UHGV virus genome: UHGV-0179801
Reading direction: 5' to 3' (one strand)
From: a virus
Length of the DNA: 43,982 bases
In this document: positions 1-43,982 of the stretch, piece after piece
Position numbering within the stretch: the stretch's first letter is position 1
Layout of the letters: each line of letters opens with the position of its first letter
The notes under the pieces: generated by a model
What the model saw: only the letters and a program-made list of their open reading frames with translations
What the model was told of the DNA's origin: nothing
The model's database searches: none
Program-made: the position numbers and the translations under genes

Positions 1-31
1 TCCACGAACTTAGAGACATCAAGCGCGAAAC

Positions 32-391
32 TCATTTTCTCACCTGAATAAAGTAGGCTACGACATCATCGTTAACCATCTTCTTCTCAATGGCTTCGAT
101 GGACCATTGCTCGCCGCCGAATTGCACCTTGTCTTCCATCTTCGGAACGACGCTGCAATCGGCTTTAACAATCATGTCGCCCGCCTGAATCGTCGTACCG
201 TTTACCAGTCCCGCGTTTACCGGAACCGGAACAGCCTTCAACGGCAGCACTTCATCGTCAGACCAGACGTACTCGCCGAGAACTTCATCCCACACTTTCG
301 AGCCAGCGCGAATCAGCGACACCGTGCTGCCGAATTTGGTCAGCAGGCGTGTACCAACACCTTGCATACGTTTACTGAAAGCTGTACCCAT
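32..391 (-). CDS. neck/structural protein, hypothetical (119 aa)
   Basis: Track ORF 32..445; in-frame ATG at 391 overlaps the stop of the upstream gene (TAATG coupling); last gene of the leftward late operon at the window edge. Confidence 0.45.
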   Translation of the reverse strand: MGTAFSKRMQGVGTRLLTKFGSTVSLIRAGSKVWDEVLGEYVWSDDEVLPLKAVPVPVNAGLVNGTTIQAGDMIVKADCSVVPKMEDKVQFGGEQWSIEAIEKKMVNDDVVAYFIQVRK

Positions 392-1005
392 TACGCGGCC
401 TCCAGTCTCGAAATAACCAGTAGCGCGGAAGGCGCGGCGCCCCATGCGGTTACGGTAGCGGCTTGCGGGTATACACCACCGAAGTTGCTTCCGGCGCTAT
501 CTCGCATAATCTGAACGGCAAACGTCTGGCCTGCGGTTGGGTTAATAACGACGCGAGACTCAATCGGGATTGTAATATCCGCGCTCACCAGTTTCGTGGC
601 GGCGGGCGAGCCGTACTGAGTACCGTTTACTAAAATACGTGATAGCAAGATTGATGTGCCACTTGCCCCTGTGCGACCCGCTTGTAACTTGATGCGAACG
701 GCGTAGTTACCCGCAGTGTTGAACGTAACCATACCCGCTGCATTAATCATTACCGGGTCAGATGCACTCCCCTGAGCGGAGCCGAAAGTTAACTGCAATG
801 CTGTGTCCGTCGCGGTTGGCGCTTGTATTACAGTGGACGCGGCGCGAAGAACTTCAACCTCTTTTACCCCAGGAGTGGCGTAAATAGGCGAGTCGGCCAT
901 CTGCGTCATTACCTCGCGTAACTTCGCGGGTGTGATAAGCCCGGTCGTGTTATCAGGGAGGTTCGCACCGATAAGGGTAAACATCTCTGTTTTAGTCTTC
1001 GCCAT
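391..1005 (-). CDS. structural protein, hypothetical (204 aa)
   Basis: Track ORF; tightly packed in the leftward late operon downstream of capsid genes; function assigned by position only. Confidence 0.5.
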   Translation of the reverse strand: MAKTKTEMFTLIGANLPDNTTGLITPAKLREVMTQMADSPIYATPGVKEVEVLRAASTVIQAPTATDTALQLTFGSAQGSASDPVMINAAGMVTFNTAGNYAVRIKLQAGRTGASGTSILLSRILVNGTQYGSPAATKLVSADITIPIESRVVINPTAGQTFAVQIMRDSAGSNFGGVYPQAATVTAWGAAPSALLVISRLEAA

Positions 1006-1007
1006 TT

Positions 1008-1520
1008 TTAACCCCGGTACACGTTAAACGAGAAACCATTGTTAAGACCGCCGCACAGTAACGGGCGTAAGGCGTCGTCTGCGGCTGTAATAGCAGTTGT
1101 TGCTCCACTGCTGCCGTTGTTGAAGTAGGTAACGGTCACTGCACCCTCGACACGCTCGGTCTGCACGGAACGCCCATCAGTGTTAGCGCGAACATCAGTT
1201 CCAGCACCATATGTAGCGGCGGCGATTACCTGCGCAAGAATCACCTGTTTCGGGATGACATTGTTCGATACTGGGAAGCCATTCAACGTTACGCCGGCGC
1301 GTGGGTAAGCGAGAGACTGTTCAGCGGATACGCGACGACCGCACATCTGCGGTTCTGCAAGCCCGACATAAGTAGCACCGTTGCGCAGAGCTACTTCCGC
1401 GGCGGTATCGTCTTCTGGCAACTCCAGGCCATAATTAGCCGCTAACGCGCGGGCGTCAGCCAGACTAATGTAACTGTCGGCATTCGGTACGATTTCCCCT
1501 GTCTCCACGATTAGCGGCAT
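1008..1520 (-). CDS. head-tail connector region protein, hypothetical (170 aa)
   Basis: Track ORF; 2-nt spacing to the next gene; position between capsid and tail genes. Confidence 0.5.
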   Translation of the reverse strand: MPLIVETGEIVPNADSYISLADARALAANYGLELPEDDTAAEVALRNGATYVGLAEPQMCGRRVSAEQSLAYPRAGVTLNGFPVSNNVIPKQVILAQVIAAATYGAGTDVRANTDGRSVQTERVEGAVTVTYFNNGSSGATTAITAADDALRPLLCGGLNNGFSFNVYRG

Positions 1521-1523
1521 AAA

Positions 1524-1703
1524 TTATTCCTCTGACTTACGGCGACGACGCTTAGTACCGCCACCGTTGTTGTGCGCTTCTTCGTTGTCCGGTTGTGTTG
1601 CAACCAGTTCTTCCGCTTCTACCGCACCGCGAACAGGCATCACCTGACCGTCAACAACATCAACGTGGGTGTACTTTTCGCGGATTACATAATTATCTGC
1701 CAT
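1524..1703 (-). CDS. small protein (59 aa), basic C-terminus
   Basis: Not in track (<60 aa). ATG at 1703 preceded by AAGGAAAGG; ends GGAGGAATAA just before the ATG of the next gene at 1520. Confidence 0.4.
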   Translation of the reverse strand: MADNYVIREKYTHVDVVDGQVMPVRGAVEAEELVATQPDNEEAHNNGGGTKRRRRKSEE

Positions 1704-1739
1704 GACCTTTCCTTATTACGGCCCCGAAGGGCCGTTGTA

Positions 1740-2081
1740 TTAAGATACAGTTGCTACGGTGCTGCTGGAGATAATATTACCATACACATCGTGAACAACC
1801 ACTTTATACGTGCCTGAATCGGCGGTAGTGGTAGACGCTTTAGCATAGGTAGCTGCGGTAGCTCCGTCGATGGCGTTGTTGTTCTTATACCACTGGTAAG
1901 AATATGGCTCCAGACCGCCAGTTGCGACCACGGTCAGCGTCATAGTTTCACCTGCGGTTACCGAGGTAGTAGCGTTAAGCGGGGTAGAAAAAGACGCAGG
2001 TGAAATAGTCGCCATGTCAATCTTAGCACCTACGGTGTCCGCAGAGACGCCAGTGATGCGTCGTTTCAATACGTCTGCCAT
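1740..2081 (-). CDS. Ig-like domain protein (possible capsid decoration)
   Basis: Track ORF; AAGAGGA RBS; Ig-like signature (PYSYQWYKNN ... DSGTYKVVVHD); immediately downstream of the major capsid gene. Confidence 0.5.
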   Translation of the reverse strand: MADVLKRRITGVSADTVGAKIDMATISPASFSTPLNATTSVTAGETMTLTVVATGGLEPYSYQWYKNNNAIDGATAATYAKASTTTADSGTYKVVVHDVYGNIISSSTVATVS

Positions 2082-2142
2082 TGGGGAATCCTCTTAGTAA
2101 ATGAAAAGAGGGACCGAAGTCCCTCTCGATTATAGCTTAACC

Positions 2143-3192
2143 TTAAGACCCGACACCAGTTACCAGGAAGGCAATCGGTACATGCTTACGTTCAACAACA
2201 CGGTTCCAGTTAGAGGCGTTCGCCAGGTCCTGCCAGGAAGCGGAGCGCGGGGTAGTCTCGGTGCCGTTGCCAGTGATTACTGCGCTGGTGAAGCTGTAGC
2301 CAAACGGATGCAGCAACCAGGTCTTACGGGTCCACAGGGTTTCAACGCCGCCGCCATTGCCGCGGGACTCTTCACGCTCATAGGCCAGCGGATTGGTTGG
2401 GTTGCCTTCACCATAACCGATAGCGCCGTTGCCGAAGATGATGGAGATGAACTTACGGCTAGGGCCAGTACCGACTACGGTCATGCTGTCGTCAACAATC
2501 ACGCGGTAGCCCTGGTAGGTGGCGAACAGGGTGTCGTTGTCAGCGTTTTTGATGAAGTCGATAAGCTGCTGCTTACGGGCCTGCGCGTATACGAAGCTGT
2601 GCATAGCGATAGTGCCCAGCACTTCACCACCGTTGCCCATCAGCGCGTCACCCATAGTCTGGGTAGCGTCGATGAACGCGCCTGCGTCGAAGCCCAGAGT
2701 AGAGGACACGTCGATTACCATGTCGTTCTGCTCGTGATATGCGTCGGTGGCGGCTACGTTGTCATTGTACAGACCGAGCGCGGTGGCGATCAGACGGCGT
2801 TGTGCCTGGCGCTGCCAGAAGTTATCCAGGCGGGATGCTACGGATTGCAGCGGGTTCTGGCTGGTCAGTTCTACCGTCAAATCCGCCTGACCAAAGCCTT
2901 CGTTCAGGTACGCAACGCGGGCCATCATCTCACCGGTCTGCACATTACGCGGGGTAGCGATGTCCTGGTATACGTCGTTCGAGTAGTTCGGCTCGATAGA
3001 GGTATCAATCGCTTTCCAGAAAGGAATATTAGCGATGTTGGACGGGCCGCGGGCAATCTCGGCAGCGTACGGAGTCGGAGTCAGAATACCGGACTGGAAG
3101 AACGCGGTTTTTTCTACCGGGTCCTCGGTCATATAAGATGCCAGGACCGGGATGTTGCCAGTTACGATATCGCCGATAGTGGTAATTGCCAT
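2143..3192 (-). CDS. major capsid protein
   Basis: 349-aa ORF directly after the scaffold gene; AGGAA RBS; size and position typical of an HK97-fold capsid protein. Confidence 0.7.
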   Translation of the reverse strand: MAITTIGDIVTGNIPVLASYMTEDPVEKTAFFQSGILTPTPYAAEIARGPSNIANIPFWKAIDTSIEPNYSNDVYQDIATPRNVQTGEMMARVAYLNEGFGQADLTVELTSQNPLQSVASRLDNFWQRQAQRRLIATALGLYNDNVAATDAYHEQNDMVIDVSSTLGFDAGAFIDATQTMGDALMGNGGEVLGTIAMHSFVYAQARKQQLIDFIKNADNDTLFATYQGYRVIVDDSMTVVGTGPSRKFISIIFGNGAIGYGEGNPTNPLAYEREESRGNGGGVETLWTRKTWLLHPFGYSFTSAVITGNGTETTPRSASWQDLANASNWNRVVERKHVPIAFLVTGVGS

Positions 3193-3194
3193 TA

Positions 3195-3896
3195 TTATTT
3201 CCTCAGGGCTTTAAGTTGCCGTTCAAATTCGGCAGGGTTCGATTTATACAGAGCTAAACGCTCCGCTTCACTCATGTCTTTAAACGCTGGTGCGGCCCCG
3301 CCGCCTTTGCTACCGGAAGCCCCGCCGCCGGAAGCTGCATTTGCTTTAATCAAATGCGAAAACGCTTTGTGTTCACGCAGATATTTGCGGAACTGTTCCG
3401 GGTCAGTCGTGATTACGTTACCGTCTGCGCTGACAAACTTAGTAACCACATCATCGCCTTCGAACTCAGTCTTAACGAACGGTGCAAGGATGTCCACTGC
3501 TTCCGGGGTGATAAAGTCACCTGCGAAAGAGCCTAACACCGCTTTACGTTCGCTACCGAGAATGCGCTCTGCCATTCTGGAGATGCGGCCATCTTTCTCG
3601 GCTAACACCGGGTCATACTGGCTACGAATCGTCTTTTCGAACTCGTCCATCTTACCAGCGGCTTTTAACGCCTCCTGGTGGGCACGCTGCCGTTCTTCTT
3701 CGGCCTCTTTTGCTTTACGAGCGGCTTCTTTCTTCTCCGCAAGTAATGCTTCCTGATTAGCCTTAAGCCCGGCAACTTCTTTCTCAATCAGCGCCTGAAC
3801 TTCTTCAGCGGTGAACATTTTCGGTGCGTCACCGCCGCCAGATTTATCTTCTGCTCCAGCTTCTTCCTGGAACGGATAACGTAAAAAACGATTCAT
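3195..3896 (-). CDS. scaffolding protein
   Basis: Ala/Glu/Lys-rich predicted coiled coil (EALLAEKKEAARKAKEAEEERQRAHQEALKAAGK) just upstream of the capsid gene. Start uncertain: ATG at 3896 chosen; track start 3950 is a TTG. Confidence 0.6.
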   Translation of the reverse strand: MNRFLRYPFQEEAGAEDKSGGGDAPKMFTAEEVQALIEKEVAGLKANQEALLAEKKEAARKAKEAEEERQRAHQEALKAAGKMDEFEKTIRSQYDPVLAEKDGRISRMAERILGSERKAVLGSFAGDFITPEAVDILAPFVKTEFEGDDVVTKFVSADGNVITTDPEQFRKYLREHKAFSHLIKANAASGGGASGSKGGGAAPAFKDMSEAERLALYKSNPAEFERQLKALRK

Positions 3897-3978
3897 AGTC
3901 AGTATGTCCCCTGGACGTTGGAATCCGGGCCACCCGGATTTACATGTCAAGAATAAATTATTCCAACATGCAAGGCAA

Positions 3979-4242
3979 CTATTCCAGAATATTCCTCACA
4001 TAATCCTGCAACATGAACACTTTCAGTCTCAGTTGCCGTGCACATTCGGCATTCTGAACGTCGATAGCTAAATCCTCGTCCGCGTCGCTACTTGGCGGCG
4101 CCAGTTTGCACGGCGGCTGCATCATCGTCATATCCGGGGATGGAATTAGCGTTTGCGACGGCGCGGGACTTGAGCAGGACGCGAGCATCGTCGAAAGTGC
4201 ACACGCTGCGGCCAGGCGTTTTAATGTACTTAACGACTTCAC
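3979..4242 (-). CDS. o-spanin (Rz1-like outer-membrane lipoprotein)
   Basis: Signal peptide with lipobox LASC then a Pro-rich mature region; begins in the +1 frame inside the Rz-like gene and extends past its stop (overlapped spanin architecture). Confidence 0.55.
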   Translation of the reverse strand: MKSLSTLKRLAAACALSTMLASCSSPAPSQTLIPSPDMTMMQPPCKLAPPSSDADEDLAIDVQNAECARQLRLKVFMLQDYVRNILE

Positions 4243-4474
4243 GGGTAATCACCTCTGATTTCGTCTTGCCTTCGTTGTCAGCGGCTGCGGCCTTTGATTC
4301 ATCCTGCTGCTGCCGTTGTGTTTTCTTTGCTAACTCGGTCTGTGCTTTCTGCTGTTGCTGCGAAACGAGATTCGCCCGGCCTTCGTTCCAGCCGCTGCGA
4401 TATTGGTAGATGCCGTGGGCGTAAGACAGGATGATGAAACATGCTCCTGCTACGACAGTTGCTTTAAGATTCAT
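4088..4474 (-). CDS. i-spanin (Rz-like)
   Basis: N-terminal TM helix (ATVVAGACFIILSYAHGIY) followed by a charged Gln/Lys/Glu-rich periplasmic coiled-coil region; AAAGGAGAAAC RBS; contains the embedded lipoprotein ORF. Confidence 0.55.
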   Translation of the reverse strand: MNLKATVVAGACFIILSYAHGIYQYRSGWNEGRANLVSQQQQKAQTELAKKTQRQQQDESKAAAADNEGKTKSEVITREVVKYIKTPGRSVCTFDDARVLLKSRAVANANSIPGYDDDAAAVQTGAAK

Positions 4475-4793
4475 GTTTCTCCTTTCTCGATAAGTAAAGC
4501 CCCGCCATAAAGCGGGGCGCTAGTCCTTATCATTTAAACATAGAAACGGCGTAATCTCAGTAAACCAGTTACTTTTTACACAAGCAATAGATTATGGCCC
4601 TTCCGAACGCGTCAGCGTAACTACACTCAGGACTTACGTCCCGCTCCGTTACCTGCCCGCGCCGCGGTCGCTTGTTCATACTTCACAAGCTCAGGTGGAG
4701 CTTAGCACATTTTTAGTGAAAAGTCAACTATTCGAATAGTTTATTCCAAGATTTACAATTCGGTGGAATAACTGGGATACCTAACCAAATAGT

Positions 4794-4822
4794 TTGCACA
4801 CACCAATATAATAGGGTACTAT
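4794..4822 (+). promoter_or_regulatory. sigma70-like promoter TTGCAC-N17-TACTAT with AATAG-N4-CTATT inverted repeat
   Basis: Conserved 25-nt block caccaatataatagggtactattca (4801-4825), near-identical at 6608 and 40231, followed by the conserved leader tcgaaacgaggaga and an ATG. Confidence 0.55.
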
Positions 4823-4850
4823 TCATTACATCGAAACGAGGAGATGAAAA

Positions 4851-5024
4851 ATGTTCAAAGAAAAAGACATAATGCACGAAAACGGCAAATACTGGGTTCT
4901 AAATGATAAAGGAGTGTACTGCGTAATGATTTCCGGGTTTACCCACGCTAAAGCTGATAGTGCATACGCTAGTTTAGATTTAGCGATAGCCCGCTGTGAT
5001 TATCTGGCGAGTAGAGACGCATAA
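4851..5024 (+). CDS. small moron protein (57 aa), hypothetical
   Basis: ATG 4851 after the conserved promoter/leader (gaggagatgaaaaATG); opposite strand to the flanking late genes; followed by a terminator hairpin. Confidence 0.5.
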   Translation: MFKEKDIMHENGKYWVLNDKGVYCVMISGFTHAKADSAYASLDLAIARCDYLASRDA

Positions 5025-5027
5025 ACT

Positions 5028-5050
5028 AAGGCCCCGTAATGGGGCCTTTT
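5028..5050 (+). terminator. rho-independent terminator (AAGGCCCC-gtaat-GGGGCCTT-TT)
   Basis: Perfect 8-bp GC-rich stem, 5-nt loop, T-run; member of a conserved hairpin family recurring at 7183, 30767 and 42010. Confidence 0.6.
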
Positions 5051-5051
5051 A

Positions 5052-5510
5052 TCAATCTGGCTTAGTGACCTTCGCCGCCTTGCTTACCACCTCAACTCCA
5101 TCGGTATCAGTAACTTTAACGAAGTATTCGCCAGCTGCGTTAACCGACAGAGACAAAGCCTGTTCTGGTGCGTTAACCACTTCCTTACCGTCCTTGTACC
5201 AGGTCAGAGTATACGGCGCTTTACCCGCTTTAACTTCGACAGTGATAGTTGCGCTGCCGTCTGCCAGTTCGGCGTCCTGCGGTTGCACAGAGAAATACAC
5301 ATCGCCAGCATCAGCCAGATACGGAATCTCATAAAGCATACCCGCCGCCGGCAGCGCAATACCGGTTTTATCTGCAAACGGCATATCGTCTACGGGCGTA
5401 CCGAGTACACTTTCATCTTCAATAAATACCACGTTCTCGCCGGAGCCAGACACGCGGGCGTACTGGACTACGCGACGCGCGGGTACATCAGTTACTTTGA
5501 AAAAGCCCAT
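5052..5510 (-). CDS. Ig-like domain structural protein
   Basis: Track ORF; GGGGA RBS; C-terminal Ig-like signature (APYTLTWYKDGKEV ... GEYFVKVTD); downstream of the head morphogenesis gene. Confidence 0.5.
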   Translation of the reverse strand: MGFFKVTDVPARRVVQYARVSGSGENVVFIEDESVLGTPVDDMPFADKTGIALPAAGMLYEIPYLADAGDVYFSVQPQDAELADGSATITVEVKAGKAPYTLTWYKDGKEVVNAPEQALSLSVNAAGEYFVKVTDTDGVEVVSKAAKVTKPD

Positions 5511-5512
5511 CG

Positions 5513-6556
5513 TTATTCCCCTTTCAGATAATCAGCAACACGTTTATCGAGTTCCGCCATCTGCTTAAGCGTCAGCGGATTCCCGAAACCATCTACAGAT
5601 ATTACGCGAAACTCTTCCGGTGATATACCGCTGTTACGGAAAATCTTACCGCGTGTCGGCCCGAGTGCTTCATCCTGAAACCATGCCGGTTGTTGTTTCA
5701 GGAACTCGTAATAGGTTGTGTCCGCGCTTACCTGAGTTCCTCCGTCTGCACCCTTAGCCGCACGTTTTGCGCCTTTATCGAGGAAGTCGAACTCCGAGCT
5801 AATTACCGGAGCCGTGCACGACCGGCAGTTCGGATGGGCGGGGGGCATCGGCCCTTTACCAATTTCCCACGTCATCCCGTCTCTGGCTCTGCAAATCGTA
5901 CTTGTACGGCTGTCGAGGGTGGATACCCACTCGTACTTCTCGATGATGTCGTCGTTCTGACGGTACGTCTCGTTACGTGCTTCGTTGGACACGTGGGACA
6001 GCGCGGTGCGTATTACAGTAGCCGCATTGCGCTCAGAGACATCGGCCAGGCCACCCGCGCCAACAACATTCTTAACAATCTGCCGTGTGGTTTGGCCTTG
6101 TACAAATCCCATCTTAACGCCCGTTACCAGGCGCGCGACCTCCGCTTCGCCCCAGCCATCCATCAGCTTGGTGAAATCGACAGGCTTGTCACTTAGTGAC
6201 AGAGGTTGAAACTCGGCAGCGGCCCACACCTGCTCAGCGGTAGGAGTAATAAATTCTGCGTTAACATTGGTCGTCAGTGTTTTTACGTTCCACTCAGCCT
6301 CATATGCCGCCAGTTCCTTAAGGTCTTCTGTCAGCTTTGTTTGCCAGTCACCTGTAAGGCCTGCCAGTGCTTCTTCGAGGTCGCGTAACAGTTTATTCAG
6401 TCTGGCGGTGCTGCGACCGTCGTCGCCGAATAACAGCACCTGCCGTTTTATTTCGTCACGCATCTCCTGAATGAACGGTGTGAGGTCTTTCACCTCGCCG
6501 GATGCGGTGCGTTGCAGCCATATCTGGTGGCTGATTAAGGATGTAAGTAAGCTCAT
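5513..6556 (-). CDS. head morphogenesis / minor capsid protein (Mu F-like, SPP1 gp7-like)
   Basis: Motif STLDSRTSTICRARDG typical of the Mu-F/gp7 family; located after the portal gene; ATG 6556 with GGAGGG RBS preferred over the track start 6613. Confidence 0.65.
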   Translation of the reverse strand: MSLLTSLISHQIWLQRTASGEVKDLTPFIQEMRDEIKRQVLLFGDDGRSTARLNKLLRDLEEALAGLTGDWQTKLTEDLKELAAYEAEWNVKTLTTNVNAEFITPTAEQVWAAAEFQPLSLSDKPVDFTKLMDGWGEAEVARLVTGVKMGFVQGQTTRQIVKNVVGAGGLADVSERNAATVIRTALSHVSNEARNETYRQNDDIIEKYEWVSTLDSRTSTICRARDGMTWEIGKGPMPPAHPNCRSCTAPVISSEFDFLDKGAKRAAKGADGGTQVSADTTYYEFLKQQPAWFQDEALGPTRGKIFRNSGISPEEFRVISVDGFGNPLTLKQMAELDKRVADYLKGE

Positions 6557-6600
6557 ATGCCCTCCTGTAGTATCGACAGTGTAACGCATAAAAATAATAT

Positions 6601-6629
6601 TTGCAGACACCAATATAATAGGGTACTAT
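6601..6629 (+). promoter_or_regulatory. sigma70-like promoter TTGCAG-N17-TACTAT (conserved family)
   Basis: Same 25-nt block as at 4801 and 40231, followed by the conserved leader tcgaaacgaggagatgagaaATG. Confidence 0.55.
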
Positions 6630-6656
6630 TCAGTTATCGAAACGAGGAGATGAGAA

Positions 6657-7178
6657 ATGGTTACTACAGTAATTACTTTCCCTGCGTATGTAGGGGCGAA
6701 AATCTGCAGGGCGAAAAATGATGTGCGCTATTATTTGAACGCTTTTTACATAGACCCTGAAGGATTGATAGTTTCTACGGATGGTCACAGATTGTTCTGC
6801 GACAACGTGAAGACAAACGTCGAAACTGGAGTTCTAATAGACATCAAAGGGAGGGAGCCTTCTAAATTTAACTACGCGGAGGTAGACCACGACAACGGTA
6901 GTGTTTCTTTCTATGACGATAGTAGTGCGCTTGTATGTACACTTCCTATTGAAGTTGTAGACGGGAGATTTCCTTACTGGAGACGTGTGGCCGGCATTAC
7001 GCCGGGTTCAGTCGATAGCATAGGGTTCTCTCTGCGCTATTTGGCGGACGCGTACAAGATTTCTAAGGCATACAAAAATGAAATTGCCCGTTTCGATTTC
7101 CAGGACCAAACAAACGGATGCAAAATATCATTTTCAAACACTGCATTTATGGTGCTAATGCCAGCGCGATTTAAATAA
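6657..7178 (+). CDS. truncated DnaN-like (beta sliding clamp) protein, 173 aa
   Basis: Matches to recalled E. coli DnaN: NDVRYYLN (DnaN DVRYYLNG), STDGHRL (ATDGHRLA), VVDGRFPYWRRV (LVDGRFPDYRRV), SIGFSLRYLAD (EIGFNVSYVLD), C-terminal AFMVLMPARFK (AYVVMPMRL). Roughly half DnaN length; own promoter and terminator. Confidence 0.7.
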   Translation: MVTTVITFPAYVGAKICRAKNDVRYYLNAFYIDPEGLIVSTDGHRLFCDNVKTNVETGVLIDIKGREPSKFNYAEVDHDNGSVSFYDDSSALVCTLPIEVVDGRFPYWRRVAGITPGSVDSIGFSLRYLADAYKISKAYKNEIARFDFQDQTNGCKISFSNTAFMVLMPARFK

Positions 7179-7182
7179 AACT

Positions 7183-7208
7183 AAGGCCCCGAAAGGGGCC
7201 TTTTCTTT
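7183..7208 (+). terminator. rho-independent terminator (AAGGCCCC-gaaa-GGGGCCTT-TTCTTT)
   Basis: 8-bp stem, GAAA loop, T-run, directly after the stop at 7176-7178; same hairpin family as 5028. Confidence 0.6.
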
Positions 7209-8679
7209 ACTCCTGTTGCTGCTGCGCCGACTGCGGAATCTCTCCTGCTACCTGAGTAACAGCACCCAATGGCAACGGTGCATCTTCGATAGCGTTCTGA
7301 ATATCCTCGTCGGTCCAGTCGGTCACACCTGCCTTACGCAACGCCGCATAGTAAGCGGTAGCCGGTAGCAGGCCCGCGTTAATGTCCGCCATCCACTGAG
7401 CGCGGTCCTGGGCGGTCATCGGTTGCAGGAAGAACTCCATATTCAGTTTGAACTCAATCTCTGTGCCTTCACGCAGCCCAAGCATCGCCGCTACCCAGCG
7501 CAACGCATCTGTATACGCCATGCTTACATTACGTGCGATTGTCGCCATGACGGACGTATCCGCACCACGTTGCAGGCGGGCTGATTCGGCGGTGATTTGC
7601 TGCGTCGGGGTGATAAGCTGTGCGCCAATCTGAATTGCCTGATTCTCTTTATCCAGCATGTTCTGTTTGGCGAGGTTGTTCTCTCCCGCCTGAACCAGAA
7701 ACGCATTGCCGCCGTAGCCGATGTTATGGCCTGAACGAGACCCCATGCGCACGCCGTGTGGGTTAGCTTCTTTCCACTGTTCCATGCTCATGTTCTCACC
7801 TGGCGCAATGAACAGAGTGGGCTGGCCTACAACGAAGCTGGACTCCTCATTGTCCGCGCTGTTGCGGAAATGTCCGATATTAAGCTCAGCCAACGGCAGC
7901 AAAGGTGCATCATCAATGGTTGCGTCGTTGTTGCTCGCCCCAATGAACGTGAACGGTATTTTACCGCGCAGCTGTTCTCCGAGTTCCGGGAAGATTTCGA
8001 TTACGTCACCCTGAGCACCACCTTCGGCGTCGAAGCGGTAAATGCGCTGGCGGTAGCGCCCGTCAATCAAATCGAGAACGCGGTATTGTTCGCCGAATTT
8101 TGTTTCGAACTCCGCGCCCGGTTCTGAGTATTCCCACACCTCACGCAGCACGACCGTTGTCACACGGTTAACAGAACCGATGCGTGTCAGTCGCCAGTTG
8201 ATGATGTTCTCTGCGGTATAGAATGCGATTACCGGGTTTAATAACCCCGCGTTCTGCTCTGCCGCCGTTGCCGCGGCTGTCTCTGGGGCGTCCACCAGCA
8301 ACCCGCCGCGGCCAACCGAGTCAATCTCCATCAGCGTGTCCTGCGCGTGCTGCCACAACCCGACACCAGAACCGTCGGCATTACGTAACAGGTACTCCAG
8401 TTCAGGCGGGATAATTTGCTCGGGGTCTTTACGCATCACTGACCCCACCATCCCGGCCAGAGTACGTTTGGTGAAGTTGTAGCAGATAGCGCCGTTCTCG
8501 TATTCTTCCTGGCGCTGCGCAGCGTAGGTAGGCTCCGGCTCGTTCTTCCCGACGTTGCGAAGATAGCGGATAAGGTCGCCTTCCAGCGCGTGGCGTACCT
8601 TCTGCCATTTATCGAAGTGATGCAGCCATTCCCGGTGTTTTGTTTTAACACCCTGATTCTGACCGTTCATAGTTAACAT
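7207..8679 (-). CDS. portal protein
   Basis: 490-aa ORF immediately downstream of the large terminase gene; AGAGGA RBS; size and position typical of a portal. Confidence 0.7.
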   Translation of the reverse strand: MLTMNGQNQGVKTKHREWLHHFDKWQKVRHALEGDLIRYLRNVGKNEPEPTYAAQRQEEYENGAICYNFTKRTLAGMVGSVMRKDPEQIIPPELEYLLRNADGSGVGLWQHAQDTLMEIDSVGRGGLLVDAPETAAATAAEQNAGLLNPVIAFYTAENIINWRLTRIGSVNRVTTVVLREVWEYSEPGAEFETKFGEQYRVLDLIDGRYRQRIYRFDAEGGAQGDVIEIFPELGEQLRGKIPFTFIGASNNDATIDDAPLLPLAELNIGHFRNSADNEESSFVVGQPTLFIAPGENMSMEQWKEANPHGVRMGSRSGHNIGYGGNAFLVQAGENNLAKQNMLDKENQAIQIGAQLITPTQQITAESARLQRGADTSVMATIARNVSMAYTDALRWVAAMLGLREGTEIEFKLNMEFFLQPMTAQDRAQWMADINAGLLPATAYYAALRKAGVTDWTDEDIQNAIEDAPLPLGAVTQVAGEIPQSAQQQQE

Positions 8680-8691
8680 TGAATAATCCTC

Positions 8692-9963
8692 TTAAAGTGC
8701 GAAAGTCACCGGGACGTTAATAACTGGTTTGCGAATCGGCATTTCATACGCAATTGGGTATGTGGTTCCGTCATTCTGATGGTCCACGCCGCCAGATTTA
8801 TCCGGTTCGCCGTTCTTGTCGTAAGCCTGTTGCTCAAGGCATCGCGCCGTAACCGGACAAGCCTGCTCGTTAATCATGACCATACCAGATTCAAGCGCCT
8901 TATTCATCGCCGATACTCGGTCTTTAACCGGTGGGTTTGCCGATTTTGCACGCACTTCGAAACCGGCCTGCTGTAACTGGGCGATGTCTGATGTACTGGC
9001 GTTGTTGCTTTTACGGTTTTTGCCGCTGGCGTCAGGATACATAACAATATAGTGGCCTTTACTTTTCCATCGCTCTGTTATCGCCCGCACCACATCTGGC
9101 GTGTCGAACATATCAACCAACTCGGCAACAGCGTGCCAGACTTTACCACGTTGCACGTAAACTGTGCTCGCCATGTGACCTACGTTAAAATCCTGCCCAA
9201 TATACAGAGTCTCGCCAGGCTTGATTGTTTCGCGACTGCTGTTTTTCCTGCGGTCGTAAGCGTAATAGACCGTTCCGGCTGTGAGGTTTACGAACTCGCC
9301 GTTGATGTAGGCATCAATCAACTGCCCCGGGTAGGTGTCGCGCAATGACTGCACATAATCTTCTGGCAGGAACGGGTTAGACAGGGTGGATGCCTGAATC
9401 ATCTCGTAACCGGGATTCTTTTTGACCACCCAGCGGTCATGTACGAAACGGAATCCCTCCGGCGTAGTGAACACGGAAACGGTATTAGCCGGTTTAGGTG
9501 TAATAGGTTTATATGTCCGCGGCAACTGGCGGTTACGGGCGATGACTTTGTTCCACGCGTGCTCGGCGTGCTCCATGTTAAGGGTGTCCAACTCGTCGAT
9601 TTTTGCGCGAAACGATTCGTAGCCAACGATTCGTGCTGGATTATCGAGAGTACGCAGGACAAAATCCCCGAATTGTCCGGATGATGTATAGATTATGTTG
9701 TCGGACTTATTGTATTTGTACCTCACGCCCCAGTCGGTGAGTTTTTCTTCCATACGAGGCGCAAGGATGAGGCGCACCAGGTCGTATGTCGGCTCGTACA
9801 TGGCGATGATAGAATCGCTACCACCTTCCATGCTGTCGAGTAGTGCAGAGTTGCACATAACTTCGGATTTGCCAGTGCCAAATCCCGCCACGAATGCCGG
9901 AAACTTGCAGTGCATTCCGAGAAACGCGCCTTGCGGTTCTGTCGCCGTGATATTAACGTTCAC
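8692..9963 (-). CDS. terminase large subunit
   Basis: Walker A-like GFGTGKS near the N-terminus; 423 aa; start overlaps the small terminase stop; followed by the portal gene. Confidence 0.75.
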   Translation of the reverse strand: MNVNITATEPQGAFLGMHCKFPAFVAGFGTGKSEVMCNSALLDSMEGGSDSIIAMYEPTYDLVRLILAPRMEEKLTDWGVRYKYNKSDNIIYTSSGQFGDFVLRTLDNPARIVGYESFRAKIDELDTLNMEHAEHAWNKVIARNRQLPRTYKPITPKPANTVSVFTTPEGFRFVHDRWVVKKNPGYEMIQASTLSNPFLPEDYVQSLRDTYPGQLIDAYINGEFVNLTAGTVYYAYDRRKNSSRETIKPGETLYIGQDFNVGHMASTVYVQRGKVWHAVAELVDMFDTPDVVRAITERWKSKGHYIVMYPDASGKNRKSNNASTSDIAQLQQAGFEVRAKSANPPVKDRVSAMNKALESGMVMINEQACPVTARCLEQQAYDKNGEPDKSGGVDHQNDGTTYPIAYEMPIRKPVINVPVTFAL

Positions 9964-10462
9964 CGGACACCACCTTAATTGTTACTTCACTGATTGGCTC
10001 GTCGCGTACTTCTTCGGGGGCAACAGTTTTATTCAGCCCCAGTTTCGCGGCAGCAAACGTAGCGGAGATACCGGCTGCGCCCGTCTCAGTGAAGTAGGCC
10101 TCTTCCAGCGCCTGTGCGGTTTCATAGGCTTCTGCAAATGCGGGAATCTCGCGCAGCCACAGTTTAATAATCGGGATAGTGACGCCGATGTGTAAGGCAA
10201 AGCGAGCCAGTGATGGGGGTTTATCCTGAATCAGCGGGCGCTCGTCACCCTTGGACGTAGGCACAAGTTCCCACGACGTGCGGTCGAAGAACTCGATTAA
10301 TTCGTCGCAATAGTCCGGGTCCCACAACGCGGCGGAATTACGGGATGATTGATAAAGGCTCTGTTTACCGTGCGGCCGCCTGCGGCGACGGTTTGCGCTA
10401 ACAGCTTCTTCATGTGCAGCTTGCACCACCTCTGGCGATGGCTGCTTGAGTTTCAGCTTCAT
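9953..10462 (-). CDS. terminase small subunit (putative)
   Basis: Assigned by position: immediately upstream of and overlapping the large terminase gene. ATG 10462 with AAGGGGA RBS preferred over track start 10501. Confidence 0.45.
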   Translation of the reverse strand: MKLKLKQPSPEVVQAAHEEAVSANRRRRRPHGKQSLYQSSRNSAALWDPDYCDELIEFFDRTSWELVPTSKGDERPLIQDKPPSLARFALHIGVTIPIIKLWLREIPAFAEAYETAQALEEAYFTETGAAGISATFAAAKLGLNKTVAPEEVRDEPISEVTIKVVSGER

Positions 10463-10552
10463 AGAATCCCCTTGCATATGCGTCTGACCATCAGAGCGCA
10501 CCAGACGCGCCCTACGCGTCTAAAGGGATTATATAAGGGGATTGGGCGGGAT

Positions 10553-10580
10553 GTACAGAAAAGCACTCCGTAGAGTGCTT
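10553..10580 (-). terminator. putative rho-independent terminator (minus strand)
   Basis: Perfect 8-bp inverted repeat AAGCACTC/GAGTGCTT with a 4-nt loop, followed on the minus strand by TTTTCTGT; lies between the small-gene block and the terminase genes. Confidence 0.45.
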
Positions 10581-10585
10581 GTTGG

Positions 10586-10726
10586 TCAGGAGATGGCCTT
10601 AAATACGAAGGCTACTGTAACACACGCGGCAAAGAACGTAACGCAGTTCAACAACCATTGCACGACCCAATATCGGTGTGGTTTAGCTGCAATCCAGTCA
10701 CTTATTTTATCCAGAATATCTTTCAT
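10586..10726 (-). CDS. small hydrophobic protein (46 aa)
   Basis: Not in track; ATG 10726 with GGAGAGCGAGAG RBS; hydrophobic stretch VVQWLLNCVTFFAACVTVAFVF. Confidence 0.35.
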   Translation of the reverse strand: MKDILDKISDWIAAKPHRYWVVQWLLNCVTFFAACVTVAFVFKAIS

Positions 10727-10769
10727 CTCTCGCTCTCCAATCAATTATACAGGCCGTATCATGGTTATT

Positions 10770-11000
10770 TTACAGCTCTACAGACGCTAGACGACTGGCT
10801 GCGGCTTTAACCGTATCTTTAAGGTTATCATACGCGGAAGTAAAAGACGTATGCGCTCCTTTTGAGGCAACTGTAGCGCCGCCGTTAAAGTACGCTTTTG
10901 CTCTCCAGCTACCATTTACCTTATCAATAAGGATGTAGTGGCTACCTTCTTCCGTTACCGTAACTGTGTTTTCATCGATTACTTCAAATTTAGTATCCAT
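10770..11000 (-). CDS. hypothetical protein (76 aa)
   Basis: Track ORF on the leftward small-gene block. Confidence 0.45.
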   Translation of the reverse strand: MDTKFEVIDENTVTVTEEGSHYILIDKVNGSWRAKAYFNGGATVASKGAHTSFTSAYDNLKDTVKAAASRLASVEL

Positions 11001-11187
11001 ATTTGCTCTCTCTCTGTTCGTTAAATTAGTGTATGAAGCGTTTTAACTATACTAGCAGGCTATTCACGCGTCAACAACTTCTGTCTGTATCAGTTATATA
11101 GGCCGTGGCGTGGTGCTCTTTTACCGTCGCCACCGTAATGGTCGTTAGCTACGGCTATAACCCAGGCGTTTTGGATGATTAGCATTC

Positions 11188-11367
11188 TCATTTCAAGAAT
11201 CTCAACAGGGCATCGGCAATACCTGATGTTACCAGTCCGAAAAACATAGGCCACCAGATATATCCGGGCAGATTGGTAAATGTTTCTGGCTTAGTACAGA
11301 AAGCCAGTAAAAACGCGAACCAAAACACTATATAACTAATGCTGCTGAGTAATTCTAAAATGCTCAT
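11188..11367 (-). CDS. small membrane protein (59 aa)
   Basis: Not in track; ATG overlaps the upstream stop (ATGA); two hydrophobic segments (ISYIVFWFAFLLAF, WWPMFFGLVTSGIA). Confidence 0.4.
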   Translation of the reverse strand: MSILELLSSISYIVFWFAFLLAFCTKPETFTNLPGYIWWPMFFGLVTSGIADALLRFLK

Positions 11368-11600
11368 TCCCCACCCTCCCCTTTAGCAATACGTTGCTCT
11401 GTTTTAGTGATACCGCGGCGCGTGAATAACACCGGGCTTGTCTTAACGTGCGTCATCAGACGGTTGTTATAAATTACGTGGCGCTCGCAATCAACGTCTT
11501 TGCTGTACTTTGCAATCGTCATTTCGTTGATGCCGGTTTGTCGACATGTCTCCGCCATTGTGCCGAATTCTTTGATCAGGTTCGGAATGCTGGTAATCAA
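11364..11600 (-). CDS. hypothetical protein (78 aa)
   Basis: Track ORF; coupled to the downstream small membrane gene. Confidence 0.45.
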   Translation of the reverse strand: MITSIPNLIKEFGTMAETCRQTGINEMTIAKYSKDVDCERHVIYNNRLMTHVKTSPVLFTRRGITKTEQRIAKGEGGE

Positions 11601-11878
11601 TTTGTCTCTCCTTTAGTGACAGTAATGTCTTTCTTATCCAGGTCTACAAAAATCGTATGTGCACCGCTTGTGTAAATGTGGCACCGCGGGATGAGGCTTT
11701 CTGTGGTCCATAAAAACTCGTGCGGACGACCGGCGCGCACTCTCCTGATTTCAAACTTGCCGTATTTAATAATAACCCCGTAGTTATGTGTCGCAGATGG
11801 GTTACAGAATTTGCTATAAACAGCTTCTTCTATCGCGGATTCAATATCAGTGAATCTCGATGCAACAGTGCGCGCCAT
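11597..11878 (-). CDS. hypothetical protein (93 aa)
   Basis: Track ORF; start/stop overlap with neighbours. Confidence 0.45.
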   Translation of the reverse strand: MARTVASRFTDIESAIEEAVYSKFCNPSATHNYGVIIKYGKFEIRRVRAGRPHEFLWTTESLIPRCHIYTSGAHTIFVDLDKKDITVTKGETN

Positions 11879-11881
11879 TAT

Positions 11882-12145
11882 TTACAACTCCACATACCCA
11901 ATACCCCACATAACTAACATCCCAACCGCCACACCAATCAGAATCGATACAGTGGTATTAGTCCACGCCCGCTGGCTACGCAAAGTTTCTGCGTTCTCCA
12001 GAATGTCACGAACACGCGTTAAGTGTGCAATCTCCAGTTTCGCAGCGGTCAGCTCCTGAGTTGATTTTGAATACTTACCGTTAATCTTGTCCAATGCCTT
12101 CTTAAGGTCTTTGTTGTTCTTCTTGAGTTGCTCAATCTGTTCCAT
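11882..12145 (-). CDS. coiled-coil protein with C-terminal TM anchor (87 aa)
   Basis: Track ORF; N-terminal charged heptad-like region and C-terminal hydrophobic helix SILIGVAVGMLVMWGIGYV. Confidence 0.45.
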   Translation of the reverse strand: MEQIEQLKKNNKDLKKALDKINGKYSKSTQELTAAKLEIAHLTRVRDILENAETLRSQRAWTNTTVSILIGVAVGMLVMWGIGYVEL

Positions 12146-12160
12146 AACTACCCCACTATC

Positions 12161-12325
12161 TCATCGCCTAGCCGTTTCTCGTATATCGTCTACCACACAA
12201 GCGGCGTGCTCACGGCTAATTGCAAAAATGTAGAAGCTGAACTTCTTCCCGTCGGCGTCGATGTGGCTAACAGAGTATGGTTTCCACAGGACGCCATCGA
12301 TAACTACTGGCTCAGGCGTCCCCAT
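12161..12325 (-). CDS. small hypothetical protein (54 aa)
   Basis: Not in track; ATG 12325, stop 12161; sits between two track ORFs on the same strand. Confidence 0.3.
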   Translation of the reverse strand: MGTPEPVVIDGVLWKPYSVSHIDADGKKFSFYIFAISREHAACVVDDIRETARR

Positions 12326-12548
12326 ACGCTTTACCACATTTAACGCATGTCACTCGATGTACCCCATCAAAATGTATGTAGTAGTCGTGCTCGCAAGGCT
12401 TTTCGTCCGCTTTCAACTTATCAAGCAACAACTTAAACGCCTCCAGTTGAAACTCTCCGTTAATCGACAGTTGTCCGCCTAACGTCTGTTTCTCCGACTC
12501 AAGCACCAGAATACGGCGCTCTAGTGATGCGATTGTGATTTTAGGCAT
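12312..12548 (-). CDS. small Cys/His-containing protein (zinc-ribbon-like, 78 aa)
   Basis: Track ORF 12312..12557 (GTG start); ATG at 12548 used; C-terminal CEHDYYIHFDGVHRVTCVKCG. Confidence 0.4.
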   Translation of the reverse strand: MPKITIASLERRILVLESEKQTLGGQLSINGEFQLEAFKLLLDKLKADEKPCEHDYYIHFDGVHRVTCVKCGKAYGDA

Positions 12549-12726
12549 TGGCGCCACCTTTGTTCAGGTTAAAGCGGTTAATCAGTTCACGGCGTGTCTC
12601 GTAAAGCGACTCAACCATTTGCTCGGCTACAGCGATTTTAGTATTCAGGACGTGCATAACATGGCTTATGTCTACGCCGCTGGCAACAGCCTCAACCATC
12701 ATCTTTTCGTATTCGCGGTCAGTCAT
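12541..12726 (-). CDS. hypothetical protein (61 aa)
   Basis: Track ORF; overlapping start/stop with neighbours. Confidence 0.4.
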   Translation of the reverse strand: MTDREYEKMMVEAVASGVDISHVMHVLNTKIAVAEQMVESLYETRRELINRFNLNKGGANA

Positions 12727-12881
12727 TCTTTACGCTCTCCCCACATGCGATTGAGATACTTGTTCTTGTCCGGCCCCGGGAAACTGTTACGTTTCATCAG
12801 TTCCTCGCGTGACGGGAACGGGGTGTTACTGACCTTACGGCCTACTCGTAACGGCTGGCTCACTGGACCTTGTTCGCTCAT
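12723..12881 (-). CDS. hypothetical protein (52 aa)
   Basis: Track ORF 12723..12998; internal ATG at 12881 with GGAGAGAAGAA RBS preferred. Confidence 0.35.
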   Translation of the reverse strand: MSEQGPVSQPLRVGRKVSNTPFPSREELMKRNSFPGPDKNKYLNRMWGERKE

Positions 12882-13224
12882 TTCTTCTCTCCTGCGAGTT
12901 CCATATTGAATACAATACGAACGTTTTCCAGGGGCGTAGTACCTACTAGCTTTGCCGCGTAAGCCCCCGCATCTCCAGATTGGTGAAACTGGCCGCAATC
13001 AACATACTCATCCCCGTTGAAAAAAAGAAACAACGAAACAACCTTTACCAACTTCCGTAACTATATTTTTCATTTCTTCTCTCCTACATAAGCTGCTTTC
13101 AGTGTCTGCATCGCGGCGAACCAGAACGCGTCCGCGGGGATGCTGTTGCTCAGGTTACTGACGGCGATGCGTGCCATTAGTTGTGCGTCTTTGAATGCTT
13201 CGATGTCTGTGATTTTCATATTCA

Positions 13225-13437
13225 TTATCCTGCGTTGAATGAACCTAGTACGATGCCACTTTCTTTTGGTTTCTTGATTTCGGTAACTTTTACGTTATCG
13301 TTGAAGTTATTCATGGTTGTCGGGTCATCCTTAGCGCGTACCAGGCTCAATGCTTCATCCGGGTACTTAGCCCACACCACAAAAGAATCGTATTGGTCAT
13401 AGTCGCACCAGTCAGCTTCTACTAAATATAATTTCAT
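13225..13437 (-). CDS. hypothetical acidic protein (70 aa)
   Basis: Track ORF 13225..13500; internal ATG at 13437 with GGAG RBS preferred. Confidence 0.4.
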   Translation of the reverse strand: MKLYLVEADWCDYDQYDSFVVWAKYPDEALSLVRAKDDPTTMNNFNDNVKVTEIKKPKESGIVLGSFNAG

Positions 13438-13521
13438 CTTCTCTACTCCGTTCTCGTTGTCGATGAAAGTAAATATAGTAGGGTCGAGGATAATAGTCAA
13501 CTAGTCATTACAGAAAATAGA

Positions 13522-13553
13522 TAAAAAAAATCCCGGCTGGGTCAGGGCCGGGA
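13522..13553 (-). terminator. rho-independent terminator (minus strand)
   Basis: TCCCGGC/GCCGGGA 7-bp stem with 9-nt loop, followed on the minus strand by T8 (the A8 run at 13523-13530 on the plus strand); just downstream of the endolysin gene. Confidence 0.6.
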
Positions 13554-13618
13554 TAAAACCGGAGAGCAGAGGAATGGAACAGGAGGTGATTTAAGTATCG
13601 TCGGATTAGTCTCAGGTG

Positions 13619-14125
13619 TCAACCTTTCACCGCGCGCCCAATAGCCTCAGCCTCTTGCCACGATTTACCGTCGAACAGCGCCAGACGTCCGGCAACACGT
13701 CGGCGTAGGCCAAGCACAGGCTCAAGTTTACCGGTTTTCGGGTTACGCTGGTTGATGAACTGACTCATCTTGTGCCGTAAGGTAGGGATGTCTCCCTGCC
13801 GTAGTGCCTTACCGGTACCGGTCGTCGCCGCGATAACACCAGTTCCGGCGTTAAACACCAGGTCGACAACGGCATCAAACTGAGCCTGGGTCAGTGAGGG
13901 ATGTGCGACTTCATCAACTGCTTTCACCGCCCACTGCATATCGCGGTTCAGTAACAGCAGCCCCTGGCCCTCGGTAATCTTCTGCCCTTCATACACATCC
14001 GGCCCGGTATGACCCCAGCCTATAGTCCAGTATTTCTCGTTCTTTGTGGCTTTGTATGCAGTTCCGCGAAACTTCTCCCACGCTTTCTTGAACTGCAACC
14101 CATTATCTGAAATGTTTCGAGACAC
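13619..14125 (-). CDS. endolysin, phage lysozyme (GH24-like)
   Basis: Lysozyme signature AWEKFRGTAYKATKNEKYWTIGWGHTG; GTG 14125 with GGAGG RBS chosen; alternative ATG at 14176 (track) lacks an RBS. Confidence 0.65.
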   Translation of the reverse strand: MSRNISDNGLQFKKAWEKFRGTAYKATKNEKYWTIGWGHTGPDVYEGQKITEGQGLLLLNRDMQWAVKAVDEVAHPSLTQAQFDAVVDLVFNAGTGVIAATTGTGKALRQGDIPTLRHKMSQFINQRNPKTGKLEPVLGLRRRVAGRLALFDGKSWQEAEAIGRAVKG

Positions 14126-14375
14126 GCTTATGTCCTCCGTATGACAGCCACGCCTGGCGAATTTGACGCAGCGCAACTAATGTGATTAACGTCTCGGGCA
14201 ACGTCGGCGACATGCTGCCCTGTAACAGGTGGATGCATCCGGCGGCGCAGACGATAGCGGTCAGGATATAGAGCACCCGGCCAAATATCCCGTCGTCCAC
14301 ACTCGGATGATACACATTAAACAGCGATGTGCCTCCGATTGCCAGCATACCGCCGAACCAGAATAACTCATTCAT
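14103..14375 (-). CDS. holin/antiholin-like membrane protein (90 aa)
   Basis: Internal ATG 14375 of track ORF 14103..14555, GGAGG RBS, overlaps the stop of the upstream membrane protein (ATGA); two hydrophobic helices. Confidence 0.5.
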   Translation of the reverse strand: MNELFWFGGMLAIGGTSLFNVYHPSVDDGIFGRVLYILTAIVCAAGCIHLLQGSMSPTLPETLITLVALRQIRQAWLSYGGHKRVSKHFR

Positions 14376-14676
14376 CCGGGCCTCCTCGACGTGCAATGTA
14401 TTCTCCGGCGACGATGCCAGAAAGGCGGGAATAAATAGGCATCCAGAGAACGGCAATGATAAAGCCCAGGCCCGCGATTTCACGGTCGCCCGTGATGCCG
14501 AACCATTGAGCCGCGAGAGGTGCGCCAAATACGGCGCAGGTGAAGCCGGTTGCAATAAAGCAGAATCCGTCGATAGGGCCAGAAATAACGGACTTATGTT
14601 GCCTTAGTCCGATGACCCCACCGGCGAGTGCGGCAGCGAGAAGCCAGCCTGTCACTGTTTCAGTAAATTTATCCAA
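14368..14676 (-). CDS. holin-like membrane protein (102 aa)
   Basis: Multi-TM small protein immediately upstream of the second membrane protein and endolysin; TTG start with GGAGG RBS. Confidence 0.5.
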   Translation of the reverse strand: MDKFTETVTGWLLAAALAGGVIGLRQHKSVISGPIDGFCFIATGFTCAVFGAPLAAQWFGITGDREIAGLGFIIAVLWMPIYSRLSGIVAGEYIARRGGPDE

Positions 14677-14735
14677 GATGAATCCTCCAGGTGCGTATTA
14701 AGTATGCAGTAACTGGAGGATACCACGGGTAGGAA

Positions 14736-15173
14736 TTATCCTAATAGTTGTTTGGTAATAATCTTGCCACCTGTGTTAGCGTCAAACTTCGATGCAACGG
14801 CTACACCGCCATGTGCTGAATACCCACATTCCATAGCCGCGAGTGCATAAGGAGAACCGGAACCAACGGCAGCAAAGCTATCAGCAATCGGAATAACCGA
14901 ACTAAGAGCACAATCCCATGATTTACAGAACTCCACCTTACACAACGTTTCGATGTCTCTAACCCACACCAAAGCAGAGAAATCAAAATCGTAGTGTTTA
15001 GGCACTAAAATACTATCGTCCTTCACTAAAAGGATACCAACTCCAGCGTCACCCGCTACACCGATAACAACAAACTCGTTCTCGTATATCTTAGTGTCAG
15101 TGTTGTATATATGACTTCCCGATACACGCGTGTCACACGCCATTGTCTTTCCGTCAAACGCGATAGTAGTCAT
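14736..15173 (-). CDS. HslV/proteasome beta-subunit-like Ntn hydrolase (compact, 145 aa)
   Basis: N-terminus MTTIAFDGKTMACDTRVS (Thr directly after Met, as in proteasome beta TTIAGV...ADTRAT), DTK, GVAGDAGVG, and AVGSGSPYALAA (GSG motif); ATGA-coupled to the upstream gene. Confidence 0.6.
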   Translation of the reverse strand: MTTIAFDGKTMACDTRVSGSHIYNTDTKIYENEFVVIGVAGDAGVGILLVKDDSILVPKHYDFDFSALVWVRDIETLCKVEFCKSWDCALSSVIPIADSFAAVGSGSPYALAAMECGYSAHGGVAVASKFDANTGGKIITKQLLG

Positions 15174-15463
15174 TTGTGTCTCCAGATGTATTGTCGTCTC
15201 TGCGGTTTCGTCGGAATACCCTCGTATCCCAGAGATTTCCAGTAGTTAAATAGCCGATTAGCGATTGCTGCGCGTTCCTTTGTCTTGAACTCACCGAGAT
15301 TCACGGCCTTACCGTTCTGGAATCCACAGGCGCGGACAGCTTTGCGTCGGGCCTGAATCTCTGGGTACAGCGCATTACGGCGGCGCTTGTATATCCGTGT
15401 TTTAGCTCTCGGTGCCAGCGGCGCAAGGCCGCTTCGTTTCAGGATGTCAGTTGCAAGAGACAT
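15170..15463 (-). CDS. basic hypothetical protein (97 aa)
   Basis: Internal ATG 15463 of track ORF with GGGAGGGGTGGAG RBS; Arg/Lys-rich. Confidence 0.45.
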   Translation of the reverse strand: MSLATDILKRSGLAPLAPRAKTRIYKRRRNALYPEIQARRKAVRACGFQNGKAVNLGEFKTKERAAIANRLFNYWKSLGYEGIPTKPQRRQYIWRHK

Positions 15464-15738
15464 CACTCCACCCCTCCCACATATGTAACTAACCCACAGT
15501 TCGCGCACTCGACGTAATCAGGGAACTGGTCTTTGTATTTCTGTAACTCGGCGTTTACTTCTGCCAGTCTAGACACAAGCCTCTCTATCTCCTCTTCGGC
15601 GTCGGCGAGGCGTTCCTGGTAATAGTCATCCAGTTCCTTGTAGCTGTCGTACTCTACATAATCGCCATATGCGTACTCAGCCATCTCAGGCTCTGGAAGG
15701 CCCCACGCGTTTACCTCATATCTCTGTACCATAATCAC
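15463..15738 (-). CDS. acidic hypothetical protein (91 aa)
   Basis: Track ORF; ATGA coupling at both ends; C-terminal CANCG. Confidence 0.45.
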   Translation of the reverse strand: MIMVQRYEVNAWGLPEPEMAEYAYGDYVEYDSYKELDDYYQERLADAEEEIERLVSRLAEVNAELQKYKDQFPDYVECANCGLVTYVGGVE

Positions 15739-15995
15739 TTCTCCTGTTTACCAAGTCGCTTAGGTGAGCAGATAGCGCGTACCTCTGAATCGTTGGGCTT
15801 GTCACCCTGAAACAAGAAATGCGCGTTCTCTGCGGCGCGTGCCGCTGACTGGCACGCCTCCATCGAGTAAAACGTTTCTGATGCCGCCAGGTGCATCTGG
15901 CCTGCGGACAGTACCCAGATAAAGAGGATGCTGGTCATTTCTTTAACCCGCATTTCTTGCACATCATCGATGTGCCTATATCGTAAAAGTACCAA
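15735..15995 (-). CDS. hypothetical protein, possible signal peptide
   Basis: Track ORF; internal hydrophobic MTSILFIWVLSAGQMHLAAS suggests a shorter secreted product starting at ATG 15938. Confidence 0.4.
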   Translation of the reverse strand: MVLLRYRHIDDVQEMRVKEMTSILFIWVLSAGQMHLAASETFYSMEACQSAARAAENAHFLFQGDKPNDSEVRAICSPKRLGKQEK

Positions 15996-16417
15996 TCGTG
16001 TTCACACTCGCTGGATTTAGTCACGCCGCAATTAATACATACGGCGTGAGCCTTGCCGTTAACAAATCGCCAGTTATGGTGACATTCCTGCGTATCCTCT
16101 TTACGGCAACCAGATTGCTCCGGCAGTACCGGCGTCGGGATACACCGACAATTTACCGTTGCCCCGGGCACGTGTTCGCCCACCACGTAGCGCTGACCCG
16201 CGGGAATGTATCCACCCTTGCGGATAAATTTATATGCCTCAACGTCCCCGTTCATTAACGTTATTGTCCCCATCAACTCGTCCACCAGCTCCGACATATC
16301 ACGTAGCTGATTCTTAAGTGACTGCACCTCCTGCGCCAGGTCTTCGCACTGGTTGTTATTTACCTGCTGCCGTAGCTGGTCAATCAGGTACTCGAATACT
16401 TCGTTTTTGTTACTCAT
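15935..16417 (-). CDS. coiled-coil plus Cys-rich zinc-ribbon protein (160 aa)
   Basis: ATG 16417 with conserved leader AAACGAGAGGAGAGACAGAAG; C-terminal CxxC pairs (CINCG, CKKCG) and CRC/CHH motifs. Confidence 0.5.
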   Translation of the reverse strand: MSNKNEVFEYLIDQLRQQVNNNQCEDLAQEVQSLKNQLRDMSELVDELMGTITLMNGDVEAYKFIRKGGYIPAGQRYVVGEHVPGATVNCRCIPTPVLPEQSGCRKEDTQECHHNWRFVNGKAHAVCINCGVTKSSECEHDWYFYDIGTSMMCKKCGLKK

Positions 16418-16436
16418 CTTCTGTCTCTCCTCTCGT

Positions 16437-16709
16437 TTACTCAACAGCACCTGTTATTGCTATAAGCCCAGTTTTACCCCGGCGGCGGTACTTACGAATC
16501 ACCGTTTTAAGTTCGTCATTACTACTCTGATGCCCAAAAGTGATCGGCAACTCTTCCCCACCTGTCATACCAAACTCGGTGTCTGTCGGTTTGTTCCGCC
16601 ACCCCTGAATAAAACCGAAACGGTCGCGAGTTATATACCGGTAGTTGTTAGGGAGGGGCAATTCCAGCCCCTCAAAATCAACGGTAACGGTGTAGCTGCT
16701 AAAATTCAT
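16437..16709 (-). CDS. hypothetical protein (90 aa)
   Basis: Track ORF 16437..16715 (TTG); ATG at 16709 used. Confidence 0.45.
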   Translation of the reverse strand: MNFSSYTVTVDFEGLELPLPNNYRYITRDRFGFIQGWRNKPTDTEFGMTGGEELPITFGHQSSNDELKTVIRKYRRRGKTGLIAITGAVE

Positions 16710-16848
16710 AGTCAATTACCCCGAACTCGTTGATGATTTGCGCCTTGTAGAAGTTGCCGTTTGAGGCCAGGTGATACGCCTGCGCCATAGTCATCTCGCG
16801 ATAAGTTGCGGTGCTATTTTCAAACTCCATAACCATCAAAGTAACCAT
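16699..16848 (-). CDS. small hypothetical protein (49 aa)
   Basis: Not in track; ATG 16848 with the same conserved leader AAACGAGAGGAGAGACAGAAG, directly downstream of a promoter. Confidence 0.35.
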   Translation of the reverse strand: MVTLMVMEFENSTATYREMTMAQAYHLASNGNFYKAQIINEFGVIDYEF

Positions 16849-16879
16849 CTTCTGTCTCTCCTCTCGTTTGTGCAAATGA

Positions 16880-16908
16880 ATAGTAACCTATTCTATCCCA
16901 GTGAGCAA
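16880..16908 (-). promoter_or_regulatory. sigma70-like promoter TTGCTC-N17-TACTAT (minus strand) with AATAG-N4-CTATT repeat
   Basis: Minus-sense reads TTGCTC-17 nt-TACTAT then the conserved leader and an ATG; inverted repeat at 16879-16892. Confidence 0.5.
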
Positions 16909-16979
16909 GTAAATTTTATTGGTGTTTTAAAGATAATCGTTCGCTACTAATCCAGTAGTACCTCGGGCGTCGCGCCCAC

Positions 16980-17240
16980 TTACGCACCAACCACCCCACA
17001 AAAAGAAACGCCTGGTTTAAGTTTCAGGTTACGTACAACCACCATCTCTACTGAATGGATTGATTCATACCTCGAGTGTCCTCTTCCGTGGCCAAGTTTA
17101 ACCATGCCGCCAGCGACTTCGGTTACTAGCCTCTTCCTCCCGTTGACCAGGACGACATCACTCGGGCGCACATCAGGATGTTTAAGTCTAGCCAGTCTCT
17201 CTTCATATCTGCTCATTGCTGCATCTCCTGCAATAGTCAC
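16980..17240 (-). CDS. hypothetical protein (86 aa)
   Basis: Track ORF; GGAG RBS upstream. Confidence 0.4.
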   Translation of the reverse strand: MTIAGDAAMSRYEERLARLKHPDVRPSDVVLVNGRKRLVTEVAGGMVKLGHGRGHSRYESIHSVEMVVVRNLKLKPGVSFCGVVGA

Positions 17241-17267
17241 TTCGATTGTTGCGTTTGGTGAAATAGA

Positions 17268-17307
17268 ACAAAAATGAGAAAAATGGTACGCTGCTGTGTA
17301 GCAGCGT
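17268..17307 (-). terminator. hairpin plus U-tract (minus strand), terminator or attenuator
   Basis: ACGCTGCT/AGCAGCGT 8-bp stem with 4-nt loop, followed on the minus strand by ACCATTTTTCTCATTTTTG. Confidence 0.45.
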
Positions 17308-17330
17308 AAGTCACAAAGCCAAATAGTAAC

Positions 17331-17492
17331 CTATTGACCTATTACACCACCTGTTACACCAGCGCGAAATTGCACACCAGCTTTCCACGCCCGCCACGCG
17401 AGACGCGTCTTAACGTTCAGGTACTCTTTCTTCGAACCTTTGTTAACCGGCAGACCCTCTACGACGGCCCACCGTTCAAATGCTTCTCTCAT
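17331..17492 (-). CDS. small hypothetical protein (53 aa)
   Basis: Not in track; ATG 17492 overlaps the stop of the upstream ORF (ATGA). Confidence 0.3.
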   Translation of the reverse strand: MREAFERWAVVEGLPVNKGSKKEYLNVKTRLAWRAWKAGVQFRAGVTGGVIGQ

Positions 17493-17713
17493 AACTTAAC
17501 CCCATGGTGTTTAAGGAAACTGGTTAACTTGTACTCCCGGTACTGCGCTACCGCCTTAGCGTGAGCCAAATGCCACGACTTCCAGGGTGTGTATTTCGCC
17601 TTTTCCCAGCATTCAACACCAAACTCAGCGGCCCGCAGACCACCAACAAGACGGCGTAAGCGGAATTCGTTATACGGACTCACACCAACCCCCACAACGC
17701 GTGCATCACACAA
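17489..17713 (-). CDS. hypothetical protein (74 aa)
   Basis: Track ORF (TTG start). Confidence 0.4.
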   Translation of the reverse strand: MCDARVVGVGVSPYNEFRLRRLVGGLRAAEFGVECWEKAKYTPWKSWHLAHAKAVAQYREYKLTSFLKHHGVKL

Positions 17714-17804
17714 ACGGCGATGACAATTAAAATAAACAGGTAATTATTCACGGCAACCTCCCTCAGAGTCGTCGGCACTGGCATCATGATTCGACGCCGT
17801 GGTT

Positions 17805-18023
17805 TTATTTAAAGTAGATAGCGAATTTCTTGTAACCCGCAGGCTCGTTACGAAGCCCTTTACCATTAGCGAAACGTTGTACGTTGTTAAAATCATTTTC
17901 ATCCATTCCGTCGGTGTCGAACGTAAAGAAGTTGCGTTTGTTCCTGATAATTACGCGCTCTGAAATATCGATACCGTAAACTTCTTTGATTGCTGAAACT
18001 ACGCTTGCAGTCGCTTTGTTCAT
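17805..18023 (-). CDS. hypothetical protein (72 aa), first gene of the leftward block
   Basis: ATG 18023 with AAGGAA RBS, about 35 nt downstream of the conserved promoter. Confidence 0.5.
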   Translation of the reverse strand: MNKATASVVSAIKEVYGIDISERVIIRNKRNFFTFDTDGMDENDFNNVQRFANGKGLRNEPAGYKKFAIYFK

Positions 18024-18056
18024 CTTTAAATTCCTTATGTCTCGTTGCTATAAGTG

Positions 18057-18086
18057 AATAGTATCCTATTATATTGGTGTGTGCAA
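18057..18086 (-). promoter_or_regulatory. sigma70-like promoter TTGCAC-N17-TACTAT (minus strand)
   Basis: Reverse complement of 18054-18086 is ttgcacacaccaatataataggatactattcac, the same conserved block as at 4794, 6601 and 40223. Confidence 0.55.
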
Positions 18087-18455
18087 GAGAGTAGTTACGC
18101 TGCCGTTGTGATTCTTCAGGTAGGGTTGTGCCTTTATTCTTATTACTTGGTAACTAAAGGGCAGGCCTTAAGCCTGCCCGGTAAGGGTTACATTTTTACG
18201 GTTGCGAATCTACGGCACTTTAATAAAATCAGATACTTAAGAGATATGCCGCCGATGAAAATAGAGCTTGCCCAGGGCAACCGGAGATACTTAGAAAGGA
18301 AAGTTACGATAATTCTTGTGTTCAGTAAACTTTCGCTTAACCCTTTGCTTAACGCACGGTTTAAGCGGTTTTACAAGGTGAACAAGAATCAAAGTAACTA
18401 AGATATAGAAGCACCTTAAACGAAGATTTTCATAATGTCAATAGGTGTGATTATG

Positions 18456-18484
18456 TTTGATTTCCCATTATTCGCAATGTATAC
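18456..18484 (+). promoter_or_regulatory. candidate sigma70 promoter TTGATT-N17-TATACT for the rightward replication operon
   Basis: Hexamers with 17-nt spacing about 35 nt upstream of the first rightward gene, at the end of a ~430-bp non-coding region. Confidence 0.4.
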
Positions 18485-18517
18485 TCGATTTTGTTAACTG
18501 ATAATGAGGGTTTGAGA

Positions 18518-18688
18518 ATGACACAGAATGAAGTAGCCGAGCGTATCGGTGTTACTCGTCGCACGCTGAATAACTGGTTAAAGAGTGGGAAGTTCCCTGA
18601 TTGTTGTATTCGCATTATGGGCCGCCGTCAGCCAGGTACGTTTGACCGGGAGAAAGTGGAAGCGTGGATTAAGGAGAACGTGAAATGA
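18518..18688 (+). CDS. AlpA/excisionase-like HTH DNA-binding protein (56 aa)
   Basis: EVAERIGVTRRTLNNWLKSGKFP resembles the AlpA-type helix-turn-helix; ATG 18518 with GAGGG RBS (track start 18491 is a TTG). Confidence 0.5.
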   Translation: MTQNEVAERIGVTRRTLNNWLKSGKFPDCCIRIMGRRQPGTFDREKVEAWIKENVK

Positions 18689-18918
18689 CCGAGTTTCAGT
18701 CACGGGTATTTACGGCGGTCGTTTCGTTAACGCATAAAAAAGGGTCGTGCAGCGTTATGGACTTGCGCCGTAGTTATTTTAGGTACTATAGTTCCGCCAT
18801 TATTGAAGGGTCGTTACGTGTACTGGTTAAATCTGGTGTCGTGAAAAACGTTGGCGGGAAATATAGTGCCGTTGCCGAAGTTCGCGGAATGACATCTACT
18901 TTAGAAGACCTGGAATAA
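18685..18918 (+). CDS. hypothetical protein (77 aa)
   Basis: Track ORF; ATGA coupling to the upstream gene. Confidence 0.5.
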   Translation: MTEFQSRVFTAVVSLTHKKGSCSVMDLRRSYFRYYSSAIIEGSLRVLVKSGVVKNVGGKYSAVAEVRGMTSTLEDLE

Positions 18919-18976
18919 AAGAAAGCCCCGACGCGGTGAACGCCGAGGCCAAATTACTTGCTGAAGGAATTATAAT

Positions 18977-21244
18977 ATGTCCGATGTAATTTTATCCTAC
19001 TCGTGGTCCCGCCGCAACGCGCGGGCGGAGAAAAAGGATATAAACGTCAGAACCACACACATGGCAACACTGGACGACCTGAAAGAGTTAATCCAGCCGC
19101 TTGATGCCGTGCGTGACGGGATTAACCCGAAGACAGCGCCCGGCTATATCACTGCCGCGTGCGACTCAACGCACAGCACCGTAAAAGACCCGGAAACAGG
19201 TGACTTTAAGCAGGCGCGTAAAGGTTTCTTTTATCGCTGTGACGCGTCTGTAAGCAAATCGTCGCTGGCGTATCTGGACTTCGACAGTGCAACACCGGAA
19301 GAGTATCAGGAAGCGGTGCGCCTGGTTAAGCGCAGCCGCCAGGCTATGTGCCTCTATACCACGGCATCTCATACCGATGAGTCTCCGCGCTTTCGTGTCG
19401 TCATGCCGCTGGCGCGCCCGGTTGAAGGCGGAGACATCATCCGAGTTCGCCACGGATTGCTGGAGCACTTCTTCAAAGGCATGGGCGCGGACCGCAGCGG
19501 GTTTACCTTGTCGCAGCCGATGTACCTGCCGCCGGTTGGTGCTACTGTTATCTGGTCGCGCCGCAACGACCTGATTGACCCGGACGAGTTACTGGAAGGC
19601 ATCCCGGATTACGAGGTGAGCAGCGCATCGGATTACCAGATACCAGAGGAACTGCGCACCGCGTTTACTGACGCGTTCGAGGCACTGGCGTTTGAGTACG
19701 GCGGCATCATGACACCACGCGGCCTTAAGATGCCAGCTACACCGAAACACGCAGAGAACTACAGCGACCCGACGCCGAGGCCAGATGACTTCCTGCTGTG
19801 CTTCCCGCGCGAAGGGTACGAAGCGCCGAACGTAACAATGATTCACGACACCGACATTACAGCAACCGAAGGCATGTTGCCGAAAGAGGTGTGGAAATAC
19901 GCGTGCGATGCGACCGGGCTGCCGTTCAGTGAAGTCGCAGAGGCCATCGGCTGGGGTGCACGAGAATCTGTCTCATGCAGCCTGGACGACCTGGAAGACG
20001 AGGATGACTCAGAGGAGGACGAGCTACCGGAACCGGTAAAGGCTGATTTCGTCGTAGAAGGGTACATGCCGTCGGATTGCATATGGGATATCGTCGGGGA
20101 ATCTGGCACGTACAAATCGTTCTATACTCTGGGGATGATGTACCTTAGCGCCGCCGGATACCGGTTCGCAGGGGCTGATACCCAGCGTTGCCACCATTTC
20201 TATATTGATGGTGAAGGTGGTGCGGCTACACGTACACGTATTGACGCACTCGCCGCTAAATATGGTGAGGAAGGTAAAGATTATGTACACGTCATCGACA
20301 TGGGTGAAGTCGGAAAACTGAAAAGCCTGATTAAGCTGATGCGAGAAACTGCGGGTGACGAGCCAATTGGGATGGTCGCGTTTGATACCCTCAACCAGAC
20401 GCTGGCCCTGACGATTGATAAGTTCGACGAGAACAGTTCGTCAACGGCAATCGGCATGGGTAAAGTTATCGCCATCCTGAAAGAAGTACGCGATGCAACT
20501 AAAGCCGCGGTAGGCGTCGTACACCATACGCCGAAGGGTGGAAAGAAAGCCCGCGGCAGCGGGGCATTGTATGCAGGTGTTGATGTGGAACTGACAATCG
20601 AACGTGCTACCGACCGCCAGATAAACGTATACCACTCGAAATTTAAGCACGGGCCACAACAGAAAACGGTTGGGATGGTGCTCGAGTCGGTACAGTTCCG
20701 TGAAGCGCCGCCGCCGAAAGAGTACCGCGCGGTTGAGTTCATCGGTAACACAGAGGAATATGGAACAATCGTAAACCTAGACTTGCCCGAGCCGCACAAA
20801 GCGCTTGTTCTGATGCCGTGGGGCTTCGAGCCGTTCAAAACTGACGAGGAGAAAGAGCGGGAAGAAGGGCTGACGAAGGAAGGTAAAGAAAACGTACGTA
20901 AAACCGTAGAGAACGTCGTCAACAGTTCGGAGGCCACGATACTGGCAGCGTTTGAACTGGCGGAAGGAACCTACAACGGCAACGAAGGTATCACGGTAGC
21001 CGCAGCTAATAAGCTCGCACAGTCCGACCCCAACGCAAAGGCGTTTAACTCCAAAGAAGCTATAGAACGTGGGAAGATTAAGAAAATGGTTGAGGCTGGA
21101 TATCTTGTTCCGGGGACTGACGAAAACAATCAGATAATCCCAGGCCGTTACAGGCTGAACACCCGAATAACCGATAACAAGATTCCGAAGACAATATACG
21201 AACCGAATGAAATGTTAACAGTGACAGAGGAGGATTTGGAATGA
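18977..21244 (+). CDS. primase/helicase-like replication protein with RecA-family ATPase domain
   Basis: 755 aa; Walker A-like VGESGTYKS, hydrophobic-then-acid MVAFDTLNQ (Walker B-like), GVVHHTPKGG; N-terminal ~350 aa domain of unclear type. Confidence 0.65.
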   Translation: MSDVILSYSWSRRNARAEKKDINVRTTHMATLDDLKELIQPLDAVRDGINPKTAPGYITAACDSTHSTVKDPETGDFKQARKGFFYRCDASVSKSSLAYLDFDSATPEEYQEAVRLVKRSRQAMCLYTTASHTDESPRFRVVMPLARPVEGGDIIRVRHGLLEHFFKGMGADRSGFTLSQPMYLPPVGATVIWSRRNDLIDPDELLEGIPDYEVSSASDYQIPEELRTAFTDAFEALAFEYGGIMTPRGLKMPATPKHAENYSDPTPRPDDFLLCFPREGYEAPNVTMIHDTDITATEGMLPKEVWKYACDATGLPFSEVAEAIGWGARESVSCSLDDLEDEDDSEEDELPEPVKADFVVEGYMPSDCIWDIVGESGTYKSFYTLGMMYLSAAGYRFAGADTQRCHHFYIDGEGGAATRTRIDALAAKYGEEGKDYVHVIDMGEVGKLKSLIKLMRETAGDEPIGMVAFDTLNQTLALTIDKFDENSSSTAIGMGKVIAILKEVRDATKAAVGVVHHTPKGGKKARGSGALYAGVDVELTIERATDRQINVYHSKFKHGPQQKTVGMVLESVQFREAPPPKEYRAVEFIGNTEEYGTIVNLDLPEPHKALVLMPWGFEPFKTDEEKEREEGLTKEGKENVRKTVENVVNSSEATILAAFELAEGTYNGNEGITVAAANKLAQSDPNAKAFNSKEAIERGKIKKMVEAGYLVPGTDENNQIIPGRYRLNTRITDNKIPKTIYEPNEMLTVTEEDLE

Positions 21245-21555
21245 ATATTTACGATTTTATAGATAATCCGTTTAGAGCAGTGAAGGCAGGATACCGCCCA
21301 TCGTACCTGACTTGTGTTTCTTGTGTAGCTCACCAATGGGGTGCTGTTTGCAAGCTGGCGCTAGAGGAAGTTACAGAATTGCGTCATGTTATGGATATGA
21401 CGTTAAAGGAAATTGTAGCGTGTACCGTCCACATTGTTTTCAGAACTGCAGCTGTGGTTAGTTTTCCGTTAAGCGTATGGCTTTTTGCGTGGATTCAGTA
21501 CCTGAACGTGCAACACACGATTAAGAATATGGAAGAGCTCGATAAGTTGCTATAA
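21241..21555 (+). CDS. hypothetical protein with C-terminal hydrophobic segment (104 aa)
   Basis: Track ORF; ATGA coupling to the primase gene. Confidence 0.45.
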   Translation: MNIYDFIDNPFRAVKAGYRPSYLTCVSCVAHQWGAVCKLALEEVTELRHVMDMTLKEIVACTVHIVFRTAAVVSFPLSVWLFAWIQYLNVQHTIKNMEELDKLL

Positions 21556-21584
21556 AAAAAAAATAAAGGGGCGTTAAGCCCCTT
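21551..21584 (-). terminator. rho-independent terminator for the XRE gene (minus strand)
   Basis: AAGGGGC/GCCCCTT stem with a 5-nt loop, followed on the minus strand by a >=10-nt T-run. Confidence 0.6.
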
Positions 21585-21789
21585 CACCAAACGCCAGCCA
21601 CTTTGCGTCTACTTGCAGCACTTCCGCCAGCTTGAACAGCGTCGCTGGACGTACGTCCTGAGTTACCCCAAGTGCCAGCTGGTTAATCGCGCCCTGGGAA
21701 ACACCGGCCAGGACAGCCAGACGGCGCTGGGAGATGCCGAGTTCTTTGCGGCGTTGTTCTACACGGATGCCTAGTTCAGATGGTTGCAT
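21574..21789 (-). CDS. XRE-family (Cro/CI-type) HTH transcriptional regulator (71 aa)
   Basis: LGISQRRLAVLAGVSQGAINQL is a classic HTH_3 helix-turn-helix; AAGGAG RBS; transcribed divergently from the early promoter at 21854. Confidence 0.7.
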   Translation of the reverse strand: MQPSELGIRVEQRRKELGISQRRLAVLAGVSQGAINQLALGVTQDVRPATLFKLAEVLQVDAKWLAFGEGA

Positions 21790-21815
21790 GTCAATTACTC
21801 CTTAGTTAGTTGATA

Positions 21816-21840
21816 TGTGAATAGTACCATATTAATTATT
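21816..21840 (-). promoter_or_regulatory. promoter/operator for the XRE gene (TGnTACTAT extended -10, degenerate AATAG-N4-ATATT repeat)
   Basis: Minus-sense aattaatatggTACTATtcac about 25 nt upstream of the XRE start; shares the tgaatagt core with the other promoters. Confidence 0.45.
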
Positions 21841-21853
21841 TTAGAAAAGCCCA

Positions 21854-21882
21854 TTGACATCATGAATAGTTCGCTATTATAG
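21854..21882 (+). promoter_or_regulatory. sigma70-like promoter TTGACA-N15/17-TATTAT/TTATAG with AATAG-TTCG-CTATT repeat
   Basis: Consensus -35 TTGACA; inverted repeat 21865-21878 overlaps the -10; followed by leader ccaaacgagaggagagacaaaATG. Confidence 0.55.
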
Positions 21883-21913
21883 TTAGCCCATACCAAACGA
21901 GAGGAGAGACAAA

Positions 21914-22063
21914 ATGATTAACAACCGCAAAGCAAAGATTCTGTTAGGCCTTGATATTGCATTTGGGGCTAAAGAAACCGCACGCTATCGCGTAAGCAAC
22001 AATCGTGTGGGCTTCTTCGACAAAGCAACAGGCCAGTTAGTTAAAACCGTTAAGTATAAATAA
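21914..22063 (+). CDS. small early protein (49 aa)
   Basis: Not in track; ATG 21914 with GAGGAGAGAC RBS immediately downstream of the early promoter. Confidence 0.4.
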   Translation: MINNRKAKILLGLDIAFGAKETARYRVSNNRVGFFDKATGQLVKTVKYK

Positions 22064-22078
22064 ACAGGAGAGAAACAA

Positions 22079-22531
22079 ATGTTAGAACAATTTCTTAAAT
22101 TACTGGAACGTTTCGTAGTTGCACATGAACTGATTGCCGCGAACAGTGTGAAACAAGTTGTCGTTGCTGAAACTGCAACAATCGCGCCTACTGTTGCAAC
22201 AAAAGAAATCCCGGTCGAAGGTGAAGACGTAGTTGACACTAAACCGGCAGAAGAAGAGAAGCCGAAACGCAAGCCGCGTAAAGCTAAAGTAGAGGAACCT
22301 ACGCCAGAGCCAGAAGAAGAAGTCGACTACCAGTCTCTGCGCGACCAGATTCAGGCTATCGATGATGCCATTAACGAAGGTCCGAGCGATGCCGCGTGCG
22401 ACGATTCTGATGAACTGCTGGAAGAGTTCACGGGTAAGAAGATGAAGATTGCTGCGATTAAAGACGAAGACCTGGCCGAGTACCTGGAGCGCCTGACGGC
22501 AATCAAGAACAAGTATTTCGAAGAAGAATAA
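22079..22531 (+). CDS. highly acidic early protein (150 aa)
   Basis: ACAGGAGAGAAAC RBS; Glu/Asp-rich low-complexity sequence (EEEKPKRKPRKAKVEEPTPEPEEEVD...DDSDELLEEF). Confidence 0.55.
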   Translation: MLEQFLKLLERFVVAHELIAANSVKQVVVAETATIAPTVATKEIPVEGEDVVDTKPAEEEKPKRKPRKAKVEEPTPEPEEEVDYQSLRDQIQAIDDAINEGPSDAACDDSDELLEEFTGKKMKIAAIKDEDLAEYLERLTAIKNKYFEEE

Positions 22532-22538
22532 CTATCCC

Positions 22539-22557
22539 GCGGCCTTCGGGCCGCTTT
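22539..22557 (+). terminator. rho-independent terminator with UUCG tetraloop
   Basis: GCGGCC-ttcg-GGCCGC followed by TTT, immediately after the stop of the acidic protein gene. Confidence 0.5.
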
Positions 22558-22574
22558 AAATGAGGGTCGGAATT

Positions 22575-22910
22575 ATGAACTACGAAAATTTAACAGACAT
22601 AGAAATTAATGCACGCGTCAGCCGCGAGCTATACGGCAATGTTTCGCGAGGGCATCAGATGGAATTAGCTTCTGGTGATGTTGATTATTGCAACCGCGTT
22701 GAAGACGCATGGCCTGTTATCACCGGTAACAACATCTCGATTGTAGCTACCGATTCAGAATGGATTGCTTTACCGGATAATGCGGTTATTGACGGTATTA
22801 CCGGAGACGCCACCAGTATGATTTACGTTGGTGACGAATGCGTTATCGGCGAAAACCCTCTACGCGCCGCCATGATTGTATTTCTGAAAATGCGGGAGAA
22901 GGCGCAATGA
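22575..22910 (+). CDS. hypothetical protein (111 aa)
   Basis: Track ORF 22560..22910; ATG 22575 with GAGGG RBS. Confidence 0.5.
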   Translation: MNYENLTDIEINARVSRELYGNVSRGHQMELASGDVDYCNRVEDAWPVITGNNISIVATDSEWIALPDNAVIDGITGDATSMIYVGDECVIGENPLRAAMIVFLKMREKAQ

Positions 22911-23179
22911 TTTACCAACTCTACCGCGCCGTAGACAGGCGGGATAACACAGAGGCGCTATGGCTGTTACGTGCGCCGTCAGGGGCGCACCTGATGGAAG
23001 AGATGGCGTACTTAGGCAAAGTACCTCGGCCTAAAGATATAGGCCGTCACGTGTCGCAGATTAAGCGCACGACTTTCGCAAAACCTGACTTCTATGTCTT
23101 CGAGTCGATGTACAGCTGGGCCTTGCATTGCGACCATAAGACACAGCATTTAATCGACCAGTGGGAGAACAGGGTATGA
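22907..23179 (+). CDS. hypothetical protein (90 aa)
   Basis: Internal ATG of track ORF 22838..23179, overlapping the upstream stop (ATGA) with GGAGAAGG RBS. Confidence 0.45.
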   Translation: MIYQLYRAVDRRDNTEALWLLRAPSGAHLMEEMAYLGKVPRPKDIGRHVSQIKRTTFAKPDFYVFESMYSWALHCDHKTQHLIDQWENRV

Positions 23180-24417
23180 TTCTAAAAGAACGCGGCGGCA
23201 ATAACGATGTGCACGCCTTATTGTCACCATCAGGCGCTAAAAAGTGGTTAAGTTGCGCCGCATCACTGGCCTGTGAAAAAGATATTCCTAACACGTCCGG
23301 TAAAGCAGCCGTTACAGGAACCGCGTGTCACACTATAGCTGAGGTCCATCTAAACCAGTACATCAAAGGCACTGCGCTGCCGTTAGAGCGTGAAGTCGGT
23401 GCCTACGTGCTGGATGAGGGTAAAGGCCAGATTAAGGCGCTAATCAGCCCGATGAAAGGCGCTGTACTGATTACGGCGGACATGATTGAGCAAGTGCGCA
23501 AGTACACCGACTACTGCAAACCGATTATTGACGTCGCGACTTATGCCAAGCTGGAAATGCGCGTCAATCTTACTGAGGTATTGCATCCTGGTTATGAAGA
23601 CGTCGAGACGTTCGGGACAGCCGACCTTGTTGCCGTTCAGGAGCTGGCTAACTCCGACGAGCACATGCTTATCGTCGGCGACCTTAAAACCGGACGGCAT
23701 CGTGTCGAAGCGAAAGAAAACAAACAGCTTATGCTATACGCTCTCGGTGTTTATCGCCGACTCAAGAGACGTTATAACATCACCGTGGTTCGTCTGGTCA
23801 TCTTCCAGCCCTACGCTGGTGGTGCGTCGGAGTGGGACATCTCGGTTGAAGGCCTTGAACTGTTCGCTAAGTTTGCGCAGAAACGCGCACTGTTAGCTCT
23901 TGATGCGTATTTCCGTGGTAAGAAGAACCTGAAAGCATCGGATTTCAAGCCGTCTGTCGATGGTTGTCAGTGGTGTCGGTTCTCTGAACAATGCGCCGCG
24001 CGTACAAAGACGGTTAATTCTGTACTGGCAGAAGAACTGGAAGACGACTTTGCGCTGGAACTTACACCAGAGCAACTCGTAGCTGAGTATGAGAAGTTGC
24101 CGTTGTTGCGCCAGCACATCGACAAGGTTGAGAAAGCTATGGCCGCCGCGTTGCATTCCGGTAAGAAAGTGCCAGGGTACAAGCTGGTTGAAGGTAAGAT
24201 GGGCAACCGTGCGTGGAAAGACGCGGAGAAAGTGGCAGAACTGTACGGCGACAAGCTGACTAAAGAAGTGCTCATGACACCGACCGAAGCGGTTAAAGTA
24301 ATACCGGAAGAAGAACTGAAAGACTTCATTACCCGTAAGCCTGGCGCGCCATGCGTCGCAACGGCAGACGACAAACGGCCTGAATGGAATCAGGTTAGTG
24401 AAGAAGATTTGGAATAA
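23176..24417 (+). CDS. PD-(D/E)XK nuclease, Cas4/RecB-like recombination exonuclease
   Basis: Nuclease core GTADLVAV ... IVGDLKTG; one N-terminal Cys plus C-terminal CQWCRFSEQC cluster as in Cas4-like Fe-S nucleases; ATGA coupling upstream. Confidence 0.65.
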   Translation: MILKERGGNNDVHALLSPSGAKKWLSCAASLACEKDIPNTSGKAAVTGTACHTIAEVHLNQYIKGTALPLEREVGAYVLDEGKGQIKALISPMKGAVLITADMIEQVRKYTDYCKPIIDVATYAKLEMRVNLTEVLHPGYEDVETFGTADLVAVQELANSDEHMLIVGDLKTGRHRVEAKENKQLMLYALGVYRRLKRRYNITVVRLVIFQPYAGGASEWDISVEGLELFAKFAQKRALLALDAYFRGKKNLKASDFKPSVDGCQWCRFSEQCAARTKTVNSVLAEELEDDFALELTPEQLVAEYEKLPLLRQHIDKVEKAMAAALHSGKKVPGYKLVEGKMGNRAWKDAEKVAELYGDKLTKEVLMTPTEAVKVIPEEELKDFITRKPGAPCVATADDKRPEWNQVSEEDLE

Positions 24418-24421
24418 AGTG

Positions 24422-24447
24422 TTGACACCTGAATAGTTAGCTATTAT
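24422..24447 (+). promoter_or_regulatory. sigma70-like promoter TTGACA-N14/17-TATTAT/TATATT with AATAG-TTAG-CTATT repeat
   Basis: gttgacacctgaatagttagctattatattc upstream of the SSB-like gene. Confidence 0.55.
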
Positions 24448-24516
24448 ATTCTAATCACTGGCCGGGCAGCTCCCGGAGTAAACTTTGAAATATAAACTGA
24501 AAAGCGAGAAATCAAG

Positions 24517-25146
24517 ATGGGCATTAAACTGAATCTGCGTAAAGTAAACACTGCATGGGTTAACGTATTCGAACGCGCTGCCGACTCTGAGGACAAGAAA
24601 ACCGGTAAACTGATTAAGGGTAAATACCAGGTTACGGTTCTTATGCAGCCTGACCACCCTCAAATCGACGCGCTTTACGACACCGCGCTGGAAGTTGTAA
24701 CAGAGGCAATCGGGACCGCTGCTGCTGAAAAATGGATGAAGGCCAACTACGGTGTAGACCACCACGCAGATAAATGCTGCGTCCGTGACCTGGCAATGCG
24801 GGATAATCCGATTGAGGATTTTGAAGAAGGTCTGTATTTCCGCGCCACTAACAACCGTCAACCGGTGATTATGACATCGGCTAAAGGTGAAAAACAAACC
24901 GAGCCTGATTTCAACATCGATGGGCAGGAAGTAGAAGGCGAGCAGGTGTACAGCGGGTGTGTAGCAAACGTATCTGTAGAGTTATGGTGGCACAAAGAAT
25001 GGAAAAACCTGTGCGCTACCATCCTCGGCATCAAGTATGCTGGTGAAGGTAAACGCTTCGGCGGCTCCAGTGTAGTAGCGAGCACCGACGACCTGGAAGA
25101 CGACGAAGAAGATGGAGCACCACGCCGCGAACGTCGCCGTCGTTAA
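24517..25146 (+). CDS. single-stranded DNA-binding/annealing protein (putative)
   Basis: 209 aa with acidic tract DDLEDDEEDG near the C-terminus; located between the nuclease and the polymerase; assignment by context and composition. Confidence 0.5.
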   Translation: MGIKLNLRKVNTAWVNVFERAADSEDKKTGKLIKGKYQVTVLMQPDHPQIDALYDTALEVVTEAIGTAAAEKWMKANYGVDHHADKCCVRDLAMRDNPIEDFEEGLYFRATNNRQPVIMTSAKGEKQTEPDFNIDGQEVEGEQVYSGCVANVSVELWWHKEWKNLCATILGIKYAGEGKRFGGSSVVASTDDLEDDEEDGAPRRERRRR

Positions 25147-25165
25147 TATCTGAATCAATTTTACT

Positions 25166-25189
25166 AAGGCCCTTCATTGGGCCTTTTTA
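25166..25189 (+). terminator. rho-independent terminator (AAGGCCC-ttcatt-GGGCCTT-TTT)
   Basis: 7-bp stem and T-run about 20 nt after the SSB-like stop. Confidence 0.55.
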
Positions 25190-25202
25190 CTAAGGGTCGA
25201 AA

Positions 25203-25361
25203 ATGATGTTTTTCTGTAAGCACGTTTATCGCTATATGAAACCGCTTCCGTGGTACGCGGATGAGTACCGGGCCGGGTACGGGCATGTGTGGATTTGCCG
25301 TGATTGTATGAAAATAAGACTCAGCGAAACGAAGGCACTGGATTTAAGGAAAAAGAAATGA
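25203..25361 (+). CDS. small Cys/His protein (52 aa, zinc-ribbon-like)
   Basis: Not in track; ATG 25203 after AAGGGTCGAAA; CKH...CRDC; its stop overlaps the polymerase ATG (ATGA). Confidence 0.35.
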   Translation: MMFFCKHVYRYMKPLPWYADEYRAGYGHVWICRDCMKIRLSETKALDLRKKK

Positions 25362-27559
25362 GCTATTTATACCTGGACTTTGAAACATTCTCCGAGGCCG
25401 ATTTGAAGAAAGTCGGTTCCTACGCTTACGCCGAACACCCAACCACAGAAGTGCTTATCTGTACCTATGCTTTTGACGACGAGCCTGTGCAGGTATGGGA
25501 TTGCACCGACGGCAGCGACATGCCAGGTGATTTACACCGCGCGTTACGCCGTCTGGTGAAGCTGAACAGCCACATTAAGATGGTGTGGCATAACGGCTCA
25601 ATGTTCGATCGCCTCATCATGAAACACTGCTGGGGTTTTGATATTCCGGTAAGCAACACCATTGATACGATGATTTGGGCGTTTCGTCACGCGCTGCCGG
25701 GTTCTCTTGATGCGTTGTGCGAAGTGCTTGGCGTATCTGCTGACAACGCGAAAGACAAACGAGGCAAGGCGCTGATTCAGCGTTTTTCTAAACCGACACC
25801 GAAGAACTACAAAATCCGCCGTTACACCGCAGAAACACACCCGGACGAGTGGGCGTTGTTCATCAAGTACGCTGTGAGTGACATCACCGCGATGCGCGAA
25901 GTATTCCATAAGCTGCCGCGTTGGGGTAACTCAGAGTTTGAAGACCGTGTACTGGAACTGGACCAGCTAATCAACGACCGCGGGTTTAAGGTTGACGTCG
26001 CACTGGCAGAAGCCGCGATTGAAGCCGTGGAGAAACACAAGGCACAGTTACAGGAAGAAGCCCAACGTAAATACGGCGGCTCGCTTACCGGAAATGACTT
26101 CCTTCCGATTCTGCGTGAACTCGCACCGGCGCACCGTATTCACAACGCGCAGAAGTCTACACTTAACGACCTGCTGGCGGACGATGATTTACCTGACGAC
26201 GCCCGGACGATTATCGAAATGCGCCTCGGGGCGGCGTCTACTGCGTCAACGAAATATAACCCGCTGCTGTTGGGTCGCTCGTCTGACGACCGTCGTCGCG
26301 GTTGCTTGCAGTACGGTGGGGCGAAACGTACTCTGCGATGGGCAGGTAAAGGCTTCCAGCCGCAGAACCTGGCACGCGGTTACTATCACGATGATGAGCT
26401 GGATAAAGGCATTTCGGCGTTACTTAAGGGCCGCGCCCATCGCCGTTTCGATGTAGCCAAGCTAACGGCATCGACGGTTCGTAGTTGCATCATACCGGAA
26501 GCCGGGCACAAGTTTGTCGTAGCTGATTACTCTAACGTCGAAGGTCGGGGGCTTGCGTGGTTGGCTGGTGAAGAAACCGCGCTCGATACCTTCCGCGCCG
26601 GGTTGGATATTTACTGCGTAACCGCGGGCAAGATGTTCGGCATGGACCCTGATGACATTAAGAAAAACTTCAAGGAAATCAGACAGATAGGCAAGGCATG
26701 CGAACTTGGCCTCGGCTACGAGGGGGGCGTAGGTGCTTTCGTTACGTTTGCTAAAAACTTAGGTCTTGACCTTATTGAGATGGCAAAAACAATGGACGGG
26801 ACTTTCCCCGACCACATCTGGGCTGCTACCGCACGTGGGTATGAGTGGGCGCGTATACAAGAAGCAAAGCGCCCTCCACATCCAGGTGAAAAGGATGACA
26901 GACCATCGTATATTCTGGACAAGAAAGTGTGGCGCACATGCGATGCGATCAAGCGTATGTGGCGCGAGTCACACCCGGAAACAGTAGCGTTCTGGCGCGA
27001 CCTTAAAGACGGAATCTTAGCCGCTGTTCGTAATCCTGGACGTGAATTTTGGGCGGGGGCACACTTGCGCAGGAATGGGGAAAGGGCGATCCGCATATGG
27101 CGTAATGTAGAATTTGATTCGTCCGGTAGGAAGGTTCCGGGTTGGTGGTTGTGTGTGGAGTTGCCGTCAGGCCGTATCCTCTCGTATCCGGGAATTGGGG
27201 TTAGTGTGACAAAGGAAACAGACGAGGACGGACGGGTGAACACGAATGTGCGAATCAAGTATCAAGGCGAAAACCAGTTAACCCGCCAATGGACCACCCT
27301 GTACACACACGGCGGCAAAGCCTGTGAAAACATTGTCCAGGCGCTGTGCCGTGATTTACTCGCATATGCGATGATTAATGTTGAGGGCGGCGGGTACCCC
27401 ATCGTGCTTTCGGTACACGATGAACTGGTATGTGAAACTCCAGATACAGCGGATTACACGGTACATGATCTGGAAAAATTAATGTGCGCGTTGCCTAAGT
27501 GGGCAGAAGGCTTCCCTCTTGTAGCGGAAGGTCAGGAGTTAAAACGCTATGCTAAGTAA
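25358..27559 (+). CDS. DNA polymerase, family A, with 3'-5' exonuclease domain
   Basis: Exo I LDFETFS; polymerase motif A DYSNVEGRGLAWLAGE; motif B RQIGKACELGLGYEGG; motif C SVHDELV. ATG 25358 preferred over track start 25304. Confidence 0.85.
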   Translation: MSYLYLDFETFSEADLKKVGSYAYAEHPTTEVLICTYAFDDEPVQVWDCTDGSDMPGDLHRALRRLVKLNSHIKMVWHNGSMFDRLIMKHCWGFDIPVSNTIDTMIWAFRHALPGSLDALCEVLGVSADNAKDKRGKALIQRFSKPTPKNYKIRRYTAETHPDEWALFIKYAVSDITAMREVFHKLPRWGNSEFEDRVLELDQLINDRGFKVDVALAEAAIEAVEKHKAQLQEEAQRKYGGSLTGNDFLPILRELAPAHRIHNAQKSTLNDLLADDDLPDDARTIIEMRLGAASTASTKYNPLLLGRSSDDRRRGCLQYGGAKRTLRWAGKGFQPQNLARGYYHDDELDKGISALLKGRAHRRFDVAKLTASTVRSCIIPEAGHKFVVADYSNVEGRGLAWLAGEETALDTFRAGLDIYCVTAGKMFGMDPDDIKKNFKEIRQIGKACELGLGYEGGVGAFVTFAKNLGLDLIEMAKTMDGTFPDHIWAATARGYEWARIQEAKRPPHPGEKDDRPSYILDKKVWRTCDAIKRMWRESHPETVAFWRDLKDGILAAVRNPGREFWAGAHLRRNGERAIRIWRNVEFDSSGRKVPGWWLCVELPSGRILSYPGIGVSVTKETDEDGRVNTNVRIKYQGENQLTRQWTTLYTHGGKACENIVQALCRDLLAYAMINVEGGGYPIVLSVHDELVCETPDTADYTVHDLEKLMCALPKWAEGFPLVAEGQELKRYAK

Positions 27560-27680
27560 ACTGATTATCGCGATACTGGCGGGATTCGCCGCTGGTGTCT
27601 ACTGTCACGAGGGTCAATACGGCATGATTGTCGCCGTGTTAGGTATGTTCATCGCAATTTATCTGTGGGTGCTGGAATGA
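27549..27680 (+). CDS. small membrane protein (43 aa)
   Basis: Not in track; two hydrophobic segments; overlaps the polymerase stop. Confidence 0.3.
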   Translation: MLSKLIIAILAGFAAGVYCHEGQYGMIVAVLGMFIAIYLWVLE

Positions 27681-27761
27681 AAATTTACTTGTTCTACGAA
27701 GAAGACTGCCGAATCTGTCCGCGCTGCGGGATTGAACATACAAAACGGGAGGGGTGCGTAG

Positions 27762-28067
27762 ATGAGCACGCCTGAGGGCCGCGTACAGAAATACGCAAAG
27801 GAGCGATTCGAGGCCATTGGTGGCCTCGTTAGAAAGCTGTCTTATGAGGGTAGAAACGGAGCGCCTGACCTGCTGGTAGTCCTTCCGGGAGGGGTGATAT
27901 GGTTCGTCGAGGTGAAGAAAGACGAAAACACGGAACCGGAGGCCCATCAGTTGCGGGAACACAAACGGCTTCGTAAACGTGACGCAAATGTTTTTGTAGT
28001 AGGAACAAAAGAAGAGGTTGACACCCTAATAGCGAACTATTATAGTAGCCATACACCAACAATATAA
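27762..28067 (+). CDS. VRR-NUC domain nuclease
   Basis: GAPDLLVVLPGGVIWFVEVKK matches the VRR-NUC PD-(D/E)XK signature; GGGAGGGG RBS. Confidence 0.65.
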   Translation: MSTPEGRVQKYAKERFEAIGGLVRKLSYEGRNGAPDLLVVLPGGVIWFVEVKKDENTEPEAHQLREHKRLRKRDANVFVVGTKEEVDTLIANYYSSHTPTI

Positions 28068-28078
28068 GGAATTGAGAA

Positions 28079-28270
28079 ATGAAATACGAATATGACCGTA
28101 AACCAGCACGTGACATCGTACCTGGCGACATGATTTTCAATGTTAAGACCCGCCGTCCTGTTGCCGTTGATACGGTGTACGTAGAGTCGAACGGTAAACT
28201 GGTTATCGAAGATGTAACCGGTAATATTACGGCGTTTGGGCGTAAAGAGTTAGTTCTGGTGGCGAAATGA
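28079..28270 (+). CDS. hypothetical protein (63 aa)
   Basis: Track ORF; AAGGAATTGAGAA RBS; ATGA coupling to the methyltransferase gene. Confidence 0.45.
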   Translation: MKYEYDRKPARDIVPGDMIFNVKTRRPVAVDTVYVESNGKLVIEDVTGNITAFGRKELVLVAK

Positions 28271-29211
28271 ACTATTACAATGAATGGGATAAAGGCGCTG
28301 CCGCGTGGCTGCGTGAATTAATAAAACAGGGGCACATACCTTTTGGAGTTGTAGATGAAAGAAGTATTACCGAAGTTAAGCCAGAAGACCTCGACGGATT
28401 CACCCAGTGTCATTTTTTCGCTGGTATCGGCGGCTGGCCTCTCGCGCTCAGACTTGCGGGAGTTCCGGAAGATGCGCCTCTCTGGACGGGAAGCCCGCCT
28501 TGCCAACCGTTTAGCGCGGCGGGAAAGCAACTTGGACAGTTCGACCCGAGACACCTCGCGCCAGTCTTCCTCGACCTCATCAGCGAGTGCCGCCCTCCAG
28601 TCCTCTTTGGGGAACAGGTTGCGCCAGCAATTGCAAAATCGTGGATGTGCGATTTACAAACTCATCTGGAAGGAGAAGACTACGCCGTCGGGTTTGCTGT
28701 ACTCCCAGCTTGTAGCGTCGGCGCACCGCACAAAAGAGAACGACTCTTCTTTGGTGCGCACGAATTGGCCTACACCGACAGCGAACGACTACAAGGGGAG
28801 TGGAGAGACAGTGATTCGCAAGGACGGGAAGGACAGAACATTCGACAGGCTGGACTACTCAACGGAGCAGGGGCTGAAACTGACGAGTTGGCCTACTCCT
28901 CGCAGTGCGGACGGAGAAAAGAACGTGAGAACATTAGAGGGGTCGCTATCAGAGATTCGGAGGAAGGGTGGGCCTCAGGACGTAGCGCAAGCTGCTGCAA
29001 TAACACAGCCAATCCGCATCACGGCTTCTGGTCAGACGCTGACTGGCTTGGATGCAGGGACGGAAAGTTCAGGCCAGTTGAATCCGGCACATTCCCGCTG
29101 GCTAATGGGATACCCGCCAGAGTGGGACGATTGCGCGGTTACGGCAATGCCATCGTCCCGCAAGTAGCCGCTGAATTTATAAAGGCGTTCATGGGGGCTG
29201 TAAATGAGTAA
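28267..29211 (+). CDS. DNA (cytosine-5)-methyltransferase, reading frame apparently disrupted
   Basis: Frame 1: motif I FFAGIGGW (28411-28437), motif IV GSPPCQPFSAAGKQ (PCQ), motif VIII PHKRERLFFG, motif X GYGNAIVPQ (29137-29163). Frame 2 (track ORF 28355..29167): NWPTPTANDYKG, SWPTPRSADGEK and motif IX RWLMGYPPEW (29099-29125). Confidence 0.6.
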   Translation: MNYYNEWDKGAAAWLRELIKQGHIPFGVVDERSITEVKPEDLDGFTQCHFFAGIGGWPLALRLAGVPEDAPLWTGSPPCQPFSAAGKQLGQFDPRHLAPVFLDLISECRPPVLFGEQVAPAIAKSWMCDLQTHLEGEDYAVGFAVLPACSVGAPHKRERLFFGAHELAYTDSERLQGEWRDSDSQGREGQNIRQAGLLNGAGAETDELAYSSQCGRRKERENIRGVAIRDSEEGWASGRSASCCNNTANPHHGFWSDADWLGCRDGKFRPVESGTFPLANGIPARVGRLRGYGNAIVPQVAAEFIKAFMGAVNE

Positions 29212-30628
29212 GTTTCAAAGGCGCGAGTACCAAAAGCTCATGACCTCGTTCATGTTGCGGCATCATCGATGCAACATATGGGCAAGCATGGGCGCCGGGA
29301 AGACTGGCAGCGTACTGTGGGCTTTAAACCGACTGTTCCGCAACGGCCAACTTAATGACGACGACCGCGTGTTAATCCTTGCCCCGCTGCGCGTTGCATC
29401 AGGTACATGGCCGGCAGAACAAGAGAAATGGCAATTCCCATGTCTGAGCGTCGTAGATGCGACAGGTTCAGAGAAGCGCCGCATCGCGGCGCTGGAGTCT
29501 GACGCTAACGTGGTATGCACGAACCACGAAGTTATCGAGTGGCTGATTGACTACTACGGCAAGGATGACTGGCCCTTCACGGTTATCGTCGCAGACGAGA
29601 GCACGAAGCTGAAATCATTTCGTAGCCGTTCGGGTGGCAGCAAGCGGGCGAAAGCGCTCAGCAAAGTGGCGTTCGGAAAGGTTAAGCGCTTCATCAACCT
29701 GACTGGTACACCGTCGCCGAACGGCCTCAAAGATTTGTGGGGCCAAAACTGGTTTATAGACGCGGGCGAGCGTCTTGGTTCTTCATACACGGCATTCACC
29801 GACCGATGGTTTAACTCGGTACAGAAAGGTAAGTCAGCGATGGACCGTGAGTATCACGCACGCCCAGGCGCAGATAACGAGATTCATCAGAAGATGAAGG
29901 ACATTAGTCTCACGATTGACGCTGCCGAGTGGTTCGGTTGCGAAGCGCCGATTATTGTACCGGTTGAAATCGACCTGCCGAAGAAAGCGCGCCAGGCGTA
30001 CGTCGATATGGAGGAGAAGTTATTTGCGGAACTCGAGAGCGGAGAAGTTGAAGCCGCTAATGCGGCAGCGAAGACATCGAAGTGTCTCCAGATTGCATCA
30101 GGTGCCGTGTATGTATCAGGGCCCGACGGTGAAGCAACGAAAGACTGGGAGAAAGTGCACGACACGAAACTGGATGCGCTGGAGTCCATTGTCGAGGAGT
30201 TGCAGGGTGCGCCGTTGCTGGTGGCCTATCAGTTTAAGCACGAACTGGAGCGTATCCTTAAGCGATTCCCGCAGGCGCAGGCGTTTGCAAAAGGCGCTAA
30301 GGGTAATAAGCAGATGGAAGCGTGGAACCGCGGGGAAATCGAAATCTTATGCGTACACCCTGCGTCAGCCGGGCACGGCCTCAATTTACAGGACGGTGGG
30401 CACCACCTGGCGTTCATATCGCAAGGCTGGAACCTTGAGCACTATTTGCAGGTTGTTGAGCGCATAGGCCCGGTACGCCAGAAACAGGCAGGCCACGAGC
30501 GCCCGGTGTTCCTGTATCACATCGTCGCTAAAGATACGCTGGACGAGGTTGTTGCTGCGCGTACGGACGAGAAGAAATCGGTACAGGAAGAGTTGCTTAA
30601 TTACATGAAGAGACGAGGTAAGAAATGA
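29204..30628 (+). CDS. SNF2-family (SF2) helicase
   Basis: Walker A SMGAGKTGS; motif II VIVADESTKLK; C-terminal HPASAGHGLNLQ typical of SNF2 helicase-C; start overlaps the methyltransferase stop. Confidence 0.75.
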   Translation: MSKFQRREYQKLMTSFMLRHHRCNIWASMGAGKTGSVLWALNRLFRNGQLNDDDRVLILAPLRVASGTWPAEQEKWQFPCLSVVDATGSEKRRIAALESDANVVCTNHEVIEWLIDYYGKDDWPFTVIVADESTKLKSFRSRSGGSKRAKALSKVAFGKVKRFINLTGTPSPNGLKDLWGQNWFIDAGERLGSSYTAFTDRWFNSVQKGKSAMDREYHARPGADNEIHQKMKDISLTIDAAEWFGCEAPIIVPVEIDLPKKARQAYVDMEEKLFAELESGEVEAANAAAKTSKCLQIASGAVYVSGPDGEATKDWEKVHDTKLDALESIVEELQGAPLLVAYQFKHELERILKRFPQAQAFAKGAKGNKQMEAWNRGEIEILCVHPASAGHGLNLQDGGHHLAFISQGWNLEHYLQVVERIGPVRQKQAGHERPVFLYHIVAKDTLDEVVAARTDEKKSVQEELLNYMKRRGKK

Positions 30629-30762
30629 ACATCATAGCCCCGATTCCGGCATTGCAAAAACGTATCAAGGAACTTGAAGAGGAGGTTCTACGACTACGAC
30701 AGCAGAGAGATGCCGCTAATGCGCAACTGGCGTTTGTACTGGAGAAGTTATCCGAAGAGTAG
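30625..30762 (+). CDS. small coiled-coil protein (45 aa)
   Basis: Not in track; ATGA-coupled to the SNF2 gene; last ORF before the convergent terminator. Confidence 0.35.
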   Translation: MNIIAPIPALQKRIKELEEEVLRLRQQRDAANAQLAFVLEKLSEE

Positions 30763-30766
30763 AGAA

Positions 30767-30793
30767 AAGGCCCCAAACGGGGCCTTAGTTTTA
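30767..30793. terminator. bidirectional rho-independent terminator (AAGGCCCC-aaac-GGGGCCTT)
   Basis: 8-bp stem; T-rich tracts on both strands (agtttta on plus, ttttctct on minus); sits between the convergent replication operon and the tailspike gene. Confidence 0.6.
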
Positions 30794-30795
30794 TG

Positions 30796-32985
30796 CTAAT
30801 TATTATCCTCCACCACCTCAAGAACGCCATTGTTAGAGCGAAGTCTTTTATATGCATTATCACCTACATCACGAACAATAACACCACCAGATGCATACAC
30901 AGTATTGAATCTACCATCCACACCACCGAGGTTCTGAACATTATCGGCAACAGGCGTCAATACACCAGCAACACGATTAGCTTTACGGGCATACCAGACA
31001 TTCTTGCCAACATCTTTATCCATCGGGGTATCAAAGTTAAAACTGGTGCTGTTAGTGGAGAGTCCTGATTCAGATGCAGATGAAGTATCAACAATTAACT
31101 TGAGTGTTCCGCCAGTAAGCCCATCAGACGCAACATACAATTCTGCATTCTTAAAGTTACTTAACCCACCTAACCCATTAGCAAACGTAACCTTGCTGGC
31201 ATCCCCATAAACAATCAGTCTGTTCTCTTTAAACCTTTCAGCATATAACCCGAACGCCACCCCGTCCTGATCATGGATGTCGATGGTTGCATGAGTAATA
31301 TTAATAGTGGGTGGGATACCAAATGTAATGGTGTTCCCTCTAAACTCTTTAACTTTGAAGTTCAAACGATACTCATTGGCATAGTCATTTGCATACCTGT
31401 TCTGAAATTCACAGTCAATGAAGCTATAGCATTCAAGACCCATAGGAGCTGGTGAGCCGGTATCAATAACGCTGCCTATAATGGTTGTACCTACAAACTT
31501 AATATTGCGCGCATTACCTGCGTTAAATACAGCACCGTCAGAGTGCATACTATGTAGCACACCACCAACAACCGTAATATCGTTAACAGTACCTGGTACG
31601 GATACAGTCTGTAATGCACCCTTACCTGTGTTAACAATTTTAGGGTTAATGATTCTAATGTTGTAAGGGTTGCCTCCTTCAGCCTCAATATCAATACCTG
31701 CTTCTGGACCAGAGAAGTGCGTACCAATGCCTGTTGCCAGACGACCAGATCTGGTAATGATTGGATTGATAATGTCAATGTTTGCACCGCCGGTTAATGA
31801 ATAGCAATTACGCCCACAATCCTGAAACACGCAGGTGTCCACTACTGTATTAGGGATGATGTCAAGAAAACTTCTTTCACCAGTGGCTTGCATATGAAGA
31901 CCATCAACAGCGGAGTTTTTAAAGGTGTGTCGCGCTATCTGAAATCCTTCTGACTGATTCACCCACATGTTATATGCTGGCACTTGATACCCTGTATTGC
32001 CGTACTTCCCACCCCACTGAAGGTTAACAAGGTTTCCATCTGTAGCACCGTTTTTTATTTCCACATTAGGCGCAAGATAAATTTTTATCAGATAACCAGT
32101 TGATGCGAGGTAATTTGCATCAGGAGTCTCAGAAACAACATCGGATGCAGGATTTCCGGTTACAGGGTCGTAAGCGCCTACCCTAAGCCCACTATTTAAT
32201 TTCAAGGTCCATCCCGACATATCCAAAATTATTTTTTGATTTGTTTGCGCGACGGAAAACCACCCCATAGCAGAAGGATCTGACCATGAACGAGATTGAT
32301 AAGATGGCCGGTATGAATACCCCAATCCATATGCACCAGCTAATTGCTGAGAGCCTACGAGACTGACACCTGAAGGAAATACTACGTATAGAGGCTCTGT
32401 GGATGAGGATAAATATTGACCTAGCGCCCAAAGAGCGTCTGCATTGTCGGAAGAATCAGTTTTTACACCAAAATCCTCTGCATAGATGACTCGGATATTT
32501 ATTTTATCCAATGCGGCAGTGACTGTTTCTGCAATTAACGATTTGGGGTTTTTGTACCCTATCAACGACCCGCCGTCAGGGGCCTCCGTAGACGATAATT
32601 GTGATCGTAAATCAGGGTCTGTCTGCGGTTTCCAGTCCGCATTACCAACAGGGTTAAAACCAGCCGGAACCGTAACTGGAAGCGTACCTGCATACGAATA
32701 CCACGTTTTACTTACAGGGTCGTAGACAACTTTGCCTCGGTCGTTAGCCGTGAGAGTGCCTCCGGCGGAAAAGTCCCACGACACAGGCGAAAAGCCAGCG
32801 TCGCGCAACACGGCAGGGAGTGTCTTCTGTGTCTGCCCCGTAACGGCGTTTGTCGCGTAGTCGATATCTGCGCCACCAGCAACACCCCCGGATTTACCTG
32901 TAATAACCTCGGCTTCGAAAATCTGGTGTTTCTTGGCGGTCTGTAAATCCGCCAGGCTTAAAACGTCACCACATCCGCTTGACAT
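30796..32985 (-). CDS. tailspike / tail fibre protein with beta-helix-type repeats (putative depolymerase)
   Basis: 729 aa at the distal end of the tail module; AAAGAGGA RBS; Gly/Asn/Thr-rich repetitive body typical of right-handed beta-helix receptor-binding proteins. Confidence 0.7.
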   Translation of the reverse strand: MSSGCGDVLSLADLQTAKKHQIFEAEVITGKSGGVAGGADIDYATNAVTGQTQKTLPAVLRDAGFSPVSWDFSAGGTLTANDRGKVVYDPVSKTWYSYAGTLPVTVPAGFNPVGNADWKPQTDPDLRSQLSSTEAPDGGSLIGYKNPKSLIAETVTAALDKINIRVIYAEDFGVKTDSSDNADALWALGQYLSSSTEPLYVVFPSGVSLVGSQQLAGAYGLGYSYRPSYQSRSWSDPSAMGWFSVAQTNQKIILDMSGWTLKLNSGLRVGAYDPVTGNPASDVVSETPDANYLASTGYLIKIYLAPNVEIKNGATDGNLVNLQWGGKYGNTGYQVPAYNMWVNQSEGFQIARHTFKNSAVDGLHMQATGERSFLDIIPNTVVDTCVFQDCGRNCYSLTGGANIDIINPIITRSGRLATGIGTHFSGPEAGIDIEAEGGNPYNIRIINPKIVNTGKGALQTVSVPGTVNDITVVGGVLHSMHSDGAVFNAGNARNIKFVGTTIIGSVIDTGSPAPMGLECYSFIDCEFQNRYANDYANEYRLNFKVKEFRGNTITFGIPPTINITHATIDIHDQDGVAFGLYAERFKENRLIVYGDASKVTFANGLGGLSNFKNAELYVASDGLTGGTLKLIVDTSSASESGLSTNSTSFNFDTPMDKDVGKNVWYARKANRVAGVLTPVADNVQNLGGVDGRFNTVYASGGVIVRDVGDNAYKRLRSNNGVLEVVEDNN

Positions 32986-32997
32986 ATAGAGTCCTCT

Positions 32998-35553
32998 TTA
33001 ATAAAAACCGTTGCTGAATCCGTCGGAGAAACCGCGACCTAAAGGCGCGACGCCGTCGTATTTGTAGAATCCGTCGTCATAGTTGTAACCAGTAATCTTG
33101 ACCGTGCGGTCGTCGCCCGGGTCGATTGAAGAAACAACTATCTTCTGAGCATTATGCCTTGCTTCGTTGCCGAATGAAAACTCAGTTTTTAGTGCGCTAT
33201 TCCCCGTGTAGATTGCTTCCTCCGGCGCGGAGAGCATAATCACCTCGCGGTCATGGCTTCCTTTGATAACAGAGATACTCTGCACCGAGCCGTCGCGCTT
33301 CTTGAGGATGATGGAGTGGTCGTCTCCAGGGGTAAACGTAACAGGCTGAGACAACGTCAGGGTAAGCCCATTAACAGCAACGACATAGCCGTCCTGGGGC
33401 GCAATACGCGAACCTTTAACCACGCTGATTACACCACCTGGGGTAGCAAGAGCGCCTTCTTCCGTAGCTTCGAATTCTACGACAACTTTACTTAACGCGT
33501 TGCGCTGATAGCGACGCCACGCCAGCCAATATGCCTGTTGGTAGTTACGCACGCCCTTTGATTCGTATTCCTCCGTATTTGCGCCCAGTTCTTCCGGGAT
33601 ATAAATCGTTTCCTGTACGTTAGTATCCGGGTCGATGTATGAGAATGACAAGCTATCGTAGGTTGTCGAATCGTTGAACGTGCGCGTCCATTTCTCGGTA
33701 CCGGTAGTTTTGCTGCGGTGGGTGAACACCATTTCAGGCCCCGCGACAGGACGGTCGAATCGCAGCATAATATCTGCGCCTTTACGGTACGCAGTACAGA
33801 ACACGGCTTCCGCTATGGTCTGGACTATGTCCTGCATCGTGGTATCGTAGTCGTCGAACGTATAGCAGAATTGTCCGGCTAATTCGCTGCCAAAATAGGA
33901 CTCAATTTCTTCCTGCACAGCGAGTAACTTATCCATATTTGCCGTTGTCAGTTCCAGATTACCCACCGCCGGGTCTCGAGCCAGTCTGATTAGTGACTGC
34001 ACCGCCTGTGTATTAGGCGTCATTACCGTATCAAATACCCCATTGCCTAAGTATTTGTAGCACATCTCGGTCGCAATCATGCGCAGTTCCGGGTTGTCGA
34101 TACTGGCGGCACGCGGTGTCTGTTTACGGGCACAATGTACGGTAGTTCGGTTTCCGTAATGCGGGGTAGTGTCCAGTGACTGACCGTACAGGTTGATGAA
34201 CGTTATTTCGTCGCTTACCGTTCCGTCGTAGTCCTTGTCGAAATTAGTTATACGGCGCATACGGGCGCGGAAACGAGATGCGGTCGGAAACTGCCCGTAG
34301 ATAGACGTACCGACGTAATCCGTATTATTGCCTGTAATTGTGGCCTGTACCGTGTAAATGTCGCTCAAAGGGTTGCGTTGAGAGTCAATCATCTGGTACT
34401 GGAGTTCTACGGTTACGCTGGTGCGGTTATAGCCGCCGTCGTATTTGTAGAGGCCATTCTGCCCCGCGACGTTAGCAAGCACACGGTCAACCTCTCCGCG
34501 CACCATGTAGTACCAGTCTGTCAGGGATACATCATAGGTGTTGCTCGGGCCGATAAACGTATCTGAACGCTCTGTTAGGGTGTACGTCTGTCCGCTGGTC
34601 AACGCCGCCCAGTTAGACGCACCGTTTACAGCTAATCTTACTTCGAAGTCGTCAACGTATAAAACCTCAAACGAGCCGTTCAGGTTAGTGACGTCCTTAA
34701 CGTCAAAGTTGCTCAGCACCGCGATATCGCCAACGCTAAGAAACTCAGAAAAAGCAGAGTCGCCCGACGGGTCATAGATGTAGCCGGTGGTTGAAATACG
34801 TTTGGCGGTGCCACCGGCGCTTGGGTTAGCCCCAATGTCGTTGGGTGCTTTCAGTACAATACCGTCAACGTCGTCGTTGGAGTATGTTACATAAAGTTTC
34901 TGGTCAATTACGTCGCCGATTTGTAGTTGCGGTGAAGTGGTGTTGTTAGGTGATGTATACGGCGCATACACGGCAACAGAGGAGCCTGTGATGTCGCTTA
35001 TCAGGGTGTCACCCTCGGTTACACCATCCGCCTCAATATGCAGATGCCCGCGCCCTGCGTCGTAGTACGAATACTCCAGCAAAGCACCAGTGGAGTTGAA
35101 CGCCTTATACGTCTGCATAAGGTCGTTGGGGATTGTCTGCACAGTCCCGCAGATGTCATAAGAGCGCTCGTAAGGACGCGGCTTGTTGGAGCGGTCTGTT
35201 AGGCTGTTATTCGGTGACGTTGTCTGGTTGTTAGTCGCCGTGTAGTTGGCGTTGGCGGCCGTGTTCAGGCCAAACAACTTGGCGATTGGCTTAAGGATAA
35301 AACCAAACACCTTACTAACCGCACCGAGCGCCCCGCTACCCGCGCCCTCAATAATGTGGTACACGGCATCTTCGTCTTTAAGCGCATCGAAGTCGTCCGT
35401 TACGTCTGTATCATCGCCAATCTCGCCGAGGTAGACGCGCACCGGCACGCCGTCCGGGATACGGTTAACGACAAACTCCATCGGCATCCCGACGTGTTTT
35501 GTACGGTCGAAAACGCCATCAGCGTTCCGCGTGTAGTGCAGGATTATCGCCAA
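32998..35553 (-). CDS. tail tip / central fibre protein (lambda J-like)
   Basis: 851 aa, downstream of the minor tail proteins; assigned by size and gene order. Confidence 0.65.
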   Translation of the reverse strand: MAIILHYTRNADGVFDRTKHVGMPMEFVVNRIPDGVPVRVYLGEIGDDTDVTDDFDALKDEDAVYHIIEGAGSGALGAVSKVFGFILKPIAKLFGLNTAANANYTATNNQTTSPNNSLTDRSNKPRPYERSYDICGTVQTIPNDLMQTYKAFNSTGALLEYSYYDAGRGHLHIEADGVTEGDTLISDITGSSVAVYAPYTSPNNTTSPQLQIGDVIDQKLYVTYSNDDVDGIVLKAPNDIGANPSAGGTAKRISTTGYIYDPSGDSAFSEFLSVGDIAVLSNFDVKDVTNLNGSFEVLYVDDFEVRLAVNGASNWAALTSGQTYTLTERSDTFIGPSNTYDVSLTDWYYMVRGEVDRVLANVAGQNGLYKYDGGYNRTSVTVELQYQMIDSQRNPLSDIYTVQATITGNNTDYVGTSIYGQFPTASRFRARMRRITNFDKDYDGTVSDEITFINLYGQSLDTTPHYGNRTTVHCARKQTPRAASIDNPELRMIATEMCYKYLGNGVFDTVMTPNTQAVQSLIRLARDPAVGNLELTTANMDKLLAVQEEIESYFGSELAGQFCYTFDDYDTTMQDIVQTIAEAVFCTAYRKGADIMLRFDRPVAGPEMVFTHRSKTTGTEKWTRTFNDSTTYDSLSFSYIDPDTNVQETIYIPEELGANTEEYESKGVRNYQQAYWLAWRRYQRNALSKVVVEFEATEEGALATPGGVISVVKGSRIAPQDGYVVAVNGLTLTLSQPVTFTPGDDHSIILKKRDGSVQSISVIKGSHDREVIMLSAPEEAIYTGNSALKTEFSFGNEARHNAQKIVVSSIDPGDDRTVKITGYNYDDGFYKYDGVAPLGRGFSDGFSNGFY

Positions 35554-35909
35554 AATTCAATCTCCGTGTACGTGTCTCTGAGGTCTGCCAGCCTGTCAAG
35601 CCGTACCTGACGTGACGCAAGTTCACAATGACTCACCATCCCGTCGAAGTAAACTCCTGCGTGCCACACGATACGGCCCCCGCGGCGATACCCCATAAGC
35701 ACCGCACAAAAGTTTTCAGGCTTATCAATTTTTGTAAGCCCCTTCGTGTCACGGTGGCCTTCGTCAAACGCTTCGTTAATTGCCGTTGGGCTTGTAACGT
35801 CGAACGCCGGGGTTTCTAACCCGGCATCCGCGCGGACAATGCGCACATGGTGCCAGCAATTACGTTTGCGAAAGTCGTAAGGTATTCCCGTGTAGTCGTT
35901 AATATTCAT
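35544..35909 (-). CDS. tail assembly protein (lambda K-like, possible peptidase fold)
   Basis: 121 aa with Cys/His (RNCWHHV ... GMVSHCE); ATGA coupling; position between L-like and J-like genes. Confidence 0.4.
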   Translation of the reverse strand: MNINDYTGIPYDFRKRNCWHHVRIVRADAGLETPAFDVTSPTAINEAFDEGHRDTKGLTKIDKPENFCAVLMGYRRGGRIVWHAGVYFDGMVSHCELASRQVRLDRLADLRDTYTEIEFWR

Positions 35910-36421
35910 GTGGTCAACAGGCCGCGCAATAACGGTATCTCTTTAGGTGTCATCAGTATACCAGTGCTCCGTTGGTTCAGCATAGGTGTACCGACATCCG
36001 CAGAGAACTCGCCTTTCTCCTGGTTGATAGCCTGTAACTCGTACACGACCGGGCCGTCAGCCGGATAAGACAGGTCGGTGCTGACATACCGGCGGAATAC
36101 GAACTTCGGCAACTCAGTGTTACTCATCGGGATTTTATCCATCTCATCATCAAGTTGATTGAGAATATCCGGTAAAGTAAATGTTGTCGTCTGGTCCATA
36201 TCACTGTTGTTAGCAGCCCCTGACGCCTCCATCGGGGTTGGCTCGAATGTTATTGTTTCGCCCGTCTCCAGTGTTGCCGTAAGTTCCTGTAGCCCGCGCA
36301 CAAGATAGTACGTCTTCGACAGCAACGGGTGGCTGATTTGCAACGTGATGTAGTCCATCTCGCCGTCGGGGTTTGAGGCCAGCTTACGGCGATAGGCGGC
36401 TTCTACTGATTCCTGGCTCAT
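35906..36421 (-). CDS. minor tail protein (lambda L-like)
   Basis: Gene order after the tape measure and M-like genes; ATG 36421 ATGA-coupled (track start 36436 is a TTG). Confidence 0.5.
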   Translation of the reverse strand: MSQESVEAAYRRKLASNPDGEMDYITLQISHPLLSKTYYLVRGLQELTATLETGETITFEPTPMEASGAANNSDMDQTTTFTLPDILNQLDDEMDKIPMSNTELPKFVFRRYVSTDLSYPADGPVVYELQAINQEKGEFSADVGTPMLNQRSTGILMTPKEIPLLRGLLTT

Positions 36422-36918
36422 TGCATCGGGTCCCAAATTCGAGGAAACGTTGATTGCGCAGTTCCGTAGGCTTTAAGGAGGCACCCCAGCACATCACCAT
36501 AGCAACCATACAAATCTGGCAGATTGTTAACAAGGCACTGATTATCTTCGTCCTGAAACGGCGATTTCTCGGCGGTTGCCGTGAAAGTAATCGTCCAGTT
36601 AATACCGTCTTCGGTGGCCTCGGCGATGGTGGATGTGATCGTTACCTGATAGTCCTCAATACCCATGCCGAAGTCGTGCGCCATCCAGAAACTTGACGCA
36701 CCGCCATCGACTTTCTCAAGGAACGACAGGAACGCCTGCCGCCCTAGTGCAGATGTAATCAGGGTTACGCTTATCGGAAACACGTCGTAATATGTGTCAC
36801 GGCCCTGACGCACCCCGCCACCGGCTAAATCGACACTCCAGACGTTGTTACGTCTGGTCATTGAGTAGCCTTTTGACACCACCGGCTTAAGGCTACGTGG
36901 AAAGTATAAGTCAGTCAT
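36418..36918 (-). CDS. minor tail protein (lambda M-like / distal tail)
   Basis: ATG overlaps the tape measure stop (TAATG); assigned by gene order. Confidence 0.5.
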   Translation of the reverse strand: MTDLYFPRSLKPVVSKGYSMTRRNNVWSVDLAGGGVRQGRDTYYDVFPISVTLITSALGRQAFLSFLEKVDGGASSFWMAHDFGMGIEDYQVTITSTIAEATEDGINWTITFTATAEKSPFQDEDNQCLVNNLPDLYGCYGDVLGCLLKAYGTAQSTFPRIWDPMQ

Positions 36919-39341
36919 TATTTAAACCCCGGCGCGTTTCTTGTGGCCTTGCGGGCCTTGCTAATCTTACTGTTGCTGTTCTGCAAAGACGCAGCCACTT
37001 GCTCTTCGATGATGATACGCAGACGTCCTTCGTCATCTTGTTCAGTAGACACATTGCCAATCTGACTCGATGTGTTATTTACGATGGTAACATTAGATGG
37101 GCCACTATTTCCGCTATTATTGCCGTTTAACTGCTGCCGTGTTTGGCTTGCGTTTACCGCGCGCCCCGCCCCCGCCATCTTGATAATCTCTGGGCCGCGC
37201 TCACCGACAAGATAGCTGCCGCCAGCGTTCATTTGCCCGCCCTGTTCGCGGAATCCGGTTAAGGCTAACGCTTGGGTACTCGCAACCGTTGATGTGATGC
37301 CCGCCATCGCCGGTGCGCTGTTTGTCCCTAGGGTAGCCAGGGACGCCATAGCTGCAGCGGGGGCATACGCTGCAGCAATCGCCGCTCCGGTAGCCGATGC
37401 TGTCGCGATGGACGCCGCGGATGCCGTTTGGCCTGTAATCATGTTTTTCAGGTACTCCACCCCCATCTGTGTTAGCCCTGAAACGACCGATGACAGGATT
37501 GCGTTGCCGAGGTTTGCCATTGCTTCGCTAGCGGTCTGAGTACCATTAATAAGTCCGACTATGGAGCTGGACGCGGAAGCACCCACAGCGTCCAGGGAGT
37601 CCATAAGCATATTGTTCCACTCGGATTGGTTGCGGAAACGCTCCTCGGCAGCGGCAGCCAGCCCATCGTTATATTGCTTGTCCAGTTCCGCCCGTGCCTG
37701 CAACGCGACTTCATGCACGGAGTTTTCTTGTGCCTCGTACTCCTCTATAACCGCAAGCCTTTTCTGCCGCTCGAGCTGTAAGTTAGCGATAGGGTCTATT
37801 GACGCCAGAACCGCCACACCTTGTTGCAGTTTTTTCTGTTCCTCGGCTAACTCTTTATCAATAGCGTCTTGTCGTTTTTGCCCGTATTGAAGAACTATTG
37901 CTGTTTTCGCCTTTTCGTATTCTTCAGCAGTTAGCGCCCCTTCTTTTCGGTATTTAGCGGCCTCCTTAAGTTTCTGCTGTTCCTGCGCGTTAATAGCCTT
38001 TAACTCATCGTTGTTCTGACGAGCCAAAGTGTCGAGATAATCTTGCGCCTGTTTACGCAATTGCTCCGCTTTCTTAGCGGCGGCTTTCGCGTCTTTGTCG
38101 TTGGTGTTTCCTGTCCCACCAGTCCCGCCCTTTTTATTAACAAGGCTGGCCAAGTCAATTTCTTGCTTCCTGCGCTCGTCGTACTGCTTGCGCTGCTCCT
38201 CAATTTCTTTCTTGCGCTGCTTAGACCTGTTGGTAATGGCCTGTGATTCGGCCTCTGCACGTTTTATGCTAGCGTCATACGCGGCGTCAGCCTCTGCGGT
38301 CAGGTTTTTAAATGTGAGCGCTGCCGTTTTGCTCGGGTCAAACACGTCGGCAAGGGTCTGGCCAAGCGCTACGGCGTAATCGTCAATGCGCTGGAACCAC
38401 GCAATAACCTCGTGGAATGTCTGCTGAATGTCAGGCAACCATTCACGGATAGCATCTGGAATAGTCCCCAGCGAGTCTGACATATCCGCGGATTTGTCCT
38501 CGGTATCGAATGCCAGGTCATTCAGGGCATCAGAAATAAACTTGAACGACTCATTGAACAGCGTCACCCAATCCTGGAGCGTGGCTGCTATCTCATTAGA
38601 CACTATAGCGTCGGTGAGCGCCGTTACTGCGTCTTCTGCCAACGCAGCTTGTTCGCCTACGGCGTCGCCAAAACCAGACTGCGCTACCGCAAGAACAAGG
38701 CCGTCGAAGGAGTCGGCGAGGCTCGACAACTGACCATCTAATGTCTTCGAGCGCGTCTCCATCGCCCCGGCGAAATCGGTGTTGCCGATGTTTAACAGAT
38801 ATTTCTGAATCTCTTCGGAGTTCTTTTTAACCGTGGTGGTAACGCCGCGGAACGTGAACGACACTGTATCCGCCTGTTGCGACGACTTGATGCCAAACTC
38901 TTTTAGTCGCTCAAACTCAAAGGTACTGGCGTCGGCAACTGCCTCAATCATCTGATTAAGGTCTTTACCCATAGCCGCCGCGGTGTTGCCGTAGGAGATT
39001 AATGCCTCTTTGCTGGGGTTCAGGCCCAGAGCCACCAGCTTAGTAAAGCCTTCCACCGCCTGATTAAGCCCGTATGGTGTTTCTTTTGCGAACTGTTGCA
39101 GGACGCTGAAAGCCTTAGCGGCATTCTCAGCGCTCCCGGTCATCGTGATGAGGCCAGAGTTCAGCTTATCGAAGTTTCGCTGGGATGCCACCAGCGCACT
39201 GAACACCTGCTTGGCGGTTTCCAGGCTGACAACGGCAGCGGCGGCCGCCCCCGCCGCCTTAGTAAGCCCGTTCAGTTGGGATGTGGTTTTATCGACGCCG
39301 GTCGATGATACTCGTACTATCAAGCTAGCGGTATCAGCCAT
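36918..39341 (-). CDS. tail tape measure protein
   Basis: 807 aa with long Gln/Lys/Glu/Ala-rich predicted coiled coils (KQRKKEIEEQRKQYDERRKQEIDLASL...) and Gly/Ala-rich C-terminal region; follows the chaperone pair. ATG 39341 preferred over track start 39356 (TTG). Confidence 0.8.
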   Translation of the reverse strand: MADTASLIVRVSSTGVDKTTSQLNGLTKAAGAAAAAVVSLETAKQVFSALVASQRNFDKLNSGLITMTGSAENAAKAFSVLQQFAKETPYGLNQAVEGFTKLVALGLNPSKEALISYGNTAAAMGKDLNQMIEAVADASTFEFERLKEFGIKSSQQADTVSFTFRGVTTTVKKNSEEIQKYLLNIGNTDFAGAMETRSKTLDGQLSSLADSFDGLVLAVAQSGFGDAVGEQAALAEDAVTALTDAIVSNEIAATLQDWVTLFNESFKFISDALNDLAFDTEDKSADMSDSLGTIPDAIREWLPDIQQTFHEVIAWFQRIDDYAVALGQTLADVFDPSKTAALTFKNLTAEADAAYDASIKRAEAESQAITNRSKQRKKEIEEQRKQYDERRKQEIDLASLVNKKGGTGGTGNTNDKDAKAAAKKAEQLRKQAQDYLDTLARQNNDELKAINAQEQQKLKEAAKYRKEGALTAEEYEKAKTAIVLQYGQKRQDAIDKELAEEQKKLQQGVAVLASIDPIANLQLERQKRLAVIEEYEAQENSVHEVALQARAELDKQYNDGLAAAAEERFRNQSEWNNMLMDSLDAVGASASSSIVGLINGTQTASEAMANLGNAILSSVVSGLTQMGVEYLKNMITGQTASAASIATASATGAAIAAAYAPAAAMASLATLGTNSAPAMAGITSTVASTQALALTGFREQGGQMNAGGSYLVGERGPEIIKMAGAGRAVNASQTRQQLNGNNSGNSGPSNVTIVNNTSSQIGNVSTEQDDEGRLRIIIEEQVAASLQNSNSKISKARKATRNAPGFK

Positions 39342-39666
39342 GATTTCTACCTTCAAAGATTGCTTCTAAGCCCATGATAATGTCTATCTCGAACAGGCTA
39401 AGCTGTTTTTGCGTAACATCGAGATAGGCTTTCAGGTCTTGCCACGTAACGGATTCTCTTGCAAACAATACTACAGCGTCCTCGCGCACGTGTCGCGTAA
39501 ACTTAATGTCACAGTACGTCTCAAAGGTGGATATAAAAAGGGGCGGGCATTCTAGCCCACCCCGTCGCGCTGCACGTTTTTTCTTATCGATTACACCCAT
39601 CGCGATAAGCGCCTGTTCGTGTCCGTCAGCTATAGAATCAAACTCTCTGATTTTATGCTTGTCCAC
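39334..39666 (-). CDS. tail assembly chaperone, T-like frame (likely made as a G-T fusion)
   Basis: ORF in the -1 frame relative to the upstream chaperone; its frame stays open back to 39723, overlapping the last 8 codons of the G-like gene. Confidence 0.45.
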   Translation of the reverse strand: MDKHKIREFDSIADGHEQALIAMGVIDKKKRAARRGGLECPPLFISTFETYCDIKFTRHVREDAVVLFARESVTWQDLKAYLDVTQKQLSLFEIDIIMGLEAIFEGRNHG

Positions 39667-39698
39667 AAACTCATAGGTGGCGAACCTGTACAGCGCGT

Positions 39699-40115
39699 CT
39701 ACTTTTCCTGTAATGCTTTGCGCTCAGCGTTATGGAACGCAGCTACCTGGGTTCCAAGCCCTTTGAACTGGTCCAGCAATTTGTTAAATGCTTCTTTAGA
39801 GAAAGGCTCATCAAAACTCCAGCCGTTTACTACTTCTGCCGCGAGTTGTCGGTTGAGATCTTCCGCCAGTTCGTTAACCGCCAGGTTATATTCAGTATAG
39901 TCGCCGGATTTTTTGGCGGCTTTTTCCAGTTCTTCGAAACGCGCCAGCCCGCGGCGGTACGCGATAATGAAAGCACGCCCGGCTTTAACGGCGGCATCCG
40001 CATCCGGATTTACAACGTTAAGCCACTCCCCTGAGTCTTCACCATTTGGTAGGAGAATGGGCATCTTCTTGCCTACCAGTGCTTTCTCTTCGAAATAAAA
40101 ATCAGAAAGTTTCAT
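39699..40115 (-). CDS. tail assembly chaperone (lambda G-like)
   Basis: 138-aa acidic protein between the major tail gene region and the tape measure gene; AAAGGA RBS. Confidence 0.55.
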   Translation of the reverse strand: MKLSDFYFEEKALVGKKMPILLPNGEDSGEWLNVVNPDADAAVKAGRAFIIAYRRGLARFEELEKAAKKSGDYTEYNLAVNELAEDLNRQLAAEVVNGWSFDEPFSKEAFNKLLDQFKGLGTQVAAFHNAERKALQEK

Positions 40116-40222
40116 TCTTTGATCCTTTGGTTAAGAGGTTACAGGTTAAGGGAAATGCGCCAGACGGGAACCACCCGCTTTTCGTGTGCGACACTAGGCG
40201 CAAACTTATTCTAGCACACTAC

Positions 40223-40251
40223 TTGCACACCCCAATATAATAGGGTACTAT
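40223..40251 (+). promoter_or_regulatory. sigma70-like promoter TTGCAC-N17-TACTAT (conserved family)
   Basis: acttgcacaccccaatataatagggtactattca, the same block as at 4794 and 6601. Confidence 0.55.
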
Positions 40252-40281
40252 TCACTTACACCAACAATGGAGGAGTTTAAA

Positions 40282-40473
40282 ATGTCAAGTTTACCAGTTT
40301 CCTTAATTCTGTTTGCACTACTCGCTTATTTTGCGCCTTTCCTGGTTGCATATTTCCGCAACCATAAAGCGAAGTTAGCGATATTCATGGCTAACCTGTT
40401 TCTTGGCTGGATTCTGCTGCCGTGGGTATTTATTTTAATCTGGGCTTGCAACTCGAATGTCAAAGAGAAGTGA
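40282..40473 (+). CDS. small membrane protein (63 aa)
   Basis: ATG 40282 after GGAGGAG RBS; two hydrophobic helices (LPVSLILFALLAYFAPFLVAYF, LFLGWILLPWVFILIWA). Confidence 0.5.
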   Translation: MSSLPVSLILFALLAYFAPFLVAYFRNHKAKLAIFMANLFLGWILLPWVFILIWACNSNVKEK

Positions 40474-40510
40474 GCTAGTATAGGACAAATCCTAAGCACG
40501 AGGAATAAGC

Positions 40511-41641
40511 ATGGCCAGGAAGAAAATAACCGACGAACAGTTGCAGGAAGAATTGAACGCCGGTATGAAGAATATCGACATCGCTCGTAAATACGGCATC
40601 TCAGACCGCGTTATTCGCATCCGTAAAGCGAAGCTGGCAAAGAAAGGCGTAGGTCATGGGCGCGACGTTAGCCACCTTGTGCCAGATGGCTACAAGATTA
40701 AAGGAACGTCGTCACTTGTCGATGAGTTCGGCAACACTAAATTGCAATGGGTTAAGACCGACACCGATGCTGAACGTCAGGTTGAACTGATGAAAGCCGT
40801 GGTTGAAGGTATGAAGTCAGAGATTACCCCGGTTGCGCCTGTTAAAGCGACTCGAGCCAAACGTGACGATAAACTGCTCAATCTTTACACTGTGTCTGAT
40901 TTCCATCTCGGTATGCTTGCATGGGCCGACGAGAGTGGCGACGACTGGGACATGAAGATTGCAGAAGACCTGTTCTCTCGCTGGTTCGACGCAGCGTTTC
41001 AGAAAGCGCCGGACGCAGGAACGGGCGTTATTAACCTGCTTGGTGACCTTGCGCACTTCGATAGTCTGGATGCCGTTACGCCGGCAAGCGGTCATGTTCT
41101 TGACGCAGACACGCGCTATCAGAAACTGGTCCGCTACATGATTCGTATGGTCCGCCGTGTCGTTGATATGGCCCTTGTTAAGCATAAAAATGTTCGCTTG
41201 CTTATTGTGCAAGGGAACCACGACGAGAGTGGCATGATTTGGCTGGCTGAGATGTTCAGTACGCTATACGACAACGAGCCGCGTGTGTTCGTCGATACGT
41301 CACCGGATGTTTACAAGATGGCGCGACACGGCAAAACAACGTTGTTCTTTCACCATGGACATAAAGCACGCTTCGACGCTATCGAGCCGGTTATGATTGC
41401 CAAGTTCCGCAAAGCGTTCGGCGAGAGTGTTTACAGCTACGCTCACGTAGGGCACCTGCACCATCAGAAGATTGTAGAAAGCCGTAACATGATTGTTGAG
41501 CAGCACCGCACTTTAGCGGCTAAAGATGCCTACGCCTCCCGCGGCGGATGGATGTCAGGCCGTAGTGCAAACGTAATTACTTATAGCGCCGAATATGGCG
41601 AGGTCGCGCGTTTAACTATTTCACCGGAGATGCTGGGATGA
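40511..41641 (+). CDS. HTH domain fused to calcineurin-like metallophosphoesterase
   Basis: N-terminal HTH-like NIDIARKYGISDRVIRIRKAK; phosphoesterase motifs VSDFHLG, GDLAHFD, GNHDE, HHGH, GHLHH. Confidence 0.65.
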   Translation: MARKKITDEQLQEELNAGMKNIDIARKYGISDRVIRIRKAKLAKKGVGHGRDVSHLVPDGYKIKGTSSLVDEFGNTKLQWVKTDTDAERQVELMKAVVEGMKSEITPVAPVKATRAKRDDKLLNLYTVSDFHLGMLAWADESGDDWDMKIAEDLFSRWFDAAFQKAPDAGTGVINLLGDLAHFDSLDAVTPASGHVLDADTRYQKLVRYMIRMVRRVVDMALVKHKNVRLLIVQGNHDESGMIWLAEMFSTLYDNEPRVFVDTSPDVYKMARHGKTTLFFHHGHKARFDAIEPVMIAKFRKAFGESVYSYAHVGHLHHQKIVESRNMIVEQHRTLAAKDAYASRGGWMSGRSANVITYSAEYGEVARLTISPEMLG

Positions 41642-41868
41642 CTTCAAAATACAACCGCACAATGACAAACACTCACGGTAGCACTATGACAGTAGATGTT
41701 TACGATGTGCTACGTGCCTTCGACATCCGCGACCCGGCGTTGCAACACGCATTGAAGAAACTATTGTGCATGGGCTTGCGGGGGCACAAGGACACCGGAA
41801 CAGACTTAGCGGAAGCAATTGAAAGTCTGGAGAAGTTACGGGAATATCGAAGCAATATTGACGAATAA
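41638..41868 (+). CDS. hypothetical protein (76 aa)
   Basis: Track ORF, ATGA-coupled to the phosphoesterase gene. Confidence 0.45.
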   Translation: MTSKYNRTMTNTHGSTMTVDVYDVLRAFDIRDPALQHALKKLLCMGLRGHKDTGTDLAEAIESLEKLREYRSNIDE

Positions 41869-41882
41869 CTACTAGGTATTTT

Positions 41883-42005
41883 ATGAAACTAATTATTAAC
41901 TTCTTTAAAGCCTTAACAGGTAACGATTTTGAGATCGACGGAGGTTGGCTAGTGTATGACCCTACTTTTGATACTTGGTTGTGGCATAAAGAGAAACCTC
42001 GATGA
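41883..42005 (+). CDS. small hypothetical protein (40 aa)
   Basis: Not in track; ATG 41883; ends just before the terminator. Confidence 0.3.
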   Translation: MKLIINFFKALTGNDFEIDGGWLVYDPTFDTWLWHKEKPR

Positions 42006-42009
42006 GAAA

Positions 42010-42036
42010 AAGGCCCCTTTCGGGGCCTTAGTTTTA
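42010..42036. terminator. bidirectional rho-independent terminator (AAGGCCCC-tttc-GGGGCCTT)
   Basis: 8-bp stem with T-tracts on both strands, between the rightward cassette and the convergent major tail gene. Confidence 0.6.
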
Positions 42037-43203
42037 TGCGTAGGTGATGCGCTGGATAACAATAGACGACTGATATTGGTTGCCGGTAGCCTGGCCTTCG
42101 ATGGACTGAGTGATTGACTCTGGTCCGCCAATCTCAGGCGTAACCGCCGTAAGCTCTGCGCGTTTCAAACTGAAAGACATAACCCCGTTTACCCCCGCCA
42201 GAATAGAGTTAATCTCTACCTGCTGTTCATTGATAAACTTCTGAATCATCGCCATGTCGTACAGCTTGCCGGAGATGGAGAAGGTGTTAGCCGCGCGACC
42301 ACGTTCCACGAACGCAACGCTACTGTTCCCTAGTTCAAACTGAGCGGATGCGCCGTTGTCGTTGGTGATGGTCAGAGTATCGCAACGCAACGGCGTAGAA
42401 CCGTCGAACACGGACACATCTACAGAAGAGAACGGCTCGTCAGTGAACGTCACCTGGGAGAAATCAGAGCCAGACGGCGGCGCGGTAAGAATCTCCTGAC
42501 TCAGACCGATGAATGGGAAGCTCCCCGTTACCATCGCGTTAACAGCCTGCTCGATAGTAAAACCGGAGATTTCCACGCCTTTGGTCAACATGTACGCGTC
42601 CGGGTTCCCGCACTGACCTTTGAACCATGTCAGGATGGAGAAAGTCTTACATGCATTACCGGTTTCCAGTTTGTCACCGGTTTTTCCATCGGTCTCAATA
42701 GGGCCTTCGGCGGTAAGGGTGTGCTGAATGCCGGCGCCAGTAACCACAGTAGCTGTTACGGCAGTAACGATGAACGGCTTAGAGTTATCGCCAGTTAAAG
42801 CGTCAAAATACAGAAGGTCCCCGACCTCTACACCGTCAGTAATGAAACTGCCAGTGTTGCGGGTGAAAGTTTTTGCTACCGGGTCTACCGTAATACCAAC
42901 AGCGGATAAGGTTACCCCATCCTGCCACGTAGATGTCATCGCACCAGCAAGGAAATCATCCTGACTACGGGAGCTAAGCTCAATGGCATACTCCCCGCTA
43001 ACCTGTTTGTTACCGGTGCGGATAGATGTAGTTTCACGGCTGCCGTCCAGTTCGTTGGAAGTCAGCGCATCGCGGGTTACAGCGGGAACACCGCCGGTGT
43101 TACGCAACGGCGACCATACCGGGTTACTTGGTGTTACGCCAGGGGTCACTTCCGCCACATAGAATTGCGCGGTATTCGCGCCCTTAAAAGGAGTTGTAGC
43201 CAT
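42034..43203 (-). CDS. major tail protein
   Basis: 389 aa; AAGAGG RBS before ATG 43203; first large gene of the tail block after the neck genes, followed by a strong terminator. Confidence 0.6.
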   Translation of the reverse strand: MATTPFKGANTAQFYVAEVTPGVTPSNPVWSPLRNTGGVPAVTRDALTSNELDGSRETTSIRTGNKQVSGEYAIELSSRSQDDFLAGAMTSTWQDGVTLSAVGITVDPVAKTFTRNTGSFITDGVEVGDLLYFDALTGDNSKPFIVTAVTATVVTGAGIQHTLTAEGPIETDGKTGDKLETGNACKTFSILTWFKGQCGNPDAYMLTKGVEISGFTIEQAVNAMVTGSFPFIGLSQEILTAPPSGSDFSQVTFTDEPFSSVDVSVFDGSTPLRCDTLTITNDNGASAQFELGNSSVAFVERGRAANTFSISGKLYDMAMIQKFINEQQVEINSILAGVNGVMSFSLKRAELTAVTPEIGGPESITQSIEGQATGNQYQSSIVIQRITYA

Positions 43204-43205
43204 AT

Positions 43206-43622
43206 TCACAGCCTCTTGGTGAATGCAATAAAGTTAATTGACAATGGTCGTTTGGCCCATCCGTTTTCTACAATCAGCGGCCCCAGGCTAACCGATTGAA
43301 CCTCGGCGCAGATGTCGTTACGTGAAAATGACTTACCTGCTTTAAACGCCGTGTTAAGTAAGTCTGCCATTTTATTGATTGGCGCGCTACCTTTCACCGA
43401 TGCATAGTTAATGTCGACCTGATAAATACCGGAGCGTTGTTCCGTGAAGAACAAATCCGCCTGTTCCGTATCCGCAAGTAGCATGTAACTAGCCAGATAC
43501 GGCGTATCGGTTGACGTCGGCGCGTCGATGTTTTCAAGTGCTACCTTGATGCCGTTGGCGGTTCCGAAGGCTACCAGCGGCACATCAAACGCTTTTGTTA
43601 AGTCCTCAAAGTAGCCCATCAT
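43206..43622 (-). CDS. tail terminator / tail completion protein (putative)
   Basis: 138 aa immediately upstream of the major tail gene; assigned by gene order. Confidence 0.4.
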   Translation of the reverse strand: MMGYFEDLTKAFDVPLVAFGTANGIKVALENIDAPTSTDTPYLASYMLLADTEQADLFFTEQRSGIYQVDINYASVKGSAPINKMADLLNTAFKAGKSFSRNDICAEVQSVSLGPLIVENGWAKRPLSINFIAFTKRL

Positions 43623-43954
43623 TTCACCTTGTTGGCTTCTTCGTTAATGAGTTGCTGGAAGCGGGACACATTTATCCTGACCATGCCTTGTGGGGCCTGT
43701 TTCGACCAATGGCCGTACTCCAACCGTTGCGCATACGGCAGGTTGTTTGTCAGCGTGAACTCGTGCCAGTCTGCTGCTTTCAGTACGAAACTCGTAGCGT
43801 TTCCGATAGCTATGTTTCCTGATTTATCCGTAGCGTCCGTAATCCCGGGGGCAGGAATGCCACCAGACGCCATCCAGTTCATACGAAAGCGGCCCGTATC
43901 TACCGGACTCGCCTTTATGATAGCGGAAAACAGCTTGATAGACACCTGACGCAT
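43619..43954 (-). CDS. head-tail joining protein (HK97 gp10-like, putative)
   Basis: 111 aa, ATGA-coupled, upstream of the tail terminator-like gene; GAGAAGG RBS. Confidence 0.4.
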   Translation of the reverse strand: MRQVSIKLFSAIIKASPVDTGRFRMNWMASGGIPAPGITDATDKSGNIAIGNATSFVLKAADWHEFTLTNNLPYAQRLEYGHWSKQAPQGMVRINVSRFQQLINEEANKVK

Positions 43955-43982
43955 AACCTTCTCAGGGTTCTTCTTCGCCTTT

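Follow-up and report, generated by a model that had tools for sequence, protein, structure and literature searches.

A complete, circular Kagunavirus genome assembly most likely opened inside a conserved neck gene

Introduction

A phage genome recovered as a linear record raises the question of whether the record is complete and whether its two ends reflect termini of the virion DNA or only the point at which an assembler opened a circle. The window analyzed here (the whole stretch of DNA, 43,982 bp) had been read in a first-pass annotation as an entire genome, circular or permuted, that was linearised inside the late operon, and this view is borne out by the adjacency of its ends in related phages, by a 55-nt duplicate in its source contig, and by contigs that cross the join. 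With a probability of about 0.88, we consider the window to be the complete, non-redundant genome of a virulent Kagunavirus siphovirus (Guernseyvirinae, K1G-like) in the form of a closed circle, headful packaging being the inferred part of this reading. The phage infects E. coli and belongs to the virulent genus Kagunavirus. The cut point of the circular assembly is arbitrary and lies inside a small neck/tail gene of the late structural operon; such an opening is an ordinary outcome of assembly rather than a biological feature, and the ends of the window are without biological meaning.

Results

The ends of the window are neighboring bases

In alignments, window positions 43982 and 1 correspond to neighboring bases in both XY1 (14388/14389) and K1G (10356/10355), with no gap or overlap. 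A 963-nt artificial join of the end to the start was present as one contiguous place in 339 of 362 phage records, and the exact 40-nt join was found within seven IMG/VR contigs. Joining the two ends thus restores an uninterrupted, conserved sequence.

The public SPAdes contig NODE_184_length_44037 (ENA ERZ1034969) consists of the window plus 55 nt at its end, being identical to the window over 43,193 checked bases (all but the 789 nt at contig positions 31245-32033). Its bases 43983..44037 match window 1-55 letter for letter; this is the circular overlap of a SPAdes assembly at k=55, so that the raw contig carries the same sequence of assembler k-mer size at both ends. Additional genes beyond either edge of the window in the source contig had been named beforehand as the observation that would overturn completeness; what lies beyond the right edge is this 55-nt copy, with no new gene. 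The earlier statement that no terminal repeat is visible between the first and last 50 nt also holds over longer stretches, as prefix and suffix were compared without an exact repeat emerging at any length from 6 to 200 nt, and no direct k-mer of at least 10 nt recurred between the outermost 1000 nt at either end. The window lacks a terminal repeat because the 55-nt duplicate had already been trimmed.

These features are those of a circular SPAdes contig, which starts at an arbitrary node of the circle with the 55-nt k-mer duplicated at its ends, removal of the duplicate then giving the window. K-mer duplication of this kind at SPAdes contig ends has been described for permuted Salmonella phage genomes (PMC9409062). 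An identical k-mer at both contig ends is in use as a direct-terminal-repeat mark for the completeness of viral genomes; the source contig bears this signature, whereas trimming has hidden it in the window and left the gene at the join looking cut.

Further assemblies of the same phage provide additional support, with the join crossed at 100% identity and zero mismatches in Logan contig SRR7658664_2951 (44,011 nt, beginning at window 27734) and in MEGAHIT contig k119_53881 (3,729 nt); these join-crossing assemblies are independent assembler runs, whose samples may be shared (same sequencing project or run). A second SPAdes contig, scaffold_206 of ENA ERZ28621425, is likewise 44,037 nt long and starts near window 24149, as judged from 6.3 kb sampled. 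SRR7658664_2951 and scaffold_206 were both opened away from the join, which speaks against the ends of the window being true physical termini.

A conserved neck gene is divided by the cut

The first-pass annotation correctly placed both ends on the minus strand of the late genes, next to a neck gene (32..391), identified here as encoding a head-completion protein (Hc1), and an HK97 gp10-like gene, which ends at 43619. It erred in describing the ends as short non-coding flanks in an intergenic spacer, as positions 1..31 and 43955..43982 are both coding and belong to one minus-strand frame. A gene of 132 codons straddles the join, with its start codon at 35..33, running off position 1 and continuing in frame from 43982 to 43619, and the cut divides codon 12 (GA|A). 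From the ATG, the minus-strand frame reads MSFALDVSKFVE|KAKKNPEKV-MRQV..., uninterrupted across the join. The minus-strand gene previously bounded at 43954 therefore keeps its HK97 gp10-like identity but not its start, which is the internal Met22 of the longer gene.

The joined 132-aa protein matched phrog_17193 over residues 1-132 (E=1e-82) and PHROG 169 (E=9e-56), both annotated as "tail completion or Neck1", and it is safely a member of these two families. Its match to Pfam PF04883 (HK97-gp10_like; residues 4-102, E=9.5e-4) scored 20.5 bits, below the gathering cutoff of 21.4. In tblastn searches, 1,609 phage records matched the protein in a single piece that spanned 80% or more of it, with residues 1-132 covered among the Guernseyvirinae matches listed and residues 1-131 covered at 32% identity in a Serratia phage. 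Intact 131-aa orthologues are present as XY1 gp17, EC3-1 gp36, and Sciku gp17, and the gene call on the Logan contig also gives a 132-aa gene across the join (L012 10971-11369).

The surrounding genes are tightly packed, with overlaps of 1-4 nt near the join; the head-completion gene ends in a TGA stop (34..32) that forms an ATGA overlap with the start codon of the straddling gene. In the stretch scanned for terminator-like hairpins, strong candidates (8-9 bp stems) occurred only after the capsid and tube genes; the remaining matches were weak and no commoner than in shuffled sequence.

Partial expression of the head-completion gene and the straddling gene as one neck fusion of ~251 aa seems very doubtful. 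It would require ribosomes to slip by -1 where the two genes overlap at A_AAA_TGA (41..30 on the minus strand of the window), and the K1G record does annotate such a slip, as the two-piece CDS ORF14A/14B. The motif is kept in nearly all Kagunavirus loci examined, one relative carrying CGC AAA TGA in its place, and it looks exactly like simple translational coupling as well. More distant homologues keep neither the overlap nor the frame relation, and a check of more than 30 loci and four more distant phages yielded no support for the fusion outside the genus.

Gene content and relation to Kagunavirus

The genes around the rest of the circle (Table 1) agree with the earlier observation that every module of a tailed phage is present once, as each of the 30+ core XY1 proteins had exactly one matching place in the window. 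This single-copy core, together with a length that falls within the 40.8-45.8 kb of relatives, is what is expected of a complete genome. The packaging block also matched phrog_3064 and phrog_145.

Table 1. Features of the 43,982-bp window, with coordinates and strand
Feature	Coordinates	Strand	Remarks
k-mer duplicate segment	1..55	+	repeated at 3' end of NODE_184 (43983..44037), trimmed from window
Straddling tail-completion/HK97 gp10-like gene, 5' piece	1..35	-	start codon, codons 2-11, two bases of codon 12
Head-completion gene, 119 aa (Hc1/SPP1 gp16-like)	32..391	-	phrog_161 E=5e-32; phrog_17193 positions 1-119; Sciku annotation
204-aa neck protein	391..1005	-	
Ad1 adaptor	1008..1520	-	
59-aa head-tail joining protein	1524..1703	-	
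Ig-like decoration protein	1740..2081	-	
Major capsid protein	2143..3192	-	
Scaffold	3195..3896	-	head and neck genes together, 391..3896
Spanins	3979..4474		
Ig-like protein	5052..5510	-	packaging/head morphogenesis block, 5052..10462
Mu F-like head morphogenesis protein	5513..6556	-	Pfam Phage_Mu_F
Portal	7207..8679	-	Pfam DUF4055
TerL	8692..9963	-	Pfam Terminase_6N/6C
TerS	9953..10462	-	86% identical to Sciku TerS
Lysis cassette: endolysin and two holins	13619..14676	-	PF00959 Phage_lysozyme
Early/replication module	18518..30762	+	HTH protein, helicase-primase, PD-(D/E)XK exonuclease (DUF2800), Enc34-type ssDNA-binding protein, family A DNA polymerase, resolvase-like protein, C5 DNA methylase, SNF2 helicase
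Tail module	30796..40115	-	includes 827-aa tail protein, minor tail proteins
Tailspike	30796..32985	-	
Tape measure	36918..39341	-	
Tail assembly chaperones	39334..40115	-	
Tail tube	42034..43203	-	Pfam Phage_tube_2 E=3e-37
Tail terminator	43206..43619	-	Pfam Phage_tail_terminator_5 E=9e-14; directly downstream of straddling gene
Straddling gene, 3' piece	43619..43982	-	last base of codon 12 through stop codon

In keeping with a virulent lifestyle, no integrase or recombinase family was found among the Pfam labels precomputed for the public gene calls; these labels span the window except for ~31.2-32.0 kb inside the tailspike gene; the tailspike was scanned separately. A 376-aa plus-strand ORF (40511..41641) considered as an integrase was rejected, being a metallophosphoesterase/SbcD-like exonuclease, and a 551-aa ORF (2101..3756) on the strand opposite the capsid and scaffold genes had no Pfam match and was taken as a shadow ORF. 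tRNA and Rfam scans of the window were empty. An exact look-up of the tail-terminator protein returned other phages only (563 blocks), this protein being too conserved, while the tube, TerS, neck, and helicase-primase proteins are specific enough for such a look-up.

Escherichia phage K1G and other Kagunavirus genomes (vB_EcoS_XY1 and K1ind2/3 among them), several of which were deposited as circular records, have their gene order around the whole circle in common with the window, which is circularly collinear with XY1 and K1G. Also held in common are the neck gene string (Ad1, neck protein, Hc1, gp10-like, terminator, tube), the TerL type (99% identity to XY1 for the window TerL), a genome size of 41-46 kb, and a lack of lysogeny genes. 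Collinear gene order and core proteins are shared with K1G, as expected of a Kagunavirus. Nucleotide identity to relatives in the genus was ~89-90% over ~71-80% of the sequence compared; identity multiplied by coverage gives roughly 0.64-0.72, to be set against a genus demarcation of ~70% as an approximation rather than a VIRIDIC-type calculation. On these sequence comparisons, the phage is probably a different species from K1G and XY1. It differs from them in lacking the polynucleotide kinase and ATP-binding genes, which both adjoin the tube gene in K1G and XY1, and its tailspike matches the XY1 endosialidase only over the first 46 residues.

Discussion

Other accounts of the window ends and of its completeness were weighed against this evidence. 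That the ends are true linear physical termini, or that the opening fell in a non-coding spacer, would fit a window that itself lacks a terminal repeat and has short flanks with no listed ORF, but the flanks appear empty because ORFs running off an end go unlisted. The conserved gene is broken in mid-codon, whereas hundreds of relatives and other assemblies of the same phage carry it whole over the join; the source contig carries the k=55 duplicate, and two further full-length contigs were opened at other points. The adjacency of the ends in relatives, the join-crossing contigs, and the 55-nt duplicate refute this account, to which we give practically no credence. Equally negligible is the prospect that the window is part of a larger replicon (a chromosomal prophage, phage-plasmid, or concatemer) or an incomplete genome, which is raised by nothing more than the a priori possibility that attaches to any window. 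Against it stand the lack of an integrase or recombinase family in the Pfam labels (with the ~31.2-32.0 kb within the tailspike gene outside those labels), the lack of host genes, one copy per core gene, a size as in relatives, a source contig that ends in self-overlap instead of new sequence, and the virulence of the genus.

For a complete and closed genome, the mode of packaging is a separate matter, as cos and DTR genomes also assemble into circular graphs if a metagenome contains their replicative or ligated forms. Judging from experiments on relatives, headful (pac) packaging most likely yields linear virion DNA with terminal redundancy and circular permutation. The terminase would then begin on concatemers at a pac site, for which P22-type phages suggest the TerS gene or its vicinity, and headful cutting would follow; reads of many such permuted molecules would then tile a circle. 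For Kenyan Jerseyvirus phages (type MT1, studied on K47), headful packaging was concluded from PhageTerm, an EcoRV map that looked circular, and a broad band in PFGE (PMC10783031). The TerL proteins of Jerseyvirus share 84-89% identity with that of the window, including the TerL of Kenya-K62 (88.7%), which belongs to the same Kenyan collection as judged by its record name. Within Kagunavirus or Kagunavirus-like phages, Sciku, Snoke, Schulenberg, and Shashou were typed as headful/pac by PhageTerm, and no termini were seen for fBC-Eco01. The window phage shares with the headful paradigm (P22/SPP1/P1; Jerseyvirus K47) a circular assembly without fixed ends and a TerS type annotated P22 gp3-like, this annotation being that of the Sciku record; it differs in being known from assembled sequence, whereas headful packaging in the Jerseyvirus collection was supported experimentally.

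In a cos-type alternative, 3' cohesive ends (HK97-like) would be fixed close to the terminase genes, and the circle would come from cos-annealed or replicative DNA. The genome would still be complete and closed, and we regard this alternative as unlikely; the literature consulted defines no cos sequence for the lineage. K1G-type TerL proteins have been grouped with headful terminases in the literature, in contrast to a study that, on a TerL tree alone, placed K1G-like TerL proteins including JSSK01 in the 3'-cos HK97 group (PMC11641727), and a circular assembly by itself cannot separate cos from pac. The packaging data on the Jerseyvirus collection, the four PhageTerm-typed phages with fBC-Eco01, and the Sciku TerS all argue against cos ends, although the TerL of Sciku is of a different type, with 55% identity to that of the window. 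A phmmer search with the window TerL as query returned nothing from the whole PDB at E<=0.01, which likewise speaks against the cos alternative; with no close similarity to any solved terminase, structures give no basis for assigning a packaging class. A literature search for "Jersey-like" phages with "headful" packaging gave no match, and PMC9784834 holds nothing on packaging.

The value of reading the window as a closed circle is mainly practical and carries no new biological principle. The record can be used as a complete genome, provided that its ends are not taken as termini, and annotation pipelines applied to the linear form will lose or truncate a conserved gene of the neck if the record is not first rotated, for instance so that it begins with the small terminase gene. 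The phage, whose tailspike is different, would seem to be a Kagunavirus species not yet described, and as such it is of modest interest for host-range or phage-therapy catalogues.

Identity and gene content

With both halves of the window as megablast queries, several hundred Guernseyvirinae records were matched, the top matches being Escherichia phages of the genus Kagunavirus (XY1, K1G, K1ind2/3 and phage 26), with identities of ~89-90% at 71-82% query coverage. Alignment to the full XY1 and K1G records (blastn) yielded a single continuous, circularly collinear map, with gaps only in known variable regions: the small early genes, the tailspike, part of the tape measure and the accessory block adjoining the tube gene. 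When all 76 annotated XY1 genes were translated and searched against the window, each core gene had exactly one place, in agreement with the first-pass annotation that every module is present once. These comprise packaging, head and neck genes (small and large terminase, TerS and TerL, portal, Mu F-like protein, scaffold, capsid, decoration, adaptor and neck genes), tail genes (terminator, tube, chaperones, tape measure and distal tail proteins), lysis genes (holins, endolysin and spanins) and replication genes (helicase-primase, exonuclease, ssDNA-binding protein, DNA polymerase, resolvase and helicase). No integrase family occurs among the Pfam labels of the public gene calls, and the phage is of the virulent type. 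Scans of the window for tRNAs and Rfam families found none. The phage seems to represent an as yet undescribed species of this well-known genus, and its sequence is already deposited in public archives.

Coordinates of additional features in the window
Feature	Position	Strand
39-nt element	4791-4829	+
57-aa ORF	4851-5024	+
39-nt element	6598-6636	+
173-aa ORF, DNA pol III beta-clamp-like in Sciku annotation	6657-7178	+
39-nt element	40220-40258	+
Superinfection-immunity and exonuclease block	40282-42005	+
Hairpin	5023-5049	
Hairpin	7178-7212	
Hairpin	25161-25187	
Hairpin	30765-30796	
Hairpin	42008-42039	
TerL	8692-9963	
314-aa methylase frame	28267-29211	+
270-aa ORF	28355-29167	+
729-aa tailspike	30796-32985	-

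Each of the three copies of the 39-nt element TTTGCAnACACCAATATAATAGGGTACTATTCA lies upstream of a gene or cassette on the plus strand that is embedded in, and runs against, the late operon of the minus strand, and the element reads as a putative sigma-70 promoter (TTGCAx, 17 nt, TACTAT). The cassettes end in GGCCCC-stem hairpins, and the first two have their ribosome-binding site and start sequence in common. Two long ORFs in different frames overlap fully. A C5 cytosine DNA methylase is encoded by the 314-aa frame (PF00145, E=3e-16); the 270-aa frame has no Pfam match, is chosen by public gene calls in three of four contigs and is probably a shadow ORF. K1G likewise carries two overlapping ‘methyltransferase’ CDSs at this position. 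Only the first ~46 residues of the tailspike are shared with the K1 endosialidase of XY1, and its Tail_spike_N match is weak; receptor specificity is probably unlike that of the K1-capsule phages.

The window ends lie within one gene

Both ends had been described as short non-coding flanks of an intergenic spacer, but they lie inside one uninterrupted minus-strand frame. The stop codon of the head-completion gene Hc1 (32..391, minus strand; TGA, 34..32) overlaps an ATG at 35..33, from which the frame leaves the window at position 1, resumes at 43982 and continues unbroken to a stop at 43619. The resulting gp10-like gene is 399 nt long (132 codons) and is cut within codon 12 (GA/A); the ATG at 43954, previously taken as its start, encodes Met22. 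Across residues 1-132, PHROG 17193 (“tail completion or Neck1”) matches the joined protein with E=1e-82; the match to Pfam HK97-gp10_like begins at residue 4 and scores 20.5 bits, slightly below the 21.4 cutoff. In a tblastn search, one unbroken alignment spans 80% or more of the protein in 1,609 phage records, covering residues 1-132 in the Guernseyvirinae matches listed and 1-131 in a Serratia phage (32% identity). Residues 1-21, encoded by the two supposed flanks, are identical to the Sciku orthologue at 20 of 21 positions.

Strong terminator-like hairpins in late-gene orientation occur in the scanned stretch only after the capsid gene and after the tube gene, and between them Ad1, neck protein, Hc1, gp10-like, terminator and tube genes abut or overlap by 1-4 nt. 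The earlier placement of the opening inside the late operon therefore holds, with the cut being intragenic, in a translationally coupled gene string, rather than in a spacer.

In the K1G record (NC_027993 9965-10716), the Hc1-like and gp10-like genes are annotated as ORF14A/14B, a joined CDS in two pieces, which implies fusion by frameshifting. An identical overlap is present in the window (30-41, minus strand; GTG AGA AAA TGA / ATG). The motif is conserved in nearly all Kagunavirus loci examined, but one locus has CGC AAA TGA, and in more distant homologues the overlap or the frame relation is missing; translational coupling offers the simpler explanation. In one relative (ENA ERZ27258649 k141_54244, 9607-10000), a gene call is absent at the expected gp10-like position and the sequence past the Hc1 stop diverges from all other loci, so the tail-completion gene may be replaced or degraded there.

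Closure of the circle

Window positions 43982 and 1 align to the adjacent positions 14388 and 14389 of XY1 and 10356 and 10355 of K1G (blastn), with zero bases missing or duplicated. Of 362 phage records matching an artificial 963-nt join (the last 483 plus the first 480 nt), 339 contain it as one contiguous stretch, always in the record interior, and 7 IMG/VR contigs from related phages contain the exact 40-nt join internally.

Exact-protein look-ups recovered public contigs belonging to the phage itself. ENA ERZ1034969 NODE_184_length_44037_cov_11.7 starts at window position 1, is identical over all 43,193 bases retrieved, and carries the gp10-like gene whole at its right end (43619..44017). 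Past window 43982 it has 55 further bases that duplicate window 1-55 exactly, and 44,037 - 55 = 43,982; the window is therefore this SPAdes contig minus its k=55 circular overlap. The Logan contig SRR7658664_2951 (44,011 nt) starts at window 27734 and crosses the join, with 100% identity over 32034..43982 plus 1..20462, and MEGAHIT contig ERZ19661660 k119_53881 crosses it with 0 mismatches (43515..43982 plus 1..3261). SPAdes scaffold ERZ28621425 scaffold_206 is 44,037 nt long; the 6.3 kb sampled from it agrees with window 24762..31067 at every base, which places its start near 24149. At least three full-length contigs share the same unique length with different arbitrary opening points, as expected of a circular assembly graph, although these assemblies may share underlying reads. 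The first-pass proposal of an entire genome closing on itself is directly borne out, and the reported absence of a terminal repeat was confirmed in the window.

Position 27734, just upstream of the resolvase-like gene, is the exact start of both the Logan contig and an apparently unrelated MEGAHIT contig (ERZ19661660 k119_73777); this suggests an assembly-graph branch point, possibly from strain microdiversity. Locus L027, from the same MEGAHIT assembly, shows 2 mismatches to the window over 3.7 kb.

Packaging mode

Judging from relatives, the virion DNA is probably headful-packaged, permuted and terminally redundant (probability about 0.8), which would give a circular assembly. In a Kenyan collection of the sister genus Jerseyvirus, analysed on K47, PhageTerm called headful packaging, the EcoRV map was circular-looking and the PFGE band was broad (PMC10783031); the TerL of Kenya-K62 from this collection is 88.7% identical to that of the window, and Jerseyvirus TerLs are generally 84-89% identical. 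Permuted read mapping is reported in other Jerseyviruses, and among Kagunavirus or Kagunavirus-like phages PhageTerm assigned headful/pac to Sciku, Snoke, Schulenberg and Shashou and found no termini in fBC-Eco01. The K1G-type TerL also adjoins headful phages in a terminase tree, and the window TerS is 86% identical to that of Sciku, annotated by its depositors as P22 gp3-like.

Cos packaging is unlikely, its evidence being thinner than that for headful packaging: one paper placed the K1G-like TerL in the 3'-cos HK97 clade, from the tree alone (PMC11641727), and PhageTerm-typed Sciku has the second type of TerL, which shares only 55% identity with that of the window. Under headful or cos packaging alike, the window ends are assembler-made.

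Comparison of the window TerL with those of Sciku (MK931439 594-1844) and K1H distinguished two types in Kagunavirus, 423 aa (K1G/XY1/Jerseyvirus type) and 416 aa (K1H/Sciku type). Their identity of only 55%, against 97% for the adjacent portal and 86% for TerS, indicates that members of the genus have exchanged large terminase genes in a mosaic fashion.

The case is a textbook one: the phage population is permuted, or at least assembles as a circle, and its complete genome is reported from an arbitrary start, with one gene broken by linearisation. The genome is complete and its ends are not termini; the record is best rotated before annotation, as otherwise a 132-aa neck gene is lost.

Follow-up and report, generated by a model that had tools for sequence, protein, structure and literature searches.

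Overlapped spanins and the Jersey family

The architecture that defines a spanin is a transmembrane (TM) protein, the i-spanin, paired with a lipoprotein, the o-spanin, that is encoded in the +1 frame (PMC6139136). Among the described families, the one closest to the locus studied here is the 'Jersey' family of overlapped two-component spanins, which was defined by Kongari et al. in 2018 (BMC Bioinformatics 19:326, PMC6139136). Its members are the pairs of phages Jersey, SETP3, SE2, K1G, K1H, K1ind1-3, HK578 and SO-1, with separated variants in phages FSL SP-031/038/049, and its hallmarks are genes that overlap by 155 bp, an i-spanin with two polyQ stretches and a helical o-spanin in which Cys45 and Cys67 are constant (PMC6139136). 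The arrangement had been annotated before the family received its name. In the K1G record of 2010, two genes with lengths of 387 and 264 nt and an overlap of 155 nt are labelled 'putative spanin', and the Jersey RefSeq record annotates its spanin pair likewise, with the i-spanin as gp09.

Spanin genes are not always found in the lysis cassette. A position apart from the holin and endolysin genes has been reported for the Guernseyvirinae-like phage Schulenberg (PMC6763661), and the spanins of T4, the textbook case, are not near the holin or endolysin either (Kongari et al., PMC6139136, Fig. 8 legend). As for experimental work, the literature search returned studies on the spanins of lambda, T4 and T1 only, and none on Jersey-family spanins.

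Source phage and identity of the pair

The window, which is the whole stretch of viral DNA analysed here (UHGV-0179801, 43,982 nt), was placed by a megablast search with positions 3000-6000, which matched 483 phage records. The top matches, with about 94% identity across 94% of the query, were the Escherichia phages hz69, 590B, NTEC3 and EC3-1 and the BASEL phages Bas70-76, and genomes named 'Kagunavirus' were also among the best. On the strength of these matches, the window is assigned to a Kagunavirus-like E. coli siphophage of the Guernseyvirinae.

The spanin pair of this phage carries all the hallmarks of the Jersey family. Full-length blastp alignments gave identities of 92.2% (i-spanin) and 87.4% (o-spanin) with the spanins of K1G, and of 64.1% and 64.8%, respectively, with those of Jersey. 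In PHROGs, the i-spanin fell into phrog_2536, 'Rz-like spanin' (E 5e-55), and the o-spanin into phrog_1267 (E 9e-19, residues 8-86). Judged by these sequence comparisons, membership in the Jersey family is direct, and we consider it very probable that the two genes form a functional spanin of the two-component, overlapped class and belong to this family. The proposal of an overlapped spanin pair at this place, made in the sequence-only reading of the DNA, is thereby borne out. The same reading had named the pair 'Rz/Rz1-type', and this holds for the functional class but not for the sequence families of lambda Rz and Rz1: neither spanin matched Pfam at E <= 0.1, the Rz and Rz1 models included, and the architecture is overlapped, not embedded. 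Likewise, no curated model was matched when both spanins were scanned against NCBIfam, and PDB sequence searches with both returned no related solved structure.

The pair itself, its overlap geometry and its split location are already known and are ordinary for this phage group. It adds a new isolate to a curated spanin family, in an arrangement already in print, and as such it matters little.

The i-spanin gene

The i-spanin gene (4474..4088, minus strand; 387 nt) is the homologue of K1G ORF5. It starts with ATG behind the ribosome-binding site AAGGAG (4484..4479, minus strand) and encodes 128 aa. A TM segment is predicted at the N-terminus, at about residues 5-23 (4406..4462, minus strand; limits approximate), a call that rests on hydropathy and on an AlphaFold2 helix beginning at residue 3. 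Residues 3-19 form the most hydrophobic 17-residue stretch of the protein, with a Kyte-Doolittle mean of 1.79, which agrees with the TM anchor proposed earlier. Lys4, on the N-terminal side of the hydrophobic segment, implies a predicted N-in/C-out topology, as in type II inner-membrane proteins.

Beyond the anchor, the protein presents the polyQ stretches QQQQ (39-42) and QQQ (54-56), a single periplasmic cysteine, C92, and a C-terminus that is variable. Helices at residues 3-84 and 94-107 were modelled by AlphaFold2, with pLDDT values of 78-89 only up to about residue 60. For the long helix, which is polar and rich in Gln, Lys and Ala, the coiled coil proposed in the sequence-only reading is a conjecture. 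The AlphaFold2 models of both spanins are single-sequence models of low confidence, with a mean pLDDT of 63-65.

The o-spanin gene

The o-spanin gene (4242..3979, minus strand; 264 nt), the homologue of K1G ORF6, encodes 87 aa from a GTG start. The ribosome-binding site GAGGTGA (4255..4249, minus strand) lies 6 nt ahead of the GTG, within the coding sequence of the i-spanin. At this position GAGGTGA, GAGGTAA or GGAGGC is kept in at least 50 relatives, and the position of the start is also conserved, being GTG in kagunaviruses and ATG in several jerseyviruses.

The N-terminus of the product reads MKSLSTLKRLAAACALSTMLASC followed by SSPAPS. It includes the lipobox L20-A21-S22-C23, followed by Ser24 (4174..4185, minus strand), and passes the PROSITE PS51257-type rule, which was applied as a Lys in the first 7 residues, 6 uncharged positions before the box and the Cys between positions 15 and 35. 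With Ser and not Asp at position +2, the o-spanin is predicted to be sorted to the outer membrane. The LSAC lipobox of K1G, with its cysteine at position 22, differs from the LASC box with Cys23 found here in allelic detail only; among the relatives, the variants include, for example, LASC, LSAC, LNGC, LSGC, ITGC, MSGC, LCGC and LCSC.

The mature part has 65 aa. Its 8 prolines all lie in the N-terminal half, which forms a linker, and it carries the cysteines Cys45 and Cys67. AlphaFold2 placed helices at residues 4-23 and 54-86, the latter at the C-terminus with pLDDT of about 80-89, and disorder at residues 24-53. The sequence-only reading had described a lipoprotein ORF in the +1 frame, with lipobox LASC and a Pro-rich mature part running past the i-spanin stop, and each of these traits was recovered; both ORFs also lie exactly where it had placed them, on the minus strand, according to the ORF list and the reverse-strand sequence.

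In summary of the two products, the pair combines an N-terminal TM segment in the i-spanin, a lipobox without Asp at +2 in the o-spanin, adjacent genes of the overlapped class and the periplasmic cysteines C92, C45 and C67, which are features of two-component spanins.

Overlap, conservation and selection

The two genes share 155 nt of dual-coding sequence (4088..4242, minus strand), in which the o-spanin is read in the +1 frame of the i-spanin, as follows from the distance between the starts (4474-4242 = 232 = 3x77+1). Another 109 nt of the o-spanin gene extend beyond the i-spanin stop.

The lipobox pattern was rejected as evidence by itself, since 8 start-specific ORFs of the window, counted over all six frames, satisfy the rule, and most of these are antisense junk. 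Length of the ORF and lipobox pattern alone are not significant, and it is the comparison among relatives that is decisive for the predicted lipoprotein gene. With an i-spanin profile, 72 loci were recovered from IMG/VR, 63 of which could be analysed for the o-spanin ORF. A lipobox ORF in the corresponding arrangement was present in 63/63, and the overlap was identical, at 155 nt, in 37/63. A tblastn search with the 87-aa o-spanin matched 665 phage records, and 638 of them covered at least 80% of the query.

Nucleotide diversity at each codon position was computed across 42 distinct sequences of identical geometry. Downstream (3') of the i-spanin stop, third positions of o-frame codons were the most diverse (0.251 versus 0.088 and 0.037), and in the part that codes for the i-spanin only, it was the third positions of i-frame codons. 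This pattern indicates that purifying selection acts in the o-frame. Inside the 155-nt overlap, the diversity follows the i-frame; since the i-frame dominates there, the signal peptide and linker of the o-spanin are the less constrained and more tolerant reading.

Genomic location and the distant lysis cassette

Every gene around the spanin pair is on the minus strand. The pair is preceded by a head-morphogenesis gene (5513-6613; phrog_241) and by a Hoc-like gene with an Ig-like domain (5052-5510), and it is followed by the genes for the scaffold (3195-3896) and the major capsid protein (2143-3192). The lysis cassette, also on the minus strand, begins with holin 1 (14676..14368; 102 aa, TTG start; phrog_2359, E 6e-29), whose homologue in K1G is recorded as a class II holin. 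It continues with a second holin or holin/antiholin partner (14375..14103; 90 aa, ATG at 14375; phrog_2508, E 7e-33) and with the endolysin, a phage lysozyme of 168 aa (14125..13619; GTG at 14125; PF00959, 86.5 bits; phrog_7). From the endolysin stop to the i-spanin start there are 9,145 nt, occupied by terminase, portal and head genes. No spanin-like ORF follows the endolysin, the ORFs at 13225-13500 and 13070-13225 being free of a TM segment or lipobox. A contiguous lysis cassette, with the spanin genes directly downstream of the holin and endolysin, is absent. The earlier claims of a pair set between the head-morphogenesis/Ig-like genes and the scaffold gene, some 9 kb from the holin-endolysin cassette, and of lysis functions divided between two places, are in accordance with this map.

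The position in the head module is common to the jerseyviruses SE2, YMFM0293, S3P and Jersey and to the cornellvirus SP-031, and it was also found in Pantoea phage AH01, in the dhillonvirus HK578 and in 68/72 of the IMG/VR loci. Distant homologues lie directly after a holin and an endolysin in Klebsiella phage 2b LV-2017 and in contigs L080, L081, L083 and L084, with identities of 35-57% for the i-spanin and 36-43% for the o-spanin. The occurrence of these homologues in holin-endolysin-spanin cassettes ties the family to lysis.

It might be supposed that the pair has no part in lysis and is instead an accessory of the envelope, for instance a lipoprotein system of the superinfection-exclusion or cor-like kind, or that it anchors assembly to the membrane; its site between head-decoration and scaffold genes, where unrelated cargo genes were also inserted, would suit such a role. 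Nevertheless, in canonical holin-endolysin-spanin cassettes homologues of the pair stand in the place of the spanins, no further spanin candidate exists in the phage, the combination of a TM protein with a +1-frame lipoprotein is the very architecture by which spanins are defined, and unlinked spanins are normal, as T4 and Schulenberg demonstrate. We therefore regard a function outside lysis as highly improbable, and retain the identification as a spanin.

Annotation of the o-spanin in other records

Most GenBank relatives call only a 47-aa C-terminal fragment of the o-spanin, as an ORF of 144-147 nt that starts at an internal ATG, by which the signal peptide and the lipobox are lost from the product. 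Records with a short or mislabelled o-spanin include those of Bas70-76, EC3-1, YMFM0293 and the SE2 RefSeq entry. The 47-residue family phrog_5672, built from these short versions, matches only residues 41-87 of the o-spanin.

That only the 47-aa ORF (ATG at about 4122) is real, with no lipoprotein and an upstream +1 frame open by chance, would fit the 144-147-nt 'Rz-like spanin' annotated in Bas74, EC3-1, SE2 and YMFM0293, the existence of phrog_5672 and the i-frame pattern of diversity inside the overlap, but it is highly improbable, because the frame of the signal peptide and lipobox is open in 63/63 relatives, and remains so where the signal-peptide sequence is unrelated (SP-031, AH01, HK578 and the Klebsiella phage), a conserved ribosome-binding site stands 6-7 nt before the conserved start, which is ATG in some phages, the phrog_1267 alignment spans residues 8-86, the 87-aa form is annotated in the K1G and Jersey records and by Kongari et al. 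(PMC6139136), and a soluble fragment of 47 aa without export signals could not get to the periplasm.

The lipoprotein of 87 aa with a GTG start is the correct model of the o-spanin. In this respect, the sequence-only reading, which had the 87-aa lipoprotein, was better than most GenBank annotations. The practical value is the correction of the many Kagunavirus and Jerseyvirus records, from GenBank or Pharokka, that carry the 47-aa version.

Comparison with other spanins and proposed mechanism

The likeness to the Jersey family extends from direct sequence membership to gene lengths (387 and 264 nt), the 155-nt overlap, Cys45 and Cys67, the polyQ stretches of the i-spanin, the helical C-terminus of the o-spanin and the genomic slot between the Hoc-like and scaffold genes. 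The LysB/LysC pair of P2 has the same layout, with an o-spanin gene that begins within the i-spanin gene, is read in its +1 frame and continues past its end (class definition of PMC6139136 and general knowledge); in contrast, no sequence similarity to it was detected, and the P2 pair is within the lysis cassette, beside the holin and endolysin. With Rz/Rz1 of lambda, the pair shares the functional class, the presumed mechanism, the combination of a type II inner-membrane protein with an outer-membrane lipoprotein, and periplasmic cysteines. On the other hand, lambda Rz1 is wholly embedded in Rz and, when mature, is an unstructured chain of 40 aa, whereas the o-spanin here is overlapped and has a mature part of 65 aa with a predicted C-terminal helix; the lambda pair is also the last part of the S-R-Rz cassette, while this one is unlinked. 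PseT.3/PseT.2 of T4 and the spanins of Schulenberg resemble the present pair in lying away from the holin and endolysin genes, but PseT.3/PseT.2 are of the separated class and form part of another sequence family.

Sequence and comparison establish two overlapping frames under selection, one for a membrane-anchored helical protein and the other for a lipobox protein, both of a recognised spanin family. They point to an i-spanin of type II in the inner membrane, with a helical periplasmic domain directed towards the outer membrane, and to an o-spanin translated from its own ribosome-binding site and GTG inside the i-spanin gene. The remaining steps are inferred from the lambda Rz/Rz1 model and from the work on lambda and T4 summarised in PMC6139136. 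By analogy with lambda, export of the o-spanin would be followed by lipid attachment to Cys23 and cleavage by signal peptidase II, and the Lol system would then deliver the protein to the inner leaflet of the outer membrane. The C-terminal regions of the i-spanin and o-spanin would then bind each other, and disulfide-linked complexes, possibly through C92 of the i-spanin and C45 and C67 of the o-spanin, would span the periplasm, where the mesh of peptidoglycan would keep them inactive. After the triggering of the holin, the endolysin would degrade the wall, and the freed spanins would fuse or disrupt the outer membrane, which would be the final step of lysis.

Since such complexes would accumulate harmlessly during the late period and be activated only by the loss of peptidoglycan, spanins would need late expression but not linkage to the holin and endolysin. 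An unlinked position may be tolerated because only late synthesis is required.

A structured leader upstream of the pair

The only element of potential novelty at this locus is a structured leader, which may bear on the control of late genes, spanins included, in the Guernseyvirinae. Among kagunaviruses, the 380 nt that precede the i-spanin gene (4475-4855) show 94-97% conservation, at least as much as the flanking genes, and no conserved ORF was found in 4475-4855.

A sigma-70-like promoter candidate is located at 4727-4699 (minus strand), with TTGACT (4727-4722), a 17-nt spacer ending in TGc, and TAAGCT (4704-4699). It is conserved in K1G and in jerseyviruses as T(T/A)GACT...TACGCT. The promoter consensus scan did not report it, its -10 matching at only 3/6 positions. 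The 16-nt perfect palindrome AACTATTCGAATAGTT (4726-4741) overlaps its -35. A GC-rich hairpin, GCCCCGCT-TTAT-GGCGGGGC followed by TTTACTTATC (4518..4499, minus strand), ends 14 nt before the ribosome-binding site of the i-spanin. It scores as an intrinsic terminator in kagunaviruses and has a poor U-tract in jerseyviruses, and its stem varies in a compensatory way (GCCCTGC/GCAGGGC, GCCCGGC/GCCGGGC and GCCCGAC/GTCGGGC). From the promoter candidate to this hairpin, the leader runs for about 200 nt, with many compensatory changes between the leaders of Kagunavirus and Jerseyvirus.

Between the promoter candidate and the hairpin lies a predicted structured RNA domain of 113 nt (4586-4698, minus strand), which was described by the covariance model R1 and comprises a 5' hairpin, a long three-part hairpin and the motif TTCGGAAGGGCC. 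The model has one match in the window, of 141.8 bits, and matches all Jersey-type loci at E of about 1e-9, once per genome; it was not matched in HK578, in the lambdoid homologues or in the rest of a kagunavirus genome. In the R1 alignment, which is itself fitted to the model, paired cells make up 95.8%, compared with 27-46% once the partners are slid, and 13/32 pairs change on both sides. Covariation scores 0.275 in this alignment; the slid controls do not exceed 0.043, and 0/500 shuffles reach 0.275. Rfam held no match to 3800-5200 at E <= 1.

The comparison supports a leader structure that is conserved, covarying and linked to the spanins, and extends only that far. The structured RNA is possibly part of the expression of the spanin, scaffold and capsid genes, and a reasonable guess would be a leader, attenuator or antitermination element of an operon that begins with the spanins, or else a small RNA of the phage. 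A more specific and rather unlikely proposal is that the pair constitutes the first cistron of a separately controlled late unit (spanins, scaffold, capsid and onward) expressed through the leader of promoter, palindromic operator, RNA and hairpin; if so, the leader could serve in antitermination or attenuation, or act as a small RNA of the phage. In its layout, it looks like the pR'-6S-tR' region ahead of the lysis genes of lambda. Neither a Q-like antiterminator nor a dedicated late regulator is annotated in the whole genome of Bas74 or in the Jersey and K1G records.

A 36-aa ORF within the leader (4679..4569), which appears in some records and is listed as 'hypothetical' in Bas74, is not conserved and was not accepted as a gene. 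The ATG falls within an 11-nt indel that jerseyviruses lack, L038 has no such ATG, and 1-nt indels occur within the ORF in several kagunaviruses.

A repeat of the -10-like sequence occurs just downstream of the candidate -10, as TAAGCT..TGAGCT here and TACGCT..TACGCT in Jersey. It is absent from Cornell-like leaders. As a speculation, it could be a sigma-dependent pause signal.

The motif ACGCRTTCGGAAGGGCC was found in 44 IMG/VR stretches, and in 40/44 the i-spanin start is 127-139 nt downstream. The other four include a stretch that ends before the gene and a diverged second copy in the early region of one genome; the matches in L095 and L109 were discarded as chance occurrences inside unrelated coding regions. 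The R1 model did not detect the Cornell-like or AH01-like leaders at E <= 1. Aligned by hand, these leaders seem to hold a related element.

Leader upstream of the spanin genes

The i-spanin gene is directly preceded, on the minus strand, by a leader of about 200 nt (4490-4741), with its core structure at 4586-4698. Its elements are a candidate promoter of sigma-70 type, a structured RNA domain with covarying pairs, a hairpin rich in GC (4518..4499, minus strand) and the motif TTCGGAAGGGCC. The leader is conserved as one copy per genome in the Kagunavirus and Jerseyvirus genera, and Rfam contains no entry for it. In one related genome, IMG/VR contig 3300033074_000010 (L129), the promoter and the structured 5′ domain are present twice, the second copy (8502-8616) being diverged and lying in the early region, some 3 kb upstream of the holin gene. 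The window has only one leader copy. The second copy scored 87.5 bits against R1, the covariance model of the 113-nt 5′ domain; the fold is the same and the sequences of the inner helices differ.

The region 4569-4679 (minus strand) includes a 36-aa ORF, which is annotated as a hypothetical protein in the relative Bas74. Its start is inside an 11-nt indel that the jerseyviruses do not have, and in close relatives the ATG is missing or the ORF contains 1-nt indels. This ORF is unlikely to be a gene; the sequence here behaves like a structured RNA.

At 4726-4741, the perfect palindrome AACTATTCGAATAGTT (16 nt) overlaps the −35 of the candidate leader promoter. Since it is placed between this promoter and the one that reads divergently into the gene at 4851-5024, the palindrome may be an operator.

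Opposite-strand genes in the head cluster

The promoter-like element CTTGCACACACCAATATAATAGGGTACTATTCA, which corresponds to TTGCAC-N17-TACTAT in the window, is repeated at 4793-4825 (+), 6600-6632 (+), 40223-40254 (+) and 18086-18055 (−), with weaker copies at 16896-16875 (−) and 21834-21818 (−). Two of the copies, inside the head cluster, drive genes oriented against the late genes. These opposite-strand genes encode a 57-aa protein (4851-5024; phrog_20712) and a 173-aa RusA-like resolvase (6657-7178; phrog_3007). A terminator hairpin, AAAACTAAGGCCCCG-nnn-GGGGCCTTTT, is also repeated in the window, at 5023-5050 (+), 7178-7204 (+), 30791-30765 (−) and 42034-42008 (−), and two of its copies end the opposite-strand genes of the head cluster. 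With the promoter-like element before and the hairpin after them, these genes constitute self-contained promoter-gene-terminator cassettes. Relatives carry other cargo in the slot that separates the Hoc-like gene from the spanins: a PAPS reductase in the Cornellvirus SP-031 and three small genes in the Pantoea phage AH01.

Spanins and holins

In many GenBank relatives the annotated o-spanin begins at an internal ATG and is a fragment of only 47 aa, with the signal peptide and the lipobox lost (L001 12980-13123; L002 3978-4124; L008 3091-3234; L007 12121-12264; versus 3979-4242 in the window). The PHROG family phrog_5672, with 47 positions, is made of these truncated calls. The kagunavirus lipobox presents two registers (4174-4185 in the window versus K1G, Bas74 and IMG/VR loci): LASC-S, with Cys23, in the window and 14 loci, and LSAC-S, with Cys22, in 14 loci. 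Between them the predicted lipidated cysteine is shifted by one residue and the protein length is unchanged.

Cornellvirus-like and AH01-like relatives have the same spanin family in a 'separated' layout (L004 3766-4354; L005 3658-4252; IMG/VR loci L063-L082), in which the overlap is 4-41 nt, being 8 nt in five loci and likewise in SP-031 and AH01. The i-spanin of these relatives has a shorter C-terminus, and the o-spanin signal peptide, with an ITGC or LVGC lipobox, is unrelated in sequence. The separated variants of this family have already been treated by Kongari et al. (PMC6139136).

In the lysis cassette, the endolysin is preceded by two genes of distinct holin families, phrog_2359 and phrog_2508 (14103-14676, minus strand), whose ends overlap by 8 nt. 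In relatives, the two are annotated either as holins of class II and class I or as a holin with its antiholin.

Follow-up and report, generated by a model that had tools for sequence, protein, structure and literature searches.

With moderate confidence, we read the perfect 16-bp palindrome AACTATTCGAATAGTT at positions 4726-4741 of the UHGV virus genome UHGV-0179801 (43,982 nucleotides, the whole of which is referred to here as the window) as the upstream edge of a conserved promoter, one half of it serving as an arm of an ordinary repressor site. Taken as a whole, it is probably no special high-affinity operator. The palindrome itself would matter little, being part of an ordinary promoter/operator arrangement, and it is its placement that exposes the likely regulatory layout of the Guernseyvirinae, a large lytic phage subfamily studied for therapy and synthetic biology (PMC9825357, PMC11990801). 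In this layout a protein resembling 434 Cro has predicted sites in essentially every sigma-70-type promoter, formerly labelled phage-RNA-polymerase promoters, and an unannotated promoter would drive a conserved, covarying RNA ahead of the spanin genes.

Judged by its sequence matches, the window is a Kagunavirus-type phage genome of the subfamily Guernseyvirinae. The best megablast matches of positions 3900-5600 were the Escherichia phages 590B and NTEC3 and the BASEL phages Bas70-76, at 93-94% identity (199 phage records), and the relatives of this group are without integrase or lysogeny genes (PMC9825357). The palindrome locus is a 376-bp gap between the start (4474) of an Rz-like i-spanin gene on the minus strand (4088-4474), with its embedded Rz1 o-spanin gene on the same strand (about 3979-4122, placed from the Bas70 annotation), and a plus-strand moron ORF (4851-5024). 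The moron promoter, TTGCAC-17-TACTAT (4794-4823, plus strand), carries the canonical operator AATAGGGTACTATT (4810-4823) over its -10. The distance from the end of the palindrome to the TTGCAC hexamer at 4794 is 53 bp, in agreement with the position upstream of this promoter given by the first-pass annotation of this DNA. Conservation stops at about 4780, where variable moron cassettes start. Adjoining this variable slot there is an inverted repeat, TTATTCC ... GGAATAA (4741-4771), which is kept in both Kagunavirus-type and Jerseyvirus-type loci, and the segment 4720-4779 has a G+C content of 32%. GGAATAA was also considered as a regulatory word and rejected, several of its 10 copies looking like Shine-Dalgarno/stop-codon junctions. 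Paralogy with the Rz1-scaffold intergenic region (3880-4040) was likewise discarded, the local alignment score of 29 being not significant against 23.9 ± 4.7 in shuffles.

Statistics and conservation of the palindrome

AACTATTCGAATAGTT is found exactly where it had been reported and is the sole perfect palindrome of at least 14 bp in the whole window. Its length and perfection prove nothing alone, because first-order Markov shuffles hold a mean of 0.75 palindromes of at least 16 bp per shuffled window, with at least one in 54% of the shuffles. Palindromes of at least 10 bp are in fact fewer than chance would give (23 in the window versus 47.6 expected). It is through its context, and not its length, that the palindrome is non-random. 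Its halves, GAATAG and CTATTC, each consist of one arm plus the flanking base of the 14-bp inverted repeat AATAG-N4-CTATT described below, which bears out the earlier claim that the half-site matches the conserved core of a promoter-associated motif. By our own estimates, such an arm is present in only about 0.8% of the possible 8-nt half-sites, and the probability of a chance palindrome that both carries an operator arm and abuts a -35 hexamer is below 1%. The two halves do stand in the opposite relative orientation, as had been noted: the arms of the palindrome point outward (CTATT-CG-AATAG) with their centres 7 bp apart, whereas those of the usual motif point inward at a distance of 9 bp.

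Within the window, a search allowing up to 3 mismatches gave no further copy of the palindrome except one unrelated match, and a search for other CTATT-N2-AATAG arrangements with up to 1 mismatch gave none except one overlap between an operator and a -10. GAATAG is not enriched genome-wide (17 copies versus 21 expected). The shorter word GAATA/TATTC occurs in four to five copies within 60 bp at this locus versus 2.2 per kb genome-wide. Overlapping the right half of the palindrome is the dyad GAATA-N3-TATTC (4734-4746), whose arms are kept in Jerseyvirus-type loci (minus-strand spacer AAC versus CTT); it was rejected as a general motif, with just two exact copies and one at a gene junction.

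Across about 180 GenBank phages, identity is 95-99% over the 305-bp stretch between the Rz start and about 4780. Among 36 Kagunavirus-type loci from IMG/VR, it is 95.9% for the intergenic region versus 91.3% for the Rz gene, and the intergenic value is still 94-97% in four loci with an Rz gene only 71-79% identical at the DNA level. The palindrome is identical in 31 of these 36 loci (the window being additional), including those four, and its 16 bp are 98.9% conserved versus 95.9% for the whole intergenic region. It sits, in the Kagunavirus type, inside a uniformly conserved block that extends from about -56 to -7 relative to the minus-strand start predicted below, and the five variants seen among the Kagunavirus-type loci hit both halves with no symmetric pattern. 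The exact 16-mer is present in 37 IMG/VR contigs, 33 of them in the same context and the other 4, about the chance level, in unrelated ones; it is no general motif.

Between the Kagunavirus type and the Jerseyvirus type, identity of the intergenic region drops to 55%, below the 68% of the Rz gene. At the palindrome position the Jerseyvirus-type loci (SETP7, SS3e and wksl3) read CTTTATTCAAAAAGTA, which matches at 10 of 16 positions and is not palindromic; promoter and RNA are kept in these loci despite the loss of the palindrome. They do contain an imperfect dyad with TACTTTATT and CAAAAAGTA as its halves, in which 7 of 9 pairs match and which is centred 1 nt from the centre of the palindrome, so on sequence a symmetric site could be maintained at this position. 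The PSDA-2-type phages were found to have no palindrome either. Comparison of the loci speaks against the palindrome as a functional unit, and its perfect symmetry is most likely a peculiarity of the Kagunavirus type.

A dispersed, probable operator motif and its candidate regulator

The contexts of all AATAGT/ATAGTT matches identify the real repeated motif as the 14-bp inverted repeat AATAG-N4-CTATT. It has nine exact copies in the window (4810, 6617, 16879, 17322, 18057, 21865, 24432, 28028 and 40239), where by our own estimate about 0.04 would arise by chance, together with four good copies carrying one mismatch (4719, 11051, 13492 and 21820); with up to 2 mismatches there are 28 matches versus 15.2 in shuffles. 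When a weight matrix derived from the nine exact copies is scored across the window, these 13 sites come first, all of them in promoter regions. The exact sites score 17-25 bits, most of them 22-25 bits, and all 13 share a 434-like layout of 14 bp, inward arms and a 4-bp centre.

Three registers were observed relative to the core promoter elements. The motif lies over the -10 (TTGCAC-17-TACTAT, for example at 4794-4822), in the spacer abutting the -10 (TTGACA...TATAGT, for example at 21865), or straddles the -35 (ACTAG-TTGA-CTATT at 13492-13505, with TTGACT as the -35). The perfect copies are located at early, middle and moron promoters, and the one-mismatch copies at 4719, 11051 and 13492 all belong to minus-strand promoters of the late (lysis, packaging and head) region, a difference in sequence that suggests a graded shut-off. 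The same repeated motif, the one matched by the half-sites of the palindrome, was described in the Kagunavirus fBC-Eco01 as the PHIRE motif tgAATAGTa-ccTATTat-T and ascribed to a phage RNA polymerase, in a paper that contains no description of the palindrome (PMC9825357). Its occurrence inside sigma-70-type promoters in three registers fits an operator rather than a phage-RNA-polymerase promoter, and no RNA polymerase gene is listed in the well-annotated relative Bas70.

The first-pass annotation had pointed to an XRE-family protein as the binder, and a natural candidate is indeed encoded at 21574-21789 on the minus strand. This 71-aa HTH_3/XRE protein matches HTH_3 (E 1e-12) and PHROG repressor families, the nearest relative of solved structure is phage 434 Cro, likewise of 71 aa (E 5e-7), and its gene faces a divergent control region containing the operators at 21820 and 21865. 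One of just four early genes of K1B4, a close relative, codes for a helix-turn-helix protein, not necessarily the orthologue (PMC12645636). By analogy with 434 Cro, the 71-aa protein is the likely binder of AATAG-N4-CTATT, and a Cro-type dimer of fixed geometry should not read the outward-facing arms of the palindrome. A second small helix-turn-helix protein, a 65-aa HTH_17 protein, is encoded in the window at 18491-18688.

Near the palindrome, the weight matrix detects one site only, the operator-like AAAAGTCAACTATT at 4719-4732 (AATAG-TTGA-CTTTT on the minus strand), a 9/10 match to AATAG-N4-CTATT. This site takes in the left half of the palindrome, straddles the -35 hexamer of the minus-strand promoter and spans -40 to -27. 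It scores 14.3 bits and ranks 12th in the window, with 0.13 such sites expected per shuffled window, and 2.1 bits is the score of 4735-4748, in which the right half of the palindrome is matched with a partner downstream. The same -35-straddling register is found at 13492 in the window, at 41332 in Bas70 and at 41001 in SETP7. The operator arms of SETP7 are the same genome-wide, 5 exact copies having been used for a matrix of its own, and at the same promoter this phage has AGTAGACTTCTATT, shifted 3 bp downstream and 10th in the genome-wide ranking. Since SETP7 carries an operator over the same promoter and no palindrome, the operator has been kept through site turnover and the palindrome has not.

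The predicted minus-strand promoter and the RNA downstream

Beside the palindrome, the sequence predicts an unannotated, conserved sigma-70 promoter on the minus strand with a start near 4692. Read on this strand it is AACTATTCGAATAG-TTGACT-tttcactaaaaatgTGc-TAAGCT, with a -35 hexamer TTGACT (4722-4727, 5/6 consensus positions) that the palindrome overlaps by 2 bp and, after a 17-bp spacer, an extended -10, TGc-TAAGCT (4699-4707, the hexamer TAAGCT at 4704-4699). From the position of the -10, the start is predicted at G4692 or A4691. The -10 hexamer matches only 3/6 consensus positions, and because of this a simple consensus scan missed the promoter. The -35 is kept in the Kagunavirus type and reads TAGACT or TTGACT in the Jerseyvirus type, where the spacer is also 17 and the -10 region is TGyTACGCT versus TGmTAAGCT in the Kagunavirus type; across loci, TTGAC, TG, T-12, A-11 and T-7 are kept while neighbouring bases vary. 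The promoter has been independently predicted, as it is annotated 'host promoter1' in the fBC-Eco01 record. UP elements are A/T-rich regions at -40 to -60 with A- and T-tracts. Here, the stretch from -46 to -38 reads TATTCGAAT, with CG at its centre and without an A-tract; the Jerseyvirus type has an A5 tract at this stretch.

Relative to the predicted start, the palindrome extends from -34 to -49 and is centred at -41.5. Its assignment to the leader region of the Rz-like gene on the other strand is thus right in that it lies upstream of Rz on that strand, but with this start the palindrome would fall outside the transcribed leader. A divergent plus-strand promoter that would use the centre of the palindrome as its -35 (TTCGAA-17-TACAAT) was rejected, having only 8/12 matches and no conserved downstream product.

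Downstream of the minus-strand promoter there is a conserved structured RNA core (4584-4694, minus strand), formed by a hairpin P1 followed by a long P2-P3-P4 hairpin tipped with GUAA. From its 5' end, the RNA consists of the P1 hairpin, the P2-P3-P4 hairpin, an A/U-rich segment and a G+C-rich hairpin; the last is terminator-like with a weak U tail (4499-4518, minus strand) and is located about 20 nt before the Rz ribosome-binding site. In the Kagunavirus type alone, pairing is seen in 96% of the cells, with changes on both sides in four pairs. The covariance model R1, built from these sequences, finds exactly one copy per genome, and the diverged Jerseyvirus version at E about 1e-7. In the combined alignment, which was fitted to the covariance model and is hence biased towards structure, 94.8% of the cells are paired and 14 of the 29 pairs change on both sides, with 27-41% paired in slid controls. 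The covariation score is 0.40 versus 0.15 in shuffles, none of 500 reaching 0.40. When run on a plain MAFFT alignment, RNAalifold showed compensatory changes in the helices that it recovered, namely P2, P4 and the terminator-like hairpin, and two stem pairs of the terminator-like hairpin change on both sides across relatives. That the RNA is read from the minus strand follows from its frequent G-U pairs.

PSDA-2 and SaI_NFG_5579 represent a more distant third Guernseyvirinae type, with an Rz 53-60% identical and a different promoter. The RNA of the PSDA-2 type has its helices in the same order, and its loops are GAAA and GUAA; the best hits of the covariance model, at E 0.33-0.42, are not significant, and they have the position and the helices that would be expected. 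Searched against Rfam, neither the window nor the intergenic region gave a hit at the gathering thresholds (best sub-threshold E 0.75 and above), and a tRNA search of the window found none. The short 'hypothetical protein' gene that several records place over the RNA is probably not a gene. The 36-aa ORF at 4679-4569 was rejected as a gene on account of 1-nt indels and an 11-nt deletion removing the ATG in relatives, and it has no protein family match. In the literature searched, the palindrome, the minus-strand promoter and the RNA are nowhere described.

Taking these elements together, we propose that the minus-strand sigma-70 promoter has the palindrome as its upstream flank (-49 to -34). 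Transcription from this promoter would give a structured RNA of about 200 nt running to the hairpin at 4518-4499, and read-through past the hairpin would reach the Rz/Rz1 spanin genes and then the scaffold and capsid genes. The proximal half of the palindrome (GAATAG on the minus strand) would form the upstream arm of the near-consensus operator 4732-4719, with the -35 at its centre. The 434-Cro-like regulator would most likely bind 4719-4732 as a dimer and compete with RNA polymerase, and the same competition would be expected at the other 12 promoter-embedded copies, the one-mismatch operators (4719, 11051 and 13492) filling later than the perfect ones. The distal half, AACTATTC, with no correctly spaced partner, probably has no specific role; it is most likely no more than A/T-rich upstream promoter DNA, or a weak accessory half-site at best. 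We give this explanation, a promoter flank combined with a moderate-affinity Cro-like operator, somewhat more than an even chance; within it, we infer the identity of the binding protein, where transcription starts, what the distal half does and in which direction the regulation goes. The distal half and the perfect symmetry receive no positive function from this explanation.

Alternative explanations and parallels with known systems

It is possible, though we judge it unlikely, that the palindrome has no function of its own and is a chance or historical arrangement in A/T-rich DNA, its conserved look being that of a young, horizontally spreading module. An expectation of 0.75 perfect 16-bp palindromes per window and a frequency of GAATAG no higher than expected (17 versus 21) would both agree with this, and an intergenic region about 96% identical even beside an Rz of 71-79% points to module exchange rather than site-specific constraint. 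Between the Kagunavirus and Jerseyvirus types this region (55%) is less conserved than Rz (68%), and neither Jerseyvirus-type nor PSDA-2-type phages have retained the palindrome. What a chance origin accounts for poorly is the operator arm abutting a -35, for which our own estimate is below 1%, along with the overlapping site 4719-4732, ranked 12th genome-wide, and the equivalent site that SETP7 has at the same promoter. The palindrome might instead be the site of a different dimeric protein, from the phage (for example the 65-aa HTH_17 protein) or from the host, which would act at the RNA/spanin promoter either in the manner of a class II activator or as one more repressor. The second small helix-turn-helix protein encoded in the window would provide a binder for it, and symmetry that is perfect over 16 bp would suit a dimer. 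As in class II activator sites (CRP/FNR at -41.5), the dyad is centred at -41.5 of the predicted start and touches the -35, and the Jerseyvirus-type 7-of-9 dyad of different sequence lies 1 nt away. The weak -10 (3/6) means that the promoter could benefit from activation, but the near-consensus -35 TTGACT and the TG extension do not make it look activator-dependent. Unlike class II, Mu Mor/C and lambda cII sites, this one combines a near-consensus -35 with a site unique in the genome: it is single-copy, no similar dyad occurs at any other promoter, and it is missing in the Jerseyvirus-type and PSDA-2-type relatives that keep a promoter and the RNA. We know of no E. coli regulator consensus among those of TrpR, ArgR, Cra, NagC/Mlc, Fis, IHF and H-NS that fits the palindrome well, and no cognate activator is known for it; on balance a separate binder seems quite unlikely.

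The first-pass annotation had proposed that the XRE-family regulator binds the palindrome with high affinity, as an operator, or is titrated by it. Both halves are indeed perfect copies of the arm with its flanking base, GAATAG, but we find this reading very improbable. The centres of the outward arms are 7 bp apart, against 9 bp for the inward arms in 13 of 13 credible sites, and homology to 434 Cro would imply a fixed dimer geometry; the second half with its partner gives the 2.1 bits mentioned above, 4719-4732 being the only site that scores. With one copy of the palindrome per genome and at least 13 other sites for the regulator, titration is impossible. We give as little credence to the notion that the GAATA/TATTC cluster marks a moron-exchange module boundary or an origin of replication for which the adjacent transcript would serve as primer. 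The density of the cluster (four to five copies in 60 bp versus 2.2 per kb), the stop in conservation at about 4780 where the variable moron cassettes begin, and a promoter with a structured transcript adjoining the most A/T-rich segment of the region could be taken in its favour; set against them, GC skew is featureless at 4.7 kb, with extremes that track gene orientation, the variability junction is 40 bp from the palindrome, and the second intergenic region (3880-4040) resembles this one no more than shuffled controls do. Highly doubtful, too, is an activating role for the -35-straddling register (AATAG-TTGA-CTwTT, at late-region promoters only), with the dimer placed opposite sigma region 4 in a cII-like manner and the outward arm recruiting or positioning a second protein. 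If true, one regulator would shut the early and moron promoters and turn on the structured-leader promoter, the leader RNA would control read-through into the spanin and head genes, and the result would be a compact early-to-late switch in common lytic coliphages and Salmonella phages.

The promoter/operator explanation has its closest parallel in phage 434, whose operators are 14 bp long with conserved outer arms. Like the sites of 434 Cro/cI (OR1-OR3), those described here are 14 bp in length, have conserved outer arms and a variable 4-bp centre and overlap core promoter elements, and the divergent control region beside the regulator's own gene contains two of them. They differ from the 434 sites in that about 13 of them are spread over nearly all promoters of the phage, instead of three in one immunity region, and in the arm, AATAG here versus ACAA. 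The palindrome has neither of the geometric features of the 434 sites, and the overlapping 4719-4732 has both. The layout of lambda cII sites is TTGC-N6-TTGC, and the overlapping operator resembles it in having arms on both sides of the -35. The locus as a whole is comparable to lambda PR' - 6S RNA - tR' in the succession of a promoter, a structured transcript of about 200 nt, a terminator-like hairpin, and lysis (Rz/Rz1) and head genes. Unlike in lambda, no Q-like antiterminator was identified, the U tail is poor, and holin and endolysin are encoded elsewhere in the phage genome; the RNA itself is without sequence or Rfam similarity to known leaders. The structured RNA and the genome-wide network of Cro-like operators are parts worth follow-up, and in genome engineering, for example in moron swaps at about 4780, the segment 4490-4780 should be left intact.

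A candidate structured RNA ahead of the spanin genes

Between the unannotated minus-strand promoter and the Rz gene we identified a candidate for a new structured RNA of approximately 200 nt (4492-4694, minus strand; core 4584-4694), in which hairpin P1 is accompanied by a long hairpin (P2-P3-P4) that has GUAA at its tip, and by one resembling a terminator (4518-4499). Comparison of the Kagunavirus-type with the Jerseyvirus-type copies revealed strong covariation, both partners having changed in 14 of the 29 pairs, and a search of Rfam gave no match for this minus-strand RNA. The element could act as a leader, as a small RNA or as a read-through control element.

A 36-residue open reading frame (4569-4679, minus strand) overlaps the structured RNA and is labelled "hypothetical protein" in the records of the Kagunavirus relatives Bas70 and fBC-Eco01. 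In the Jerseyvirus-type phage SETP7 an open reading frame is annotated at the structured RNA as well, but in another frame and with another length. We rejected the 36-residue frame as a gene given that in relatives 1-nt indels shift its frame and its ATG is lost through an 11-nt deletion; judging from these sequence comparisons, it is probably not a coding gene.

An inverted repeat, TTATTCC...GGAATAA (4741-4771), is kept in both the Kagunavirus-type and the Jerseyvirus-type loci. Conservation ends at about 4780, and beyond this point the moron cassettes differ among phages, or just the terminator of the Hoc-like gene is present. The repeat and the edge of conservation may mark a module boundary.

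The region between Rz1 and the scaffold gene

The intergenic region that runs from the Rz1 stop to the scaffold gene (3896-3990, minus strand) harbors GAATAG immediately 5' of TTGCCT-17-TATTCT, followed by a hairpin (AATCCGGG/CCCGGATT). Phages of the Kagunavirus, Jerseyvirus and SaI_NFG_5579 types all keep this arrangement; in the SaI_NFG_5579 type it no longer adjoins Rz1. We regard it as the probable scaffold/capsid promoter. The combination of GAATAG with TTGnCT found here occurs again at the perfect 16-bp palindrome (4726-4741).

Promoter-embedded operators and their candidate regulator

Nearly all sigma-70-type promoters of the window contain the operator AATAG-N4-CTATT. Three registers occur, the site overlying the -10, falling within the spacer or overlying the -35, and the 14-mers start at 4810, 6617, 11051, 13492, 16879, 17322, 18057, 21820, 21865, 24432, 28028 and 40239. 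At 4719, 11051 and 13492 the copy has one mismatch, and each of these three belongs to a promoter of the late region. In the literature the motif has been taken for promoters that a phage RNA polymerase uses (PMC9825357), an assignment that seems mistaken.

The candidate binder is a 71-residue 434-Cro-like protein, whose gene and adjoining divergent control region span 21574-21900. One operator (21820) lies over the promoter of the regulator gene itself and another (21865) occupies the spacer of the TTGACA promoter that points the other way, an arrangement that suggests autoregulation. The plus-strand moron at 6657-7178, located within the minus-strand head module, has its own promoter carrying the operator at 6617. 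The records of relatives call its product a DNA polymerase III sliding-clamp-like protein, but the Pfam match is only faint (E 0.02).

Scarcity of perfect palindromes

Short perfect palindromes are rarer in the whole window than expected from Markov shuffles, with 23 observed against 47.6 for those of at least 10 bp, and 7 against 12.2 for those of at least 12 bp. This scarcity fits avoidance of restriction sites in this phage group, which is reportedly sensitive to restriction-modification systems (PMC11990801).

Follow-up and report, generated by a model that had tools for sequence, protein, structure and literature searches.

The stretch of viral DNA analyzed here (UHGV virus genome UHGV-0179801; 43,982 nucleotides, referred to as the window) is the nearly complete genome of a Kagunavirus-like siphophage of the Guernseyvirinae, and its part from 3900 to 5100 shares 94-96% identity with many Escherichia and Salmonella phages. 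Gene order and functions were taken from the annotated relatives Bas76 and phiWAO78-1. Along the minus strand, the terminase and portal genes are followed by genes for a head-morphogenesis protein (5513-6613) and a Hoc-like protein (5052-5510), next to which a small gene in reverse orientation (4851-5024, plus strand) has its own promoter and a bidirectional terminator. The minus strand then continues with an Rz-like i-spanin gene of 128 aa (4088-4474; ATG at 4474-4472), an overlapping o-spanin (Rz1) ORF of 87 aa from a GTG (3979-4242) with a signal peptide and the lipobox LASC, and, 3' of these, the genes for the scaffold (ATG at 3896) and the major capsid protein (ATG at 3192) before the head-tail and tail genes. 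The annotation of Rz1 in relatives covers only its last 47 aa. Holin and endolysin are encoded ca. 8 kb away.

In more than 170 phage records, the annotation of the region upstream of Rz (about 300-330 nt) shows either no gene or a hypothetical ORF of 36 aa. We rejected this ORF (4569-4679 in the window, minus strand) as coding because its ATG has been lost by deletion from the Jersey type of the region and because its frame is broken by 1-nt indels in the variants L011, L021, L023, and L013, in which the RNA pairs described below are kept. For comparisons of this kind, 48 IMG/VR loci were fetched via the Rz protein and their upstream regions aligned, yielding 27 distinct variants over the last 100 nt.

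Toward its upstream end, the region carries a putative sigma70-type promoter in the Rz sense (TTGACT-17-TGcTAAGCT, 4699-4727, minus strand) composed of a -35 element TTGACT (4722-4727), a TG (4706-4707), and a -10 element TAAGCT (4699-4704), a pattern with no other match in the window. The Jersey type has a different spacer sequence but retains the elements as T[A/T]GACT, TGn, and TACGCT with their spacing unaltered, and this comparison lends good support to a sigma70 promoter, from which transcription would start around 4692. An operator- or activator-like perfect palindrome of 16 bp, AACTATTCGAATAGTT (4726-4741), abuts the -35 element and is centered at ca. -41.5 from the predicted transcription start site (TSS). 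Its pattern has two matches in the window with up to three mismatches (0.14 expected), and the Jersey type keeps the symmetry as ACTTT-N6-AAAGT with both half-sites changed. Further upstream, an inverted repeat TATTCC-N17-GGAATA (4742-4770; one match vs 0.04 expected) is conserved in the Jersey type as well, with changes that are again symmetric. A literature search found no transcript-boundary data for Kagunavirus or Jerseyvirus, and a time-course RNA-seq paper on the relative K1B4 reports no transcript boundaries (PMC12645636).

At the other end of this region, close to Rz, a sequence-only reading of the locus had pointed out a GC-rich hairpin in the Rz 5' leader, about 25 nt ahead of the start codon and followed by a weak T-tract on the minus strand. 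All of this is borne out: positions 4499-4518 of the plus strand read GCCCCGC-CATAAA-GCGGGGC, 24 nt separate the stem from the Rz ATG, and the stem is followed on the minus strand by UUUACUUAU, in which five of the first eight bases are T but the run is interrupted after three, making it weak. Read in the Rz sense (minus strand), the hairpin (H6 in what follows) is GCCCCGCU-UUAU-GGCGGGGC with 8 bp (seven G-C or C-G pairs and a closing U-G) and a loop of 4 nt. It is followed in order by the U-tract (4498-4490), the Shine-Dalgarno (SD) motif AAGGAG (4484-4479), and the ATG (4474-4472). A calculation of folding energy, which that reading had proposed, gave -17.9 kcal/mol for H6 on the minus strand (z -3.55; equaled by 0/200 shuffles) and -16.1 kcal/mol on the plus strand. 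H6 is also the top terminator-like site between 3000 and 7000 in a terminator scan. The promoter, the operator-like palindromes, and a structured leader of ca. 215 nt between promoter and Rz had been missing from the earlier reading.

Stems of this kind are strongly enriched in the window. Perfect 7-bp stems with at least six G-C pairs and a loop of 3-8 nt occur at 13 loci compared to 1.47 +/- 1.27 in dinucleotide shuffles, none of which reached 13 (0/100), i.e., an enrichment of ca. 9-fold; all-GC 7-bp stems number three where 0.25 would be expected. H6 is present in 176 of the 181 related phage records that cover the leader and in each of the 42 distinct IMG/VR leader variants that were aligned. 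Its stem is maintained by compensatory double changes that arose independently three times: L024/L026 have U-A for C-G, the Jerseyvirus-like group (L039-L048) has G-C for C-G, and, inside this group, L044/L045 have A-U for G-C. One position of the loop occurs with all four bases among relatives, and together with the compensatory changes this points to selection on the pairing. H6 is thus not a product of chance and is evolutionarily conserved. Taken alone, however, it is ordinary because a predicted terminator had already been listed for a sister phage: the ARNold-predicted Rho-independent terminator T03 of phage VB_EcoS-Golestan (supplementary Table S5, PMC7203180) is directly homologous to it and lies upstream of the spanin gene ORF7 (GCCCCGCTTTAAGGCGGGGCTTTACTTATCGA, -17.7 kcal/mol). 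This entry is an item of an in-silico list, where neither a comparative analysis nor an extended structure, a promoter, or the context of a leader is given.

By minimum free energy (MFE) folding and covariation, H6 forms the apex of an irregular stem-loop of ca. 95 nt (helices H1-H6; 4465-4559, minus strand) that closes the leader. At its base, H1 (UGAGAUU..CG/UG.AAUCUUA; 4553-4559 and 4550-4551 with 4465-4473) takes in the Rz start codon together with codons 2-3, and H2 (GUUUCU/AGAAAC; 4542-4547 with 4475-4480) pairs the spacer between SD and AUG. Above these follow H3 (UUU/GAA; 4536-4538 with 4484-4486), H4 (UGAUAAG/CUUAUCG; 4526-4532 with 4488-4494), and H5 (UAG/UUA; 4520-4522 with 4495-4497), all on the minus strand. 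The bases of the U-tract (4490-4498) double as the 3' strands of H5 (UUA) and H4 (CUUAU), while the SD (4479-4484) lies in an internal loop or at the edge of a helix, with its own edges in H2 and H3. Folding 101 nt of the minus strand (4460-4560) gave an MFE of -34.4 kcal/mol (z -4.66) for the stem-loop, in which H4-H6 are predicted to comprise ca. 18-19 bp with an asymmetric internal loop out of ca. 36 bp overall.

The Jersey-type sequences are only ca. 65% identical over the stem-loop and nevertheless adopt the same topology as the Kaguna type when folded alone. Between the two types, whole helix segments are replaced with pairing kept, i.e., GAUAAG/CUUAUC by UAUACG/CGUAUA, GUUUC/GAAAC by GUAU/AUAC, and UAG/UUA by UUAA/UUAG. 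To extend this comparison, a covariance model (R1) was built from Kaguna-type sequences and the stem-loop structure, and 27 sequences were aligned with it. In this alignment (A4), whose pairing counts have to be read knowing that it was fitted to the structure by the model, 96.8% of cells fall into standard pairs compared to ca. 50% with partners slid. Eight pairs are changed on both sides compared to one to three in slid controls, with most of the double changes in the stem-loop stemming from one deep split (Kaguna vs Jersey) and a few single-sequence variants. None of 500 shuffles attained the observed pairing or covariation score, and H1-H2, scored as one helix, are 94.9% paired over 25 distinct sequences. 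Several independent single-sequence variants agree with the pairing (C18-G to U-G, U19-A to U-G, C10-G to U-G, G41-U to A-U, and U29-G to U-A), and in variant L032 a deletion of 3 nt from the internal loop turns H4-H6 into a perfect 17-bp helix. L033, L036, and L049 remain near-identical throughout the leader and as far as Rz codon 5 but diverge sharply thereafter, and this mosaic breakpoint implies that the leader and H1 travel as a single module.

Upstream of the stem-loop, the leader is predicted to fold into a 5'-terminal hairpin, a multi-helix domain, and a weaker hairpin. The 5'-terminal hairpin (GCUUGU...ACAAGC; 4670-4690, minus strand) begins 2 nt past the predicted TSS and is 100% paired in the alignment, with ACGCU-UUC-AGCGU in its place in the Jersey type. 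Fold and covariation support the multi-helix 5' domain (4603-4667, minus strand) that is closed by a stem CCGCGGCGC/GCGUUCGG and contains an inner hairpin with a GNRA cap (GGAC-GUAA-GUCC), which occurs in the versions GGAC/GUCC, GUGC/GCAC, CGGAC/GUCCG, GGGCG/CGCCC, GUGCC/GGCAC, and CACG/CGUG. When main copies, Jersey types, and the second copies described below are aligned by plain MAFFT, 89.4% of cells of the 5' domain are paired vs 31-41% in slid controls; eight pairs differ on both sides, and as many as three or four pair types are seen at single positions. RNAalifold on plain MAFFT alignments recovered just the core hairpin together with a long-range 5'-3' pairing, or the closing stem, because indels misalign the Jersey type, and we consequently used single-sequence folds and alignment guided by covariance models (CMs).

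The whole leader (ca. 4692 to the ATG) folds to -79.0 kcal/mol in the sense orientation (z -3.33; 0/200 shuffles) and to -57.9 kcal/mol in antisense (z -2.55), an asymmetry of 21 kcal/mol, and G-U pairs occur in the sense reading only. With the TSS as predicted, H6 would sit at about +175 to +194 and the Rz ATG at about +219. Searches against Rfam 15 gave no match in the window at gathering thresholds and just chance-level matches in 4300-5100 (E of at least 1), with weak hits to wcaG and CC0196 dismissed as chance level; tRNA and tmRNA searches found none. We consider the leader to be an undescribed structured non-coding RNA outside Rfam, which is modestly interesting in itself.

There is no second copy of the leader in the window, where a covariance model of the 5' domain (R2) finds one copy. 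However, ca. 20-30 Kagunaviruses carry a diverged second copy of promoter and 5' domain at the rightward early promoter, adjoining a gene for an AlpA-like HTH protein and with identical promoter design. The early region of the window has instead a predicted promoter (TTGACA-17-TAAGGT), a non-coding leader of ca. 270 nt, and a two-tier hairpin (18159-18179; lower stem GUAAC/GUUAC) with UUUAGUUACC after it, which shares the 3' "UUUA" internal-loop strand and the architecture of the stem-loop in the Rz leader. Promoter modules seem to have been swapped between the early and Rz-upstream loci given that the early promoter of Bas76 resembles the Rz-leader promoter of Cornellviruses. The leaders of the latter were not detected by the CMs R1 and R2, and the upstream regions of Klebsiella relatives are unrelated. 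A DNA-pattern scan of IMG/VR for distant homologues returned the same clades and chance matches only. The module is flanked by TGGAATAA motifs.

Cornellviruses (Shemara, vB_STM-ZS, PhiSTP1) have an unrelated but equally strong two-tier hairpin directly before the SD (GUAAUGGUG-U-GGGGU...ACCCC-CACUGUUAC, then GAGGGG). The sequence after the stem is UUAGCGUAU in the Jersey type and UGUUACGAG in the Cornell type, so that the U run is lost while a strong hairpin before the Rz ribosome-binding site (RBS) is kept, and the terminator scan calls neither homologue terminator-like. Within the late operon of the window, a sister hairpin, AAUCCGGG-UGG-CCCGGAUU (3922-3940, minus strand), precedes the scaffold ATG (3896) by 25 nt without a U-tract. 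It covaries (AUCCGGG/CCCGGAU to CACCGGG/CCCGGUG in the Jersey type) with a variable loop, and another hairpin is found 14 nt before the ATG at 1703. Considering these U-less sister hairpins and the loss of the U-tract at Rz, the class looks like one of stable conserved hairpins just 5' of the RBSs of late mRNAs.

The account that we favor, though with somewhat less than even confidence, is that H6 is part of a structural element of the sense-strand mRNA at the RBS-proximal end of the leader and that leaky termination is a lineage-specific side activity. A non-coding leader RNA of ca. 215 nt would be transcribed in the Rz sense from the conserved sigma70-type promoter, with H6 as the apical clamp of the ca. 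95-nt stem-loop that closes it and with lower helices that would engage both the SD-AUG spacer and the first three Rz codons in pairing with upstream leader sequence. The stem-loop may in this way set a stable structural boundary directly 5' of the Rz RBS, which after processing could form a barrier or shield the end of the mRNA segment, and a moderately closed RBS context may keep spanin translation modest at the head of the scaffold and capsid operon. In the Kagunavirus lineage, H6 and UUUACUUAU probably add some leaky intrinsic termination ca. 200 nt into the leader. What the analysis itself establishes is the fold with its conservation and covariation, the bias toward the sense strand, and the arrangement of parts, whereas promoter, TSS, and all effects on stability, translation, and termination are inferred. 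That the element is more than a terminator is suggested by the covarying lower helices, which play no part in termination, and the Jersey and Cornell types, which lose the U-tract yet keep the hairpin, indicate that termination is not the conserved property. The proposal of an RNA stability element in the sequence-only reading, taken here as an RNA structure or stability element, is favored by the covarying stem-loop that reaches down to SD and start codon. Its suggestion that the hairpin insulates the spanin genes from antisense read-through does not fit the locus because the terminator-like orientation is that of the sense (minus) strand, upstream of Rz, and because the hairpin lies downstream of the Rz antisense on the plus strand, where it is followed by GCTAGTCCTTATC; lacking a T run after the stem, a plus-strand terminator was rejected.

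Our favored account is weakened by the ordinary opening energy of the Rz initiation region, by covariation that derives in the main from one deep split and an alignment fitted to the structure, and by a window sequence that satisfies the rules for a terminator. The last of these leads to the reading that H6 is in the main a leaky intrinsic terminator or attenuator at which transcripts from the leader promoter, and from head genes upstream, would largely stop (about +200) to give a leader RNA of ca. 200 nt, such that expression of Rz, scaffold, and capsid would need read-through and possibly antitermination. We consider this possible but rather unlikely as the main function. It draws on the 8-bp GC-rich stem with its 4-nt loop and 5 T in 8 as the top match of the scan, on the homologous ARNold prediction T03 (-17.7 kcal/mol), and on a hairpin position ca. 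175-203 nt past a conserved promoter that is accompanied by operator-like sites. The early region moreover repeats the arrangement of promoter, non-coding leader, and hairpin with UUUAGUUACC, and this hairpin at 18159-18179, with its promoter-proximal leader, fits a class of terminators or attenuators and speaks against our favored account. Strong terminators within the late operon (2106-2127, 39540-39563, and 42010-42029) imply that some read-through mechanism exists. However, the U-tract is weak (UUUACUUAU) in the window and absent from the Jersey (UUAGCGUAU) and Cornell (UGUUACGAG) sequences, and "UUUA" and "CUUAU" are strands of H5 and H4 in the Kaguna type, which we count against termination as the conserved function, as we do the lower helices that covary though irrelevant to it. 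A strong terminator at 4499-4518 would also deprive the downstream scaffold and capsid genes of transcription. A search of 20 early-region ORFs against PHROGs detected no Q- or N-like protein, and none appears in the annotation of Bas76; the search returned two small HTH regulators only (21574-21789, minus strand; 18491-18688, plus strand). A clear antiterminator pairing with the 5' arm was not found either. Of the partial terminator proposed by the sequence-only reading, a possible activity in the Kagunavirus lineage thus survives, based on the scan and on T03, but not conserved termination, given that the Jersey and Cornell homologues fail the scan.

Other roles in the RNA would be cleavage or control of translation. 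RNase III or another endonuclease could process the stem-loop in the way of T7 R-sites or the lambda N leader, with a cut close to where H5 meets H4, whereby the leader would keep a protective 3' hairpin and the Rz mRNA would be released with a short, open 5' UTR. An upper GC stem, an asymmetric internal loop, and a lower stem (predicted ca. 18-19 bp for H4-H6, ca. 36 in total), the perfect 17-bp duplex of L032, the recurrence of the architecture and the 3' "UUUA" strand at 18159-18179, and the placement of the RBS within the lower stem, by analogy with the lambda N leader, are all in keeping with such a site. This argument is purely architectural, though, and the scaffold sister hairpin of just 8-9 bp is too short for RNase III while the Cornell version differs in geometry, which leaves cleavage as an unlikely main role. 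Less probable still is a dedicated translational operator in which the stem-loop would strongly sequester the Rz SD and AUG until a factor, temperature, or a switch to pairing with the leader 5' end opens it. The conserved helices H1/H2, which show one compensatory pair and several G-U/A-U transitions, do indeed pair the start codon, codons 2-3, and SD-AUG spacer, and RNAalifold proposes an alternative covarying pairing of the leader 5' end (CUUGUGAAGU) with ACUUAUCGAG just 3' of H6. Yet the SD is mostly located in an internal loop, and L028 breaks the alternative pairing while strengthening the local 5' hairpin. The predicted opening energy of the Rz initiation region (11.7 kcal/mol) is ordinary with rank 10 among 37 genes in the window and varies between 6.1 and 14.9 kcal/mol among relatives, and these energies do not support strong sequestration of the RBS; occlusion is predicted to be merely moderate. 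The reading that we give the least credence, and think very improbable, is that there is no RNA function at all and that H6 is due to chance or to a palindrome acting at the DNA level, e.g., as a site for protein binding or recombination. Its core is a perfect DNA palindrome on both strands (-16.1 kcal/mol on the plus strand), and the TGGAATAA motifs flank the module. Against this stand the ca. 9-fold enrichment of such stems over shuffles and the compensatory changes in the stem together with a loop position occupied by any of the four bases, while the G-U pairs and the asymmetry of 21 kcal/mol favor a sense RNA.

Several known systems share features with this leader. In the late gate of phage lambda, PR' drives synthesis of the 194-nt 6S RNA up to the terminator tR', and Q enables read-through into S-R-Rz/Rz1 and the head genes. 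The locus described here resembles this gate in its putative sigma70 promoter, a leader of ca. 200 nt that ends in a GC hairpin, and a spanin gene followed by head genes on the same strand. It differs in that the U-tract is weak and not conserved, that no Q-like gene was detected among the 20 ORFs scanned, that holin and endolysin are encoded elsewhere, and that the leader is highly structured with a hairpin that extends into the RBS. The lambda N leader contains an RNase III structure that includes the RBS, and like this structure or the T7 R-sites, the Rz leader presents a two-tier irregular hairpin just upstream of an RBS in a polycistronic phage transcript; the likeness is architectural only, without sequence relationship. 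REP- or puf-type 3' barriers and ompA-type 5' stem-loops are comparable as stable GC hairpins without a U-tract between cistrons, and the late operon studied here has two or three conserved hairpins 14-25 nt before start codons. Unlike such intercistronic stabilizers, the Rz hairpin continues into lower helices up to the start codon, and what precedes it is a non-coding leader and not a cistron.

The put RNAs of phage HK022 (putL and putR) are cis-acting processive antiterminators of ca. 70 nt with two stem-loops located downstream of both early promoters. Similar to these, our leader is a promoter-proximal structured RNA, promoter and 5' domain occur twice in ca. 20-30 Kagunaviruses, and strong terminators lie downstream; but the 5' domain is ca. 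90 nt long with a terminal hairpin and multi-helix junction and is present once in the window, and the analogy does not go beyond layout. As a speculation that we rate as improbable, the leader might represent a new class of phage cis-acting regulatory RNA that licenses the late operon through the strong downstream terminators. The 5' domain would then either modify RNA polymerase in a put-like, protein-independent manner or recruit a phage factor, and H6 would be the first terminator or gate to be overridden. Hints in this direction are the duplication of promoter and 5' domain at the early promoter and the apparent swapping of promoter modules.

What emerges anew from the comparison is a conserved putative promoter/operator and structured leader in a region annotated as empty or as a 36-aa ORF, and the finding that H6 belongs to a longer covarying structure reaching the Rz start codon, while a terminator call based on the U-tract fails across the subfamily. 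Guernseyvirinae are widely used as therapeutic phages and are part of the BASEL collection, but the control of their transcription is little understood. The leader may offer a testable entry into how these phages switch and balance the expression of spanin, scaffold, and capsid genes.

The structured leader, the i-spanin gene Rz, and the overlapping o-spanin gene Rz1 form a module bracketed by the motif TGGAATAA: two copies, inverted relative to each other, precede the leader promoter (4741-4748, minus strand; 4764-4771, plus strand), and another is located directly past Rz1 (3958-3965, minus strand). The window holds five copies of this motif against 1.1 expected, a count reached in none of 100 shuffles, and the remaining two are found at ORF ends (18911-18918 and 24410-24417, both plus strand). 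The copies may be regulator sites or mark a module boundary.

Read from GTG 4242, the o-spanin ORF (3979-4242, minus strand) encodes 87 amino acids with a signal peptide and a lipobox (…STMLASC…). In relatives (genes Bas76_0009 and WAO781_gp11), the annotation covers only its last 47 amino acids from ATG 4122, a version that lacks the lipobox cysteine, and these public records probably reflect a mis-annotated start codon. A 36-aa ORF within the structured leader (4569-4679, minus strand), which the annotations of several relatives list as a "hypothetical protein", has no conserved reading frame. A 551-aa ORF on the strand opposite the capsid and scaffold genes (2101-3756, plus strand) is spurious, with a low-complexity translation rich in Ala, Ser, and Arg.

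Another conserved hairpin, AAUCCGGG-UGG-CCCGGAUU (3922-3940, minus strand), lies 25 nt 5' of the scaffold ATG (3896) and is not accompanied by a U-tract. In diverged Jerseyvirus-like homologues, its stem is compensatory (CACCGGG/CCCGGUG) and a loop base varies.

Reverse-oriented inserts carry elements of their own. A promoter-plus-RBS cassette, TTGCAC-17-TACTAT … GAGGAG, occurs three times (4791-4853, 6598-6659, and 40220-40258, all plus strand), each time preceding a plus-strand gene inserted against the structural operon, and it agrees with the "phage promoters" that have been reported from PHIRE for phage Golestan. The reverse-oriented inserts are bordered by bidirectional terminators of the family AAGGCCCC-NNNN-GGGGCCTT (5028-5048, 7183-7202, 30767-30786, 42010-42029, and ca. 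25165-25185), which differ in sequence from the GC-rich hairpin at 4499-4518 preceding Rz.

The early region contains a leader analogue (18150-18441, minus strand) in which promoter-like TTGACA-17-TAAGGT is followed by a non-coding stretch of ca. 270 nt and a two-tier hairpin, GUAAC…GGGCAGGC-UUAA-GCCUGCCC-UUUA-GUUAC (core 18159-18179, minus strand), with a strong promoter cassette and then the first early gene on its 3' side. This analogue may represent a leader in its own right or a small RNA. In ca. 20-30 Kagunaviruses, the promoter and 5' RNA domain of the Rz leader are present a second time, in diverged form, at the rightward early promoter, e.g., in the relatives' loci L116 (12236-12365, minus strand), L075 (11804-11933, minus strand), and L138-L140 (ca. 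1240-1385, plus strand); in L139 and L140, this copy precedes a (CTCA)n repeat and a hairpin capped by UUCG. Furthermore, the motif TTGACAC-N6-TGTATAAT (L134, 1179-1200; L051, 36298-36320), with -35-like and -10-like hexamers at an odd spacing of just 8 nt, heads both the Rz leader of the more distant Cornellviruses and the early leader of Bas76. This sharing suggests that promoter modules have been swapped between Rz-leader and early-leader loci.

What the first reader, a model, noticed from the sequence alone, without database searches (positions are those of the whole stretch)
4794..5050. Three rightward cassettes inside leftward structural operons share one promoter/leader and one terminator design
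The cassettes at 4794-5050, 6601-7208 and 40223-42036 each start with the same ~30-nt promoter (TTGCAC/G-N17-TACTAT, 25-nt identical core caccaatataatagggtactattca). The first two are followed by the same leader (tcgaaacgaggaga...ATG), and each ends with an AAGGCCCC-N4/5-GGGGCCTT hairpin. All lie on the strand opposite the surrounding late genes. This is moron-like architecture but with unusually uniform control elements, suggesting a co-regulated set of accessory genes.
Basis: seen in the sequence. Interest (0 to 1): 0.55.

Follow-up and report, generated by a model that had tools for sequence, protein, structure and literature searches.

The report
Swappable promoter-terminator gene cassettes in phage
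Three small backward-facing gene units in this virulent E. coli phage genome share one promoter and one terminator hairpin, and relatives show the genes inside being swapped, moved or lost while the control elements stay: a known style of phage gene shuffling, seen here in a new phage group.

Summary
The window is a Kagunavirus-like (Guernseyvirinae) siphophage genome. The three + strand cassettes (4794-5048, 6601-7202, 40223-42029) share TTGCAc-N17-TACTAT with an identical 23-nt core (0 expected by chance), and each ends at a GGCCCC-N4/5-GGGGCC hairpin.

The same design drives leftward genes at 18055 and 16877 and a 434-Cro-like HTH gene at 21818.

Its core is a 14-bp palindrome, AATAG-N4-CTATT. 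It occurs 9 times exactly (0.015 expected). It also sits inverted in the spacer of four near-consensus sigma-70 promoters (21854, 24422, 28018, 11074).

In relatives fetched through the portal protein alone, the same slots are empty or hold different cargo:
- Slot 1 was occupied in 23 of 32 loci and slot 2 in 13 of 35.
- 32 of these 36 occupied slots carry this promoter, and all 36 carry the hairpin.
- Whole cassettes also switch slots; one contig has the window's two cassettes reciprocally swapped.

Best reading: accessory-gene cassettes wired into a phage regulon, probably Cro-like-controlled, and exchanged by homologous recombination at the shared ends. This resembles T4 PeSL cassettes and lambdoid morons. 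Transcription and regulator binding are untested. The motif was already published as PHIRE "phage promoters".

The parts
4794..4822 (+). Cassette 1 promoter (L design): -35 TTGCAC 4794-4799, 17-nt spacer, -10 TACTAT 4817-4822. The palindrome AATAG-GGTA-CTATT at 4810-4823 overlaps the -10.
4823..4850 (+). Cassette 1 leader and Shine-Dalgarno (ttacatcgaaacgaggagatgaaaa). It is one of at least two leader alleles that are shuffled independently of cargo in relatives.
4851..5024 (+). Cassette 1 cargo: a 57-aa protein of unknown function (phrog_20712), G+C 0.414.
5028..5048 (.). Cassette 1 hairpin AAGGCCCC-gtaat-GGGGCCTT (-15.4 kcal/mol on +, -16.6 on -), between the convergent cargo and the Hoc-like gene.
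6601..6629 (+). Cassette 2 promoter (L design): TTGCAG-N17-TACTAT, with the palindrome at 6617-6630.
6657..7178 (+). Cassette 2 cargo: a 173-aa truncated beta-sliding-clamp-like protein (aligns to E. coli DnaN about 144-280), G+C 0.435.
7183..7202 (.). Cassette 2 hairpin AAGGCCCC-gaaa-GGGGCCTT, terminator-like on both strands.
40223..40251 (+). Cassette 3 promoter (L design): TTGCAC-N17-TACTAT, with the palindrome at 40239-40252.
40267..40473 (+). Cassette 3 gene 1: superinfection immunity protein (PF14373). The likely true start is the ATG at 40282, behind GGAGGAG.
40511..41641 (+). Cassette 3 gene 2: a 376-aa metallophosphoesterase / DNA-repair-exonuclease-like protein (phrog_704). Its G+C is genome-typical (0.513), and it is present in all 15 hairpin-bounded slot-3 cassettes analysed in relatives and in Jerseyvirus SE2.
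41638..42005 (+). Cassette 3 genes 3 and 4: a 76-aa protein (41638-41868) and a 40-aa ORF (41883-42005). This is the variable tail of the cassette in relatives.
42010..42029 (.). Cassette 3 hairpin AAGGCCCC-tttc-GGGGCCTT. It is the same element as at 7183, inverted, and is terminator-like on both strands.
18055..18086 (-). Fourth near-identical L-design promoter (TTGCAC-N17-TACTAT), heading the leftward gene run that starts at 18023..17805 (72 aa).
16877..16908 (-). L-design promoter TTGCTC-N17-TACTAT upstream of the 49-aa DUF7170 gene 16848..16699.
21818..21851 (-). L-design copy with a weak -35 upstream of the Cro-like gene. Its palindrome at 21820-21833 has one mismatch.
21574..21789 (-). 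71-aa HTH_3 protein whose closest solved relative is phage 434 Cro. It is the candidate binder of the palindrome. It forms a fourth opposite-strand island, with its own hairpin and T-run at about 21551-21582.
21854..21883 (+). R-design promoter TTGACA-N18-TATAGT with the inverted palindrome (21865-21878) in the spacer. It diverges from the Cro-like gene and lies upstream of a 49-aa ORF starting near 21908.
24422..24450 (+). R-design promoter TTGACA-N17-TATATT (11/12 to consensus), palindrome at 24432-24445, upstream of the SSB-like gene at 24517.
28018..28046 (+). R-design promoter TTGACA-N17-TATAGT (11/12), palindrome at 28028-28041, upstream of 28079 and the C5-methylase gene.
11046..11074 (-). 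R-design promoter TTGACG-N17-TATAGT (10/12) with a one-mismatch palindrome (11051-11064), upstream of a 76-aa gene and the terminase genes.
30767..30786 (.). Fourth hairpin of the same design (AAGGCCCC-aaac-GGGGCCTT), at the convergent junction of the replication and tail modules.

Best explanation
The three units are self-contained accessory-gene cassettes (promoter, leader, cargo, hairpin terminator). They sit in three conserved hot spots between leftward structural genes of a Guernseyvirinae siphophage:
- slot 1: spanin | Hoc-like gene
- slot 2: head-morphogenesis | portal
- slot 3: tail gene | tail tube

Shown by sequence and comparison:
- The slots are conserved across the subfamily.
- Each slot can be empty or filled.
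- Cargo differs widely while the promoter core and hairpin stay fixed.
- Homology breaks fall inside the promoter or leader and at the hairpin.
- Entire cassettes move between slots.

Inferred, step 1. The promoter is read by host sigma-70 RNA polymerase, because no phage RNA polymerase is encoded. It belongs to a phage-wide set of at least ten promoters that all embed one 14-bp palindrome, AATAG-N4-CTATT. The palindrome overlaps the -10 in the TTGCAc design and lies in the spacer of the TTGACA design.

Inferred, step 2. This palindrome is an operator. The most likely binder is the phage's own 71-aa 434-Cro-like protein, whose gene sits between two such sites and divergent promoters. The cassettes would then switch together with the other regulated genes. 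I think they come on early and are then repressed, which would also spare the late leftward transcripts head-on collisions.

Inferred, step 3. The invariant 23-nt promoter core plus leader (about 60 bp) and the hairpin (about 30 bp) serve as short homology arms. Double crossovers between co-infecting phages can then replace or relocate cargo, and the new cargo arrives already wired for expression and insulated by the terminator.
For: Repeat statistics:
- The 23-mer occurs 3 times exactly plus once with 1 mismatch, against 0 expected.
- The 18-mer gives 9 matches against 0.04 expected.
- The palindrome occurs 9 times exactly against 0.015 expected. It is by far the commonest 5-bp-arm palindrome in the genome.

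Promoter-like placement:
- Every copy with a gene behind it lies upstream of that gene's start in the right orientation. In the three cassettes the -10 ends 28-31 nt before the start codon.
- All four opposite-strand islands in the genome use the L design and end at a hairpin.

Two designs share the palindrome:
- 132 L and 97 R distinct contexts were collected in relatives. The half-sites are near-invariant while the central 4 nt vary.
- The R sites score 10-12/12 against the sigma-70 consensus.

Regulator candidate:
- No RNA polymerase is found among the ORFs of 700 aa or more.
- The Cro-like protein matches HTH_3 at 1e-12 and 434 Cro at 5e-7, and has the same length, 71 aa.
- Two palindromes 45 bp apart lie between its gene and a divergent TTGACA promoter.

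Cargo turnover:
- 28 protein families were found in 45 cassettes.
- EM1 has a Dam methylase in slot 1 and nothing in slot 2.
- In the unbiased portal-fetched sample, slot 1 is occupied in 23 of 32 loci (22 with the L design, 23 with the hairpin). Slot 2 is occupied in 13 of 35 (10 with the L design, 13 with the hairpin). Empty slots keep a hairpin.

Breakpoints and movement:
- Homology ends at 4825-4857 and resumes at 5023. For slot 2 it ends at 6636-6660 and resumes at 7173-7184.
- Alternatively the whole unit 6558-7215 is absent.
- The clamp cassette 6592-7204 aligns contiguously into slot 1 of six loci. In L044/L141 the window's two cassettes are reciprocally swapped.

Other support:
- G+C of c1, c2 and Imm is 0.41-0.44, against 0.51 for the genome and 0.52-0.56 for most of the flanking genes.
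- Jerseyvirus SE2 and Cornellvirus SP-031 have the same opposite-strand slots with other cargo.
Against: - No transcript, 5'-end or binding data exist. No Guernseyvirinae transcriptome turned up in the paper library.
- The L design matches the sigma-70 consensus at only 7 of 12 positions, and the generic scan did not list it.
- The link from the Cro-like protein to the palindrome rests on geometry and gene position only.
- The covariation test was inconclusive. Cornellvirus SP-031 lacks the palindrome (0 exact copies) and uses TATATTA-N6-TAATATA at two cassette promoters. Yet its Cro-like recognition helix (TQSAISHL) is not very different from that of Jerseyvirus (SQSLITHL), which keeps the palindrome.
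- A second small HTH protein (HTH_17, 18518-18688) is an equally available candidate.
- The timing (early, then shut off) is a guess.
- The hairpins look bidirectional, so it is unexplained how late leftward transcription crosses them.
- Recombination at the shared ends is inferred from mosaic patterns and has not been observed.
Confidence: 0.7

Rival explanations
1. This is a plain sigma-70 promoter with no regulator. The identical sequence reflects only recent duplication or gene conversion among promoter copies during the same recombination that shuffles cargo, and the palindrome is incidental.
For: The three cassette copies are identical over 23 nt, well beyond what RNA polymerase contacts need. 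Recombination at these sites is evident and would homogenise them. The L design does contain TTG-N19-TAnnnT.
Against: The palindrome half-sites are also conserved in four R-design promoters. These have different flanks, different central 4 nt and the opposite orientation, so they cannot be recent duplicates of the cassette promoter. Spacer sequence is not normally conserved in sigma-70 promoters (established knowledge). Two copies flank the Cro-like gene. Nine exact copies against 0.015 expected.
Confidence: 0.15
2. The palindrome is a site for a different factor, either the HTH_17/MerR-excisionase-like protein (18518-18688) or a host protein. This factor acts as an activator, making the weak TTGCAc promoters a delayed ('middle') class rather than early, repressed ones.
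For: The L design is a poor consensus match (7/12), as expected of activator-dependent promoters. The HTH_17 gene is the first gene of the rightward operon, and its own promoter (18457-18485) lacks the palindrome.
Against: The palindrome overlaps the -10 hexamer or fills the spacer. These positions are typical of repressors, not of class I/II activators (established knowledge of 434/lambda operators). The R-design promoters are already near consensus and need no activator. The 14-bp 5-4-5 geometry matches 434-type Cro/CI operators, and the only 434-Cro-like protein is the 71-aa one.
Confidence: 0.15
3. The motif is a promoter for a phage-encoded RNA polymerase, as stated for Kagunavirus fBC-Eco01.
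For: The fBC-Eco01 paper (PMC9825357) and GenBank OM272052 label seven copies of tgAATAGTa-ccTATTat-T as phage RNAP promoters, on the strength of a PHIRE repeat search.
Against: The five ORFs of 700 aa or more are a primase-helicase-like AAA_25 protein, a family A DNA polymerase, the tape measure protein and two tail proteins. None is an RNA polymerase. The motif sits at exact sigma-70 geometry (TTG..-N17-TA...T, and TTGACA-N17/18-TATAGT).
Confidence: 0.02
4. The shared ends are targets of a site-specific enzyme (a homing endonuclease or recombinase) that moves the cassettes, rather than passive homology arms.
For: HNH endonuclease genes occur in some slot-3 cassettes (family F11), and homing-type insertions occur in the neighbouring head-morphogenesis gene of relatives. 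GGGG...CCCC stems were suggested as protein targets for PeSLs (PMC2839356).
Against: Most cassettes carry no nuclease or recombinase. The 5' junctions are spread over about 30 nt (4825 to 4857), as expected for homologous exchange and not for a fixed cut site. Leader alleles assort independently of cargo.
Confidence: 0.05

Closest known systems
PeSL (promoter-early stem-loop) cassettes of T4-like myoviruses (Arbiol et al. 2010, PMC2839356; Comeau et al. 2014, PMC4122927)
   Same: - Repeated, highly conserved sigma-70-type promoters paired with G/C-rich stem-loop terminators.
- They bracket small ORFan genes in variable regions between conserved core genes.
- Insertion, deletion and replacement of the bracketed genes between close relatives, with junctions inside the conserved elements.
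- Cassettes arrive with their own expression signals and insulation.
   Different: - The host group is a 44-kb siphophage subfamily, not T4-like myoviruses.
- Promoter and hairpin sit at opposite ends of the cargo rather than forming one composite element of about 100 bp. Only the empty slot 2 shows them collapsed together.
- There are three fixed slots on the strand opposite the structural genes, rather than long same-strand hyperplastic regions.
- There are no flanking direct repeats, so mini-circle excision is not expected.
- The promoter carries an operator-like palindrome shared with the phage's other promoters.
Morons of lambdoid phages (Juhala et al. 2000; Hendrix et al. 2000; from my own knowledge, and as summarised in the discussion of PMC2839356)
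   Same: - A promoter-gene-terminator unit lies between two genes that are adjacent in relatives.
- Its base composition is atypical.
- Its cargo is accessory (superinfection immunity, methylase, ORFans).
   Different: - Classical morons have unrelated, individual control elements and are thought to arrive by illegitimate recombination.
- They are typically expressed from a prophage.
- Here the control elements are uniform, appear to be the vehicle of exchange, and the phage family is described as virulent (PMC9825357).
Phage 434 / lambda Cro-operator circuits
   Same: - A 71-aa HTH_3 protein whose closest solved relative is 434 Cro.
- 14-bp two-fold symmetric sites overlapping -10 or spacer elements.
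- Two sites between divergent promoters at the regulator's own gene.
   Different: - No CI partner or lysogeny module was noticed.
- The sites are scattered over at least ten promoters around the whole genome, not clustered at OL and OR.
- The half-site sequence (AATAG) is unrelated to 434's ACAA.
- Binding is not shown.
PHIRE 'phage promoters' PP1-PP7 of Kagunavirus fBC-Eco01 (PMC9825357, Table S2; GenBank OM272052)
   Same: This is the same sequence element at syntenic positions (consensus tgAATAGTa-ccTATTat-T is the reverse complement of the core here). The repeat itself is therefore already on record.
   Different: - It was reported only as a repeat list and attributed to a phage RNA polymerase that the genome does not encode.
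- Not described there: the palindrome, the two promoter designs, the cassette/slot architecture, the cargo turnover.

Membership tests
Moron (promoter-gene-terminator unit inserted in a phage late region) | Lies between two genes that are adjacent in related phages | tested here: met
   Slot 2 is empty (87-96 bp) in 22 of 35 portal-fetched Kagunavirus-level loci, and slot 1 in 9 of 32. The unit 6558-7215 is absent as a block.
Moron (promoter-gene-terminator unit inserted in a phage late region) | Own promoter upstream and own terminator downstream | tested here: inconclusive
   Sequence signals are present and conserved. Activity cannot be tested with these tools.
Moron (promoter-gene-terminator unit inserted in a phage late region) | Base composition differs from the surrounding genome | tested here: met
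   c1 0.414, c2 0.435, Imm 0.411 and the 40-aa ORF 0.374, against 0.506 for the genome. These values lie near the 5th percentile (the 40-aa ORF lower) of same-size windows. The slot-3 exonuclease gene does not differ (0.513).
Moron (promoter-gene-terminator unit inserted in a phage late region) | Control elements are individual to each moron, and arrival is by non-homologous recombination | tested here: not met
   Promoter core and hairpin are shared by all three cassettes and by relatives, and the junctions fall inside them.
PeSL cassette system | Repeated conserved sigma-70-like promoter plus G/C stem-loop associated with variable ORFans | tested here: met
PeSL cassette system | Promoter and stem-loop form one composite intergenic element (stem-loop within or next to the -35/-10 region) | tested here: not met
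   In filled cassettes the promoter and hairpin are 0.2-1.8 kb apart, at opposite ends. Only the empty slot 2 has a -10/palindrome remnant directly abutting a hairpin.
PeSL cassette system | Recombination between the elements inserts, deletes or replaces ORFs | tested here: met
   This is comparative evidence only. Replacement junctions lie at 4825-4857 and 5023. The same cargo is found in different slots, and L044/L141 show a reciprocal swap.
PeSL cassette system | Excised mini-circles detectable in infected cells or virions | not testable with these tools
   This needs inverse PCR. No flanking direct repeats exist here, so mini-circles are not expected.
434-type Cro/operator regulation | Small HTH_3 Cro-like protein encoded by the phage | tested here: met
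   HTH_3 at E 1.2e-12. Best solved match is 434 Cro at E 4.9e-7, both 71 aa. Conserved in 568 phage records.
434-type Cro/operator regulation | Two-fold symmetric operators of about 14 bp overlapping core promoter elements, several at the regulator's own gene | tested here: met
   AATAG-N4-CTATT occurs 9 times exactly. It overlaps the -10 (L design) or fills the spacer (R design). Two sites lie at 21820 and 21865.
434-type Cro/operator regulation | The protein binds the operators and changes transcription | not testable with these tools
   The covariation attempt across genera was inconclusive.
Phage-RNA-polymerase promoters (published label for this motif) | The genome encodes its own RNA polymerase | tested here: not met
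   All ORFs of 700 aa or more are replication or tail proteins.

The most novel reading that the evidence does not exclude
Guernseyvirinae may run an integrase-free gene-cassette exchange system. A 23-bp operator-bearing promoter core and a GGCCCC hairpin would act as portable recombination linkers. ORFan cassettes could then hop between three fixed slots, and between co-infecting phages. Every newcomer would be wired automatically into a genome-wide regulon controlled by a Cro-like protein in a strictly virulent phage.
Probability: 0.35. Interest if true: 0.65.

Novelty: new variant of a known kind. Interest (0 to 1): 0.45.

Why it matters
If the model holds, this well-sampled family of coliphages and Salmonella phages, several of which are being developed for phage therapy and biocontrol, has three predictable landing pads. 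Accessory genes (superinfection immunity, methylases, clamp mimics, many ORFans) turn over there quickly. That gives three practical gains:
- It tells annotators where to look for host-interaction and anti-defence genes.
- It gives engineers ready-made insulated insertion sites with a native promoter and terminator.
- It extends the PeSL idea, that conserved regulatory elements double as recombination linkers, from T4-like myoviruses to small siphophages.

The operator-like palindrome in at least ten promoters also points to a simple regulatory circuit in a virulent phage. That circuit can be tested with one purified 71-aa protein.

Tried and rejected
- Phage RNA polymerase promoters (the published label). 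Rejected because no polymerase gene is present.
- Known RNA elements in leaders or intergenic regions. Rfam gave 0 hits at gathering score.
- The generic sigma-70/terminator scan as evidence. Totals were no higher than in shuffles (22 vs 18.8, 23 vs 20.5; 18 vs 18.3, 21 vs 22.2), and the scan missed the L design. I used it only for individual sites.
- A leftward 'restart' promoter on the reverse strand of the motif (TATATT/TATTAT as -10). By eye, the -35 candidates differ with each leader allele and score 2-4 of 6. I did not adopt it.
- The perfect TATAAT inside the spacer (4807-4812) as the real -10. It has no -35 at 16-18 nt, and relatives have CATAAT or TAGAAT at that position.
- Host-factor boxes recalled from memory (ArgR, OxyR, CRP, LexA). 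Spacing or half-sites do not fit. These were not formally tested.
- Covariation of the Cro-like recognition helix with the palindrome across Kagunavirus, Jerseyvirus and Cornellvirus. Inconclusive.
- Literature search for Guernseyvirinae transcript maps or earlier descriptions of the cassettes. Only PHIRE promoter lists turned up. One search was badly specified and wasted.
- Function of the 57-aa cargo. It belongs to a small family of 25 clusters with no Pfam domain and no name.
Full report
WHAT THE WINDOW IS

Megablast of 4000-12000 against the phage collection finds 457 records. The best are Escherichia phages of the genus Kagunavirus (Guernseyvirinae) at about 91% identity over 71-80% of the query. 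The window is essentially one such ~44-kb genome.

- Structural and lysis genes run leftward: 18023 down to 32, continuing from 43954 down to 30796.
- Replication genes run rightward: 18518 to 30628.
- Four short islands interrupt this strand pattern. Three are the + strand cassettes of the finding. The fourth is a - strand gene at 21789..21574 inside the replication module.

CHECKING THE OBSERVATION

The sequence is as described.

- Promoters: TTGCAC 4794-4799 / TACTAT 4817-4822; TTGCAG 6601-6606 / TACTAT 6624-6629; TTGCAC 40223-40228 / TACTAT 40246-40251. Each has a 17-nt spacer.
- The 23-mer CCAATATAATAGGGTACTATTCA is exact at all three sites, with none expected in 100 shuffles.
- Cassettes 1 and 2 share the leader ..atcgaaacgaggagatga.aaATG.
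- Each cassette ends at AAGGCCCC-N4/5-GGGGCCTT (5028-5048, 7183-7202, 42010-42029).
- The hairpins fold at -15.4 to -20.2 kcal/mol.
- They carry T-rich tails on both strands. Two of them are flagged as terminator-like in both directions.
- The element at 42010 is the 7183 element inverted.

A fourth copy of the 23-mer (one mismatch) lies on the minus strand at 18055-18077, directly upstream of the first leftward gene, 18023..17805. Relaxing the pattern gives 9 matches against 0.04 expected. These add 16877 (-, upstream of a DUF7170 gene), 21818 (-, upstream of the HTH gene), 21863 (-) and 24430 (-).

The last two do not face genes. Read on the + strand, they lie in the spacer of strong sigma-70 promoters:
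- TTGACA-N18-TATAGT at 21854-21883
- TTGACA-N17-TATATT at 24422-24450, which scores 11/12

The common denominator is a 14-bp palindrome, AATAG-N4-CTATT.
- It has 9 exact copies against 0.015 expected, and 14 within one mismatch against 0.95 expected.
- In an unbiased count of all 5-bp-arm palindromes it is the commonest in the genome by far. The terminator stem comes next.

TWO PROMOTER DESIGNS

The palindrome is used in two designs.

- L design: cTTGCAc-N8-atAATAGg.TACTATTCa. The right half-site overlaps the -10. It occurs at six sites: the three cassettes, 18055, 16877 and 21818.
- R design: TTGACA-N2/3-tgAATAG-N4-CTATTATAGT. The palindrome lies in the spacer. It occurs at 21854, 24422 and 28018 on the + strand, and at 11074-11046 on the - strand ahead of the terminase genes, with one mismatch.

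Across relatives I collected 132 distinct L and 97 distinct R contexts. The half-sites are nearly invariant, while the central four bases and the flanks vary. Spacer bases of sigma-70 promoters are not normally conserved. The R sites cannot be recent copies of the L sites. The palindrome is therefore under its own constraint, which is the signature of a protein-binding site.

The overlap also explains the odd, invariant -10 TACTAT, since CTAT belongs to the half-site. It also explains why the L design scores only 7/12 against consensus and escaped the generic scan.

WHO MIGHT BIND IT

The five ORFs of 700 aa or more are an AAA_25 primase-helicase-type protein, a family A DNA polymerase, the tape measure protein and two tail proteins without a Pfam match. 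There is no phage RNA polymerase.

The gene at 21789..21574 encodes a 71-aa HTH_3 protein (E 1.2e-12). Its closest solved relative is phage 434 Cro, also 71 aa (E 4.9e-7). 434-type operators are likewise 14 bp with two-fold symmetry (established knowledge).

This gene has an L-design site upstream. A second palindrome lies 45 bp further on, inside a divergent R-design promoter. That is the layout of an autoregulated Cro/CI control region. The protein is 93-100% conserved in Kagunavirus, about 51% in Jerseyvirus and about 40% in Cornellvirus.

I tried a covariation test.
- Jerseyvirus SE2 keeps the palindrome (3 exact plus 4 one-mismatch copies, at equivalent promoters).
- Cornellvirus SP-031 has none exact and shows TATATTA-N6-TAATATA at two cassette promoters.
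- The recognition helices (SQGAINQL, SQSLITHL, TQSAISHL) do not separate cleanly.

The assignment therefore stays an inference. A second small HTH protein (HTH_17, 18518-18688) is the alternative candidate.

DO CONTENTS VARY WHILE CONTROLS STAY FIXED

Yes. I first scanned IMG/VR for the exact 18-mer (49 loci) and mapped the flanks against window proteins.

Every copy lies in one of the three slots or at the early-left promoters:
- spanin | Hoc-like gene
- head-morphogenesis | portal
- tail gene | tail tube

It always faces away from the structural genes. Forty-five cassettes with a detected hairpin held 28 protein families:
- a Dam methylase (also in EM1)
- the truncated clamp
- an HAD/PNKP-type phosphatase, an HNH endonuclease and a Rha/KilAC protein
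- many ORFans with no PHROG function

That sample was chosen by the motif, so I repeated the test on 70 loci fetched through the portal protein alone. Among Kagunavirus-level relatives (portal at least 82% identical):

| Slot | Distinct loci | Occupied | With L design | With hairpin | Empty | Empty with hairpin |
|---|---|---|---|---|---|---|
| 1 | 32 | 23 | 22 | 23 | 9 | 9 |
| 2 | 35 | 13 | 10 | 13 | 22 | 20 |

More distant relatives keep opposite-strand cassettes but not the palindrome. Some keep the aatagTTGCAAT context and the catcgaaacga leader. Annotated genomes of SE2 and SP-031 show the same slots filled with an amidase, methylases and other genes.

WHERE THE JOINTS ARE

BLAST of 4000-7400 against the 49 loci gives the following.

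- Slot 1: homology ends at 4825-4857, from the last base of the invariant core to just past the ATG. It resumes at 5023, the first base of the hairpin element.
- Slot 2, occupied: it ends at 6636-6660 and resumes at 7173-7184.
- Slot 2, empty: 6557 joins 7216, so the whole unit is an indel.

An empty slot 2 retains TTAATAGCATACTATaag directly followed by AGCCCCtttcGGGGCT. This is a collapsed promoter remnant plus hairpin.

Upstream of the core, the -35/spacer allele tracks the slot; slot 2 is always TTGCAGACACCAAT. Downstream, two leader alleles (..atcgaaacgaggag.. and ..aacttaaacaggag..) occur with the same cargo and with different cargo. Crossovers therefore fall both in the core and between leader and start codon.

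Whole cassettes also change slot.
- The clamp cassette 6592-7204 aligns contiguously (88-94%) into slot 1 of six loci.
- A 94-aa cargo and a 61+76-aa pair each occur in either slot.
- Contig IMGVR_UViG_3300010279_000003 (L044/L141) carries the window's two cassettes in reciprocally swapped slots.

The short cargo genes have G+C of 0.37-0.44, against 0.51 for the genome and 0.52-0.56 in most flanking genes. The slot-3 exonuclease gene is genome-typical and is present in all 15 hairpin-bounded slot-3 cassettes analysed.

HOW IT MOST LIKELY WORKS

Shown:
- The architecture, its conservation, the cargo turnover, the joint positions and the genome-wide palindrome.

Inferred:
- Host RNA polymerase starts about 7 nt after TACTAT, reads a leader of about 21-25 nt and the cargo, and stops at the hairpin.
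- A phage protein, most likely the Cro-like one, binds the palindrome and switches all L and R promoters together.
- Cargo such as superinfection immunity, methylase and DNA-metabolism proteins would be most useful early, and shut-off would avoid head-on conflict with late leftward transcription. I therefore favour early expression followed by repression.
- The ~60-bp promoter/leader and the ~30-bp hairpin act as homology arms for double crossovers between co-infecting relatives.

The hairpins look bidirectional and remain in empty slots. They are therefore native punctuation after the portal, Hoc-like and tail-tube genes. How late transcription passes them is open.

COMPARISON WITH WHAT IS KNOWN

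The repeat itself is on record. The fBC-Eco01 paper lists seven copies (consensus tgAATAGTa-ccTATTat-T), found with PHIRE, and GenBank OM272052 annotates them. They are attributed there to a phage RNA polymerase, which the genome does not encode.

The closest mechanistic analogue is the PeSL system of T4-like phages. There, conserved early promoters plus stem-loops flank ORFans and mediate modular shuffling.

This is not a member of that family, for three reasons. Promoter and hairpin are not one composite element. No direct repeats flank a cassette. The phage group is different.

It meets the positional and compositional criteria of a moron. It does not meet the idea that moron control elements are individual and uninvolved in mobility.

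I found no description of the slots, the cargo turnover or the palindrome in the searchable literature. The founding Jerseyvirinae paper is not in the library and could not be checked.

VERDICT

- It is a new variant of a known kind. It is useful and tidy, of moderate interest to phage genomicists, and not a categorical surprise.
- The operator/Cro link and the recombination mechanism are testable inferences.

Noticed in passing
window 6657-7178: The cassette-2 protein (173 aa) aligns only to residues about 144-280 of bacterial beta sliding clamps (E about 1e-5). That is roughly one and a half of the three clamp domains. A truncated clamp could act as a clamp mimic or competitor rather than as a processivity factor.
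   Followed up: partly
window 5510-5526, 5815-5825, 5897; loci L015, L024, L031, L037, L042, L043, L044, L048: Relatives carry 0.7-0.9 kb insertions at several points in or next to the head-morphogenesis gene. One record calls it a 'minor head protein with inserted intein', and fEg-Eco19 lists an HNH homing endonuclease here. This is a second, different kind of mobile insertion next to the cassettes.
   Followed up: no
L115 and L120, slot 2 (portal | head-morphogenesis): Two relatives carry a 217-aa cargo under a different promoter (TTGACA or TTGATT) that contains a long perfect palindrome of its own (AATGGTATATTTATATATACCATT; AAATTCTACATTCAAATGTAGAATTT). The cassette is still followed by the usual leader and closed by the usual hairpin. 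It may bring its own regulator site.
   Followed up: no
L091 (Salmonella phage FSL SP-031) 26544, 33280, 14066: The Cornellvirus relative lacks AATAG-N4-CTATT entirely. It has TATATTA-N6-TAATATA over the -10 of two opposite-strand cassette promoters. This may be a changed operator in that genus.
   Followed up: partly
L162 2501-2689 (JGI contig Ga0311359_10000892, 47 kb): A 57%-identical homologue of the 57-aa cassette-1 protein sits in an unrelated phage-like contig. It is inside a five-gene opposite-strand island near a Phage_portal_3 portal gene, separated from it by one small leftward ORF. Backward-facing accessory islands near the portal may be more general.
   Followed up: partly
window 17322-17335: An exact copy of the palindrome (AATAGTAACCTATT) has no recognisable -35. 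It lies immediately beside a hairpin terminator (17287-17308) within the leftward gene run. It could be an orphan operator or a decayed promoter.
   Followed up: no
window 18087-18517: About 430 bp without a convincing ORF separate the divergent leftward and rightward gene runs. The stretch holds a strong hairpin (18159-18179). It may hold an origin or a small RNA. Rfam finds nothing.
   Followed up: no
window 21908-22060: A 49-aa + strand ORF (MINNRKAKILLGLDIAFG...) is below the ORF-list cutoff. It follows the R-design promoter at 21854 with the same aaacgagaggagagac leader used by L-design units, so it is probably a real gene.
   Followed up: no
window 28267-29211: A C-5 cytosine DNA methylase gene lies in the rightward module, just downstream of the R-design promoter at 28018. 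Relatives instead carry Dam or N4/N6 methylases inside the cassettes. Methylase content is therefore variable and spread over several sites.
   Followed up: no
window 40267 vs 40282: The mechanical ORF for the superinfection immunity gene starts at 40267. The ATG at 40282, behind GGAGGAG, is the likely start. Relatives have no in-frame ATG at the earlier position or give a 63-aa product.
   Followed up: partly

Follow-up and report, generated by a model that had tools for sequence, protein, structure and literature searches.

Among the late genes of a siphophage genome, a small open reading frame runs against all of its neighbours, behind a promoter and leader that also stand in front of a DnaN-like gene nearby, here called the mini-clamp gene. 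This arrangement raises two questions: what kind of gene this is, and whether a common promoter makes the two products partners, as proposed in the initial annotation, or marks a frame in which one gene can take the place of another. We addressed both in the window, meaning the whole stretch of 43,982 nucleotides that was analysed. Judged from its sequence, the window derives from a Kagunavirus-like (Guernseyvirinae) virulent siphophage; the flanks of the locus matched 181-189 Guernseyvirinae siphophage records (Kagunavirus of E. coli, Jerseyvirus of Salmonella) at 85-96% identity, and relatives of the phage are virulent by published description (PMC7203180, PMC11990801).

Anatomy of the small antisense cassette

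The 57-aa frame reported at 4851..5024 is present on the plus strand, opens with ATG and yields the translation given in the initial annotation. Its neighbours, assigned from the ORF list and profile matches, are all encoded on the minus strand, so that the ORF lies antisense inside the structural gene string. It is placed between the spanin and Hoc-like genes, in a position that we refer to as slot A, and the mini-clamp gene starts 1.63 kb after its stop codon, in agreement with the separation of about 1.6 kb noted before. The surrounding genes are:

4088-4474, minus strand, Rz-like spanin
5052-5510, minus strand, Hoc-like head decoration protein
5513-6556, minus strand, MuF-like head morphogenesis protein
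7207-8679, minus strand, portal protein
minus strand, large terminase

The whole cassette spans ~255 bp, in which a putative promoter, a strong ribosome-binding site, the small ORF and a terminator-like hairpin follow one another:

4794..4799, plus strand, -35-like hexamer TTGCAC, 17 nt upstream of TACTAT and conserved in five copies of the motif described below
4803..4825, plus strand, promoter core CCAATATAATAGGGTACTATTCA, 23 nt, repeated
4807-4812, plus strand, TATAAT hexamer inside CCAATATAATAGGGTACTATTCA
4810-4823, plus strand, palindrome AATAG-GGTA-CTATT inside CCAATATAATAGGGTACTATTCA
4817-4822, plus strand, -10-like TACTAT inside CCAATATAATAGGGTACTATTCA
4838..4843, plus strand, Shine-Dalgarno sequence GAGGAG, 7 nt ahead of the ATG and identical in the mini-clamp leader
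4851..5024, plus strand, 57-aa ORF with ATG start, a member of phrog_20712 (the SP6 gp1 family)
5028..5048, plus strand, terminator-like hairpin AAGGCCCC-GTAAT-GGGGCCTT followed by TTAT, read from the sequence

The distance from the promoter-like motif, consisting of the -35 box, the 17-nt spacer and the -10 box, to the ATG is 28 nt. TTGCAC agrees with TTGACA at 3/6 positions and was left unflagged by the consensus scan; taken together, the cassette hexamers agree with the sigma-70 consensus at 7/12 positions, which is a weak match, and were not flagged by the promoter scan either. The hairpin fills the 27-nt gap between the stop codon of the ORF and that of the Hoc-like gene. It is GC-rich, with an 8-bp stem and a T-rich tail, begins 4 nt past the stop codon and was not flagged by the terminator scan. 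It is homologous to the flagged terminator at 7183-7202 and belongs to repeat family D4 together with 7178-7204. The GC content of the cassette is 41.3%, below the 52-54% of the genes on either side and the 50.6% of the window as a whole, which ranks it among the bottom 6% of equally sized windows. The same bias was found for the mini-clamp cassette, the two having 41% and 43% GC against 52-56% in their flanks.

To the left of the cassette lies a conserved non-coding stretch of 316 nt (4475..4790), which is kept whether the slot is filled or empty. It showed 93-96% identity in 181 phage records (Kagunavirus and Jerseyvirus) and was still there in L018, one of the contigs compared below, where slot A is empty. 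On either strand, the stretch has a more stable predicted fold than shuffled sequence (z -2.8 and -3.4), and a terminator-like hairpin is located at 4518-4499 on the minus strand, 25 nt ahead of the Rz start codon. An Rfam scan of 4400-5100 returned a single chance-level hit, and nothing for the stretch itself.

The encoded protein and its relatives

Residues 1-54 of the 57-aa protein aligned with positions 2-56 of the 60 in the phrog_20712 profile (E 2.9e-26). By tblastn, the protein is 68% identical to SP6 gp1, with full-length homology and the same size, and homologues at 45-72% identity were found in Webervirus, SP6, Cornellvirus, BPP-1 and in Ralstonia, Yersinia and Variovorax phages. A profile search retrieved 553 clusters (formed at 50% identity) at E ≤ 1e-3 and 245 at E ≤ 1e-10; most of these proteins stand alone and measure 57-100 aa. 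As delimited by these matches, the family is widespread in phages, prophages and conjugative plasmids of Proteobacteria. Among the Kagunavirus copies of the gene, dN/dS was 0.06-0.2 (about 0.1) with dS up to 0.69. The 57-aa ORF is a real gene under purifying selection. A literature search gave no functional or transcript data on the 57-aa gene, its homologue SP6 gp1 or the promoters of Guernseyvirinae.

An AlphaFold2 model built with 22 homologues reached a pLDDT of 90 and consists of four antiparallel strands and a C-terminal helix. Searches of Pfam, NCBIfam and PDB sequences gave nothing for the protein even at E ≤ 1-10, and Foldseek searches against PDB and BFVD returned members of its own family or insignificant matches (best E-value 0.29). 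Homology search and structure prediction, two of the routes named in the initial annotation, thus provided the phrog_20712 match and a confident model, but no solved relative. The fold comparison scores were all weak, with partial PH/PTB domains on top, AP2 domains at 5.5-5.6 and the lambda Int DNA-binding domain at 4.8.

The net charge of the family domain is about -0.6 ± 1.8; a protein this close to neutral would fit neither the acidic DNA mimics nor the usual basic DNA-binding proteins. Across 175 cluster representatives, the positions that hardly vary are for the most part residues of the core (I7, V25, A45, W15 and Y51). A zinc or catalytic site formed by H9, H32 and C49 was considered and rejected: these residues are conserved in 70%, 78% and 77% of the representatives, respectively, which disfavours a catalytic or obligate metal site. 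The protein is a cytoplasmic, near-neutral domain without invariant residues of catalytic type.

The genomic settings of the homologues are diverse. In SP6, the left end opens with gp1, and the ocr-like gp5 follows four genes later; in Klebsiella phage NJS1 (Webervirus), the homologue belongs to a left-end cluster of small genes. In BPP-1, it lies between the polymerase and the helicase. We looked for a conserved neighbour at 37 viral loci (26 non-redundant) and found no constant one; the commonest neighbours at the 26 non-redundant loci were primase/helicase and terminase genes, not anti-defence genes. In an Agrobacterium T7-like prophage, ArdA is encoded 345 nt downstream of the homologue. 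In a Phycisphaerales genome (L063 3292-4402), genes for an ArdC-N-like protein, a DUF3560 protein and an MTS/NPPF methyltransferase directly precede the homologue, with a serine recombinase nearby. This methyltransferase shares homology (31% identity, E 5e-17) with the C-terminal portion of P0110, a fusion protein that joins the 57-aa domain to an MTS/NPPF-type methyltransferase. DUF3560 was also found near the homologue on a Burkholderia plasmid. The scan of genome contigs yielded four homologue loci, too few for enrichment statistics.

The domain is carried by 36 plasmids of Providencia, Proteus, Morganella, Moellerella and Paraburkholderia, 33 of which are conjugative. On the one plasmid examined, NZ_CP098041.1 of Providencia rettgeri (L062 9001-9432), it forms the N-terminus of a 143-aa protein, which stands in a same-strand array with genes for a DNA cytosine methyltransferase, an ASCH protein and an HNH endonuclease.

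By analogy with Ocr, ArdA and the genes of plasmid leading regions, a role of the 57-aa protein in counter-defence or establishment seems possible, and we propose it tentatively. The likeness lies in a small and putatively early protein, in homologues next to ArdA, ArdC-N-like, DUF3560 and orphan methyltransferase genes, and in their presence on conjugative plasmids. It does not extend to the protein itself: in sequence and profile comparisons, the 57-aa protein matched none of the known anti-restriction families ArdA, ArdC and Ocr, to which it has no similarity in sequence or fold, and it is not acidic as DNA mimics are. Alternatively, the protein could be a replication-associated nucleic-acid-binding module with a fold of the AP2 or lambda-Int N-terminal type, active on DNA at the time of replication and not against host defence. 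We regard this as unlikely, given that the structural matches to such folds are weak, rank below partial PH/PTB domains and have no significant counterpart in Foldseek or in sequence similarity; furthermore, the near-neutral charge (-0.6 ± 1.8) differs from that of typical basic DNA binders, and no replication gene is a constant neighbour of the homologues.

The recurrent promoter and the contents of two slots

From TTTGCA to the ATG, the upstream regions of the 57-aa and mini-clamp ORFs differ by 4 mismatches and 1 indel in 61 nt, and AAACTAAGGCCCCg.aa.GGGGCCTTT hairpins follow a few bases past both ORFs. The near identity of promoter and leader that the initial annotation had described is therefore borne out at ~56 of 61 positions, with the 23-nt core exact in both (0.00 expected). 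This core is not confined to the pair. CCAATATAATAGGGTACTATTCA occurs exactly at 4803, 6610 and 40232, with a one-mismatch copy at 18077-18055 on the minus strand (0.00 matches expected by chance), and its 18-nt form ATAATAGGGTACTATTCA is present in eight copies in the window at up to 3 mismatches, compared with 0.01 expected. In five of the eight, TTGCA stands exactly 17 nt before TACTAT and is followed by a Shine-Dalgarno sequence and an ATG within 20-30 nt, and two of these five full promoter copies head long strings of early and replication genes. Besides the copy in slot A, the promoter copies and the genes behind them are:

6601..6629, plus strand, second promoter copy, in front of the mini-clamp cassette (TTGCAG, 17-nt spacer, TACTAT)
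6657..7178, plus strand, mini-clamp ORF, DnaN-domain-like, 173 aa, the cargo of slot B
7183..7202, plus strand, slot-B terminator hairpin, flagged as a terminator on both strands
40223..40251, plus strand, third promoter copy, heading the operon from the Imm_superinfect-like gene onward
40282-40473, Imm_superinfect-like gene for a 63-aa membrane protein (PF14373, E 1.3e-12)
40511-41641, DNA repair exonuclease, next after the Imm_superinfect-like gene and with further genes behind
18058..18086, minus strand, fourth promoter copy, heading a 72-aa ORF (18023-17805) and a leftward string of small genes
16877..16894, minus strand, fifth motif copy, with TTGC upstream and a Shine-Dalgarno sequence and ATG downstream

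Conservation across the eight copies is highest in the palindrome AATAG-N4-CTATT, an element overlapping the -10 box that is also kept in three copies without the TTGCA -35 box:

4810-4823, 6617-6630 and 40239-40252, plus strand, palindrome AATAG-N4-CTATT
16877-16894, 18055-18072, 21818-21835, 21863-21880 and 24430-24447, minus strand, five further sites of the palindrome motif

This pattern suggests that the palindrome is a putative regulator site, perhaps for a dimeric regulator. The 57-aa protein was considered as the regulator that binds it and was rejected, since ~180 relatives keep the promoter without the gene. A repeated 'phage promoter' consensus, tgAATAGTa-ccTATTat-T, has been published for Kagunavirus fBC-Eco01, with seven copies (PMC9825357). 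It is the reverse complement of the ATAATAGGGTACTATTCA core of the window, and several copies are found in each genome (seven there, eight here). That study ascribes the motif to a phage-encoded RNA polymerase, an enzyme of which the examined parts of the window gave no sign. As a looser form of the core recurs in eight copies, the promoter common to the two genes is a genome-wide element and implies no link specific to the pair.

The mini-clamp protein itself matched phrog_3007 at 1e-35 and showed weak DnaN matches in Pfam (E 0.02), TIGR00663 (E 0.0035) and phrog_947 (4.6e-9). The label of phrog_3007, 'RusA-like Holliday junction resolvase', is probably wrong, because every weak match of the mini-clamp, whether in Pfam, NCBIfam or phrog_947, points to DnaN or a processivity factor.

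We then compared the contents of slot A, the Rz/Hoc-like interval, with those of slot B, the MuF/portal interval, which houses the mini-clamp gene in the window. In relatives of the phage, homology to the window continues across promoter and leader as far as the ATG (query_to 354-356), beyond which the cargo differs. Their slots contain:

slot A, mini-clamp gene in fEg-Eco19 and fFiEco03, annotated 'possible moron'
slot A, adenine methyltransferase in Salmonella phage S100
slot A, endonuclease VII in LSPA1 and PK1
slot A, other small ORFs in some relatives, and none in K1G and K1ind1
slot B, mostly empty, otherwise the mini-clamp gene, an amidase, an ADP-ribosyltransferase or other ORFs

The 57-aa gene was absent from all GenBank Kagunavirus records, and from every one of the ~180-190 GenBank relatives with the same slot. 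For the comparison of the two slots, we used metagenomic Kagunavirus contigs carrying the 57-aa gene at 86-96% identity:

this window, slot A 57-aa gene, slot B mini-clamp gene
L012-L015, slot A 57-aa gene, slot B empty (70-nt gap)
L018-L021, slot A empty, slot B 57-aa gene
L023, slot A mini-clamp gene, slot B 57-aa gene
L022, slot A 57-aa gene, slot B Vut_1-like membrane protein and 244-aa ORF

When the slot-B copy of L018 was aligned with the slot-A copy of the window, homology extended from the -35 TTTGCA to the terminator hairpin. Outside the limits set by promoter and terminator, the two copies each follow the flanks of their own slot. Empty slots contain the GCCCCTTTCGGGGC hairpin alone, the promoter being absent. 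In L022, slot B (5969-7164) encodes a Vut_1/YhhQ-like membrane protein (154 aa, E 2.5e-9) and a family-less 244-aa ORF, another kind of cargo within the same frame.

By a published definition, a moron is a gene added to a genome that brings its own promoter and terminator and whose GC content deviates (PMC3594210). The 57-aa gene has its own promoter-like and terminator-like elements. Its presence is patchy, slot A being empty in K1G, K1ind1 and L018 and occupied by other cargo in fEg-Eco19, S100 and LSPA1, and the base composition of the cassette deviates from that of the surrounding genes. On these grounds, we consider it probable, with good confidence, that the 57-aa gene is the cargo of a self-contained accessory cassette of moron type, which assorts independently of the mini-clamp gene.

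The alternative put forward in the initial annotation, in which the 57-aa protein and the mini-clamp form a co-regulated pair acting together, for instance with the former as a clamp-associated factor, appears very improbable in the light of these contents. Promoter, leader and terminator are near-identical for the two genes, both genes occur together in L023, and one 48-kb viral contig (L053 3950-5278) encodes the 57-aa domain joined in frame to a DnaN-like clamp of full length (~354 aa). However, this clamp showed no detectable relation to the mini-clamp (blastp E 0.03), and no 57-aa homologue was found upstream of its orthologues in Paraburkholderia-type prophages (L059-L061). We therefore treat the fusion as a one-off and rejected it as a Rosetta-stone link to the mini-clamp.

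The promoter, moreover, also heads at least three other units, and each gene is able to occupy the slot of the other. The 57-aa gene occurs without the mini-clamp gene in L012-L015 and L018-L021, and the complete genome of NJS1 encodes a homologue of the 57-aa protein and the mini-clamp nowhere. Conversely, the mini-clamp gene (at ≥80% identity) is present in 23 GenBank phage records, and the 57-aa gene in no Kagunavirus record. The 57-aa family is also found in Ralstonia phages (9 records) and Bordetella phages (5 records), two genera that contribute at most 2 records each among the mini-clamp matches. Because cargo is replaced, lost and moved between the slots, the two genes are best described as alternative, independently assorting cargos. 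As far as genome comparison can tell, independent assortment largely refutes the partnership. What stands of the proposed co-regulation is expression at the same stage, a reasonable expectation: having the same promoter and leader, the two genes probably share their timing. If so, this timing would plausibly be common to at least three other transcription units as well.

The possibility that the 57-aa ORF is a chance frame, with the repeat acting as a promoter/terminator pair for antisense regulation of the late operon, can be practically dismissed: the ORF is short, antisense to late genes and without a Pfam or NCBIfam family, but its dN/dS of 0.06-0.2, the 553 matching clusters, the homologues at 45-72% identity in unrelated phages, the confident structure model and the strong Shine-Dalgarno sequence all speak against it.

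Proposed mechanism and relation to known systems

The accessory cassette may work as follows. Host RNA polymerase would transcribe it at an early or middle stage, as we infer from the same promoter heading strings of small, replication and recombination genes, and the palindrome within the promoter would probably serve as a regulator site. Promoter, leader up to the ATG and terminator form a constant frame at two slots, with a variable cargo between the ATG and the terminator. The positions of the breakpoints suggest that cargo is swapped by homologous recombination within this frame. The 57-aa protein may be made soon after DNA entry and bind a conserved host protein; our best guess is that this binding would contribute to host takeover or anti-defence.

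A bolder extension, which we consider doubtful, is that the Guernseyvirinae frame at fixed slots constitutes an integrase-free cassette-exchange system for counter-defence cargo, with the 57-aa protein as a new anti-defence or establishment factor. If true, the protein would represent a widespread factor common to phages, prophages and conjugative plasmids.

The closest known parallel is found in the lambdoid morons, such as the gene 15 element of HK97 (definition of Juhala and Hendrix; PMC3594210), in which a single extra gene likewise lies between conserved late genes. Like them, the 57-aa cassette has its own promoter-like and terminator-like elements, is absent from close relatives and differs from its flanks in GC content. 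Unlike them, it is antisense to the late genes, its promoter is the repeated one of the phage itself and not a foreign one, and the same frame is found at two slots between which cargo moves. No integrase was noticed in the examined parts of the window, which makes expression from a repressed prophage an improbable feature of this cassette. The setting also differs from that of SP6 gp1 (gene 0.2), the first gene of a left end transcribed by the host polymerase, as the 57-aa gene is an isolated cassette in the structural module.

Parts of this picture were already known, namely the 'possible moron' annotation of the mini-clamp gene in the same slot of fEg-Eco19 and the published repeated promoter motif (PMC9825357). 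What is modestly new is that the same gene is found in either of two slots within a constant frame from promoter to terminator, and that this cargo comes from a large uncharacterised family which includes SP6 gp1. For this group of phages, a shared promoter would accordingly signal a reusable expression frame, not a functional partnership. The two slots appear as hot spots for the exchange of accessory genes in Kagunavirus and Jerseyvirus genomes, with methyltransferases, an ADP-ribosyltransferase, endonuclease VII, the mini-clamp and the 57-aa gene among their cargos. They would be natural places to hunt for counter-defence genes and convenient engineering sites in therapeutic phages. The family of the 57-aa protein, large, strongly conserved and including the first gene of the model phage SP6, offers a cheap and well-defined target for functional screens.

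Finally, some further variation was observed in the structural module. A third antisense slot is used in Cornellvirus FSL SP-031 of Salmonella (L003 2501-2680): the 57-aa homologue is found there with the scaffold-like gene on one side and the spanin region on the other, and a different plus-strand gene fills the slot next to the Hoc-like gene. In L018-L021, the MuF-like gene (1539-3398, minus strand) encodes 619 aa, compared with 347 aa in the window, and matches the intein splicing domain PF14890. In L001 (1626-2132) and L016 (417-923), the module varies at one more site, where the interval from spanin region to scaffold-like gene contains an inserted HNH homing endonuclease gene; the product encoded in L016 also gave a weak AP2-domain hit.
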